A stretch of 64,000 nt of DNA from the NCBI GenBank assembly GCA_976551045.1, contig CDPCPM010000050.1, forward strand, positions 12,524,001 to 12,588,000, read 5' to 3'. The stretch is from Glaucostegus cemiculus. Taxonomy: Eukaryota. Positions 1 to 64,000 of the stretch are shown piece by piece (within the stretch, counting starts at the first letter, position 1; each line of letters starts with the position of its first letter). The position numbers and the translations under genes were made by a program. The notes beneath the pieces are model-generated. The model was not told the DNA's origin. It made no database searches and saw nothing but the letters and a program-made list of their open reading frames with translations.

Positions 1-119
1 CATTTGTGTGTAAGATGAGCATCCTTGTATTAAAGTCCAATGCCATTCATCAGACTGCTCTTTCTCTGAATACAAGGTGATAGATAAATGAATGCTGTGT
101 CATCCCAAAACAATGGAAG

Positions 120-885
120 CATTGTGTGCTATCAAATGCTACTTACCAAATCCCTGCTTACAGATAGTCAGTTTGGATTCTGCCAGTACTGCTTGGCTCC
201 AGATTCAGTAACAGCCTTGGTCCAAGCATGAACTAAAGAGCTGATTTCCAGAGGTGATATGAGAGTGACAGATTGAGTATGGCAGGAAACTTGGAGAACA
301 TTGTGCCTTGGGTTGGTAAAGTGACCAGCAAAATTTGAACTACCCATGTGCCAGGCAATGCCTGACTTTTTTTTAATTGTGTTAATGTTGCTGGTAAGGG
401 CATTGTTTAATGCACATCCAATTATTGTCCTTGAAGGTGATAGCGAGCTCATCTTGAACTGCTGTAGTCCTTCTGGTGAAAGTTCTTTAACAATGCTGTT
501 GCACCTCCAGGAATAAAAATCAGACTTTCTCCCCATGATGTTCAATGGTATAGCCATCATTAAATCTCTCTGTATCCTTATCTTGGAGTTATTACTGACA
601 AGGAACTTAACTGGCACCACCTCATAAGTGCAGTGGATAAAGAGCAGATGCAGAGCCATATGTTCTGCAGAGGTTAACTCAATTTCTAAGCTGATTTGCA
701 ATTCCTCTATATCGCAAAATTAAAATCCTGGACTTCCCTATTTAACAGTACTGAAGGAATACATTCACCACTTAGGATGTAGCAATTCAAAAAGTCAACT
801 CATCACCTTGAACAGAATTAGAAATGGCCAATAGACACACCTGTTCTTGGCAGTCCACATCTGAATTAATTTTTAAAGAAAAAAT
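120..885 (+). mobile_element. Degraded non-LTR retrotransposon (CR1/L2-group) RT and 3' remnants, with an oppositely oriented tail fragment inside (~365-500)
   Basis: Recognisable RT-coding remnants (ccttggtccaagcatgaactaaagagctgatttccagaggtg) and an A-rich 3' end. Boundaries approximate. Confidence 0.5.
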
Positions 886-1269
886 AATTTACTTCAAACG
901 GCCTCCAAGTATGTTGTTTAAATTACTTGTGTAGGAGCTAGCACTGAGCTGTCCCTTGCATAAGTTTTATTACATACAAAAGAATTTGTATCTTTTACCT
1001 CATAGCATTACTATAATTTGTCTAAATTATGAGTTTCCAGTTCATTTAAAAAAAATGAAAGTGGCTGGAGAGAGTTGTCTTGATGCTGATGTAATCATTA
1101 ATATTTTAATTGCATACCTAATTATTGGATGATTATCTAATATTAATTATATTGATCAAGCAGTCTATGCTGTAATTACACATAGTTGAGATGTATGTAA
1201 ATTTATTTTTGAAATAAATTGGGCAAACAACATTTCTACCTAATGCAGAAACCAAAAGGGATTCCACTC

Positions 1270-4200
1270 CCTTAGGAGTCAGACAGTGTATGATTATTGG
1301 CTGCAATTCATGCACATTTAGTGTCGGGTATCCTGGATGTAATTATGATGCCTTTGTTCTTTGGCTGTCCACTTTACAGCTACACTGCACTAAAGCAATG
1401 GGGAGAAATAGACAACAGCATCTATCTGTTGATGACATGGTGATAACTTCTGTGCACATCCTATGCACACACATTGCAACATGTATAGAATGAAAGTTAT
1501 GTTATCTTTCTTCCTGGTGCAGCTGTTACTTGCTATGTCTAAAGGTAGTCCAGCTCTTGCTTCATTATCTGAAGAGTTGCTAGTACAATTGAGCATTTTA
1601 CACTCATTTGTTAAAAATACCTCTTCTGACATTATTGATGGCAGGTCATTGATTAAAAAGCTGAAGTGGTCTGGGATACTGTCCGGTGGATCTCCTGAAA
1701 GGACATCTGGGATTTGAGGTATTCTGACAACCACGGTCATATTCTTTAATTCTAGGTATGCTTTCAACTAATGTAAAGCTTTCTCCTTCACAGTGATCAT
1801 TTTATTAGAATAATTTGATGGCACATTCAGCCAATTGCTTTCTTAGTGCAAGGACAGTCACTCTTATCTCACCTTAGGAATTCAACTCCTTCAGCAATCT
1901 TTAATCTAATTTTGTGATGAGATCTGGAGCTGAGTGAGTTGGCAAAGCCCAAACTGGGCACCATCAACAAAGATGTTGGAGAACAACTGCAGCTTAATAT
2001 ATGTAACTTCACAAAAGATTGAGGAATAGTATGATGCCCTTCCTGATGAGCTTACTGTATTCTATGCAAGTTTTGAACAGGAGGGAAGTGAATTGTCACC
2101 ACCCACCCTGACAGCCTCCAATGCAACTGAACCCGTGGTCACTGTCGAGGATGTAAGATCTTCCAGAGAATGAATGCGAGGAAAGCTTCTGGCCCGGATG
2201 ATGTCCCTGGCTATGTGCTCAGATCTTGTGCTGATCAGCTGGCGGGGGTATTTGCAGACATATTTAACCTCTCCATGCTTCAATCTCCGGTTCCCACCTG
2301 TTTTAAGAAGACCTCTATCATCCCAGTACCTAAGGAAAAACAAGGTAACATGCCTTAATGACTACCGACCAGTGACTCTGACATCCACCACCATGAAGCA
2401 CTTCGAGAGGTTGGTCATGGCACTCATCAACTCTAGCTTACTAGACAACCTGGATCCACTGCAATTCACCTACTGCCGAAACAGAGCTACAGTGGATGCA
2501 ATCTCCCTGGCCCTACACTCCTCTCTGGAGCATCTGGACAGTAAAGACACCTACGTTAGACTATTGTTTATTGACTACAGATCTGCCTTCAATACTATAA
2601 TTCTAAGCGAACTCACCACCAAACTCCAAGACCTAGGACTCAACACCTCCCTCTGCAACTGGATCCTTGACATTTTGACCAACAGACTGCAATTGGTGAG
2701 GATAGGCAGCAACACCTCCAGCACAATTATTCTCCACACTAGTGCCCCACAAGGCTGTCCTCTACTCTACTCCCTATATACTCATGACTGCATGGCCAGA
2801 TTCTGCTCCAACTCCATCTACAAGTTTACAGATATACCGCTGTAGTAAGCTGTATCTCAAATAATTATTAGTTGGAGTACAGGAAGGAGGTAGAGAGCTT
2901 AGTGACATGGTGTCATAACAACAACCTTTTCCTCCATGTCAGCAAAATAAAAGAACTGGTCATTCCCTTCAGGAAAGGGAGTGGTGTACATGCACCTGTT
3001 TACATCAATGGTACTGAGGTCAAATGTCGAGAGCTTCAAGTTTCTCGGAGTGAACATCACCAATAGCCTATCCTGGTCCAATCACACAGATGCCATGGCC
3101 AAGAAAGCTCACCAGTGTTTTTACTTAGGAGGCTAAAGAAATTTGGCATGTCCCCTTTGACACGCCAATTTTTATCGATGCACCATAGAAAGCATCCTAT
3201 CTGTATGCATCACGGCTTGGTATGGCAACTGCTCTGCCCAGGGCTGCAAGAAACTGCAGAGAGTTGTGGATGCAGCTTGGTGCATTATGGAAACCAGCCT
3301 TTCCTCCATGGACTCTGTCTATACCTCTTGCTGCCTTGGTGAAGCAGCCTGCATAATCAAAGACCCCACCTACCTGAATCATTCTCTCTTCTCTCCTCTG
3401 CCATCAGGCAGAAGCTGCATGTGCCTGTGGGCATATACCACCAGGCTCAAGGACAGCTTCTATACCACTGTGATAGAATGGTTCCCTTATATGTCGAGAT
3501 GGACTCTTGACCTCACAATCTACCTTGTTTGACCTTGCACCTTATTGTCTACCTGCAATGCACTTCCCTGTAGCTGTGACACTTTACCCTGTATTCTGTT
3601 ATTATTTTTACTGTGTACTACTTGAATGCACTGTGTAATGAATTGATCTGTACAAATGGTATGCAAGACAAGTTTTTTACTGTACCTCAGTACAAGTGAC
3701 AAATAATATACCAATACCCTTCATTTTTGAGTGTCAATGCATCAGGAGAAATTTCTGTATTGTTGGGTAGATGCCAGTGTTGACAATGTATTGAAACAGC
3801 TTGGCTGCAGTCCAAGTCTTCAACATTGGGCTCATAGTCTATGTTGCATCTGGTCCTCTCAGCTACCTCTTGATATGTGGGGTGAGGACTGTGGGAGAAG
3901 TTTGAATGGAATGTCCAGTCAATACTGAAGATTGGAAGCATTTCAGCTCAGACTTTCACATTTATCTTATGTGACTTGTCATTATTGAGCATGAAGGATG
4001 TTCTTGGGGCTTCTTCCTCCAGTTTGGTGCTGCTTAGTGTGCAGAGCTTTGATATGAATCTCAATTGATAGGCAGGTGTGTTTGGGAATATGGTGAATCA
4101 AGTAATGCCCGAAGCTGGCTGTTTCTTTAGTAAGATAAAGGATTCTTGCAGCACTATAAGCAGCTCCTTGGGTCCATGCTGCCCAACTGATCCGCAGTGT

Positions 4201-4600
4201 TGTCTCATTTCATTGCTTTCTGAGCAGGTAACAGAGCCTCACAGCCATCTGTTTTCCTCCACCTCCAGCAAATCCAAGAGCTCCTCTTCTGTGTTTTACC
4301 ATTCATTATTTCCCTTGCTAGACTCAAATGAAATATCTGCCAATGCTTGCTTTTATAATGTTGCCTCCCTTTTAAGAAGTGTCTGCCTTAAGGCTAGGTT
4401 TAACTGTTGGAAATCATCCACAATGTCCCCTCCCCGACTCCCACTGCGGGACCATCGCATGAATGACCAGTGTGGTTGGTGCTGGGATCATGATAACTAG
4501 TCGGCAGGACAAAATTGACATGCAGCCTGCATTACATTGTATGGACCTGCATATATTGCTCTTTACAATCCATTTTGCAGGAACTATTGACTTTAGCTCC
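1270..4600 (-). mobile_element. Old degraded LINE (CR1/L2-group) remnant interrupted by the Rex1/Babar insertion
   Basis: Reverse-strand RT-like remnants on both sides of the Rex1 copy (e.g. ggcaaagcccaaactgggcacc at ~1941; gggtagatgccagtgttg at ~3765). Boundaries approximate. Confidence 0.45.
2035..3716 (+). mobile_element. Rex1/Babar-clade LINE, 5'-truncated RT with frameshifts and 3' UTR
   Basis: Translated blocks: [135 protein letters not shown]; 3' tail ending gtgacaaataa. Confidence 0.9.
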
Positions 4601-4749
4601 AAATAATTAATCTTAACTTGCTTGAGAAATTTTGAAGTGTCCTTCAAATTGTTAGCAATTAAGAGAAAATTGTTTTGTTTACAGATATTTGGTTTACTTG
4701 TATGTTTGCCTCAGATTTGTAACATGAACAAATGATGCATTTTGTCTCG

Positions 4750-4825
4750 GGATGAAGTCGAAATGGAATATCTAAAGATAGCACAAGATCTTGAAGTGTA
4801 TGATGTAAGCTATTTTTCAATCAAA
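4750..4825 (+). pseudogene. NF2: NF2-like exon 7 (76 nt): [25 protein letters not shown]
   Basis: Matches human [25 protein letters not shown] and has the same length. Acceptor is CG (4748-4749) and donor is CTAAGT (4826), so both are broken. G>D change in the conserved YGV motif. Confidence 0.92.
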
Positions 4826-6012
4826 CTAAGTGTTTTACAATGTTTTCTTTCTTGGTCATTGTTTCAGAACTTATGCTGTCATCTCTGTAGCAAGTCAGAT
4901 ATTTTCAAAGTGAAAGAACTTTTGTGTAAATCTGTAATTTAATTTCCTGTTATCACTTCATCCCCTTCAGTCTCCTCATTCCTCCCCAACCCATCTCCAC
5001 AAATATTCTGCATGCTTTGATGGACATCCTCTAGAAGGATCATTGCCTCCATGATTGTAGCATTGCTGCTTATTTAAGTGACAGGAGATAAAAATCCTGT
5101 CGTATGGTAGTCAATATATCAATTGTTTTGCTTTGCCAAACACTTGAATCTCTTTTTCAATGTCATGAGGCCTTTTAAATGTCATTGACCACTCTTGATT
5201 TTAAAACCACATCAGAATGACACACTCTCCTAATTTTAGTTCGGTTTGGAGTAATTGCTTAAGCTTCATTTCTATTCAGTTTCTCGCAGTTGTATGGAAA
5301 TTTTGTTATGCAGTTCTCTCTGAAAAATTTCTGTGAAATTAATCCCTAACAACTCATATTATTAAGTTTTTTTTCTAATGATGAACATTGCAGTGAATCA
5401 GCTCATCCACATACCACCTTGACTTCTGGAGAACTGTACTGATTTAACATTGACATTGCAATATAAGAAATTAAGAATATGGGATACAATTTAATTCGTA
5501 GAGGGTATACACTGTCTAAATAGTTTACTTTCAAGCTTGAAGTGTCGATTCCTTTCTATTATTGTTTCATAAATGCTTGATATTACTAGATAGTTATGCA
5601 ATTAAGTAGGCTCCTTGTATTGAATAATGTGAGCTGGGACTAATTTGATCTCAATGATCTGTCTCAATTTTGGTTAATAAAAATTGAAGCATTCTTAAAC
5701 TGTAGCAAAGTGTGGTCCTTGAAACTAAATGATAGTCAAAATTACTCATTACGTGAGACTAACTTGGGTCAAATTTTCCATTAACATTTGAAGTTAATAC
5801 AGATTTAAATACAAAATGAGCATTCTGCATAAAACACATGGTTATAATACAGTAACAAAGGATTGACATTTTTAAGTTACTATTTAATATAATTACTGTT
5901 ATGAAAACTTCATTTTTAAAATTTGGCTAAAGTTTTCGATGCTTTTTGAAAATAGAATATTTTCTAGAAATCATTTGGAATAAAGGCTATTGGGAAAATA
6001 TGGGTGGAATTA

Positions 6013-6257
6013 GGGTGGCATGATAGCGTAGCGGTTAGTGTGACGCTGTTACAGTGCCAGTGATTGGGGTTCTATTCCCATCACTGACTGTAAGGAGTTT
6101 GTACACTCTCCCGTGTCTGCATGGGTTTCCTCCAGGTGCTCTGGTTTCTTCCCACATTCTGAAAGATGTACAGGTAGGTTAATTTGGGGGTTTAAAATGG
6201 GTAGCGTGGACTCGGAGGGCCGAATGGGCCTGTTAACACGCTGTAAGTAAAAAAAAA
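6013..6257 (+). mobile_element. tRNA-derived V-SINE-like element, near full length
   Basis: Box A (tagcgtagcggttag) and box B-like (ggttctattccc); V-core gggtttcctccaggtgctctggtttcttcccacattc; CR1-like tail gggccgaatgggcctgtt and A-rich end. Confidence 0.85.
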
Positions 6258-6760
6258 TCTGCATTAAAATTGTAGTGAAAACTAGCTTGTTAATGATACT
6301 TGTCCTTAAATGTCAATTTGATATGGCATAGCCATAACCAGAGGTTGTTATTTTAGTGTGATGTGTTGGCCTTCAAAACCAGAAGAGTGGTCTGGCTCCA
6401 GCCACCAAAACAATCACCATGATTGTCCTTCTCTAAAGTCTCTTTATATCAGTGTGATAATAACTTGATACCTGTTTGAGACCCCCTTCTGCAAGAATAG
6501 TTTTCCCTGGGCATCCTGCTGTGCTTGGGACAATCAGGTTAAGTTTTGGTTGAAAGAGGCTCCCTTAGTAGGCCACAACAAACAAAATGCAGCAAATAAA
6601 AAAGGTCGCAATGGAAACCCAAAGGAAAAACAGAAAATGCATGAAACTCTCCCCAAGTTGGGTGGCAACTGTGGGGAGAGAAGTAGAGGTAATGTTTTCT
6701 GTATTAGAAGGATACAGACCTAATGGGATTAGTTGGATAGGTACAATGGGCAGCATGGAC

Positions 6761-6933
6761 ATTAAATTAAATTTTATTTACAGCGTGGTAACAGGCCCTT
6801 TCAGCCCTCCAAGGCCACACCGCCCATTTTAAACCCCCAAATTAACCTACCCATACGTCTTTCAGAATGTGGGAGGAAACCGGAGCACCTGAAGGAAACC
6901 CATGCAGACACAGGAGAAAGTACAAACTCCTTA
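6761..6933 (-). mobile_element. 5'-truncated copy of the same SINE, inserted in a CR1 3' tail (~6705-6975)
   Basis: Reverse complement of the 6090-6257 sequence. The CR1 tail resumes on the right (ttgtgctatacaactctatgac). Confidence 0.85.
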
Positions 6934-7149
6934 TTGCAAACAGCCCATTTGTTGTGCTATACAACTCTATGACAACTGGAAAAGTGAGAAAACATGGCTG
7001 GTTTAAGCTGCATAGAGGGTGAGGGGCCGAGAGTACAGGAAATGTCTGTAATGGGGTGCAGACTCAAGTTGTCAAGGTAATGATCACTTTAAAAACTGAT
7101 GGAGACAGTAAGTAAGTAAATTGAAACAAAGGTGTTGCCTTATCTATAG

Positions 7150-7950
7150 AGAGAAGCAAAGGATTGTTACCTAAATTGAATCCAATATTGTCATGACACC
7201 TGCCCAGACAGAAGATGAGATGCTGTTCCCTGAACTTGCATTGAGGACCATTGTAGCAATGTAGGAGTCTGAGGGTCAGAATGGGCTTGGGATGGAGAAT
7301 TAAAGTGACAGGTGACTAGAAGCTCAGGGTCACCTTTATGGACTGGTACTGGACGAGGTATTCTGCAAATCCGTCACCAAATCTAGATTCAGTTTCTCCA
7401 CTGTAGAAACCATATCATGAGCACAAAATACAGTGCTTCACATTGAAGGATTGTCTGGCCTTGGACTGGGGAACAGGAAGAGATGAGGGGTAGTTGTTGC
7501 ACATCCCCTAGTTGCAAGTGAAAGTGCTATGGGGAATGCTTGATAGAAATGTAAAGGCGAACCAGGTAGTTGTAGTACCTTGAGAATGCTGGAAGGGGAG
7601 GTGAGGGTTGATGTGTCTGGTGGTGGTACCATATTAATGGTGACAGAAATTATAAAGAGTGATTATTGAATGTGGAGGCTGGTGAGGTGTGAAATGATGA
7701 CCAGGGGAGTCCTATCCTATCCTTGTTCTGGCTGGTAAAGGATCATCTGAGAGCAGAATTGTGGAAAATAGAGGAGACACAATTGAAAGCCCTGTCAACT
7801 CTGGTGGAGAGGAAGCCAGTGTAAGGAAAAAAAATGAAGCTATCTTAAAGGTACTTGTGTGGAAAGTCTCATCAACAGAGCACCTATGACGGACAGAAAC
7901 TGAGAAAATGTTACAAACTACTCAGTACTCAAGTGATATTGGACACTTGT
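7150..7950 (-). mobile_element. Penelope-like element remnant (GIY-YIG region)
   Basis: Reverse strand resembles the YxGET..RLGDxFAEHL-type endonuclease coding sequence followed by the conserved gtcactttaattctcc segment; heavily decayed. Confidence 0.55.
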
Positions 7951-10900
7951 GACCACCTTTCTCTTAGACATTGCCACTCCCTCATCACCAATTCCCCTTT
8001 CTACCAGGGCAGACCACCACTCTCATCACTGATGTTGATTTCCTAGTCCACAAAGGCACCTCCCATAATCTTCCCACCAAGTTGTTACCACCAAGTATTC
8101 CAATTTTAATATGGTAAACTGTCATTTGCTCTCCTTGCCATTGCAGTTTGATATTGGACAGAAGAAATCTATAGAAATCAAAGTGAATGTAACATTTATT
8201 TCTTGTCAAATTACAGATTAAGATTGCAGTGTTTTTCAATATCAACATTTATTTTATATTTATGCTATACAACAATGATAGTCAACAGAGATTCAAAAAA
8301 GCAAGAAAAGGTTATACAACCTTATAGTAGACTTCATGAAGTTCTTTGAGGAATTTTGACCCAGATTTCAGTGTCATTGACAAGTCCATGATGTTCATTG
8401 CTGACCGCAATAAAATAATACCTATTAATAATATTCCCAGTTTGAACTTTGAACAGATACTGGGTAATTTTTCCATGGCAAACTTTCATTGCATTGTATA
8501 GGTGTAACAATGGTGCTAAGTTGAGTGGTAGAGCCTAGCCTCACTAACAAAATCAGTAAAAGTTTAGTTTGAAACATGCTGCCCCTTGATGTCCTGAATT
8601 TGGTATTTAAACTTGCAAAAACAGAAATATTCTGAAGCATAAACTTAAAACTCTTAAATGTGCTTAAAAAAAGTTAATTAACAAACCGTTAGATGTTTTT
8701 CATTAAAAAAAAGTATGAAAGATTTTTAAAAGACTTGACAAGCTGCTTTAAATTTGCTACCTGGGTGTCTCACAGCTGTTCACTTCTATTAAAATCTGTT
8801 ATGGAAAAACACTCCTCACAGTGCCTCATATCTGATGGAGAATCATCGGGTGACTTAACTTTTAAGTACTGGATAATTAGCCCAAGTTCTCGGTCCCTTC
8901 TGGAATTCCATGTTGATTTCAGTATAGAGTTGAGTTAAATAGCTACTGGCCATTGCTAGCTTTCTGCATTTGTATGTACATGTATGGTAATTCCAAAATT
9001 GTCATCGTTTTCAAAGAGTAATACTGGTGAACAACTAGTTGTTTTACTGTTACTGCAAAACCCAGAGCATCAATTTTCTTCCTTTTATCTTGCATGGAGC
9101 ATTAAATTCTTTCACTGGTTGTTACAAGTGCTGTTTTGCACCAAATGTAAATGTGACAGCAATCTGTCTTTTTCCTTAAACAATCAATCTGATTTCAGCA
9201 AAATTATATTGGCTCAAATCAAAAACATTCATAATGTGAATCATTTTTATGCAGCATGACAAATAAGTTGTTGCCTTTTTAACATGCATTAACTGGTTTT
9301 GGAAGGGAGACTAGAGAAAAATAACCAACTAATGAAATTTTATTAAATATTGATTATTTTGTGCTGAATATATACACAAGACAAATTAATGCAGCAGCAT
9401 ATTTGTAGAACAAGATGCAGTTCTTCATGTGTAATTTCCGCAGTGGGGCAAAGTACAAAATTGAAATACTCGATAAAATTGAAATAAAATTGAAACTAAA
9501 TAATTCAGTGGATTTAAACTAAGGAATGAAACGGGAATTTTGCAGCCGTGGAGGATCTGACATTTGGCAAAAGACAGATGAATTCTGAGTCAATAAACTG
9601 CAAAATAATGAGAGATCTGCAAGACCTAAATTCCTTGCACTCAGAGCTCCAATACTTCATGTAGGCAGAGTACGGTCTCCTGCCACTTCAGGTGATTTTG
9701 CAGAGGCATTTTGTTTTTTGCAGTTTGGGACTCACTGCATGTTTACACAAGTGTGAGTGGGGATCCCCAAATTTTATCATGTTTTGCATATTCATGCCAT
9801 GCTTGTTTGAACATTGCTACTCCATAGTTTTGAATAAAACTGGCAATGGCTCCCCACTCAATGTGGATTGAAGAACTTTATTTTGGAAATATAAATCGAC
9901 TGAGATTAAGAAGTTTAATAAATTACTGCTTTTATTTAAAATTTTGAAATTACATAGGACTTTAATTTGTGCTTTCCATGCTGATTCTTTGAATACATTA
10001 TAAATCTTTCACTTTTGCAACCTTTTCCTTGATTAACCCTTCCTTGTGGCTGGGTTTTACTCTTTTTTTCTCTCTCTAACCTGTTCTGGTTTTCTGCACG
10101 TCGGAACTCCCATTGCTGTTTGTGGCATAGTGGTGGGCAAAGTAAGGGGGTTACTTGTTGTCACATAGTCATTCAATTGTGAGACATTTAATTTTATTAC
10201 ATCAAGTACTATTAGTCTAAATGAGGAATGTTAATTAGTTATGTACTAAATAAATTGCATTGGCATACAGTAAATGTATAAGGATCAAAAAAGCAGCTAG
10301 AAAAAGTAGCTGGAAAGGTATTAAATAGATGGCAGATACAAATAAGAGAAAGAAGCTTAGTATAGCAATAGGGGGTCTAGTAGGACGGGAAGCATTGGAA
10401 CAAAATGCTGTTTGAAATCTTTGAAGTGATGAAGGAAGGAGACAATTATAATAGGAGCAAAGTAAAATAATTGCTTCATGTCCTAAATTATTGTATTTTC
10501 TATGCAAGTAGTGTTTCTTCTAGATAGTCAAGGATTGTGAGCTGAATTACTATTTTTAGCTCCTGCCTGACCTATTTGTTTAGTGTTATTGTTCAAATTC
10601 TCAAGGATCCATGTAATTTTAGGTGCTCATGATTTTGTCAAATGAATTAGATGCTAGCAAATTGCTTATTTCAAGCTAGATATGAATACTCATCTTCCTC
10701 ATTCTTTAAAAAAAAATGGAGTATATTGGTCAAACATTAAACTTTAACACAATCTCAGTGTGTGCAAGCTTATGTGATTTATGCAATTTTGTGATGACAA
10801 ATTTTTATGAAGTAATGTGTGAGTGCAATAAATTTAACTATTTTATTTTGCTTGGGTGAAATTTCTCATCAACTAAAGGGATCCAATCAGAATATCTAAT

Positions 10901-11089
10901 TTCCTGCAGTAAAGTCAAGCACTTTCCTAAACCCCATTAAAATGTCAGATATAGTGCTGTTAACTATAATTGCACCACATTACCTAAGTTATATTAATTA
11001 ATTTTAATGTAATTATGTTAAAAATCAAAGGTCTCTTGTTACAGGTTCCTATTGAGTTTCCTCATTCTTTTACATATGTTCTTTTTCAG

Positions 11090-11161
11090 CTTGCTATCAA
11101 ACCCTTGGGTAAAAATACTGATGTTTTTAAGTTTAATTCTTCAAAATTGATGGTCAATGAA
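11090..11161 (+). pseudogene. NF2: NF2-like exon 9 (72 nt): [24 protein letters not shown]
   Basis: Matches [25 protein letters not shown]. Acceptor tttttcAG and donor GTAAGA are intact. One codon shorter than the human exon. Confidence 0.92.
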
Positions 11162-12079
11162 GTAAGATGGCCAGTAGACCAATATCCTTTTGATACGACA
11201 ATGTAGATTATTAGATAAAAATTGAAATTTAAGAGTTATTTTTGAGTTGTTTTTACTCAAAGTTTTAACATGAGTTTGATGTTCCATCAAATGGATTCAA
11301 TCTGCAGATAAATGAGAATTGGGCTGGTCCTTTTCAAATGGCCCTACATAGGGTGGGGTGGGGGGGGGTGCACGGGACACACACAGCTTTTTTGCTTGCC
11401 TTTTATTGCAATTGAGCACTCTTGTGCCTTTTACAATTTTTTTTGGGGGGGAGGGGTGGAAAAATTTGAAAATGTTTCCTTGGTTAAGTTATGATACTGG
11501 ATTTTCCTGAAAAGAAATTTGGCCTGTCACCCTTGATGCAGTTGTTAAAATACTCCTGCACAAATAATTGTGAAAGACCCAACTCAGCAAACTAATAGTG
11601 TTAAGGGCATTGAGTCTCTTAATAGTATCAGCTGACTGATACCTGAGCTACTTGGATTATTATGGACAACTTTATATATAATATTTTTAGAAGGAATAAT
11701 CTATTTTTTCTAATTTTGATTTGCATTGTGATGATATTGATCAGTTTGCATAGCTTCATTTCTGCAAGTATGAAAGACCTAATTCATAATAATAACATAA
11801 TGCATTGACAAATACTTCCTCCTAGTCCAAAATTGAACAATGTGTCATTGACATTTTAATGTTCTAGCAACTGACTTCACATATTGAGCTAAGAAATTTA
11901 TAAATGATGAATGGAAGGGACACTTTGTTTTATTTTACTATTTATGAATGCACACTTCTAAAGTACTGAAAAATCGTATGGAGCAACAACTGGAAATCTT
12001 AGAATGACTAAGATTTGACAGAAGGTTTCACAAACAAAAACATTTAGAGAGATCTTAACATTTCCCTCAAATATTTTAG

Positions 12080-12193
12080 ATTTTGCACCTCTGTATTGGA
12101 AATCATGACCTGTTCATGTGAAGGTGAAGAGTGGACTATTTGGAGGTCCAACAAATGAAAGTCCAGGCAAGAGAAGAGAGGTGTAAGAAGCAG
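12080..12193 (+). pseudogene. NF2: NF2-like exon 10 (114 nt): [36 protein letters not shown]
   Basis: Matches [38 protein letters not shown]. TGA at 12119-12121 and 12125-12127, both at Arg positions. Donor mutated to ATAGAT (12194). Confidence 0.95.
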
Positions 12194-12779
12194 ATAGATA
12201 ATATATTAGACTGGTTTAAAAATAGCAATGTGGATTATCAACAAATAAAACAAACAAGATCTCTATAGAAGATGAATTTTAAGATTTGCTTGGACTACTT
12301 CCCTTTTCTGATCGTGAAGAAATCTGCCCAAAAGTGTTACCTGGGCTCTATGGTGCAGACTTCCCCTTCTCCAATATGGTTTGGAATCACATGCTCTTTG
12401 TAGGGGATCTATAACATTCCGTAAAAGTGTTCTCATAATGCAGCATATGCACCCAACTAAACTGAAGTTTTCACACAGTAAGGAAACCAATAATTTGTTA
12501 CTGAAAGGCAAAGAGATTAAAAAGCAATAATTTAAAATGTTTACAAAATGAAGTAAAGCTTGGGAGATGTGCATAGTATGCAGTTAGAACCTGAAATCAT
12601 AAAATTTAATAAAAAGTAGCCCTACACTTCATTCCGAATGTTGAGAAAGTGCAATGCAATTTAAAATAGATTTAACTTGAAATAGAGCCAAGATTCACAT
12701 TGCTCCCATTGATCACTTCCCACAGAACAGGAGAGGAAGCAAGTCATTCTCGATCCCAAGGACCAACTTATGAAGGGGA

Positions 12780-14195
12780 AGGATATCACCTTCCAAAATT
12801 CCATAGTTACTGGAATAGTTCCACAGACTAGAAGCCAGCAAATGTCACCCCCATTATTTAAGAAGAGTGGGAGAAAGAAAACCGGGAATGATAGACCAGT
12901 TAACGGGACATCAGTAGAAGGGAAAACACTAGAATCTATTATTGAGGAAGTGGTAACAGGGCACTTAAAAAATAGGGCAGAGGCAACATATGAGGGAAAC
13001 CATGCTTGACAAATCTGCTTTTTGAGGTTGTAACTGGCAGATCAAATGGATGTGGTATAGTTGGATTTTCAGAAAAGGGTTCTACACAAGGTCATTAAAC
13101 AAAATTAGTGCACATTAATATATTGATTAATGAACAGAAGGCACAGGATGGGAATAAACTGGTTATATTCAGTTTGGGAGGTTTTGACTAGTAAAGTGTT
13201 GCAGGGTTCCATGCTGGGGTCCCAGCTATTCACAATCTCTATTAATACTGTGGTATTAACACTTTGGGTATTAAAATGTGATATATCCAAGTTTGTAGCT
13301 GATACAAAGATGGATGGCATTATATATTATGAGATGAAAGCAAAGCAGTTTTGAGGGGACAGGAGGTGGTGGTTGTATAAAGGCAGGTGGTATGGGTGAG
13401 GGCATGGATGATGGAATACAGTATGGGAAAATGTGAGGTCATCTACTTCAGTAGGAAAAAGAAAGGTAAAGCATTTCTTAAATGGTGAGAGATAGAAAGA
13501 TGTTGATGTTCAGAGAGACCTGGAAGTTGTTGTACATAAATCCCTGTAAATCAATGTGAAGGTACAACAAGCAATTAGGAAGGCAAATAATATGACAGTC
13601 TTTATTGCAAGAGGATTTGAGTATAATAGCAAAGATATTTTACTATATTAACGTAAAGTTCTGGTGAATCTGCACCTGGAATAATGTGTACAGATCTGTT
13701 TCCCTGTTTAAGGCAGGATATACTGTATGAGATTAATTCCTGACGTGAGGGGATTATGGGATAAAGGGATTACTGCATGAGTGGAGATAAGCAGAATTTC
13801 CCTATGTGCTCTAGAGTTGAGAAGAATGGAAAGTGATCTCATTGAAGCATATAACGTTTATGCAGAGTAGAGGGGCTGGATGCAGGGATAATGTTTCCCC
13901 TGGCTGGATTGTCTAGAATCAAGGGTCAGGGTCTCATAATAAGAGATTAGACATTCAGAGCTAAGAAGAGATTTTTTCAGAGAGCAATGAATCTTTGGGG
14001 TTCTCTACCCATGATCTGTGGAAGCACAATTGCTCAATGTATTTGAGGTAATGATTGTTATCTTTTTATTAAGAGAATTGAAGGATATTGGGTTGGTAGG
14101 TGAATGTAGCGTTGAGGTAAAATATCAGCCATGAACTTATTGAGGGGTGGAGCAGGCCTAGTGAAGGGGTACTGAGTGTCCTACTCCTATTTCTT
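12780..14195 (+). mobile_element. Degraded CR1-clade LINE (RT to 3' tail)
   Basis: PLFKKSGRKKTGNDRPV..SVEGKTLESII, VLQGSMLGSQLFTI, ISKFVADTKMDG; tail cagccatgaacttattgaggggtggagcagg..ctactcctatttctt. Confidence 0.85.
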
Positions 14196-14704
14196 AATGT
14201 CTTCTCATCAGACAAAATTTGATACCAACCCAGAAAAGAATGTAATAGAAAAGCTTGGTTAAAGATAAGGTTTTTAAAGGATGTCTTCTTGGAGGACCAA
14301 GAAGCAGAGGGGTGGTGTGATATAGGGGGTGAATTCTGCAGCTTTGAATGAGCTCAAGTTCACATTGGGTGGAAGATGGGAGGTTAACCATGAAGGTTAA
14401 GTTGGTGAAAGTGGCAAATGTAGTGATTTTGCCTGCAGGTGAGCTGAGGAATTGACTGAGTTGGACAATATTGTGACAGTGGGAATAAGTAGTCTTGGGA
14501 CTGGACCATCGTCAGATGGTCACTTGGGGTCAACCACATCACCAAAGTTGTGAATGGTTGTGTTCAGTTCCAAATATGTAACAAGAGGATGGAGACAGTG
14601 GCTAGGGAACAGAGTTTATGATGCATTATTACAATGGATAGAAACAGTCAATCACAATTGGCTCTGGCCACTAATCTTGTACTAATTCAGATCTTAAATC
14701 AAAC

Positions 14705-14866
14705 GTGTATTGTGCTCAGTTCTGGTCACCTCACTACAGGAAAGATGTGGAAGCCATAGAGAGGGTGCAGAGGAGGTTTACAAGGATGCTGCCTGGAATG
14801 CGGAGCATGCCTTATGAGAGCAGGTTGCGGGAACTTGGCCTTTTTTCCTTAAGGAGGATGAGAGGG
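14705..14866 (+). mobile_element. Short, relatively young CR1 ORF2 fragment
   Basis: YCAQFWSPHYRKDVEAIERVQRRFTRMLPGM..YESRLRELGLFSL. Confidence 0.9.
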
Positions 14867-15634
14867 AGTGAATGCATCAAAGTTGTGGGCAGTTCTTTTT
14901 AAAAATCAGTTTACTTTATTAAAGTAGTTTAGGAATTGCAATGTTAATCAACAAATTGTGATCTAAAAATCAATTTTGCTGTTGATTAGAAAGGATGAAC
15001 TGTAAAATATCCCAAATGTTTAAATGTTCTCATTGAACATTCTATTTTAATACTTTTAATATATGTCTATAAAATTATTTTGAAACTTAAAATAATTCAA
15101 AATTTCTCCATAAATCATAATGCATTGTTTGGTTCTAATGCAACAGCTAAATTAGTAGCATCAGTCTCGATATAATACATTATATTTGAGTAATTATAAA
15201 GCATTGTTTTAAAGGTTTGTTTAAGTGATCAGTAAACATTTAAAATTAATGACAAATCATTTATGTATGCAAACTGCATTTCAAAATATGCTTGCTTAGT
15301 CTTGCAGCTAAATGATAATGAAGCAAAGAATATCAAACCTACATCATGATTGTGACCTATGCATGTTATGTATTGTAAACTATATAAATGAAATATTTGT
15401 CAAATTGAGATTAATGCAGAGTGTGCTGTTTTTAAAACATATGCAGTACATATGCTATTAATCTTATTCATCTCCACGACTGCCTGAATTTTATGAAACA
15501 TTATTATGACTTATCATAAGCAGTGTGAAGTGATTTTTTTTTTACAACTGTCTTGAGCATGTTGGTAATTGGGCATAACCTGTGTACAGTGAGATGTATC
15601 TGTTGACCTTGTAGCGATGATTTTAAATTTCTGT

Positions 15635-16530
15635 AAAAAATAACATTATTTATAAAGCACCTTTAACGTAGCAAAGTGGTGCATTGCACTTCACAGGAGT
15701 TATCAAAACACAATTTAGTGTCATATAATGAGGCATTGGAGTAGATGAGCAGTGGTGATTAAAACGTTGGGGTAAGAGAGGGGAGAAGTCTGTGCTGAGA
15801 ATCAGAATCAGTTTTTATTGTCACTACAATATACACATTCAGTATGCCTAGGAGCAAAATACTGTACTCCACAGGTCAAGATGCTTGTCACATTAAAAAA
15901 ACAAACAACGAGAGAAACAATGAGAGAATTTTGGAGATGATGATTTGGTGGCTGGAGATGAGGCTGCCTTTGGTAGAGTAATTTCATTTAGGATTGAGAG
16001 TAAAATTGAAGGAGTACAGATGTTGTAGAAGGCTGTAGGGGTTGGATAGATCACTGATGGGGAGGGGCAAGGCCAGGGAGAGACTTGTAAACCAATGTAA
16101 GTATTTTAAAATTGAGAAGTTTCTTAATTTTGAACCAGTGTAGGTTAGTGAGCTCAGGGGTGATGGGTGAACATGACTTGTTGCTAATCAGAATATGGGC
16201 AGTGTTTTGGAATGTCCTTAAATTTACAAAGGGTAGAGCAAGGAAGGGCTTGCTAAAATCTAGTCAAGTAATCAGTCTAAAGTTACCAGATGTGGTTCAG
16301 AGTTTGTGTACAAATAGAGGCCAGCATGGAGTGGGGCAATATCATGGAAGTAGAGGTCTTGTTGATGGCTTAAATATTTGGTCAGGAACTCATGCAAAGG
16401 TCAATATGACATCAGTGCTGTGTCCTGATTCAGTTTCAGAACTTTTTTTTAGGAAGAGGAATGGAATGGGTTGTTCATTAAGCGAGTTTGTGCTGTGCTG
16501 AAAACAATGGCTTCATTCTTTGTTGTATTT
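15635..16530 (-). mobile_element. Old L2-like LINE 3' remnant (related piece at ~14200-14620), interrupted by an (AGAATC)n-tailed fragment at 15798-15910
   Basis: Begins tttataaagcacctttaacgtagcaaag, resembling the reverse of an L2/DeuSINE-type tail, followed by purine-rich antisense RT remnants. Boundaries approximate. Confidence 0.5.
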
Positions 16531-16768
16531 AGCTCCTAATATAAAATGTAGCAGCTAATCTTAAAGGCCTGCTATCTTTACTAAAACACCATTTTTATAA
16601 CCATTTCTTTTAAAAGCACTTGTTTTATTAATGAACTTAATCATTCATTTGATTCAATTAAATGATTCAACAGAACTAATGTTTCTTTTGTTGAAAATTA
16701 CAATTTAATTTAATTTACTCATTATGGATGGTGATGCATTTATGCTATTTTTCTTTACCATTTGGTCG

Positions 16769-16891
16769 ATGGAACATCAAAGGCATGCACAGGAGAAACA
16801 GCTGAGGGAGGAAGCAGAAAGAGCAAAGGATGAACTGCAACACCGATTATTGCCTTTTCAGGATGAGGCACAGTTAGCAAATGAGGCTTTG
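16769..16891 (+). pseudogene. NF2: NF2-like exon 11 (123 nt): [41 protein letters not shown]
   Basis: Matches [41 protein letters not shown]. Acceptor is CG (16767-16768); donor GTAATT is intact. Confidence 0.93.
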
Positions 16892-17004
16892 GTAATTAAC
16901 ATTGTTAGTAGATAAAGTGATACCATTTCAATAAAAATCTTGACTGTATTTCTACTTCTGAATAAACAGCCAGCAATTATACCTGAGGATTTACCTGTCA
17001 TTAG

Positions 17005-17216
17005 CTATCTGAAGAAACAGCAGCCTTACGTGCAGCAAAGGCACAGGTTGCAGAAGAGCAGGCCAAGTTATTGGCCCAGAAGGCAGCAGAGGCTGAGCAA
17101 GAGATGCACAGATTGAAAGTTGCAGTTTTGAGAACAAAGGAAGAAAGACTGATGGAGCAGGAAGTGTTGGAGGCTGAGGTGGTTGTGCTTAAAGTGGTTG
17201 AAGAATCTGAGAGGCA
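17005..17216 (+). pseudogene. NF2: NF2-like exon 12 (212 nt): [70 protein letters not shown]
   Basis: Coiled-coil match to human exon 12 ([15 protein letters not shown] is identical). AG/GT intact, phase-2 end, two codons shorter than human, preceded by a 113-nt intron. Confidence 0.93.
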
Positions 17217-18289
17217 GTAAATGGTTTGTTCATTGTGATAAAATCCGTTTAACAGTGGTGCACATTGTTGATTGTCAGATTCTGTATCAGCAAAATGAAA
17301 TCTGAGCAGAGGTTATTATTCTTAACCTGTTCACAAATCTAACGGGTCATTTTCAGTGGTTGTACTGCTAGGGGCTAAAAGCTTATCCTACAAAAGTTTA
17401 AATAATATCTGTCAGACCGCTCCATTCTCATTCTTTTGCTGTGTGCCTGTTCATATGAATTGATTGCAATGAAAACAACAGTAAATTCTTTTCGATTTTA
17501 AGAAACTAAGAATATACTTAGAGCAAAACTAAATTCTGTTAGCCTTCAATTCATACCATCCATGTTGTGGTTACAGTTTGCCATCCTTCATGATGAGATG
17601 GGTTTGGTTAACTGATAGTCAGAACAAAGACATTGGCTTAGATGTTTATCTCACTGCAGGCTGAAAAAGATTGAGAGTTGGTGATGGGGAGGAATTAATA
17701 AGGGAAACATGACTCCAACATGAAATGTACGTGAGTGCCAACTTGAAAGTTATTAGTGCTGCACAGCTTTCCCTGGCATTGACATCCTTCCTCCCTGAAT
17801 CTCCATGATAAGGATTGCTGGGGATCATACCCATAGCCACAGCATGGTGCCTCTGATAATATCTTCCCCACCACACCCTGGCTGTCCCCACAGCATTTTA
17901 CATATTAGCCACACATCTATTTTGTGAATGAAAACAAGAGGTTTGGTAGGAGCTCTGTGTGTTTGGCTTCGTCAGGTTCTTCCCAAGAACATTGTCATGT
18001 TGTTGCTTGTTTATTTGTAAAACCTTTTTTAAACCAATCATTTATTAGATTTGAAATTTATTGTGATATAGTCTATAGATGTTGAAGGATCATGTGAACT
18101 CTGAGGCCACTTTTATCATTATGTAATATTGTTAAGTGAATAACTTCCTTTGTATCTATTTTGCATTCAAGTTCTTCTCGTAACATTTTTATCATTTTCA
18201 ATGCAATACTCGATTACATGCTTAAAGTGAAAGATAAATTATGTTTTAAAGAAACAGCTTATCCCATGTCATTCTCTTTGGTTTGATAG

Positions 18290-18395
18290 AGCAAACAAAA
18301 TTGAGCAATTGAAGCAAGATTTGCAGGATGCACTGGAATCTGAGCATAAGTCCAAACAAAGACTTGTGGAGATCACCAACAAGTCTTTATACATG
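18290..18395 (+). pseudogene. NF2: NF2-like exon 13 (106 nt): ANKIEQLKQDLQDALESEHKSKQRLVEITNKSLYM
   Basis: Matches [35 protein letters not shown] with the same length and phase; AG/GT intact. Confidence 0.9.
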
Positions 18396-18439
18396 GTACA
18401 GACTTATTATTTTCTTTATTGATGCATAACTTAATATTA

Positions 18440-18800
18440 AAGGCTGTAGTGCCCTTGCAGTGCAACTGCATTTCCATTCATTCAGCATCCAAAGCACCTA
18501 CTCCAAGTGAAACAATGATTTACTTGCACCTATTTCAATTTGGAACACTTGATTCATGAATTATAATGTCTCCTTTGTGTTGAGGAGACCAAAAGCAGAT
18601 TAGGTAAGCATATGTGCAATGCTACTATGAGTTTCTGTTTGCCAGTGACCTCTCAGTCCCATTATGATCTCTGTCTTTGGTTGACAACAGTGCTCTAAAG
18701 AAAATCAATTTCATCTCAAGATTCAGCAGCTCATCTTCTGACAAAGCAGTTACAGCCATCTAGGAGCCAAATTGAGTTCAGTATATTCAGGTAATGATTC
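18440..18800 (+). mobile_element. Penelope-like GIY-YIG remnant
   Basis: ccaagtgaaacaatgatttacttgcacc and gaggagaccaaaagcagattagg resemble QV..xFTC and GETKxRLG coding sequence. Confidence 0.5.
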
Positions 18801-18814
18801 TGTGGCTTCCTGTT

Positions 18815-19135
18815 CTCCTTGGGCAGTCCTTTAGGTCAAGGATGACTTGTTTCCACTCCACTTCTGTGATTTTGGATGTGGTTGAAAAATCCTATTTTAG
18901 ATCTGCCACGAATGATGCATAATGGGGTAGGTAGGTGGGTTGTTTAGGATTTTGTGCATACGTGACCTTCATGTGCTCATGACCAGAGACTTGAGGTGCC
19001 CAGTTTTGGATGTTCTTCCTTCATTTTGAGTAGTCAGAGGCCAGGGATTCCAATGATTGGTAAGATGTTTTTAGTGAGACATTTAGAATGTTTTTGAAGT
19101 ATTTTCTGCATTCTCCTGGAAATCTGTTGCCTTAA
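18815..19135 (-). mobile_element. RTE-clade LINE 3' remnant
   Basis: Reverse translation GNRFPGECRKYFKNILNVSLK..LESLASDYSK*RKNI resembles the RTE C-terminal G.R..G..RKRFKD.LK.SLK..E.LA.DR..WR motif. Confidence 0.6.
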
Positions 19136-19261
19136 CCAAGCTGTTTTATTAATATTTTGATGAAAAACCATTGACTTGTTTTGTTTCTGCACAGTTTCTC
19201 CCTAATCTACTGAATATTTTCAGCATTTACATTTTTAATTTGCATTTACAGTTTGCCTTTC

Positions 19262-19590
19262 TTGCACTTTCAGGGCATCTCAAAGCATTTTAACAGGCAA
19301 TGTGATACTTTTCAACACTTGAAGTGTTCAGACATATTACACTGCCTGTAAAATGCTTTCATACCTTGGGAAATGTGGCAGTTTGGGCAATTTACAGAGT
19401 AAAGAGTGGGAGAGCTCTCTTTACTCTGGTTGTCCCTAGATGCCATCACTAAAACAGACTGGTCATAATCACATTCCTCTTGGAATGCATGCAATTTTTT
19501 TTCTCCATTTCCTACATTACATTCCAGACAAATTTTGAGAATACTCATTTGGCTGTAAAGCACTTTAGAACATCCCGATATCATGATAGA
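19262..19590. mobile_element. DeuSINE/L2-tail-like remnants in both orientations, containing a long palindrome
   Basis: cagggcatctcaaagcattttaacaggcaatg (minus) and ttggctgtaaagcactttagaacatcc (plus). Confidence 0.5.
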
Positions 19591-19619
19591 GTCCCTTTGG
19601 TGGGAGTATACAATCCTTG

Positions 19620-20095
19620 AGGCACAGAAATAGGGCATCCGGCCCACCAGTTCTGTGCTGGCTATTAGTAGAGCAATACGTGCAATTCCACTCCCCCTAC
19701 TCTTTCCCTGTAGCCCTATAAATTGTCATTTACCTACCTGATTTTGTTTTAAAGCTCTGATCTCTCTATACACCACCCGTACACAGTGAACTCCAGACTG
19801 TAGCAGCTCTTCAATGTTCTCAACAAGCATATTTACTTGCAACCCCTCGTCTTCTGCCCGTCACTTTGAATCTGTGACTCCTGGTGCTTGAATTGTATAA
19901 TAATGGGAAAAGCTACTCTCTTTACCCTATCTAAACCAGCTATGATCATGTACACCTCTATCATATATCCTTTCAAATTTTTCTTACTCCAAGGAGAAAT
20001 ACTATGGCATCTTCAATCTAATCTTGGGGGTTAATCCCTCATTCCTGGAATCACTGAACTGAATTTCTTTGGCACCCTCTCCAGGTCATTTAGAG
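19620..20095 (-). mobile_element. CR1 3' remnant
   Basis: gcacagaaatagggcatccggcccacc tail and antisense ORF2 remnants (taccctatctaaacc..tacacctctatc). Confidence 0.65.
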
Positions 20096-20099
20096 GAGG

Positions 20100-21110
20100 G
20101 CTCCCACAACTACCTTGACTACGCTTCCTTCTACTCCACCTGCTGTAAGTATTCATTCTCACAGTTTCTCTAGCTCTTCTGTATTTTGCCTGATCAACCC
20201 CTCCCACACTGGTGCTTCTGAGATGTCTTACCTGCTGCTTAACTATGATTTCCTCTTCACCACAGTTGACAGGGCTCTCAGCCAGACCTATTCCATTCCC
20301 GTACTATTCGCCTCTCACTCCCTGTCTTACCAGCCAAAGCAAGGATTGGATTACCCTTCCGTGGCACTGTCCTCCATTTTTACTGGACCATCTCCCTAAA
20401 TTACGACCAACTTTAACAGACACCTGCACCTTGCTGCTCCACTTTCAGCATTCCAGAGGGGTTGTTCCCCTGTGACTCCTTGGTTCATACTCCCATCCCC
20501 TCCAACACCCACTCCTTTTCTCATGACACCTTCACGTCCAATCACAGGAAACACAACCCCTGCCCTTTTACCTGTTCCCACCCTACTGTCCAAGGACTCA
20601 GATGTTCATAGAAAATAGAATTACACTGCATAGAAATGGGCCTTTTCAGCTCCCCTTATCCTTACCGATCATGGTGCCTATCTGTGCTGATGCCATTTGC
20701 ATGCATCAAGCCTGTATCCCTCCTATGACTTTCCTATCTAAGTACCTGTCCAAATATCTTTTAAATGGTGTAAATGTATTTGGCTCTCCTACCTCTTCTG
20801 CCAGCTTGTTCCAGATAACTACTACCCTCTGAGTGGAAAAACCTTGCCCCTCAGATCGCCTTCAAATTTCTCCCTCTCGTCTTAAATCTGTGCCCTCTAG
20901 TTCTAACCCTCATACCCTGGGGGAAAAGACCCTGACTATCTATGCCTCTCATAATTTTATAAACCTCCTGAGGTTGCCCCTCAGCATCCCACGTTCTAAT
21001 GAGAATAAACCCGGCCTATCCAATCTCTCCAAACCACAGCCTTCCATTCCAGGCAACATCCTTCCAGGTGAGGCAGCAATTCACTTGTACTCTATCCAAT
21101 TTGGTTTCCA
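20100..21110 (+). mobile_element. Penelope-like RT-C/GIY-YIG remnant split by a minus-strand CR1 3' fragment (~20607-21060)
   Basis: HNYLDY..CK..SQFL-like coding remnant up to gtccaaggactcag, resuming after the CR1 piece with ttccaggtgaggcagcaattcacttgtac (FQVRQQFTC). Confidence 0.65.
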
Positions 21111-22198
21111 GGTATCAATATTTATAAGTGTTCAATTTTATGATTTTCATTAACACAATCGACTCTATAACGTACATGTCCTTTATTTATGATGCTTTTT
21201 TTATTTTTACGGTAAATGATCCTTAATATTAGGAAGCTCAAAGATAATATTTCAGTATTAACATTAAGTGGCAATTGAAATCCCTGACATCATTGGTCTT
21301 TGGAAATTGAGTTCTTATGGTTGTAGAAGAATGTTGCCCCTAGACATGAATCATGTTTTAAGAAAGACGAGAACAGGGAAAAAAAAAGGGTAAGCATGTG
21401 ATAAAAAGGTGAGAATCAATTGCATGTGCCCCTTAAGTTTAATGCTTCAGGAAAAAGCAAGATGGTGAGACTTTAAGGAACACAGGGGATGGGGATGTGT
21501 GAAAGAATGTGCATTTCAAAGATTATATAATTTTGTTTCCCTTCCCCTTCAATAAATGATATTGTGTGAAGATTAACCTGGTCAACAGAGCCTTATTATC
21601 AACGATAGCTCTAGACATCTGGTAAAGTTGTATCCAGGTAGCATTACTCCCTCACAAACACACATTCCTTTGCTGTTACAATCCATGAACCCAAGTGCTA
21701 CTGCTTAATTGAAGGCTGCCACATGTAATGAGATGTGTCACGTCAGAGTCCAGCATCAATGACAAACCCACCATTCATGGAATTTAGAAGAGGTACAATA
21801 TCAAGATTCACATGGACTTAGTCGGTGCCACTTTGGATGATGTAAATGCTACAATGAATGGTATATGGAGCAAGTTATGGCCAAGAAGATATTGTCAAAT
21901 TGGGAGATGAAACTTGCATTCATTGTCTGTCAGTCCCCATCCTTGACAGACATTTGCTTTGTTCTCTCCACCTCTGCCCCTTCTCTGCAATTTTCCCCTG
22001 TTCTCATGAAAAGTATTGGCCTGACCTCCTCAGTAGTCTGTTATTTCAGAACCCTACCAATGCAATCTGCTTCAAAAATTTAGTTTTGTTGCATCAAGCA
22101 AACCACAGTTCATTATTTACATAAATGTTTTGCACATTAAAATTAGATTTACTTAAATATTGAATAGAATAAGAGCTTTATTTACAATTATCTTACAG

Positions 22199-22326
22199 CC
22201 CTTAGATTCAAGCACAACTTACATGCCAACGGAATTCCCAAGCCTTAACTTTGAAACTGAGAACTTCTCATTTGATTTCAAGGACACTGACATAAAACTG
22301 CTTTCCGTGGAGATAGAAAAAGAAAA
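22199..22326 (+). pseudogene. NF2: NF2-like exon 14 (128 nt): PLDSSTTYMPTEFPSLNFETENFSFDFKDTDIKLLSVEIEKE
   Basis: Contains the merlin-specific SFDFKDTDxKxLSxEIEKE motif and has the same length as human. Donor mutated to ATGAGT (22327). Confidence 0.93.
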
Positions 22327-22639
22327 ATGAGTTTTGCCTTTATCTTGAATAGATGTCATAAACCCTTTGAGTAGTATTGAATGTAGTGAGCATCAAACAA
22401 AAGGTTTATAAATGACTGTTATTTTAATGTTGTTTGAAAGAAAAACCTAGCAGCTCTTTCTTTTGTGATTGAGAAATGGACCAAAATACACTCATGTCAG
22501 CCTGCTTAGTAAATGTACTTCATTAGTATTCTCTTGATGATGTCAGCAAAATACATTCTCTAGACCACTTTAGGGAGAAGTGCCTATATTCTGGATTTAA
22601 ATGAGAAAGCACTTGGAAAAACTTAACACCTGGAAGTAA

Positions 22640-23345
22640 GTATAGGTCATACTGCTTCACTGGATAAGATCGTTGCATTTCAATCCACTTTCCTGCCTGT
22701 TCCCTATCTCTCCCGATTCCCTTGAAATCCAAAAAATTATTAATCTTACTTGTGAATGTACTCAACTGAGCATCCACAGCCCTCTAGGGTGGGGAATTCA
22801 CAGCCCACTGTAAAGAAGTGACCGACCCCTTTTCCAGAACCTGTGCTGCCTAGTTCTATCTTAGCCTGAGGCAGCAACCCCTGAGAATCTACCTTCATTG
22901 TCCCTTTCAGAATCCTGCATGGTTCAAAGAAATTAGGACTTGTGTTCTATGGAGTTTAGAAGGAGGAAGGGTGATCTCATGAAAACATACAAGATGCTGA
23001 GGGAGTATGACAGGATAGATATGAAGACTTTTCCAACAGTGGGAGAATCTCGAACAAGGGAACATTGTTGCACAATTTGGGTTGGCCATTTAAAACAGAT
23101 GTGTAGGAACTACTTCTTGCAAAGGATGGTGAATCTTTGGAATTTGCTACCCTGGAGGCACACTCATTAGAAGTGCTTAAAGAGGAAATGGTTACTTTTT
23201 TGAATGATCAGAGAATTGAAGGCTATGGAGAACTGGTACAGAAGAGAAGATGAGGCCTGTAGCAGATAAGCCATGTTCATTACTGAATGGCAGACCAGGC
23301 TTGAGGAGCTGAATCGTCTGCTCCTGCTCTGATTTTTCTTATGTG
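22640..23345. mobile_element. Two CR1 3' ends back to back (minus ~22640-22930; plus ~22940-23345)
   Basis: The plus copy translates EFRRRKGDLMKTYKML..DRID..FP.VGESRTREH..FLQRMVNLWNLLP. The minus copy is an antisense tail. Confidence 0.75.
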
Positions 23346-26300
23346 CTTATCTACCCAGACTGGGAAAAGGTGGGAAGTTTCACAGGGATTGGTGGTGAGA
23401 CCACAGTTGTTCACAATTAATGCTAATAGTTTGAACTCTGGAAGTTAAAGTAACTGCCCAAATTTATAATTGATACCTATTTGGGTGCAGTTAATGCAAA
23501 GAAAGAATTCAATAAAATCCAGGGTGATATTAATGTGTGCAGAGTTGCTGTGTAAGTGGCAAATTAATTTTGGGATAGATGTCCAAGATGCATTTTGGAA
23601 GGAAAAATGAAAATGCCTCATACTGCATGGATGGGAGGAGGCTGAATAGAGTTGGGGAAAGTAAGTAAATACAAATATGGAGAGTATTTGGATCAGTAAG
23701 GCAATGGTAAAAGATGATAGAGGGATAACCTGAAAAGTGGGAAGTTGCATTACTCTTCTGTCAAGCCTGGCTTAGATTGCTTATGAGGTTCTGTGCATAG
23801 CTAAAACTACAAAACGTGTAAGGAGGAGCTAATGAAGATACCAAAAATGCTCACTGGTGACAACTGAAGAAATGTTTGTCAGGAAAGGCTGATTGGACTG
23901 GAGGTCTTTATAAGAAAGAAGGCCAAGAGCCACTGTGCAGAATGTATAGAAAATGTTTCCATTTGTGGAGAGTCCAAAACTAGATGTGATAAATTAAGAG
24001 TTGCTAATAAGTCAAAGTTGCAAGGAAACATTATAGATTGATTCATGGGAGAGGATGAGGATTGAGAAGGTGAGAGGAATTAAGCAATTTTGGGCAACGT
24101 TATATGAAATAGGGTGGGAGATGGAGAAGAAAACATCTCCTGTTCCTGTGTGATAGTCTACTTCATCACATTTTTTTAAAATTATCTTTTTCAAAAAGTA
24201 TTATTAACTGAGCTTTCACTTTTGTAAAAGACAACTGAATTTGCCTTGTTGAAATGATCATACTATGAACACTGCAAACATGCAACAATGTGAGCAATGC
24301 TAATTTTTTTTGTTTTTATTGAAATATTGAGTACAGAAAAGATTGTATGAGATCTTATATATAAAGAAAATCAAAAGCAGCAGAAAGGTTGAGGAAATGG
24401 ATAATAAAATATATTAGACAGCCAGCTGTTTTCTGAAAATGGAGTGTAGCCTTGAAAAATGTTATTTAGTTGGTGAAATGATCCAGAACTGGTTGTGATG
24501 GAATGGGGTCTGCATTATATGGCCTAGGCAGTTCCATGATTTACATTGCAGTGTTTCTTCCTTGGCCATTTTGGCTCAGCTGTTCCTTTGGCAGATCTGG
24601 ATTACTTGCTGTTGGAGTAGCCCTGCAGTTACTACATTCTTTGGATAAGGTTTCAGTATTTATGTTGTACAGTTTCTTCCGGTGGAAGAATTTGCCAATT
24701 AAGTTTATCTGAATTTTTATGCCAAATTTGTGTTTAATTGATCAAAACAGCTGCAAGCAGCTCGACTCATCTTTGGCTTTTCTGAGAAGTAAGGATTTAA
24801 CCTCTTTCTTTAAACTTGTCAGCTTGCTAGGAGGTGCTGTTCCAATCTGATATGACTGGGCTCTGTGTGTGATGATGGTGTGGGTGCAGGGAGCGTGGAA
24901 GTAGGATGGACAGGCATTGCTAATTAATTCCTACCCATGAAAAGTCTGTAAAATTTTGCCAACTCTCAGGCTGTGAATGTATAATATTCAAAAACTATTA
25001 AAAAATTGAAACAAGTATGATTAAAACATCTTAAATTATATTACTATAAAGCATTAAATATAAAGAAAATCTCAATCCATTAAAACAAAATGTAAATTTC
25101 TTATTTCTCTTCTCCCTCACAAACCAGAAGAGAAATTCCTTTCCAAACCAGTAAATGGGTTTGTATTCCTGGGCCAGATCTAAAATTTGGTGCAGATTCT
25201 GCAGGCAATTTTATTTCCCCAAGTATCTGTATATTGTCAAATAAATGAGGACCTGCAATTAATTCATGCCCCTCAGTGGACGCCATGATCATTTGAACTT
25301 GGAGCGCAGCCTAGAAATCACTGACTGTTATCTGGGCAGCAAATTTAGGACTTTTGCGTTTGTGATAGAATAACATTCTGTTGCCTACTAGGTGCAAATG
25401 CCAGCAATTTGACATGGAACTACTGGAATTTCCCAGCAAGTTTTGACCCAATATCATCATCCTAATTAAACTATCCAATCTAACTTTCATACTATGAATA
25501 CTATATATTTCATCTTTCCATTCATTCCAACTCAGTCATAAGATCTGGAGGTGATCTGCCACATATTTTATCTAATAAAATGTATTGAAACTGAAATTGT
25601 TTCAGTAGAAATAGGAAATTCAAAATCTAATGAAACACCTGTTCTGGCAGGAGCTAATTTGTTCATGGCCAAAGTTGAATTAGCATTTGATGATATGAAT
25701 GAAAATTAAATTTCATCTCCTGCTTGTGGTCGAAATAGTGAAGCTGGCAGGCCTCTATCATAATGGATTAGCAAACCTTCCTTTCACTTTTAATACCTGG
25801 GTCACAGCACAAAATTAATTTGACAGTTTTTGGCAATTTTCTGAAGAAGAGCTGGCATGAAGAATGGGCAAGTCACTTTGCTGCAGTAAAAGGTGCTTTT
25901 CAGAGACTGAACTTGTGACAAATTGTTGGGAGAGGGATGCAGAATCTTTACTTTCATGACATTGAATGTCAAACGTGGAATATGGTACTTCAACACTTCA
26001 CCTTAATGAAGGCTGTACCATTAATATGGGAGCAGCAAGTGTTTGTCTTGAGATCTCTTCTCGATAATTGCTATCTAAGGTTATTAATTGAAGGTTATTC
26101 CATTAAGAAGAGAGGCATTATTTAAAGAGTAAAGGTATGCAATGGTATTTCTGCCAATTATTCATGAATTCTTTGTTGTGAAGTAAAGAGTTGGTGATTA
26201 AAGCAGACATCACTTCAACATTTGGAGTATATCAGATAGGTGCTTGGAGCAAAGGAAGCAGGATTAAAATAGGAACATGGTCAGCACATGTCTGATATAA

Positions 26301-26994
26301 TATGTATTGTATTCTCCCATATGCAACATTTAGGGCACTGAGAGACCCATTTGACAAACCTCAGTTTCATTAATTGGGCAGGTTCTAATTCAATAATTAT
26401 TACCAAAGTCTTGTACAGTAATACCTGCTACCTAAAATGTTGCCATAGTAGTTTTTATCATGATAATCAAGGATATCTTTTCATTAATGGTTTTTAACTC
26501 CAATGAAATTATTTCAGATAGCCTCCATAGAATTGCAAGAATTTTAATTGAAGGGGAATTAGAAACTTTGAGATCCCATTTCAAGGACCCATTTAAGTTG
26601 AGCAGTGCTTTGAAGTGTAGCCCAGCAAGTGTTTCCAAACTCGGTATCACTTAGAACCTAGCCACCTGACCTGACGGAGTGTGTCAGGGGTGGGTCAGGT
26701 CTGTGTTCTACATTCAGCTTGGATTGGGCTCTATAGTGCCGTGTCAACCTAGCTGAGAACTTTATCCAAATCAGTTTAATTCCATGTCAGTGCATGGTGG
26801 TAGTATGAGCCAGACACTTGGCCAACGAGTGGACACAGGACTTATCTTGAGATAGAAGGGTTATTTTTAGGTGTTGTTTTCAGGTTTGTCAGTAACAGAG
26901 TATGATGCTGGGTAAGAGAATGAGCAGGTTACTGGGAATTGGGGGCATTAGGTGAGACTCAGATGTTTATAGTGCCGTGGTACTACAGTCACAA

Positions 26995-27240
26995 GATCAC
27001 AAGACAAAGAAGCAGAAATAGGCCATTCAGCCCATTGAGTCTGCTCTGCTATCTCACCATGAGCTAAATTATTCCCACCTAGCCCCAATTTTCGGCTTTT
27101 TCCCCATATCCCTTGATACCTTGACTAATTAGATACCTATCAATCTCCACCTTAAACACCCCCAATGATTGGGCCTGCACAGTTGTATGTGGCAATGAAT
27201 TCTATAAATCCACGACCCTCTGCCAAATAAATTTCTCCAG
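26995..27240 (-). mobile_element. CR1 3' tail
   Basis: cacaagatcacaagac terminal repeats; agcagaaataggccattcagcccattgagtctgctc. Confidence 0.75.
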
Positions 27241-27509
27241 GTCAGAGTGGTGATGAATCACATGGTTAGAATAGACAAGGAACTTCAACCAGGTTTGCAA
27301 TATTTATTTTGTGTGTGATGTAAGATTTGACTCAATGTCATTATACTGGTGTGTTCTTCTTCAAAGGCCTCTGGGTCAGGTAGAGGAAACAATGCAAATA
27401 CTCGGCTCAGTTCAGGTTCACCTTGGTTGAGCTCAGGTCAGGTTTACAGTTTGTATCCAATCACATGTCGTGTCGCTTATTTGAAGTATTCTGCATAATA
27501 TCACTGAAA

Positions 27510-28075
27510 GGCTACAGGATGGAAAGAGGGCTTTCACTCTACTGAGTCTGTTTCAGCTCTGAATCCCACTCCCCTGCCCTCTTCCCCAATGCCCAAAGCC
27601 CCGCGTTCTTTTGGATATGCATCAACCTTCCTCTTGAGTGGAGCAATTTAATCTTCCTCCACCACTGCCATAGGTGAGACATCCATTTATGAGGATGTTA
27701 CCTGGACTGGAGGGCTGGATTTTTTCCCCCTGGAACAACTGAAGTTGACAGGTGACCTTAGAGGTTCATAGGGTCATGTTTCCCAGGGTAGGAGAGTCTA
27801 AAACTAGATGGCATAGGTTTAAGGTGGGGGGCAAAGATTTAAAGGGGATCTAAGGGGCAAGTTGTTTTACACAAAGGGTGGTAAATATAAGGAACAAGTT
27901 GCTAGAGGAAGTTGTGGAGGCAGATACAATTAAGACATTGGGCATGTACGTAGATAAGAAAGGCTTTGAGGGATACGGGCCAAATGCAGGCAAATGGGAT
28001 TAGCTTTGGTAGGTATCTTGATCAGCATGGATGTTTTGGACCGAAGGGCCTGTTTCTATGCCGTATAACTCTGAC
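27510..28075. mobile_element. Back-to-back CR1 3' fragments (minus ~27510-27680; plus ~27690-28075)
   Basis: Plus copy: gggtaggagagtctaaaactagatggcatagg..ggaccgaagggcctgtttctatgccgtataactct. Confidence 0.7.
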
Positions 28076-28589
28076 TCTACCAGGGACAGTGAACTCCCAC
28101 AGAAATAACATGTTGCATTATTGTTTACTATTGTCTAATGAGAGGAAAAGAACATCAAAAGAAAGGATCTGTGCTGCACCGCTATTATTCCTTCAGATGT
28201 GCGTGGGGAAAATATCTTCACATTAACTCATGAAGTCATTTAACCTTTTCATACACTGCTTGATGGTTTATCAGGTGCAGACTGGTGCACTCACTGTCCT
28301 TTCATAAAGTCTCATCCAAACTTTAATGGATCATCTTCCCATCAAATGTCAGGTTACATTCAAAGGATCTTTCCTCTCATATTAAAACACCGTACAATGT
28401 AAAAAATAAAAGGTGAAATTCTTTAATCTGTCACTCAACAGTGCACTTTTCTTTTGCAGCCTGGATAAATCGAGGTCTAGGGCAGGTAACTTGGTTAGTA
28501 AGTTGACGTGGCCTGACCTAGAAAACGGGAGAAAAATCTGGTTGTTTGATTCTATTCATAACACAGTTAATCTGGAATAGTTGAAGGCA

Positions 28590-28985
28590 ATTCTGGTCAC
28601 ACTGCAGGAAAGATGTGATTAAACTAGAGAGAGAACAGGAAAGATTTGCAAGGGTTTTGCCTAGATTGGAGGGATTGAGTTGTAAAGACAGATTGAATAG
28701 TCTGGGCCTGTTTCCCTGGGGCGAAGCAAGATGAGGTATATAAAATTATGAGAAACATAGATTTTTCATGTAGATTCTTCACGCAATGAGTAGATGGTAT
28801 TTGGATGAGGTAGTGGAGGCAGGAACAGTAACAACATCCTAGGCATTTGGATATGTACTTGAGTGAGCAGGGCATAGAGGGACATGGAATTAAAGCAGGC
28901 AAGTGGGATTAGCATAGACTGGCATGATGGTCAGCATAGACACAGTGGGCTGAAGGGCCTGTTTCTGTGCTGTACAACTCTATGA
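28590..28985 (+). mobile_element. Internally deleted CR1 3' fragment
   Basis: ttctggtcacactgcaggaaagatgtg..gggctgaagggcctgtttctgtgctgtacaactctatga. Confidence 0.75.
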
Positions 28986-31299
28986 TTAGTTATAAAAGAT
29001 TGCAGCATTCATTAGGAACATTTCCACAGTTTCATAAGAAAATTAATCGATCCTCATTACCTTTTTCACATTTATGTATTTAATATTTTTCCTTAAGTGT
29101 GTACTTCCCCCTTTAGATTTAAGAAATCAGAATTTTTCATTACATTTTGTTGTCATCAAACTTGGAGATACATTAGTTAGTGTGTCAACGTATTCTTATC
29201 AACTGCAGTTTCTCATTTTGGTTGGATTTATGTAAAATGTTTTCCATGTATACGTGAAATAAGCATAAAAAATAATTCAGGGATGTATTACCTGTGCCCA
29301 AAATGGACATTGTTGTTAGGAAATGGAGACTGTCCATGTGCATTACATACTTTTGTGAGTGTACATGTGTCAATAATGTTCAGTGAACATTAAAAGAATG
29401 AAGTATGGTGGCACTAGTTTAATATATGTAACCTTATTGAGACCATTACAATGATAGGTTTTGATAGACTGAATACATAGAGAATGTTTCCACTTGTGGG
29501 GAAAAGTTTAACTAGCGGCCGTCATTCTAAGATAATCACCATAAAATCCAGTAAGGAATTTGGAGGAAACTCATTTATCCAGAGTGGTCAGAATGTGGAA
29601 CTTACTACCACAGGGAATGGTTGAAGTGAGTAGTATAGGTACATTTAAAGTTGGGAGTTAAATTGGTTAAGACCAGAAATGGCTCTCAACATGATGTGGG
29701 CAATGCCAAGAACATGGATGCAGTGAAGGAGGAAGTTCACTGATTTAAGATGAGGTGCCAAGGTAAATTTAATTTTAAAATGGCATAGCCAGTCAACTAC
29801 ACCAACAGCTTTATTGCTGTTCAAATTTTCTGCACCCTAATTATCCAACCTCCAATGCTCTCAACTAACCATGGCCTCGTATCTAACTTAAAAGATGCCT
29901 TACCTCAACTTCATGCAGTTAACCTTGCACTTACAACTTGTAGGTCGAACAGTGGCAGTGAATCAACCAGGACAGCCAATTCACTCACAAATATTGGGGG
30001 CAGGGAAAAGAATATTCACTGATATCCTTTATTACAGGAGAGGTTGGCACAGTACAACAAACTGCAGCCTTTATCTTCTTATAGACAGTCCTTGGGGATA
30101 ATGATGTCTGCTTCCTTTCCAGTTCTGTGCATTCTGAAATGGCTGAAGATCCTCTGCTGGAAACACATTGCTATCCAGAAGAAGGGCAGAAGGTATTTGA
30201 TGGAGTTTGTGGATAGTTAGGAACATTGCATGTTCCTTCTGCTGTTTCTGTGAGAGAGCTTGTGGTTGGCTGCTTGTTTTGAGACTGCAGTCCAGATGAA
30301 TAGTCTTTTTCCCATTTCCCTCTGCAGATGCTGCCTGACCTGCTGAGTTCCTCCAGCAGTTTGTTTTTTGCTTCAACCTCCAGTGTTCAGAGTCTCTACT
30401 TGTTTTGGAAGCCTGGTGTCAATGTGGCCTGACCATCAGAGCTGGTTGAGTGTTTAGGGATATTGGCCTACAGCAAGATACTAACATTCATTCACTCATC
30501 CTGCTAATGGCTTTGGTCAATCTTGTATAGACACTGTTATTGGTACTTATGCAGTGCTTTGAGTTACCTATTGTAGATTGTCAATGTCTCCAAAGTGCAT
30601 CAGAAGGCAGGAATAATTGCTGTTCCATGAGCTATGAGCTTGGTGTTAGGTTTGAGGTTTTGCTCTTGGAATGCTTTTTCTCACAGCAAACTGGAGATCC
30701 TAGAGACTTTCATTGTTAACATTTGTCTTCACTTACAGGTGACTTCTGAGAAACTGAAATGGATCTACATTTTCCAAGGTGCCTTTGTAATTTTGATTGT
30801 CTGTTGTGTGGCAGGGCAGATTGGTAGAGGTTGCTTGTATTCCAAATGGTTAGTGAAAGACCTATCTTTTTACCCTCTTCAGTGAAGATCTCAAAAAAGA
30901 TCTGAAAACATGCTCATATGCAAGTACCATCTGCACACTGTAATGCCATGGCCAAAATTGGTGTGAGCTGGGCTTTGAAGTGAAGGTTATAAGGGTGAAA
31001 AGTCTAGCTTGACATCAGACTGTACTGGGATTAATTTGTGGTGGACTCGTTGTTTAGCATTGCAGCTTGCAGTTCATTATGTAGCAGGATTTTTCATAAT
31101 CCCTCTTGATGGTGGTCAGTAAAGCCAATGTGCTGTGGTTGTTGCTGCATCCCACATATTTTTCCTGGATTTCAGTGAAGCACTGGAGGATGAACCCTGT
31201 GAAGCAGGCAATGCCAGCAATAATGAGAAGGGGTATCAGTGCATCAGTTTAAAATCCACTTCCATGGAGTTGTTCTGCACTGAAAGCCAATGGTGGATT

Positions 31300-34105
31300 A
31301 CAAAAAAATACTATTAATTTTTCCACCGCAAACTTCAAATAATGGCAGATGAGCCAGAGCACAATTGATCAACATCATGCCAACATCTAAATTAGGAGTC
31401 ATAGGGGGACACTTAGCCGCTGAGCCTGCTCCCATATGCAATAAGGAAATGGCTGATTTGACTGTAACCTCGTCCACATTCCTGTCTATATACAGTAACT
31501 TTTCACCCCTGTTTGTGCAGTGTCTAATTACCTCTACTGCCACCATCCACTGAGGAAGCAAATTTCAAAGACAGATGACCCCTTAAGAGGAGGTAAAAGT
31601 ATTTTCTGTGTCCCAGATGGGCAATCTCTTATTTTTAAACAGTAATCCTCTGTAGATTATCTCATATGAAGAAGCACTCTCTTCCTATCCTTTCTGCCAA
31701 GATTATTCAGGTATTAATATGTTTTAATCGGGTTCCCTCTCCCAAACTTCAGTGGGTGCAAACCTGGCCAGTTCAACCTTTCCTCATTCATTCCAGGTAT
31801 CAGTCTATTAAACCACCTTTGAACTGCTTCCAGTGCATTTACATTCATCCTTAAATGAGTAGACTATTACTGTACACAGTATCCCAGTTTGATCATGCCA
31901 ATGCTCTCTTGCTGAAGCATAACTGAAGCAGACCTTTGTGTTCAATTCCCCTTCACAAACAATAACATTGGTAACTTAATTATTTGCTGTACTTGCAATC
32001 TAGCCTTTTGCAGATCAATCATTAGAACATCCAGATCCTCTGTCTCTCACCATTTAGGTAATACTTCCTATTTGTTGCCAAAGTGGACAATTTCACTTTT
32101 CCCATATTATACTCCATTTGCTTGATCAAGTTCAACATAGTATTTGCAGAGAAGAAGTGTACAACAGTTACTACAACTCTAGATATTGCTGAGGCTGACT
32201 TTCATGCTGTGACATGGAGACTGTCTGCAATAAAATGTGAAATCTGTTAGTGGATAAAATAACATAAGATTAGTGTGGGTTGCTTAAAAGATTTATGATA
32301 TAGAATCTATTTAAATGTCAAAGGGGCAAGAGGACCACTTGCTAGCAAAGATACTTATGGATGACTAAAATGGTAAAAGACAAAGTGAAAAGGAAAAAAA
32401 AGTACAAAAAGATAAGAATGTTGTCAAATACTGGAGTTGCAGAAAACAAAAGATGACAAAATAGATGGTAAGAGCTACAAAAAAAGCATGAGAAGAAAGT
32501 TACAAGAGATGAAAAATCAACAACTGTTTTGTAATTATTTTAGAAAAAGACAGTGGTTAGAATGAACATGGGCTCCATTCCAGGGAAACTAATATTGAAT
32601 TGGGGATGGACTCGCCAAAATTAAAGTGAACAAAATAACAGTTGTGTGAAAAATAATGGCACTGAAGTGTGACAAATTCCTAGAACCAAATAGTTTTCAT
32701 CTCTGGATAGAGTTTTAAAAGATATAAATGAGAACATTACATGTGGGCTATCTATAATTTGAAAAAGTTCTCTTGATTTGCTCATCATTCCCTTAGATTA
32801 GAAAATTTTGCATGTCACTGTGCTGTTTAAGAAAACTTGGTAAGAGTAATCAAAATTATTGAGTATTTTGCAGCCATCAATTTTCAGAAATTACTGGGTT
32901 ATAGTGATTAAACACATTGCATTTACAGCTTATCAGAGAGAATCTGTCAGAATTTGTAAAGGGTAGTTCAAGCTTGAAGCCGATTGAAATTTTTGAAGAG
33001 ATGACCTAAATTGCAAGCAGTGAAATGCCTACTGATATTACTTAAACAGCCTTTCAGAAGTCGTTTGAGAAAGTCTCTCATGAGACTTTTACTCATGTTG
33101 AAGCTTATGGAATTGAAGGTGCAGATTAACCTGGTTAGGAAATAGGCAGATTGTCAGAGTGAATTAATGGATAGGTACTCAAATTGCCAGGATGTGACTA
33201 GTGGCATCCCACAATGATCTGTGTTTTAGTACAATTGTTCATCATGTTTATAAGCAACTTGGAAGCAGGGATAGAAAACTATATATTAGTTCTACCAATG
33301 ACACACATATATGTGACATAGCCTGTGCTAACAGTAACATTACATTACGCAAGACATTAATAAATCAAGCAAATGTCCATTGTGGCAAAGGAATTGCATT
33401 GTTGGCAAATGTGAAGTAATTAACTCTGGATTTGAAAAGTTCTTAGTTCTGCCCTTTCTTAAAAGTACTTGAGGTCAGAAGATACTTACAGAGATGTATA
33501 CTTACATCATTAACGTGTCAGGGATTTGCATAGAAACAAGTCATAAATGCTAATTAGATATTGGCTTTAATAGCTGGAGAACCACAATACAAGTTACATG
33601 ACAACAGTGCAAATGACAGGTTGGTATTGGAAGAGTGCGAGTATGACAGGGCAACACTGAATAGAAAGGATATATTGTCCTTGGAGGGAATATAGTGTGG
33701 ATGTACCAGAATGATTGCTGGATATTGAAGTTTAAATTACAAAGTCAAATTGTGCAAATTAGGGTTGTACATCCTTGTATTAAACCAAAGGAGATATCAA
33801 GAGGAATGATAAAGCTTCTCCTTTCCAGACTCTTTTTTTGCTGGTTATGGAGCTCATGTCTAGAGGCTATTATTTAAATTTTAGAACCAGCTTTTTTGGA
33901 AAGCAAGTTAGGAAACACTTCTACACCCATGTTTGACAAGGGCAATTGAAATTAGTAAATTTAAACCTTAATTTAACATTTAACAAAAAAATCTACCAAT
34001 AATATTAAGGGATAAGGAATTAGGCCATAGATCAGCTATGATCTCACTGAGTGGTAGAAGAAATGGAAGGGTTAAGCAGTCAACACAGGTTCTTGTATTC
34101 CTAAC
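31300..34105. mobile_element. Very old CR1 remnants (minus ~31300-32130; plus ~32150-34105)
   Basis: Scattered RT motifs (gtgactagtggcatcccaca; gaaatttttgaagagatgac) and 3' tails (agatcagctatgatctcactgagtgg). Boundaries approximate. Confidence 0.6.
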
Positions 34106-34529
34106 CATGGGAAAGAATTAATTCTGGTATAAAGATGGAAAAGCTGCTTGGCACTATTCCCAACATATACATTGCTGTGAATGTGCAGACGTTTATAGAG
34201 TAAACTGAAACAAAAATGAAACATGCCTTGAGGGAAAATGGTGAAACATGTAATTGATTGCACAAATCAGGGATTACATTTTGTAGCTTGTGAATGCTGT
34301 AAACTTCACATTCCACTGCTTTCTTTCCATATTTCACTTGCATGAAAGGTGAGAGAAGAACTTGTGCTTAAACAATTCATTTTTAAAAACGCTAGGTTGT
34401 AATGTAAGTTAATATTTCCCATTGCATAATTTAAATTTTGAATGAGAAAAATTGGAATCTTGCAAATTTCCTCAAAGAGCAGAGATTCCCCGGTTCCAAG
34501 TTCTCTTCCTAAAATTTATGGAGTTGTAG

Positions 34530-34872
34530 AGATAAAGCCAAGAAATGAGTCCGTTAGCCCACTGGGTCCATGCCAGTCATCAGTCACCCACTTACTCCAA
34601 TCCTACATTAATCTCAATTTTTATTCTCCCTATATTGTCACCAATGTGCTTCCCACTACCCCCCTCATTCTATAAACAAGGGGTGATTTACAGTGGCCAA
34701 TTAATCTGCCAACCTGTATGTCTTTAAGACGTGGGACGAAACTGGAGTATCCTGATGAAAATCCGTGCGGTCACGGAGAACATGCAACCTCCATGCAGAC
34801 AGCACCCAGTGTTAGGAGTGCACCTGGGTCTCTGGTGCAGTTTGGCAGCAGCTCCATTAGTAACTTTGCCGT
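34530..34872 (-). mobile_element. V-SINE-like element
   Basis: Antisense V-core (gtgggacgaaactggagtatcctg..ggtcacggagaacatgcaacctccatgcagacagc) and tRNA-like head. Confidence 0.8.
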
Positions 34873-34899
34873 TCATTGTCGTCATTCCTGTCACAAGCA

Positions 34900-35285
34900 T
34901 ACAAAGTTTAACAACCCCACCCCATGCTTCTCTTTTTCCCTTTCCTAGCCCTTTTTTCCCTCTCTTCTTACCTTTTACCCATCCCCTGGTGGATCTGCTC
35001 TCCCCTCCGCTGCACCTGCCTATCACCATCTCTTACCTGCATCTACCTATCACCTTCCTGTGTCGACCCCGCCTCCCCTCTTTTGACCACCTATCACTGC
35101 TCTGTTTTTCCCTCCTATATACTGGGCTTCCCCTTTTCCTATCTTCAGGACTGAAGAAGGGTCCTGATCCGAAACGTTAGCCGCCTGCTTTTCTCCATGG
35201 ACGCTGCCTGGCCTGCTGAGTTCCTCCAGCATCATTGTGTTTTTCATCTAGATCCCAGCATCTGCAGTCCTTTGTTTCTCTAAAG
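34900..35285 (+). mobile_element. Penelope-like 3' UTR/pseudo-LTR with CT-rich stretch and hammerhead motif
   Basis: Pyrimidine-rich tract, then ctgaagaagggtcctgatccgaaacgtt..gctgcctggcctgctgagttcctccagc..cagcatctgcagtcc. Decayed copies at ~30300, 36115, 36590, 41615 (-), 57400 and 59020. Confidence 0.7.
35146..35187 (+). ncRNA. Minimal type-I hammerhead ribozyme-like motif
   Basis: CUGAAGA (35151-35157), helix II GGGUC/GAUCC, GAAA (35171-35174), palindromic AACGUU core end. Helix I appears eroded. Confidence 0.55.
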
Positions 35286-36831
35286 TTTAATAATGAGCGC
35301 ATCTCCAGCAACATTCAAAAATCTCAGTGTCATCTAGGATGAAACAGTTTGCCTAACTGGCTCCCCTTTCATTACCCTGAGCATTCATTTCCTCTTTTTG
35401 TGGCTACAGTGTGTGCTATAAACAAAATGCACTGAAGTTACTTGCAAAGGCTCTTCCAACAGAACCTCCAAAACTCACCACTGCAATCACCAAGAATGCA
35501 AAGGACAGCAGGGATGGGGAAACACCACCACCTGCAGGTTCCTCTCTGTTGCACACCATCCTGACTTGGATATATGTTTCTATTCCTTCATTTTTACTCA
35601 TCTAAATCTTGAGTATTATGGGAAAAACTTCACCTGAAGGACCTCAGCAATTCCAGAAGGCAGTTTACCACTATCATCCCAATAGCAATAAGGAATAAGA
35701 ATTAAATGCTGGCCTTCCTAAGGATACTTGCAGGGTGAAAAATGAACTTTGGAAAAAGTCCTGGACAATATGCAGTTCTCTCCTTGTAATCTCTTTCCCT
35801 CTATCTTGCTCAGTTATTCACCTTTAATGTAGAGGAATGGATAAGCTCTGTCCACTATTATACACAGCCTGATAATGTCCAATCTACTCTTTCCATTCAC
35901 TTCCCCTCAACACTGGCCAAGATTGGGAATCAAGTTGAGTGGGATATTAAACCTACATTCTCTCTCTATATAATGTGTTAGTCTCATAATATGACATTAT
36001 TTTGTGATCTAGAAAAATAGGAAGTCAGCAGTGTGGCAAAAAATAGGTTATATTTTTGAAGAAAAATGAAAAGGCTTGCATTTTTTTTGTTGCATCTTTC
36101 TTGATCTTTGGCTGTCTCAACTTGAAACACCAATGTTTCTTTCCTCCTACAGATGTTGCTTGACCTGAGTTCCTCCAGCAGATTGTTTGTTGCTCAAGCA
36201 TTTTGGAATGTTCAGTGAAGTTCATTTGAAGTTTGGTCACTATGCTAAATAAGAAATGGGACAGACAATTTAAATAAAACAAACTTCCACAAATAATGCA
36301 GTAACCATGAGATAATCAGTTCTTTCAGTGATAAAACAGAGGGATAATATGGGATCTTCTATACATCTTCCTGATGGGATAGACAGCAACTGTATTAAGT
36401 ATACCATCCAAAAGAAGACTCCCCAACAATGGAACACTCCCTCAATGATACATTGGAGTATCAGTTTACATTCTTTTGGCATGCCTTTGGAGTGGCAGTT
36501 GAAAAATTCTGCAAGAGTACTGCAATGGAGCCGGGGTGATCCTTTTAAATGGCAAAGTGACCCAATGAAAGTTATTTGGTTTGAAATGTTATCTAGGTTT
36601 TCTTTCCATGGAGACATTCTGACCTGCTGAGTATTTTCAGCATTTTATTGTACGTGAAGCTTATACCGTTGATAACTGCGTGTGTTGTTTTCTTTTGTTT
36701 TGATTTCATTGTCATTTACCTGTTATATTCAATTACATTGTTTGCAGTTGTTACTGTGTAAGTGTAGAGGTACTGCTCTAGAAAGATACTTTATCACTGA
36801 ATACTGATTTCTTCTAATCAAACACTTACAG

Positions 36832-36991
36832 AATTGAGTACATGGAGAAAAGTAAACATCTCCAAGATCAATTAAATGAACTGAAGACTGAAATTGAAGC
36901 ACTAAGGCTAAAAGAACGGGATACTCTTTTGGATGTCATACACAATGAGAATATGGATACAGAGAAAAACAAGTGCAATACTTTGCAAAAG
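36832..36991 (+). pseudogene. NF2: NF2-like exon 15 (160 nt): [53 protein letters not shown]
   Basis: Near-identical to human [29 protein letters not shown] over the first 29 aa. Acceptor tacAG and donor GTATAA intact; frame open. Confidence 0.95.
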
Positions 36992-39410
36992 GTATAAATT
37001 GAACTTTTTTCCCCCTTATAACATTACACAATTGAGAGGCCACTGAAGGCACAATTCAATTTCTTTGCTAGTGTTTTCTGTGCAGTACATCTTTCTAAGG
37101 TTGCGGCAGAATCTGTGATGGCATGTGTCATGAATGAATTAACATACCATTACTTCCATCCATGCATAATCCCTTATGGTGGCTTTAAGAGTACCAAAAC
37201 AATCGTTTAAACACTGCTGGTTTGAAGATCGATTCCAAAAAATTTGGCTGTAAGGTTACTGATGTGATCTGGGTACTGAGTATAAAAAGAGGGATATCTT
37301 CTAATTGTGTTGACGTGTGGTTAAGACCATGGAGAAAGAGGTTAGCAAAGTCTGTCAAATTGGCTGCTTGCTGATATTCTCCACAATCACTGTTGCCTTC
37401 ATAAAGCAAACATAAAATTTATTGATAGCTGCATTTTGCACCTTGATACAGTAATGCTTGCAAAATCATCAAAGGTTTAACTTCTGTACTTCAAATTGCC
37501 AGTTTATATCAGTTTCTTCTGTCAAAAGGATTCCTTTCCAGATTGTTCTACTAATTTTATCACGAGTTAAAGTTACAAACATAATTTTGTCATGTTAATT
37601 TTACTGTAGAAATGGTAAAGAAGTCATTGCACAAACTTTTTCAGACACATAATCAAAACACTACCAATTTGAGAAAGCAGCTTATTTAGCATTATATTTG
37701 ATGAATTAGTGATGCCGTGATTATTGAGAACACAAATCAATGCTGTGTCATAAAAGGAGGAGTGCTTGCAGGGAGTAAGTTAATGATTAATTATCAATGA
37801 GAATTCCCAATATATAATTTTTGGATCTTTGCAGAAATTAGTGGGTGAAAAGTATACTATAATTGTATTTTCCATAAAGCAAAAGTGGAAAGTCCTCTGA
37901 ACATTTACCAGTTGCACTGTGATATTGTAAAGGATCATCAGTGGTTTGAATTTACTGTAGCTTAACTTAGTATTTTAAATTACTAATTCTGTTATAATTC
38001 CAAACAGAAATCTTGATTTCTTGTTTCGTATGTTACCAGAACATGGTCAGGATATTTCATTAACAAAATAGAGAGGTCTTTGAACTAGCCATTGCTGGTG
38101 TTGTCATAACACTAGTTGTGCAATTGTCCTGTCATTTTGTTTTATTTTGACATAGCTTCAAGGTTGTTCCAGTGCACGTCCAAATACAAAAGCATTTTAC
38201 ATTATCATATTGCTAAACCAGTTGTACAGTGAATTCAGGCCAATAGCTGTGTTGGTGAATTTATTATTCATCAACCCAAGTGAAGAACTATGGTCTTTAA
38301 TGCAGGGTATCACCAATGATTTAAAAAAAATGTAAAGTATAACTTTTGGTGCAGCATTTGGGGGAATGATTTATATCAGAGAATGCAAATATTGCAACCT
38401 ACCCATTTATTTTGCTATTTTTCTTCAGCATATAGGTTTTTCACAACCATGTCTGACCAAGTGATAAAAACCAACAGATGGATAAAGGGTAATTTTACAA
38501 AATCATGCTTCCAGCAGAGCTTCCCCTGCTAGCATTACGTACTGGGAACTTGCAGGTGCACTCACTTTGTTTTTTGAAAAATTAATTGTTGAATACAATG
38601 TGAGCCATGCACCATTCCCAATATGTGCTCTTAGCAGTTTAGTCTCTGCTGGATAATTGTCCAGTTTTCCTTGTGTCAGGGCAGCAATAAGTCCTTGCCA
38701 ACTAAAAAGGCAGTGAAAATGCATCCAACAAAGCTAAGCCTGTAGTATCCCTTTCCATGAATCTTTTAAAGAGGCACAATATGCAAGGCTGCTTTATGTT
38801 AAAGAAACGGCAAGTGCTGCGATTAAACATAAATGTTTTTTTTCTGCAGGTCAACTATATAATCAGTATTGATTCAAAGTAGAAAGATCTTTGTGGTGTT
38901 ATGTGTTTTGCATGTTGACATCTTGACTTTCAAATGTACCAAATGTTTTTTAATATGTTGTGAACAAACCTCCCAAATCTAACAAAATAATTGAAATTCA
39001 AAGATATGTAAGCAGTAAAGTTTGATTTTGGATACATCTAAAATAGGTATTTACATGATTTGGTAACTTCCTAGTTAAAGTCTATTGGGCATTTTATAGC
39101 AGTTGCCATATTGTTATGTAACCACAGAACAGGACCTTAAACATTCTGATACAGTAGATGGTGAAAGGTCATTGATCTTTTGTGACTGTTTATGGAAGAT
39201 TATGACAAAATATGAATTAATATAATCCAAGTCTCAGGCACTTCAGGTGCTGAGGTAGGACACTATGGCCTTCTGCTCGGGCACTCAAGTACTCCAGACA
39301 AAGTTTGCAATGAGACTCTATTTAATCTTTGGTTTCCAACTGCCATCTCATGGCACCCATTTCCCTAAAACATAAAGCCCTTATATAAAATAAAATCACT
39401 CAGTTATTAG

Positions 39411-39750
39411 GGCCTGCGGGGCCGGAGGTGGTCTGACTGCGGTGCCGGAGGTGGTCATCGGATCGGACTGTGGGGCCGGAGGTGGTTGTTGGACTGTGGG
39501 CTGTTGGAGGTTGTAGGACTGCGGGGGCTGGAGGTGGTCATCGGTGTGGGGTGAGGCTGGGACTGGGAGATGTAATGTTGAGGTTCTGGGAGACGTGTTG
39601 TACCAGCAGACCGAAGTCCATGCGGCTCCAATGTTTTGATCTTTTTGTCCTGTTGTCTTTTATTGTTTTTAATGTCTTTTGCACATTGGCCTGTGGAGTA
39701 CGATATCTCGCCTTCATGTATACATGAAAGTGACAATATTCTGATTCTGA
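39411..39750 (+). mobile_element. 5'-truncated copy of the GC-rich VNTR retroposon family, ending (TTCTGA)2
   Basis: ggccggaggtggtc/ggactgtggg repeats and tgtcttttgcacat are shared with the reverse complement of 48770-48960; tail gtgacaatattctgattctga. Confidence 0.75.
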
Positions 39751-41254
39751 GCATATAATGGTATTGCATCTGATTTGCAGATCAGCAAAGAAAAATTCTG
39801 CTTAACTTATAAACTTTAATCATCCTTTTACTTGCTCAATGTGCTCCATAATCTGAAACAAATTGATTAGCAATGGCAGTTTGTCATAACTTGTATTAAA
39901 TCTGTGATAAAGAAGAATGGCTTAACTAATCATTTTGTATGCACTGACCATACATAAGCAAGATCTCTTGTTGGCTCATGGTCTGTGTTTAGGTATGTTG
40001 ATTCTGCTAAGGGGTGGTATTATGTAGGCTTTGTAACCTTGATTAAGGAGTGGAGAAATCTATGTGGATTCATACTTTTGATCAAATTTTCCCTGGATCT
40101 TTCCACCCAATAGAGCATTCTGAATTTTCTCATGCATAACCAAGCAACAAGGTTTCACTATCCCCAAGTGACGCAGATTCCTACAGCAGAGTAAAGGAAT
40201 ATCACATGTCTTTAATAAAATATAAAAGTCACAGCAGAACTGACAATTTGGCAATTATTGATCTCAAATAATTAAGGAAATCTATTCAGCTTTCAGGGCT
40301 ACACTGACACTAAATGGTTCTTTTACAGAATCAAGAATAAAATTACCTTTTGATAGACTCCAGTTTACATTAAGATAGGCAGTCAGTTTTAGTACCACTT
40401 GCTCTTCATGAAACTGCATATTGATTGAAGCAAATCTATCTTTCAGCAGAGAGATGCCTAGAAATTGGATTTCACTTATTCTTGGTGTGCTAAAACAGCA
40501 CTGCTTTTAGCAGTAGCACCAAATCAGCTTCCCTCAATTGTGAAATTGGTCAGAAAAGATGTTTGAACAACCAGGAAAAGTGCAAAAGCCAGACCTGCAT
40601 GCTTTCCAACAGGATTACCCTAATTTTGTTATAGTTTATGATGCTTTAGCTCACTCCCCATTGTATCGAGGCCATATCACAGTAATGGCTGCCACGGAGA
40701 AGAAAGGTTGCAGGGGAGTGGAAGGGGTGCGCAGGGAGGAACATTAAATTCCTGGTGCATGAAATGCATGCCAGGAGGGAGCTCTTGTTTGCCAGGAAGA
40801 GGACGTGAAACTTGGCAGAGTTTGAAGGAAGGAAGTAGCTGCAGTTCTGTTTTCCAGGACTGAGAATCCCATGGAAAAATACTGGATTTATTTCATGATC
40901 TCACAAGATGCGTCCAGCTGAGTTGCACCCCACCAAGAGTACTATTCTCATACTTGTACAAACTGTTAATCTTCAGGCTGCTATTCTATGCTGACTCTTA
41001 TATACTTCGGCCTTTCCTAGACCACATACCACCCTCTTCCCACCATTGATATACTAACTCCTTACTCCCATGTGGAGGTCAAGCCTACAAAGGGAGAACA
41101 CTGAAAAGATTACTCCAACAGCTGCCTCCTGAGCTTAATCCTAGATGGTGAGAAATGAAAAAGAAGCCACATGCACAATTGGAGAGAGCCCCTTCACAAA
41201 TTCAGCCGTTCTCCTGACAGGGGAAGACCAACCAACTCCTCTTGGTGGATGAGA

Positions 41255-41605
41255 AAGTTAGCTCAGTGGCAGTGCAGCTGTGTCAGAGCTCTTGCATCCC
41301 AGGTTTGACTGACTTCTGGTGCTGTCTGTGTGTACTTTGTACACTCTGCCTGTGATCTGGTGAGGTTTCTCCCTGGTCTTTCAGTTTCCTCTTCCATTCA
41401 AAAGAAATGATGGTGGTTAATGAATTGTTTGCTGTAAATTGACCCCAGTTGTAGGTGGGCGGTAAGAGAATTGAGGAGATAATGGGCACATGCGAAAGCG
41501 AATAGGTCACAGAGAAATAAATGGGGGCAATGTATTGATGAGAATGCCCAGAGAGCTGGCATAGAATTGATGGGCTGAATGGCCTCCTCCTATATCATAG
41601 GGAAA
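41255..41605 (+). mobile_element. Older V-SINE-like element
   Basis: agctcagtggc head, gctgtctgtgtgtactttgtacactct core, gggctgaatggcctcctcc tail. Confidence 0.7.
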
Positions 41606-44600
41606 GTATGGTTGGAGGGACACACGAGACTGCAGATGATGGAATCAGGAACAAAGCACAAACTGGTGGAGCTCAGCGGGTCGAACAGTATCTGTGGAGT
41701 CAAGGGGGTGGTTGGCATTTCAGGTTGAGTCCTGCATCAGGTTTTCTCTGAAATAAAAGTATTTGAAATCATTACTTCATAAGTCAAGTGCTGGTATGAC
41801 CTCTCTGAAGCAGTGGTAAGCAGCAAATTAGGAAACATGCCAGAGATATTCTGTGGCCTCTTGGATTGATCATTATTGAGGAAACTGAGAGACAGTGTAA
41901 CCTTGATCTCCACAGAAAGTCTTTCCACAGAATGTCACAAATATCAGCGATGACAGTCTTGGAAAACCTGAGCCACCAATGTATTGTTCATCAGGGAGGG
42001 ACGGGTTGGATGTGGTGTCACTTAAGACTGTCTGGCTCTTTGATGATTGACGTGTTTGTGCCCAAGGTTCTGAACTAACCAGGCCATAACAATGGAGTGC
42101 TGCCAGCTGAGTGACTTTCATGGAGTGAACATTTCAGCAGCTGTTCAATTAGCATCCAAAATAAACAGGCTGTATAGTATCCAGATTTCAGGCAAATGTT
42201 TGGTTGTACATTCCACATTGGTTAGCAGCTACAGAATATTAATGTAACTACTTCCACAGGGCAGAGGAAGGCATTAAAGGCTTTTTCCTCTGTCTTGAAC
42301 AGACCTATTGAACAATTATGGGAAATAATAGTCATTATATACTATTTTTGGAAAGCCAGCTATTGCAGTAAAAAGCTTTTGACAATCTAGTGATCACTTT
42401 AGACAGCCATGCAGACTGAGACACGTTTGTTAATCGGTTCATGAATTTATAGTGTGCAATGTTGACAATTGCAGTAGTAGGATCCTTGAAGATGATGCAG
42501 TTTGAATCATTAACTCAGGAAAAAGACACGGAAGCTACAAGGAAAATATTGTATATATCCCCCACCCCCAACCCCACCAAGAAGGACATATGATTTTAGT
42601 GCATGATTCACCCACACCGGTTTATTTGTGTGCTAATAGTATGTTAAATTTGTGTTAGCTGCAAAAGGGGACCTGATTTTTGAGTTGCAAGTGCTACTTA
42701 AATGCAGAGTGCACCTTTTAAAGGTAGGTGAATGATGGCTGCAAGGGAGCTTCCTCAGATCAGAGAAATAGGCAATGATACTTCAAGAATTCCATATGTC
42801 GATGAGGTAGTGATTGTCAAAGTTTTCAGAGTGCTTGCTGCCCAGTAGCCACCATGTGACTTGCTGTCAAATTCCAAATGCAGAGGACTACTACAGACTG
42901 AAGGACTCATGATTACTTCCAGGATAATAGCATTTCACCTGCTTGATTTGTAGCTTGTTGCATACTAGCTACTCACTGAGAGCAGATTCCCTTTCAGTTC
43001 TCAAACTGATGATTTCAGTTAAGGTTTATGTAAGATTTTAAGATACCTACAATCAATGCAAACCATCGTGTTTTCTCTGCCTGTTTGTCTTTGGCAGCAG
43101 CCAACAGGATGAAGTTTTCTCCACATACACAGTGCCCTCCGTAAATGCAGCAGTGACCTACAGCTCTCGGATGTTGCTTTGATCTTCAGCAGCATTCTTG
43201 GGGAAGACTGATGCATAAAAGTTGAGAGTCATGGTCACCAAGATCTAAGTAACATCTTGGATCTGGCAGTGCACTGCTGAATTTGAGGAGGGCACTCACA
43301 GACAATGCCATCCGTGTCCTTGTTTAATGTTTTATTTAACTGCAGCAGGTGCAAGATTTCAGTGACTACTTTTTTTGCGAAAAGGAAGCCATTCAAGTCT
43401 TTGCACTTGCTTGAAGGTAAGACCATTTTTATTTCTTTCTGCCTCCGGACTGAGGTGCCAGCTGAAGCTCTGCCTGCCCCCTGTCCTGTCTCCCATCACC
43501 CCCACGCCCTTAATTTTCAAGCAGTTTCACCTGCTCTGACCTCTCTTCATTCTCAAAGTCACGCTCAATTCCCTGAGAAAACCCCATCTCAGCACCCGTG
43601 CCTGCAAACAACTTGTTTCAGCGAAGGTTTTAAATTTTAAAAAAAGTAATTCAGTCCTAGCCTGATCATGCAGATTCTCAAACTTTAGTATAGAACAGCC
43701 TCAAAAATGGGTTCAATGCACTAGCACCCACAAGATATAATCGAGCAACTGTCCTATAAATACTTCATGATCTTTTTGAAGAATGCAGCAAGGGTCCTTT
43801 ATTTCACTTAATATAGTGTGCAGTAGAACAGGTTTAAAGCACATTGGAGGCTGATGTAGGATATTTCTTATTAAGCTATGCCCAGGTATGTTTTCCTAAA
43901 AAAAATACTTAAATACTGAACATTTATTTCAAAGGATTTTTTCTTATTTTCAACTCTTACCTTTCATTTCCTTGATGATCTAAATTATGGCTTGAAATAT
44001 GATAAGTAACAATTCCCTTTCCTACTGTTATGTGGAGGGGAACATTCCAGACACACAAACACAACTGCAAACTTGAATATCCATTTGAAGACACGAGATG
44101 TTGGAGTAACAGGCTAGTGGATAATTACCTCCTTGACTAGCACTATGTCAGAATAAATCAATGTGAAACTGACATAAATAGTTAGAATTAAGTCATCAAG
44201 TATCCTGCACAGGGGAATTCGTTTCCCATCTGCAATAAAGGGAAAGTCGTACTTTAACATTTGGTTGCCAAGTTTTAAGACAACATTTTATTGATGAACC
44301 AGTCACAGGGGATTGACTTCCACACCTGACAAAAAGTTGATTTCGGCTAACCAGCCCTGTAAACTAATGCAGTCAGATCTCCATTAAGTGAATAACCAGC
44401 TGTTGGAAAATTATATTTTGCTAACATAAGAACTTTCTTACAAATCATACTGAATAGTTTTTTTCTGCAGAGATTTGTAGTTTAAAAACTTGAATGTAAC
44501 AAGTGGCAAACAAAACCATGAAACAGTTGATATGGTTTCTACCAAACACAAGACAGTTCATGCAGGACCAAATGAAACTTAACGTGGCATAGAATGCAGA

Positions 44601-46083
44601 TTGAAACTAGTTCAGTTTCTTAATTTTTGCAGTCTGCTGAAAAGAATGAAATGGTATTATTGTAATTGGACCTATTATATTTCATTCATACAAATCAACA
44701 ATCATGACATCTCCAAAGACTTGAGATGTATAATCCAAAGAAAGTGTAATATTGCAAAAGAGAGCATTCTTTTTAATATTGAGTCAATTTTTATTTATCT
44801 ATGTTTTTTGAATTCATGTATATTTCACAAGCCTGGTAGTAAGATATCTGACGCATTCTATTCATTTTACCTCTTGCGTTCACTGTTATATGTGAATTAC
44901 TTGTGTCACAATGCATTTATCCCTTCCAGTCAGTGGGGGCACTGTAGCACAGCAGAGAGACTGAGAAGGCAGATATCATTGAAGTCTGCCATGTGTAGTT
45001 TACATCACAAATGTAAATATGTGCAACTTTGAGAAGGTAGGTTGGAAGTTGCAAATTCCCTGTATAATGGCTGAATTGGTCAGTGTACAGCTCTACTGAA
45101 AGGAATGCAGTCAAGGGCATTCATATCAAGGGCAGAGTTGCATTGAAAGAGTCTTTAAAGTGTTTCTTCTAGCAGGTATTGACTGTCCCTCTAATCCTGA
45201 TGAGTTCATTCCCGTTTTTGGCTGGACCTCTACCTTCAGGAGCAGGTGATGTGCCTTTACTGTCTCCTGCGGTGCAGATATGAGAGCTATGGTCATTTTA
45301 CCTGTCATCAGCAAGGCATGAGCACCAGTTCCTGCAGGTGACAGATCTACCACCAGTGCTGGTAACCTGCAGTGCCGCTGATCTGCAATGAGACTTGCAC
45401 TTTTATAGTTATCCACTTTGTACTTCCTGGGTACCAATATTCTTGGTGGAGATCTGCTAACAGCAATAAGGACATTGGTAGGTCTGAAGGTGTAGATACT
45501 GATCAAGAGGTAAGCACTAATCTACTCCAAACTTCCTCAAGTTTCTGGAAAGAGTGAACACCATTCCTTTTGAAGAAATGCTTTCACAGAGGCAATAGAG
45601 AAAGCAGCTGTGAAGCTGAATTATTTATTGTGAGATTACATTGTCACCTCCTGAGCTCCTGTATATTGCCAGTTTGCTCTCTCCAGGATTTCACTGATGG
45701 TTTTTGGAGAGCTCAGGAATTCAAAAACCACTGTTATGGCAGCTGCTTATAAATGATTAATGTATTTAAATGATCAACTAGTTGTCTTTTGGGGAGCGGA
45801 AGGTGGGATCTTGATCATTTGCTGCATGCATTTGGATTCAATTTGGAATATTACCACTGCTCTTTACCCTGTCCACTCTCCCCACCCCCAACATCCCTGC
45901 CACCAACTAACACAGTTTCTCACATACACTTGCTCCCTGAACTGCTCAGAATTTTGCAGCAATTTTTTTGGTTTATTTCATATTAACAGATATGGGCTGC
46001 CAATAAAATATATATTTCACTGTTATTTTGTTTATGAACAGACTTCTAAATTGAATTCTAATTGCATTTTCCCTTCCTTACAG

Positions 46084-46134
46084 CTTACTCGACAAAGCAC
46101 TAAATCTCGCGTCACCTTCTTTGAAGAATTGTAG
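46084..46134 (+). pseudogene. NF2: NF2-like terminal exon 17 coding part: LTRQSTKSRVTFFEEL*
   Basis: Matches the isoform-1 terminus LTLQSAKSRVAFFEEL*. Strong polypyrimidine tract plus cAG acceptor; TAG stop. Confidence 0.95.
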
Positions 46135-46734
46135 TTTCAAAACTGCACACCTCACTGCCCTAATTCTGCCCAGGAGTCACTGATTCTGATGAGAAAAATC
46201 AGTTGTGTGTGAATCTTATGCATGGGGATACAAGCTTGAAATGATGGAAAAATATCACTGTTTACTGTTTTCTGGAAGTTTGCTCTGTAGATGTTACTGT
46301 ATTTTACTTAGTCCACCTCTTATTTGATTGACATCAATGTTGTTGCCTGTCATGCACACATGACTGAAGCTACATACACATGCTGATCTTGTTTTCATTT
46401 GCTGCTGATTTTTCACTGCATGTTTATGGGGATTTGTATGCTACAATGAAGTAAAAGGCTGTTTATAAGCAGCCCATTCAGTATAATGCTGTAGGTGAAG
46501 TCTTAATGTCTGCCTTATGGTGCATCCAATCAGTAGAATGCAGCAGGTACATAAACCTTGTTGCACATACATGACATTGTATTTGTATCTTTGCCAGATT
46601 TAGAAATGAAAGTTACAAATGGTTTTTACCACCTAGTACAAAAGAACAAATGATCCCCATTAAAGCAAACTTTTTTAAAGTGAATTTTCATGATAAATTT
46701 TGTAATACGTTTTGATAATCTACAGAGGTAGTGG

Positions 46735-46965
46735 TTATAGGGTAATACAGCAAGCAAACAAGCCCTTCAGCCTTAATCCCATTTTTCTGACAATTAATTT
46801 ACCAACACATTTGCTAGGTGGGTGGAAACTGGAGCTCTGGAAGACCCATAAGCTGTTGTAGGGAGAACATGCAACCTCCACACAGATAGCAGCTGAGGTC
46901 GGTAATGAACCTGAGTTGCTGGGGATGCATGGCTGCAATACTAACCGTTGCAATACTCTGCTGCT
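46735..46965 (-). mobile_element. V-SINE-like element in the putative NF2-like 3' UTR
   Basis: gggagaacatgcaacctccacacagatagc..gaacctgagttgctgg. Confidence 0.7.
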
Positions 46966-47300
46966 CAAATGGTCAGTCAAACAGTTGTTTGATTACAAGC
47001 CATTTTCAAATGAAGCCTCGTGAATGACCTCAACTTCTTGATGTACCTGAAATCAAAATTATTCCACTGTTAGTTAATTTCTTGAAGACTACGAGTTACA
47101 AAATATTCAACCTTACAAAGTTTTACTTAAAAACAAACATGTTTTTTGAACTACCTTTTATATGAAAGGCATTGAATATTTTACATTAAATTATTGTACA
47201 TTCAGATGTAATTCTTATTATAAAAAGCAGGTTTTCTGTAAAGCAAGAATGCCAAACAAAATGAATTGAAAAGTTCACTTGAATTTGATTAAGTCCAGAC

Positions 47301-47306
47301 AATAAA
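47301..47306 (+). promoter_or_regulatory. Candidate polyadenylation signal AATAAA (alternative ATTAAA at 46659-46664)
   Basis: Hexamers downstream of the exon-17 stop. Position is the only evidence; no transcript data. Confidence 0.25.
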
Positions 47307-48849
47307 AGATAAATATTACATGAGGTTTGCAGCACAGAATGTGGGCCATCTGGCCCAGCTGGTTTGTACTAGTGTATGAATTCTATAGGGGCCTCCTCAC
47401 ACCCAATTACATCTCACCTTATTAGCCTCTCTTTATATTCCATTTTTCCTTATGACATTGCTTCACCTTAAATGCATCTATCCTATTTGTCTCAAGTACA
47501 CTGTGTATGTTGATGGGACCCACCTCTCTTTAACCATACCTTACTTCTCTGCCCCACTGTTTCCAATTTATCTCCTTGTCAGACATCCAGTACTGAATGA
47601 GCAGAAATTGTCTTTAACTCTCTGGAAAATGAACCAGACTGATCACAACTTTGTCATGTTTGGCACTGAGAGGAACCTGTGTGTGTCCAGTAGGATAAAT
47701 TTCTGAAAGCTGCCTACAATAAGATTGTAACCATAATCAAAGTCGCATTGGCAAAATAACATGAGAATATTTATTGCTGTAATACCACATTCAGTGGCAC
47801 TACATAAAAAATGTATTCCTGAAATTGAACAGACTGTATGAAGAATTACATGTGGATTCTAGATGGGGAGATTGTATGAAAGTTTTTTTTTGTCTGAGGT
47901 GTAATTGTGAGGTTACATTTTCTGAAACTGCTAAGCTTTTATTAGTTCTACTGCTAATTTTGTCAGATGTAGATGTTTTGGGACAAGTTAATCTGCACCT
48001 AAAGTGCAAGATTTAAAAAAAAACTTGAGTCGACTACTTCTATCAGTCCATTTTCATAGCAATAAATGGAGCTAGCAATTGCAAGAACAAGTTTCCTTCC
48101 ATTATACTATAAAACTACAGATAAAATCTGAAAGTCTTCCACCAGTCAGTATGGCCACAGCAATTGCTGTTCTGGTGTTTGGTGTAAAATGCCCTGCAGG
48201 AGCTCTTGTGATTAGTATCAGCGATGAAATATCTTCTATAAATTTTTTTGGTTTGTTTCATTCAGACTCCCAGCATGGACTTAAGTGATTAATCATACTG
48301 TGTTCAGGATCATCTGCTTGAATTTAATGATGTATTTGTTGTGAATCTAAAGCTGGTAGCAGAAAACAGACTGATTTCAAGAGAAGTAAAGATCACAAGA
48401 AAATAAATTACATTTGGGCTTTATGCTCTTCCCTTTGCATGTAATTTTGTTCTTGAGAAAATTACAAGTAGGAGCAAGAGGGTCATCTTATTATCTTCAG
48501 AAATACACCCAAGTTACAACTACACCATCACCTGTCCTGGAGAATCAGAATCAGAATCAGTTTTATTGTCACAACCACATACATACAAAGTATGCAGAGG
48601 AGCAATATACCGTCCTCCTCATGGTCTCGTCCCATACAAAAAATGACATAACAACCAACAGAGACACATACACACTTGGCAGAATACATAGTATAGATAA
48701 TTACACCTTAAAAGTTAAGGGGATTGAACTTAAATTCAGGATCGATTTATCGATTTTCACTTACACGTATACATGTGCAAAAGACATCAAAGACAACAAA
48801 GGACACCTGGACAAAAACATCAAAACATTAACAGCCCCCCTGCCTCACC

Positions 48850-49320
48850 CCGCACCGACGACCACCTCCAACCCCCCCAGTCCTACAACCTCAGGGCCCA
48901 CAGACCATCAACAACCCCCGGCCCACAGTCCGACCACCTCCGGCCCACAGTCCGACCACCTCCGGCTCCTTCGCCTCCGGCACCACCTCCAGCCCACAGT
49001 CCGACCACCTCCGGCCCACAGTCCGACCACCTCCGGCCCACAGTCCGACCACCTCCGGCACCTTCGCCTCCGACTCCGCAGTCCGACGACCTCCGGACCC
49101 GAATTCCAGCTCCGCAGTCCGACGACCTCCGACCCGAATTCCGGCCTCGCATTCCGACGACCTCCGGCCCCGAACTCCGGCCTCGCAGTCCGACGACCTC
49201 CGACCCGAATTCCGACTCCGCAGGCCGACCACCTCCGACCCGAATTCCAGCCTCGCAGTCCGACGACCTCCGACCCGAATTCCGACTCCGCAGGCCGACC
49301 ACCTCCGGCCCGAGCAGCCC
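48850..49320 (+). repeat. CpG-rich minisatellite: 22-nt unit gcccacagtccgaccacctccg grading into a ~35-nt unit cgcagtccgacgacctccgacccgaattccggcct
   Basis: Read directly from the sequence. It explains the overlapping long ORFs on both strands. Confidence 0.9.
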
Positions 49321-49553
49321 CCTCACCGCCCGCATCCCGACGCCACCACGAGGCTCCCGGGCCTTCAAGACGCTGCCGCCTCCGACGAGCTCCGACGAGC
49401 CGTCGGAGCCGACAGTGCCGACAACGACTCCATAAAACGGCACACAAACAACAGAACAAAGAACACACAAGAAAAAAACTACAGAAAAGACTAGAAGACT
49501 AACAAAAAAACCCAAGGACTACAGACCTGGGAGAGGCCGCTGCAACCAGGTGC

Positions 49554-49564
49554 GCCGCCATCTT
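49554..49564 (-). promoter_or_regulatory. YY1 consensus site AAGATGGCGGC at the element 5' end
   Basis: Exact match to the YY1 consensus. YY1 sites mark the 5' termini of L1-type internal promoters. Confidence 0.6.
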
Positions 49565-50449
49565 AAAACCTATCACATAAGAAGCTATCACATAATAATG
49601 TGGTTTAATTTTTATGCATCCTATACTTAATTAACTTACTAAATTTCACCCACTTTGCAACTGTGATGTGATATTCAGTCACAATTTCAAACCTAACAAC
49701 ACAATCTTTTGTATAATTGACGAGCAAAAGCTCAGAACAAATAATATTTTAATATTATTTAAGTGACTTGCATGATGGCTGTATCTATTGTAACTATGAA
49801 AATTCATTTCAATCAATGGAAAGAAAATCTCATAATTGAACAAAATACATTCTTGGAACACTTTCTGGGAAGTTGAAAAATACACATTTGGAAAAAAGGA
49901 TAGAATTTGCATAAAAAGCATTTAGATTTGTACTACTTGTGCATTTATTTTACCAGTTAAAGAACTAAACAAAAAATTAGCAGAATGCTTCTGCTAAGCA
50001 GGAATATTAATCCCATGTCTTTCATTACAGTTTTAAGTTTAGCTTCTCGGGTTCTGCTTAAATTTCATTTTCTTCAACCCTCTATGTATTATTAATAACT
50101 GTTAAGTTGTCACAAAATTGCAGTATATTTGCAGAAAAAGATTTGCATTGATTGTCATCTCAGTGTAATTTTGAAACATTGAAAAGTGTTCCATCTTCTT
50201 CAACTGACCCTTGGAATCGAGGGCAACTTGCTTCTACTCTGGTTCTGTGCATGAATTGTTTAAGCTTTTGGTGGCCATTGCCCAGCAGCTATCACACAAA
50301 AGTGACAGTGGCAAAGAGGTCCAAGACAATCGGAGACCTGACTCTACTGCACAGAATGAGCATGTGTGTCTGAGCACATACACATGCTCTGAGCACAGAC
50401 AAATGTCCTCTTGACTGTAGATGCACAATCTTGCCCAAATACTGTGGAA

Positions 50450-50740
50450 CACCTCCTTTGCAATCCCTTCTGTCCTCATCTTCTTCTGTCAGCCCTACCC
50501 TGCCTCAGTCTCCCTATCTCTCTCCCTCTTCCTCTAACTGCTTCCATCGGATTTCCCCTCCCATTGTCCCTCGACCCTGTCCACTCAAGCACCCTCATTC
50601 ACCCGCTTCCCCCCCCCGACTCCTTCCCTCTTTTCCTCACTATTTCCCCTCCACCCTGCCTCATTCTCCAGCTGTTGGCTGCTTGCACTCTTCCAAGAAT
50701 AAGGCTGCCCATCCACCACCCGTGCTCACCCTCTCCATCC
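50450..50740 (+). repeat. CT-rich low-complexity tract
   Basis: Pyrimidine-dominated, imperfect cct/ccc repeats. Confidence 0.6.
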
Positions 50741-51667
50741 CCACTCCTGAGTTTCCAGTTGCACAGACCAGTCCCACCAGGAGCTTGCAGCCGAAGCCAA
50801 TCTCCCAATCTGTTGAAGCCATGGGAAAATCATTGGCATCACATCTAGTGACACTGATTTCAGCACTAAGCTGGGACACAGCACTGTGCAGGGGTGTTGG
50901 AGGGTACTAGTGCATGACTTCCCTACACAGTGGAGGTGGATATCTCACTCACCTGCCATCATCACTCAGCATGCATCCATTTTAAACTTCTGCACTGCTT
51001 CAAATTGCTCTAAACCTTTATGCTGCTGCAAACTCATTATAAAGTCTATTTTAAGGAAAGTATACCCTTTATTGAATTACAAAGGACCCATTTCAAACCA
51101 TTAATCTTATAGGGCCAGCTCCCTAGTGCAACATGAAATAAAGGCTTATGCACAGCTTGAAATCAAGATCTCAATTTGTTGCTTGTCATACTGCATTGCT
51201 TGGTATCAGTTTTAATTTGCAGTTGCTGGATGTGACTTGCGCTTTTCTGGTTATCACCAAGTTCCATGAAACAGTAGAATAATACAGGCCTCTCTGGCCG
51301 ACCCACAAATTGGTTGAGATAGAATAAGGTTCAGTGCTCTGTCATAGCTTGTTTAACTTGCTTATGCCATAATTCCTTTTGAATTGTGAATTTGCACTTT
51401 TATTAACACTGAAAATATTTCAGAAATGTGTGTGAACTGTTGGGACCTAAATTGGTTCTATTTTGAGTGTCTACCATTTGTCAAAACTGGAAGGAAAGTA
51501 TGAAAGCTTTTATATAGATCTTGGGATAGAATAAAGAGTAACTGGGAAGTCAGCAGGCAGGTTTGCCAAAGTTAACAGGGTTTAACCATTTTGGCAGCTG
51601 CAGAGATTTGTGAATGGAAGAATGAATAAAAAGGAATCTGGCTGCTGGGAGAAGAAGTGAAGCCAAT

Positions 51668-51826
51668 GTGTTTCCTCCCACATTCCAAAGACGTACAGGT
51701 TAGGAAGTTGTGGGCATGCTATGTTGGCACCGGAAGCATGGCGACACTTGCAGGCTGCTACCAGAACACTACGCAAAAAGATGTATTTCACTGTGTGTTT
51801 CGATGTACGAGTGACTAATAAAGATA
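51668..51826 (+). mobile_element. SINE 3' half (V-core with Rex1-type tail)
   Basis: gtttcctcccacattccaaagacgtacagg..tttcactgtgtgtttcgatgtacgagtgactaataaag. Confidence 0.7.
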
Positions 51827-53799
51827 GCTATTCACAATGTGACTGAGTGCATTGCATATGTAGACAAGAGGTAGCAAAATCTGCTTTCCCTGAGGTGCTT
51901 TGGTAAACCTGGATTTGGTTTTAAATAACAGAAGAACTTGGCATAATATTGACTTCACCACATGATGCATCTCACGCAAAACATTTGCCACAAAAGAGAA
52001 TGAAAGATGCAGTTGTAATGTGTTAAATCTTTTAAAATATATTCAAAGAATTCAATGTAGAAGTAGAGTATCAGATCAATATAGATATAATTCATATCAT
52101 ACAATAAAAATGGTGCTCTGCTACTCAAACTCAGTCAGTGCAGCAACTTGCATATGATGACATCTAAACTTAGATCTAATTGTAACAATAAGTGGCACCA
52201 TTCTGAGGGCTCCTACATTTTTTCTTGTGAAATGTGTGAATGCAGTTCTCAAAATTTCGAGAGTCAGACCATTCCTAGTATGTACTTAGTTAAGGGGGAA
52301 TCATCTTTAAAGGAACTCTTTATATGTTAGCTAGCCATCTGGGTTGTGCTTTTTATCTTTTTCAGAATGCAAGGACCCAATCCTTTGAATAATTTCATTG
52401 AAGGGGGTGCGAGAATCCAGAAAAGCAATTGCCTCCTCATCAAGCAAACTAGTAAACCTAATCACAACAGGATAAACAGACCTTGCCACTTGTCAACACA
52501 ATAACAATATCAGTGAGCTTTGAACCATCCCATCAACTCACTGTTGAGGCAGCTCTTTTGTTTTGCTGATCATCGTAGGAGGGAACGGTTAGATTGATCT
52601 TAGAGTAGGTTAAAAGGTCAGTACAGCCTCGTGGGCTGAAGGGTCTGTACTGTGCAGTAATGTTCTATATTCACACACAAGGAGTTAATGGTCACAAAAA
52701 TCTCAGGCAACGAGTTAACTTAATTCCAAGCATGAGTTGCTCTGCTAAATTATCCCTCTCATTTCAGAGCTTGGGAGAAAATCTGTGTCTTTCAACCTCA
52801 TGTAAAACAACAGACATCTCAGAAATCTGTGTGGTCTCATTAGTGGATTTTGCTCTTTGAATTGGCTGGAGAGCAACCTACAAATTGGTTTCAGTGGTGA
52901 GAACTGACTGTAAATAGGAAGAACAACAGAAACAATTTGAAATTAAATGACAACTTTAACGCAGAAAATTGTTCCAAGATGCATTCCCAAACCATAAATG
53001 AAATATTGTACGCCAAGCCAAAGAGAAGAAGCATTATGTTTCAATGAAAATCAGTAACATAATGGTCATGTGGTGTAGGGTTGAAAACAATATAAACATT
53101 CATAAAATTGCATGGTCATTGTTAACATTGATTGGATATCTCAGGCAGGTGTAAAACTAATAACTCTTTGGTAGTGTGTTTGTATTAATGAATACAATGT
53201 GTCATATGTGATATGACAAACACAGTTATTACAGGTCGTTAAAGTTTGTGCTTTAAAGAATCATCTGAACCTGATTTTGTAGCTGTAGTTCTGTTATGTA
53301 GAGCTAAGTTTTATAAATACTCGATCTACTTCAGAATAATATGGAGCAAGAAAATATTGAGCGAAGTTGAACTCATGCTGTTATCATTACCTTGGTACTC
53401 AGGCAATAATTGTTACTGGCCCAGAGACAAGTATTGCTACATCTTACATCTGTGTATCATTTATGAACTGTAAAAAGGAGAACTGATTCTATTTTTCTTT
53501 ACTCTGTTCCGGTATGTTGTGACATTCAGGTCAGGAATGGCTGCCCCTTTCTTCCTTTCAAAAGTTAACTTGTGGAAATTTATCCTGTGGTCTTTATCTG
53601 GAAAAAAAAGGGGGTAAGAATGCCATTTTATCTTCAGAATGTAGTTTACACTGGACAAGGGTTAGTGGGAAAACTGTCATCTTTAGGCATTTATATCTTG
53701 TTCAGGCAGCTCCTGTTCCCACTCTCCCCATTTTCTCTTACACATGCTCATCAATTCTTCCTTCATTCTTTTTGCCATTAACCTAGACTGAGCTATGAT

Positions 53800-53985
53800 T
53801 TACACCAGCAGAATTATCCAACAGCATGTCCTTGGGACGTGGATGGAAACTGGAGTACCCGAAGGAAATCCATGCAGTCACTGAGAAAATGTACAAACTC
53901 CACACAGACAGCTTTCAAGGTCACGATTGAACCTGGATCCACAGAGTTGTGAGACAATGGCACTGACTGCTGCGCCTCCCTGCCC
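53800..53985 (-). mobile_element. V-SINE-like element
   Basis: ggaaactggagtacccgaaggaaatccatgcagtcac..aaactccacacagacagc..gattgaacctgg. Confidence 0.75.
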
Positions 53986-56329
53986 CTCTCATTTGACATA
54001 TCTGAGATCAAAGAAATTGAGTTGTGTAAAATATTGAAAATTCCCAATATTTTAATTATTATATCACATTATCCATTTATTGAAATTAATAAGGATATAT
54101 TACACAAATATATTCAACAAATGTTGACTAAAAGTTCCATTATGGCCAACAATTTATTTGATTGTATTTTAACTTTGTCATTTAAAGTTTCCATTATAGG
54201 ACTTTTAGTCTCAAAAATCAATGTTAGAACATGATAAAAATGATTGCCATGCTGGTGGACCTTAACTAATATTCTCACTTCTTGTGAAATATTTAACATA
54301 TCAGAAAGAAATTACAAAGAACCAGTCTACATGAATTTCAAAGAATGTTTTGTAGAACTAATAAGTTCTCTTCATCTATTGATTGTGGTTAATGGGTCAC
54401 TCAATGTTTGCATGAATTTAAACATGATTTCCCATGAATATGATAATTATTGAAAAATGTCAAAATATTGCTTGATTTTAAATATCTTCAGCATCCAGTA
54501 AAAAAATTAAATTAATGTTTACATGGCAAAGCAAAATTGCATTAAAAAAATAGAAGCCTGAAAGGTCACTTAGATATGGTTAGATTTTTTTATCGTGCAA
54601 GCAAAATAATTTGCATTCTATTTTGAAACCACATTCTGTGTTCCAACGAACTTCATGTGGCCATGCTGCATTTGTGGAGATCATGATGATATTTCTCTCT
54701 AACAGCAATATATTCTTTCTGCTTGGCAATGGGCCAGTGTGTCGTTGAAGAACCAGCAAAAGTCATAGACTCTGAGGTTCTGTGGCTTTCAAAGGTCATG
54801 TATCACCCATAGCACTCATTCTACTATTAAATGTCTTTGGTTTGAAATTGAATCTCAAGAGGTTATTAGGGAGAAATCAGCCTTAAAAATGTTAAGAATT
54901 ACAAAATGCTGACGAGTGCAGAGTGACTGATCATTGAATCAAAGATCTGTTCAAACCTTTATTCTTATTACATTAAACAGGCCTCACAATCCATACTGGT
55001 TAAACTTGCTCAGGAATCTGCCCTTAAATGCGCTGGCCTTTTCTCCTGGCTGAGTGGAAAGTTATTATTATTTATCTTGTCTGTCTTATTTTATGAAGAC
55101 CATAGACATTGAGTTACTCCACTTTTTTCTTCCAACACATTCCCTGCACATTTTGGCATTGGCCTCGTAACTCTTCCATATCATTCCAATTCATGTAAAT
55201 TGGAAAAGCTAAACTGAACACAGTGTAGCAAATTTTACTTGATAAGTGTGATCTATCAATCTAAATATTGCTCTAAATTCTGAAAACATGTATTCTACTG
55301 GTGGCTATGTTAACCAAGATTATATTCATGTTTTTAATTATTGTATCACACAGTCCAGCTATTGAAAGGAATTCCTTTCAAAATCTGATCTTGAAGCATA
55401 CTCAAGGAATACCATTTAGCTTATTATGTAAAACAAGCTAGTCAGGCTAACATCATTGGTGAGCGAATCATTGGTTAAAAAAAAAATTAAGGGACACAGA
55501 AATCATCGAGGATAATCAGCATTTTTTCAAGGAAGATTTTGTCTGACTAAGTCAATTGAGTTTTTTTGAGGAAGAAACAATAAGGATCAGTAGAGAGAGA
55601 TTTGCCAATATTAATTTTAATCTATCATTTGCCTCTCCATTGTTCGATTGATCTAAATCTTGCAGCGACCTTTTTATAGCCTACCTTCTCTGCAGTTGTT
55701 GTCTAATTTTAGAGATGTGTACTAATTTGATGAAGTGCATTTATACTCACCTTTCAAGTCATTATGCAGATTGGATACATTGGTGTCCAAGAACTTACTC
55801 TGAAGAAATCAAAGCTCCTTGGTCTGACAACATGGTTTATATTATCCTGGAAATGCCTACCCTAATTCAAATTGTGTAGAGGTGGCCTTTCATGAAAAAT
55901 GAACCAGAGAATCTTGCACTTAAACCCACCTCACAAATAAAAGGTCTTTGGATTTTACTTGGCTCACCCTGACCATGCTTATCTCCAGTCACTTTGAGAC
56001 AACGTGTAAGTAAGTGCCAGGTTCTTGTTGATTCTTCAGCCAGGTTTCTGTCCTTGAAAAGATCGAATGTGTTGATGAGAGTGTTGAGACTGGAATGGAG
56101 TCCCAGAAGAAGGAACACATTGAAAGACTAGTATTGACCTTTATTAGGAATCTTGTAAGAAAATAAAGCTCCCAATATTTGAGGTGCACAAGCGCAAAAG
56201 CTTTAAAGATTGATGCTGAACTCTGCTTTTAGAACAAACAAGTCTGTGGATTACAAAAAAAAATGACAAATAATTTTAATTCAGTGCTGCAAAAGATGAT
56301 TGTTTTTCTGTTGTTCAGACAAGGAAGTT

Positions 56330-56436
56330 ATTATTTATTTTATTTTACTTTATTTACAGCGTGGTAACAGGCCCTTTCGGCCCAATGAGTCCGCGCTGCC
56401 CATTTTAAATCCCCAAATTAACCTACCCGTACGTCT
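56330..56436 (-). mobile_element. SINE 3' tail (same family as 6013-6257), truncated at the CR1 junction
   Basis: tttacagcgtggtaacaggccctttcggcccaatgagtccgcgctgcccattttaaatccccaaattaacctacccgtacgtc. Confidence 0.85.
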
Positions 56437-57315
56437 TATAAAAAAAGCTAACATCCCATAAGCCTTCTTAACTGTCCTATCCACCTGCAAGGCAACTTTG
56501 AGTGAACTATGGATATGAACCCCCAGATCCCTCTGCTCCTCTACACTGCCAAGTACCTTACCATTTACCTCATACTCTGCCCTGGAGTTCTTCCTCACAC
56601 TTCTCCGGATTAAACTCCATCTGCCTCCTGCCCTCCCAGCTCTGCATCCTATCAATATCCCTCTGTAAACTCCGACAGTCCTCCACACTATCTACCACAC
56701 CGCCGATCTTGGTGTCATCCGCAAACTTACCAACCCATCCATCCACTCCTTCATCTAAGTCATCTATAAATATAACAAAGAGCAGAGGCCCCAGAACCAA
56801 TCCCTGCGGGACACCACTAGTCACAGCCCTCCAATCCGAGGGCACTCCCTCCACCACAACCCTCTGCTTTCTACAGGCAAGCCAATTCCTGATCCACACA
56901 GCCAAACTCCCCTGGATGCCTCGACCTCTGACCTTCTGAAGAAGCCTGCCATGAGGAACCTTATCGAAGGCCTTACTAAAATCCATATAGACTACATCCA
57001 CCGCACTGCCCTCATCAAGCTTCCTCGTCACCTCCTCAAAAAATTCTATCAGGCTCGTGAGACAAGATCTTCCCTTCACAAAGCCATGCTGACTGTCCCT
57101 AATCAGTCCCTGACTCTCCAGGTGTTCAAAGATCCTATCCCTCAGAATCCTTTCTAACAGCTTACCCACTACAGACGTGTGACTCACTGGTCTGTAATTT
57201 CCCGGACTATCCCTACTACCTTTCTTAAACAAGGGAACAGCATCCGCTACCCGCCAATCCTCCAGCACCATCCCCGTGGATAACGAGGACTCAAAGATAC
57301 TCACCAGCGGATCAA
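56437..57315 (-). mobile_element. Young CR1 LINE ORF2 (reverse transcriptase) internal fragment
   Basis: 244-aa ORF with DWRVADAVPLFKKG..GNYRPVS, QHGFVKGRSCLTSL, YMDFSKAFDKVPH, SGVPQGLVLGPLLF, KFADDTK; continues after a frameshift to VKKAYGMLAFFI. Confidence 0.95.
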
Positions 57316-57892
57316 CAATGATGCCAATGAATTTAAAAACCTGGTAGTCATTAAAGATTGACAGTTATGTCAAGTGTTTGAACAACGTTTAAAAATATTT
57401 GAACCACCTAGCAGATCAAGACTATTCTTGTTTCTCCTCAGGTGCTGGCTGACCTGTAAAGCTTTTCTAAAATTTCTATTTTTGTCTCAGAGTTCTAGGG
57501 CTGGTAACCTTGTACTTTGTGTAAAAGGTTTTGTTTGATTCACATTTTGCCAGGTGGAGGTGGGGGCAATATGGGGGGAAGGATAGGAGAACATTGCAGA
57601 ATATCTCCTTGAGATTTTATGCTTCAGTTAGATTCTCTAAGTTAAATTATACATAATGAGTGCCAGATATGGTCTTAATGTTGCCTGGTCTTTTCACCCT
57701 TCAAACGTTCTTATATTCCTCAATGTTTAAGTTTTTCCTAACCTTGTACTCTTAGTTTCTTTAAAAGCAAATCTTTCCAGTGAAAATCTCAATAAAATGT
57801 GGAGTACTGAAATATGTGCTTGAGATAAGCTCTCATTATGTTCAATTTTACATCCACTCATCAAATACTCCACTTCAACAAGTTATAATTGT

Positions 57893-58500
57893 TATTGTGG
57901 GATTGAGTTCAAGAGCAGAGAGGTGATGATGCTGCTTTACAAAACTCTAGTTAGACCGCACTTAGAATATTGTGTTCAGTTCTGGTCGCCGCATTATAGG
58001 AAGGATGTGGAGGCGTTGGAGAGGGTACAGAGGCGATTTACCAGGATGATGCCTGGATTAGAGGGCATGGAATATGAGGAGAGGCTTGAGGTGCTAGGGC
58101 TCTACTTGTTGGAGAGGAGGAGGATGAGAGGGGACTTGATAGAGGTGTATAAGATATTGAGAGGAATAGATAGAGTTGACAGACAGCGCCTCTTTCCCAG
58201 AGTGCAGATGCTCAAGACGAGAGGGCATGGCTTTAAGATATTGGGCGGAAAGTTCAGGGGAGATGTCAGAGGGAAGTTTTTCACCCAGAGAGTGGTTGGC
58301 ACATGGAATGCGCTGCCTGGGGTGGTAGTAGAGGCAGATACGTTGGACAGGTTCAAGAGATTGTTAGATAGGCACATGGAAGAATGTTGAATAGTAGGAT
58401 ATGTGGGAGGAAAGAGTTAGCTTGTGAGATGTTTGAAGAATGGCACAACTTGGTGGGCTGAAGGGCCTGTTTTGTGCTGTATTGTTCTATGTATTCTATG
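57893..58500 (+). mobile_element. Young CR1 LINE ORF2 C-terminus and 3' UTR
   Basis: GIEFKSREVMMLLYKTLVRPHLEYCVQFWSPHYRKD..RGDLIEVYKIL..FFTQRVVGTWNALP; tail gggctgaagggcctgttttgtgctgtattgttctatgtattctatg. Confidence 0.95.
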
Positions 58501-59020
58501 TTTAAATATTGATTCAAATAAAAATTACAAACTACAGATCCTATTTGTTTTATCCACTTCAGAGGTAACTGATTCCAGTTTACTTTATCCTTATAGTCCC
58601 CTCTGACCTTTTGAAATGGGCTGTGTTTCATGATCCAAAAATTATAAAAGAGATCTGTCGACTTCATTTAATATCCATTGATGGACCATAGTAATTTTTA
58701 TGACACTGTAATTTCATATCTTCACTGTTATGGAAATTTTGTCCCAGTTTTTTTTGTTTTCCATTGTATCACTCCTTTATTCTTCTCTTGAATTTATTGA
58801 CTTATGCTGGGTTAAAATTTCTCATGGATGACAGATGCTTGGGTGCCTCACCAAAGTGGCCGATCTTTCTCTTCACTGCAGACTCTCAGATCACACTTCC
58901 CTGAAATGTGGCAGCAAGCACAGAAATGAAAGGATCTTCCAGCAGTATTAGGGGGGTGTGACAAATGCTGATTGTATTTTTATCTCCTGTGTAGATAAGA
59001 ATGAGTATGATGGCATAGTG

Positions 59021-59245
59021 AAAAATGAGCTGCTGGAAGAACTCAGCAGGTCAGGCAGCATCTATGGAGGGAAGTGGAGTGTCAACGTTTTGGGTCAAGA
59101 CCCTACATCCATTACAGATGAAGAATCTCGACCTGAAATGTCAACTGTGCATTTCCCTCTGCAGATGCTGCCTGACCCGCTGACTTCCTCCAGCAGCTTG
59201 TTTTTTTTTTGCTCCAGATTCCAGCAACTGCAGTCTCTTATGTCT
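59021..59245. mobile_element. Palindromic Penelope pseudo-LTR-derived element
   Basis: The left arm agctgctggaagaactcagcaggtcaggcagcatct is the reverse complement of the right arm agatgctgcctgacccgctgacttcctccagcagct; decayed hammerhead cores lie at the centre. Confidence 0.7.
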
Positions 59246-59264
59246 TCATGGTACTATAGTAGTT

Positions 59265-60310
59265 AGGTTGCTGGACTGTTGTTCAAAGATCTGGAAACAT
59301 GAATTTGAATCCTGCTGCAGCCCTGGGGAGTTTAAAGCCAAATAATTAAATAAATCTAAAACAGACTAGTGCCAGTGAAGATGACAATAAAACTATTGAA
59401 TGAAACTGCATCAGTGAACCAAATATTGAGACCCAGCTGTTTACTGATGTCCTTCAAGGAAGGAATTCTACCATTCTTACTGAGTCTGGCCCATATTTGA
59501 GTTCAGACTCAGCAATGTGATGACCTGCCCTCAGAAATTGTTTCAAGTTTCAAGTACATAGGCATACGTACACAGGGTATAAATGCCATGAAAATTAGCT
59601 TTTTGCAGCAGCAGCACTGTACATTACAAGACAAGGACAAATATAAGTTTACATGAACTTATGTGTACAAAATAAACATAACAACACTAGTGCTAGATTG
59701 AGAGAGAGAAAAAAAAATGTCCAAAGTAGTGTTAGGGTTTCTCAGGTCACTTCAAGAACCTGATGGCAGAGGGGAAGAAGCTGTTGTTGAACCATGATGT
59801 GTGGGTCTTCAGGCTCCTGTACCTCCTGCCCGATGGCAGCAACGAGAGGAGGGCATGGCTCAGATGGTGGGAATCCCTAATGATGGATGCCACTTTCTTG
59901 AGACATTGTCTCTTGTAGATGTCCTCGATGGTGGGGAGTGGCGTATCCCACAACTCTCTGTAGCCTCCTGCATTCCCGTGCATTGGAGTTTCCATACCAG
60001 GCCATGATGCAACCTGTCAGAATGCTTGCTACTACACCTCGCAGAAGTTCACTGACATGTTGAATCTCCTTAACTGGCACACCTTCTCCAGGGTTGCATC
60101 TATGTGCTGGGCCCAGGGTAGGCGCTCTGAGATGTTGACACCCAGCAGCTTCAAGCTGCTCACCCTTTCCAATGCTGACCCTTCACTGAGGACTGGTGTG
60201 CATTCACCTGACATCTCCTATTGTCGAGCCAGCCACTCTGTTCTGACGGTAATTAGGGATAAATGCTGGCCACGGCAGACACCTTCACTTCCAATAAATA
60301 CATTTAAAAA
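59265..60310 (+). mobile_element. Old SINE (59265-59540 and 60220-60310) split by a Rex1 insertion
   Basis: ctgccctcagaaattg resumes as gagccagccactctgttc..aattagggataaatgctggcc. Possible ATTGT target duplication (59537-59541 and 60220-60224). Confidence 0.55.
59542..60219 (-). mobile_element. Rex1/Babar LINE 3' fragment
   Basis: ERVSSLKLLGVNIS, SILTGCIMAWYGNS, LPTIEDIY..CLKKVASIIRDSHHLSHALLSLLPSGRRYRSLKTHT..FNNSFFPSAIR. Confidence 0.9.
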
Positions 60311-63300
60311 TTGCCATCTTTGGGCTTAGTCTCCTGGTTAAAACATAGGTCTGAATGCCACCAAGAAGTTTGATTGCATGTGTCACTTTCAATGTCAAGT
60401 CAGGTAGAAAAAAGGTAAGAAACAGAGGGGAAAATTATTGGAATGAGGGAGCAAAAAAGATCAAAGAAATAGTAATTTATAAAAAAATCTCCAACGTCAA
60501 TGGCAGAAAGAATGAGATTCCACTGTTGCAATAATTAAATTTCTGTGTCAGATAAATAATAATGACCTATTATCACATTGCTCAAAAAGTACCCGAGTTT
60601 GAAATGCAATACTTAGGAAAATCAAAACACAAGAAACAAAGTATTAAGCAGACAATAAGATTAAAGCCAAACTTCCACATCAGCTCACTTTTTTCCCATA
60701 TCACCTTGGTTCCCTTAGTGACCAAGAATATACTTAATGTTTGAGCATTCACAGATATTTAGTTCAAAGAAATACAGATTCAAAATTGTCTGCATGGAAA
60801 AACCTCTCGGCACTAAATGACAGACTCTCATTCTGAGACTTTGACGCAGGTTTTACAGTCACAATGGTAACAGAACTAAACTGACTGCAAATTAAGGGAT
60901 TCCATACAGGCATATGGAAATCCCAGAGTTGCTATCAGTGATTGTCTACATATTATGTTGTTTTCAGCCTTCACTGATGGAATTAACTGTAAATTGTCTT
61001 GAACATATTGTTCTGCTGCTGAAGGTTTGTAATTTTTAATGATGCACTAACAAAATTAATGATAGCAAAGTCTCTGCCATTAAAAATAAACTAACTTGAG
61101 TCACATGGATTGTAATTCTCTCAGATAAACTTCTCAAGATGTAATGGATTTTAAAATAATAAAAGGTTAAGAAGTTTATTAATGATATTTCAGCTGCTAC
61201 TTTAATCACATGGATTTATTCCAAATTTTATTTAATGCCCTGTAAAATATTAAAATAAGTCAATTAAAAATTGTACCTTTTACCTTCCTGGTTTGTTGCC
61301 AGTGAGAATTCTTTAATGTGATTGGCTATCACAAGGAGTGAATGAAAGGATTCCCTTAAATTCATGCATAATATCAAGGGATGTTGGAAGGAATGTCCAT
61401 GCTGTAGGAATCATTAATTGGATTTATAATCCCTAGTTCTTGTCCCTCCAGCTTCTCATCATCCACCCTGACAAGTCTTCCAAAAACTTCACACGTTTCA
61501 TTAACGTCATCTTTCATTCTTCTAAACTCTGGAAATTATGAAGAGAATCTGCACGATTTTGAACGAGAGCATGAAATAAATTGCTAAATATGATCAGTAT
61601 CTTACATTGCACTGAACCTTTCAACTGCATGAGTATAAGAGGCACAAACTGGAACCAAATTGGGTTGACCTTGTCTAACACAAAACTGACACTTTTTCTG
61701 AGAAACTGACTCAGTAATGTTTAAGTGCCAGACTGCAGAGGATCCACAGGAAAGTAGGTCTAGACAGCAGACACCAGTGCTCAACCTCTCCCATGTAAAC
61801 AGATCATTTAATTCCAGATTTGTTAGGGTGTCAGTTGGAACAGAACTTGTTGGGCTCATTGGGTCTGGAAATTCTACACCTCTGGATGTTTGAGACAATT
61901 TTAGAGATCAAATGTTTTTCCTTTGGTTAAAATCAGTGGAAGCTTTAGAAACAGACCGGCTGGGCCCCTGCACAACCCAGAGCATGAAAAGGGACCCTCC
62001 CTTGAAGATGCTGAAGGGCCACTGCCTGGGTAACCCATCCACCCATTGGTTAGAACAGCAATGCATCCAGAGGCTAAGATTCATCACATCAGTATGACAG
62101 AGATCTACCATCCTTTCCAGGCAGAGCTGCAACTCATAGCCCCAACTGATCAGATTGTAGAGATGAAGGCTGTGGTCTTTCTAAACTCTGGATGATTCTA
62201 GGCAGCAGCAGCTGTGCTGTGCCCTGCAATTCTGCAGTGTGCTTTGTATGTGAGACCTAATGGACTTTCTCTAGAATGTGGGAGTGTCAGTGAAACAGGG
62301 TGTCTACTCCCAAGCTTATGCTACCCTCATTAGAGTTTCCAGAACTGCATAATTACTTCTAGCAGTGGTTCAATTTATTGCTCAACCCATTTTTAACAGG
62401 ATAGGGATTAGCTGAGGTAAGTTTGAGCTGGTGCATGGGGCTCCTGAAATTATTTACGCTTAATATGTGTGAATGAGGAAAGGATTGCAACTGGGATTGC
62501 TTAACCACTCAAGTCCTGACATGGTCTATGCACATGGAAGGCACACACTAATGGTATCTATGTCAGCTTGTGTAGATCCCCTGTGCTGCATACTTCCATG
62601 GACAATTGAATTTCTCAATATATAACTTCCATATAACTAAAAGGTATAATTTTCTGTGGCAGGTTTGGATCGTATCAACTACAAGGTGCAGCAGGCTCAT
62701 GGCAATCAGCATGTTTCCAGTGAGGTGATGTTTCCTTAAAGCTAACAGTATGATGTAACTCAGAAAGCATTTTTTGGATATTGATCATATATTTGCTCTT
62801 CCATCCATAGATGTCTTCCCATCTATATCAATAATGCAAATGCCATTAGCCTAAATATTATTTTGGCAGCAAAATCTGGTCCATTAATCTCAAAATAATC
62901 TTCATACTGTCAACTCCATTCAGTTATATTGCACTTTAAATTCTTGTCCCTTGCCCATTTTGCTTTTAAATAACTACAAATTCATAATATGCCATTCACT
63001 GTAGCATGTTCATGGAAAGATCATATTTTAATTCTATATGGCCACTATCACTATTGTAATTTTTATTTTTGTCCCGGTCTGCAGTGAGCAGTTATTGGGC
63101 TTTAAACTCAGTTACATAGAATATGTAGTCAAATGCTCCAGGCCATATCTGTGGAAATGCAAACTGTGTGAAGTTAATGTGCTCTGTAAGATTAATTTGT
63201 TTTATGTGATTTCAAAGTCCCATGGGTCTTTTTTATCTGATCATAAAAATGTTATTTTCCAATAACTACTCCTAGTGGAAATGCTACTAGCAGGTATTTT

Positions 63301-63764
63301 AATGAGTTTCTGAGAGCTGAAGAGGGTTTCTCACGGGGGTGATTGAGTTATAGCAGGCAATTCACAGCTATGGAACAAACCTAGCTCCCGTACCATAAAT
63401 ATGGGAAAGTTACTCCTTGACTATATCGCTGCTGATGCACAACGTCATTTATTCCATCATTATGTGGTTTCCAGTGTGACTTTTAGACCCTCTTTCACAG
63501 AATGCAGTGTCTCAGAATTTAGTATTAATTAATTCACATTCAATACAAATGTGAAACAATAAACTCATGAATGGTGGAAGTCACTGTTTATATTAATGGA
63601 ATATTAAGTATTTAGACTCACTGCAGTGGCACTGCATCAATGGATCTGCAGAAAGTATATTCGGATCATGTGGCGTCATAATGCACCATCAAACTAAAGG
63701 GATCTTCTCAGGTAGGATAAATAGTCATATGACAAAAATTATTAGAAAACAAATATTGGAGTAT

Positions 63765-64000
63765 CCAATTGGATTCAACATTGGCTTAGTGGGAGAAGCC
63801 AGAGAGTGGTAATAGATGGTTGTCTCTCTGACTGGAGGCCTTTGACTAGTGGTGTGCTGCAGGAATCGGTGTTGGGTCCGTTATTTATCATCTTTATTAG
63901 TGATTTAAATGATAATGTGATAAACTGGATCATCAAATTTGCGGATGACACCAAGATTGGGGGCATAGTGGACAGTGAGGAAGGCTATCAAAGTTTGCAG
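63765..64000 (+). mobile_element. CR1 RT fragment running off the window end
   Basis: WIQHWLSGRSQRVVIDG..SDWRPLTSGVLQESVLGPLF..IKFADDTKIGGIVDSEEG. Confidence 0.9.

Follow-up and report, generated by a model that had tools for sequence, protein, structure and literature searches.

The two merlin ohnologues of vertebrates, nf2a (merlin2) and nf2b (merlin1), are the closest described systems to the locus reported here. In the accessible parts of PMC6978628, the main text places merlin2 in all vertebrates, with no mention of the whale shark, and doubts merlin1 as a tumour suppressor, and an entry of the supplement gives Rhincodon typus as "merlin2 lost". In zebrafish, early dominance of nf2b over nf2a has been reported (PMC11646113), as has compensation between the two genes in fin regeneration (PMC12749930). 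Regarding sharks and rays, the accessible portion of the preprint 10.1101/2024.09.09.611499 describes NF2 as single-copy in ten elasmobranch proteomes and as multiple in the squalomorph Greenland shark, whose copies it reads as a species-specific duplication; the ten proteomes are evidently its ten named NCBI ones, all of them from rays or galeomorphs. The main text of a second Greenland shark preprint, in its accessible part, holds no mention of NF2. In our study, we analyzed a 64-kb stretch of Glaucostegus cemiculus DNA, which we call the window, and identified in it an unprocessed, intron-containing and broken nf2a (merlin2) gene.

Exon remnants and lesions

Nine NF2 exons were found between positions 4750 and 46134 of the window, collinear and all on the forward strand; their numbers, from 7 to 17, follow what we take to be the human NF2 numbering. 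Exons 1 to 6 are expected upstream, outside the start of the window, and no match to them was found inside it. The exon matches are far above chance level, with tblastn E-values from 2e-8 to 2e-36 for eight of the nine and, for exon 17, values of 0.008 by tblastn and 2e-5 by profile. Eight introns of 113 to 14,505 nt separate the nine exons, located as in the parent gene, and their presence rules out a processed pseudogene. Outside the NF2 span, a Pfam scan of 149 of the 200 stop-to-stop frames of at least 45 aa revealed no neighbour gene; its only hits were two fragments of reverse transcriptase and a pair of matches far under the cut-off. An Rfam scan of the window gave no match. The repeats of the window are probably of a ray type.

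The remnant of exon 7 (4750 to 4825, 76 nt) is flanked by an acceptor CG at 4748-4749 and a donor CT at 4826-4827. Intron 7, exon 8 and intron 8 are expected in the 6,264 nt from 4826 to 11089. Exon 8 was found there neither by tblastn nor by profile: a loose tblastn gave no match in the window, and the best profile hit (E 0.36) fell off the intron, whereas the same test recovered exon 7 at 8e-15 and exon 9 at 4e-13. This absence adds to the lesions listed in the initial annotation. Within the same interval, at 9959 to 9965 (no strand assigned), the contigs of three relatives lose their match and continue with other letters; the sequencing runs X4 and X9 each have one contig with about 980 such letters. 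This candidate deletion point may be the site of exon 8 excision, or else of an insertion in the relatives. Exon 9 (11090 to 11161, 72 nt) is one codon shorter than in shark nf2a, with AG and GT intact. Exon 10 (12080 to 12193) contains TGA codons at 12119 and 12125 and ends at a donor AT (12194-12195), and exon 11 (16769 to 16891) has an acceptor CG (16767-16768) and a donor GT. Exon 12 (17005 to 17216, 212 nt) has lost two codons relative to shark nf2a, in frame, between intact AG and GT. Its 5' edge has an alternative reading, in which a decayed acceptor sits three bases further upstream. Exons 13 (18290 to 18395) and 15 (36832 to 36991) both keep AG and GT, exon 14 (22199 to 22326), where most of the shark-type residues are located, has a donor AT (22327-22328), and exon 17 (46084 to 46134), the last coding exon, ends in a TAG stop.

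The initial annotation had described a dead, intron-containing merlin copy, with CG acceptors, CT and AT donors and two TGA codons at arginine positions of exon 10. On re-reading the window, each of these lesions was recovered, and together with the nine ordered exons and eight introns they bear this description out. Five of the 17 splice dinucleotides are broken, the other 12 being AG or GT, and the two stops, located where the FERM domain ends, occupy arginine columns that are invariant in 16 of 16 nf2a proteins. With these broken sites and stops, and with exon 8 not found, the spliced frame is unable to yield merlin. Cryptic splice sites are present within 30 nt of every broken site, and none of them skips the exon 10 stops or restores exon 8. 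Minor-class AT-AC introns combine an AT donor of set consensus with an AC acceptor. We rejected this class for the two AT donors (ATAGAT and ATGAGT), whose introns end in CG and AG and not in AC.

Decay extends over all nine exons, in which 44 of the 224 columns invariant among the 16 nf2a proteins have changed, with equal rates in exons 7-11 (19/95) and 12-17 (25/129). The CpG decay proposed initially is real and explains only part of this pattern: it fits five of the ten changes found in 22 arginine columns, and nine of the 44 invariant changes. There is no frameshift in 1,042 exon bases. In simulations, a d of about 0.1 accounts for the numbers of changes, stops and splice lesions observed, and the amino-acid changes are milder than under the neutral model (P 0 to 0.03 at d 0.08-0.10).

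The lesions of exon 7 recur in a second assembly, given that a contig of run X1, possibly from the window's own sample, agrees with positions 4500 to 5109, with no other letters and four gap letters at places not shown; over 16875 to 17264, which covers exon 12, an X1 contig has no differences. A collinear locus was also identified in three related organisms at 6.5-7.3% divergence. One of them (D) shares the acceptor CG of exon 7 with the window and the other two (B and C) have AG. In B, conserved codons of exon 7 carry changes of their own. Lesions of exon 7 are likely common to the window and at least one relative.

Assignment to nf2a and distribution of the two genes

In a tree of 34 proteins and 346 columns, a check suggested by the initial annotation, the window groups with the nf2a/merlin2 clade, which includes mouse merlin and fish nf2a (support 100/100), apart from nf2b, and branches outside the bony-vertebrate nf2a group (99/99). 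Its end branch measures 0.30, against 0.007 and 0.020 in two intact shark genes. Over the 346 columns, its identity is 78% to squalomorph-shark nf2a and 61% to nf2b, and the 29 columns that separate nf2a from nf2b hold the nf2a state in 22 cases, the nf2b state in four and a state of their own in three. A junction with elasmobranch nf2b was rejected (p-AU 1.55e-150). The AU tests give no fixed position inside nf2a, and the column states favour the chondrichthyans, whose state is present in 12 of 14 columns, with the bony state in none; the shark state is present in six of ten. Residues such as those at 4808 and 18327 are as in chondrichthyan nf2a and occur in neither bony-vertebrate nf2a nor nf2b. 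The remnant belongs to the nf2a clade. The initial annotation had preferred a lost old paralogue, which in vertebrates is nf2b/merlin1; the same results rule against that identification.

A protein search with exon 12 found no protein above 77% identity among the best 120 of 444 matches. When a shark nf2a C-terminal query was used, the best 120 of 970 matches included Pristiophorus, Heptranchias and Callorhinchus as the sole chondrichthyans. The elasmobranch nf2a clusters number three, and their eight members are all from Heptranchias or Pristiophorus; elasmobranch nf2b, taken as a control, forms a cluster of 43, of which the 15 listed members name four rays and eight galeomorph sharks. In the protein collection, no ray or galeomorph nf2a is present among the matches listed or the cluster members, with the caution that a gene missing from annotated proteomes is not necessarily missing from genomes. 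Absence of nf2a is likely general across rays and galeomorph sharks, and rays and most familiar sharks likely rely on nf2b alone, the opposite of placental mammals.

Probable loss of the orthologue and competing readings

Our results lead us to consider, with good confidence, that the true NF2 orthologue has been lost with nf2b as a buffer; the initial annotation had ranked orthologue loss as the less likely option, and that order is now reversed. The broken copy is likely the sole nf2a of the animal. Jawed vertebrates would have inherited both nf2a and nf2b, and in this lineage nf2b would have assumed the shared work in the Hippo pathway and at the cortex. Selection on nf2a would then have relaxed, and the gene, once dead, would have accumulated about 0.09-0.10 substitutions per site, a relative age, leaving nf2b as its presumed surviving partner. 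Because the changes are milder than the neutral model and no frameshift is present, nf2a probably passed through a relaxed yet translated phase before its death. It is important to consider that growth phenotypes have been reported in zebrafish nf2a crispants and not in nf2b crispants (PMC12749930), so the two genes are not fully redundant, which counts against this reading, as do the presence of merlin2 throughout the vertebrates and the doubt over merlin1 as a tumour suppressor in the main text of PMC6978628.

It is improbable, in our judgment, that the locus is instead a dead, lineage-specific segmental duplicate of nf2a with an intact nf2a elsewhere in the genome. The mild amino-acid changes without frameshift would also suit relaxed selection on such a copy, and at 12088 each of the three relatives has a further contig next to the first, both at single-copy depth; this further contig could be nf2b, and we count it against orthologue loss, given that an intact nf2a is the alternative. 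A duplicate is at odds with the exon 12 search, which lists nothing closer than 77%, with the lack of ray or galeomorph nf2a among the matches and cluster members, and with the single-copy NF2 of ten elasmobranch proteomes in the accessible part of 10.1101/2024.09.09.611499. The single contig per run at the listed exon 7 places in four of four runs points the same way, weakly, since contigs prove presence and not absence.

Two further readings seem to us far less credible still. One is a third ancient merlin paralogue, older than the split of sharks, chimaera and bony fishes, that died here; a position below all other nf2a sequences has a p-AU of 0.53 and is where the free tree puts the window (support 37/0), but the residues found only in chondrichthyan nf2a and the six shark-only states speak against it, and neither the matches listed nor the accessible parts of PMC6978628 contain a third merlin clade. 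The other, equally hard to credit, is that exons 12-17 still encode a short product with the helical and C-terminal regions, or that the lesions are assembly errors. Exons 12, 13, 15 and 17 do have intact splice sites and an open frame, in line with the missing frameshifts and mild changes; against a product, the donor of exon 14 is broken and the invariant columns have changed equally in both parts of the gene. In favour of errors, the listed X1 pieces do not reach the stops of exon 10, the acceptor of exon 11 or the donor of exon 14, but the exon 7 lesions are present in X1 and partly in other organisms.

Significance and comparison with known systems

Mouse embryos die when NF2 is lost, and in people its loss drives tumours. 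The essential role that the initial annotation assigned to NF2 rests on the mouse, which has no nf2b; in cartilaginous fishes a second merlin gene is present. In vertebrates without the NF2 orthologue, nf2b is likely able to take the essential role, and these animals offer a natural test of merlin1 function, a point that PMC6978628 leaves open in its accessible parts. A longevity claim would also have to be read anew, since the Greenland shark "duplication" of NF2 in it is set against species that likely lost nf2a.

With nf2a intact in chimaera, Heptranchias and Pristiophorus and likely absent in rays and galeomorphs, its distribution exactly matches a disputed tree that joins Galeomorphii and Batoidea as sister groups and makes sharks non-monophyletic; two preprints describe this node as unresolved or conflicting. 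We regard a single nf2a loss in the common ancestor of rays and galeomorph sharks as rather unlikely. If it were true, any common lesions would be a rare genomic change informing the elasmobranch root, and the Greenland shark "NF2 duplication" would be the retention of both ancient copies. The remnant can be dated and its lesions compared between lineages: identical lesions in rays and galeomorphs would indicate one loss and favour a Galeomorphii and Batoidea clade, whereas different lesions would indicate convergent loss of a tumour suppressor.

With the nf2a/merlin2 of Heptranchias perlo (XP_067861829.1) and Pristiophorus japonicus, the window shares 78% identity, exon order, phases and the shark-type residues. 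Those genes encode full-length proteins, whereas in the window five splice sites are broken, two stops interrupt the frame, exon 8 was not detected and the end branch is 15-40 times as long. The nf2b/merlin1 ohnologue, as described in the accessible parts of PMC6978628, belongs to the same family and is present in rays and galeomorph sharks; it differs from the window in its 61% identity and in its clade, which was rejected for the window. The Rhincodon typus entry of that supplement, as accessible, concerns the same gene missing in an elasmobranch, but it is a one-line note of absence in one species, without remnant, lesions or range. The merlin1 loss in Eutheria, set out in the accessible portion of the same paper, also removed one merlin ohnologue, the opposite copy to the one broken here. 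Finally, the noggin1 loss in elasmobranchs (PMC10869764, in its accessible part) is alike in that a supposedly universal vertebrate gene is missing and its paralogues are kept; that loss is reported there for all elasmobranchs, whereas nf2a is retained in squalomorph sharks.

Exons and lesions of the NF2 remnant

A tblastn comparison of the window with shark, chimaera and bichir merlin identified nine collinear exons on the + strand, with a sum of 1,042 nt and with the numbers 7, 9-15 and 17 of the human gene. These are exon 7 (4750-4825; acceptor CG, donor CT), exon 9 (11090-11161; one codon short), exon 10 (12080-12193; TGA at 12119 and 12125, donor AT), exon 11 (16769-16891; acceptor CG), exon 12 (17005-17216; two codons short), exon 13 (18290-18395), exon 14 (22199-22326; donor AT), exon 15 (36832-36991), and exon 17 (46084-46134). 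The splice-site and stop-codon lesions from which the initial annotation had read a dead, intron-containing merlin copy are all present, and no frameshift was found across the exon nucleotides. An interpretation of the AT donors as minor-class introns was rejected, their sequences being unlike the minor-class consensus. Exon 8 had no match in the window by tblastn or by a profile search that recovered exons 7 and 9 (E 8e-15 and 4e-13). A candidate poly(A) signal occurs at 46659, 3' of the last exon; no host gene was found in the 18 kb downstream of that exon (46135-64000), and no gene neighbouring the remnant was seen in the 149 of 200 frames scanned in the window.

The window also carries a decayed LINE, with a reverse-transcriptase piece (2174-2845, +; Pfam RVT_1, E 5.5e-14) and a C-terminal piece of a type common in chordate genomes (3161-3532, +). 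Another LINE with RVT_1 lies at 56353-57364 (-; E 6.6e-31), and the frame at 57824-58390 (+) resembles its continuation; if both frames are one element, it would be an internally inverted insertion. GC-rich tandem arrays at 48914-49313 and 39465-39525 (periods 22, 35 and 25, in related repeat stretches) yield long spurious frames on both strands.

Contigs of four sequencing runs (organisms A to D) were compared with window positions 4500-22500. The contigs of organism A, which may be the very sample behind the window, show no other letters and four gap letters against 4500-5109, and match 16875-17264 exactly. A collinear NF2 locus is present in B, C and D, which diverge from the window by 6.7%, 6.5% and 7.3% (eight listed pieces each). 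At 4748, in the exon 7 acceptor, B and C have A and thus a normal AG, and D has the window's C. With 22 places in 4541-4974, the table of differences is about as dense as B's contig, and rows at 4796, 4803 and 4826 are absent; organism B therefore likely has the same CT donor and the same two amino-acid changes at invariant columns, that is, positions identical in 16 nf2a proteins. Own changes occur in B and C at 4805 and 4818, and in B also at 4760. Given these common and own changes in exon 7, decay was probably under way in the ancestor common to the window's lineage and its relatives. The relatives' contigs stop matching at 9959-9965 and continue with up to ~980 other letters, and this may be the point of a deletion of exon 8. 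Two high-copy short repeats (5989-6256 and 6697-6974) are skipped by B's contigs, so they are insertions that postdate the split from B and are serviceable as lineage markers.

Identity of the decayed gene

Two merlin genes occur in vertebrates: merlin2, or nf2a, which is the type of human NF2, and merlin1, or nf2b, which is gone from most placental mammals (PMC6978628). Identity to the window across 346 columns is highest for nf2a of Heptranchias and Pristiophorus (78%), followed by nf2a of the chimaera (74%) and of bony vertebrates (67-71%), and then by chondrichthyan nf2b (60-61%). The initial annotation had preferred a lost NF2 paralogue to loss of the orthologue; its merlin assignment stands, and phylogeny turns the preference around, placing the window within nf2a at 100/100 (34 rows), with a union with elasmobranch nf2b rejected by the AU test (15 rows). 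Of the 29 columns diagnostic for nf2a against nf2b, 22 carry the nf2a state in the window; 12 of 14 carry the chondrichthyan state, and 6 of 10 that of sharks. Alternative positions inside nf2a gave AU p values of 0.27-0.53. The DNA accordingly comes from a cartilaginous fish, most probably an elasmobranch, and its repeat types may point to a ray.

Whether this copy was a spare can be judged from indirect evidence. With the window's exon 12 as a protein query, nothing above 77% identity occurred among the best 120 of 444 matches; had this lineage kept an intact sister copy, it should have headed that list. When residues 440-596 of Pristiophorus merlin were the query, the best 120 of 970 matches included chondrichthyans of three species. 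Elasmobranch nf2a forms three clusters whose eight members are four Heptranchias and four Pristiophorus (both Squalomorphii), and no elasmobranch is among the members listed for eight other nf2a clusters (at most 15 each; 15 of 792 in the largest); shark nf2a is ~86% identical to tetrapod cluster members, under the 90% cluster limit. The elasmobranch nf2b cluster served as a control: of its 43 members 15 are listed, and these include rays (Leucoraja, Mobula, Hypanus, Narcine) and galeomorph sharks (two Chiloscyllium species, Scyliorhinus, Mustelus, Hemiscyllium, Carcharodon, Stegostoma, Cetorhinus). Ray and galeomorph proteomes are thus in the collection, with nf2b and without nf2a among the matches listed. 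None of those 15 is from Heptranchias or Pristiophorus; we infer that squalomorphs retain both genes. Two papers fit this picture: the supplement of PMC6978628 records Rhincodon typus (whale shark) as 'merlin2 lost', and 10.1101/2024.09.09.611499 has NF2 as single-copy in ten elasmobranchs. Position 12088 is covered in each of the three relatives by two contigs of single-copy depth, both with G; the second may be nf2b, an ERM gene or another nf2a, and it counts against the window copy being the only nf2a. The locus is a genuine unprocessed pseudogene, old and of the type orthologous to NF2, and we are fairly confident that it is its lineage's only nf2a.

Course of the decay

The window alters 44 of 224 invariant columns, evenly across exons (19/95 in exons 7-11, 25/129 in exons 12-17); for scale, Heptranchias and Pristiophorus nf2a differ at 12 of 346 columns. 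Simulated neutral decay (150 runs per setting) at 0.08-0.10 changes per site gave 36-48 invariant-column changes. It also gave 3.0-4.6 stops, where the window has 2, and 2.3-3.1 splice lesions, where the window has 5 (P 0.07-0.17). The observed amino-acid changes are gentler than those simulated, with a mean BLOSUM62 of 0.36 and not about -0.2 (P 0-0.03). The remnant exons have no frameshift, although for every 848 substitutions between the relatives and the window there are 343 gap letters, in mostly intronic sequence. These mild changes and intact frames suggest two phases: selection on nf2a would have relaxed with the reading frame still used, and the gene would have died afterwards. In total, the decay amounts to ~3x the per-lineage distance to B, C and D; the literature searched gave no rate for converting it into years.

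Probable extent of the loss and known merlin systems

On the usual tree, with rays sister to all sharks, the pattern would require two losses of nf2a, one among rays and one among galeomorphs; a Galeomorphii + Batoidea tree accounts for the pattern with a single loss. According to 10.1101/2025.08.19.671162, that grouping came from all loci and was rejected once they were filtered. In 10.64898/2026.02.13.705779, exons give monophyletic sharks, and ultraconserved elements, with weak support, either make squalomorphs the sister of the remaining sharks or put them outside a group of rays + galeomorphs. We regard a single loss as rather unlikely.

The preprint 10.1101/2024.09.09.611499 lists NF2 as one of 81 genes that are multiple in the Greenland shark and single-copy in the ten further elasmobranchs compared, and interprets this as a duplication in the Greenland shark. 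Of its ten named NCBI species, five are rays and five are galeomorph sharks; the Greenland shark is a squalomorph, and retention of both old copies would be the simpler reading. No squalomorph shark is named in that comparison set. Other such duplications among the 81 may likewise reflect old copies that rays and galeomorphs have lost. Reciprocal ohnologue loss is already known as a kind of event, and one species had been noted in a supplement; the nf2a remnant, the wide loss pattern and the two tests they open appear to be new, as the literature seen in part (subscription papers mostly outside its scope) yielded the whale-shark entry and the Greenland-shark claim, and no account of an nf2a pseudogene or wide nf2a loss.

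Mouse Nf2 nulls die early (PMC11646113), but mice are without nf2b. The main early paralogue in zebrafish is nf2b (PMC11646113); in that species the nf2a and nf2b double knockout leads to tumours, and the two compensate in fin regeneration with differing growth phenotypes (PMC12749930); by analogy with this other fish, nf2b likely buffers the loss of nf2a. PMC12749930 describes nf2a/nf2b as a fish-specific duplication, which is at odds with the nf2b-clade proteins of chimaera, bichir, sturgeon, turtle, ostrich and koala in our 34-row tree.
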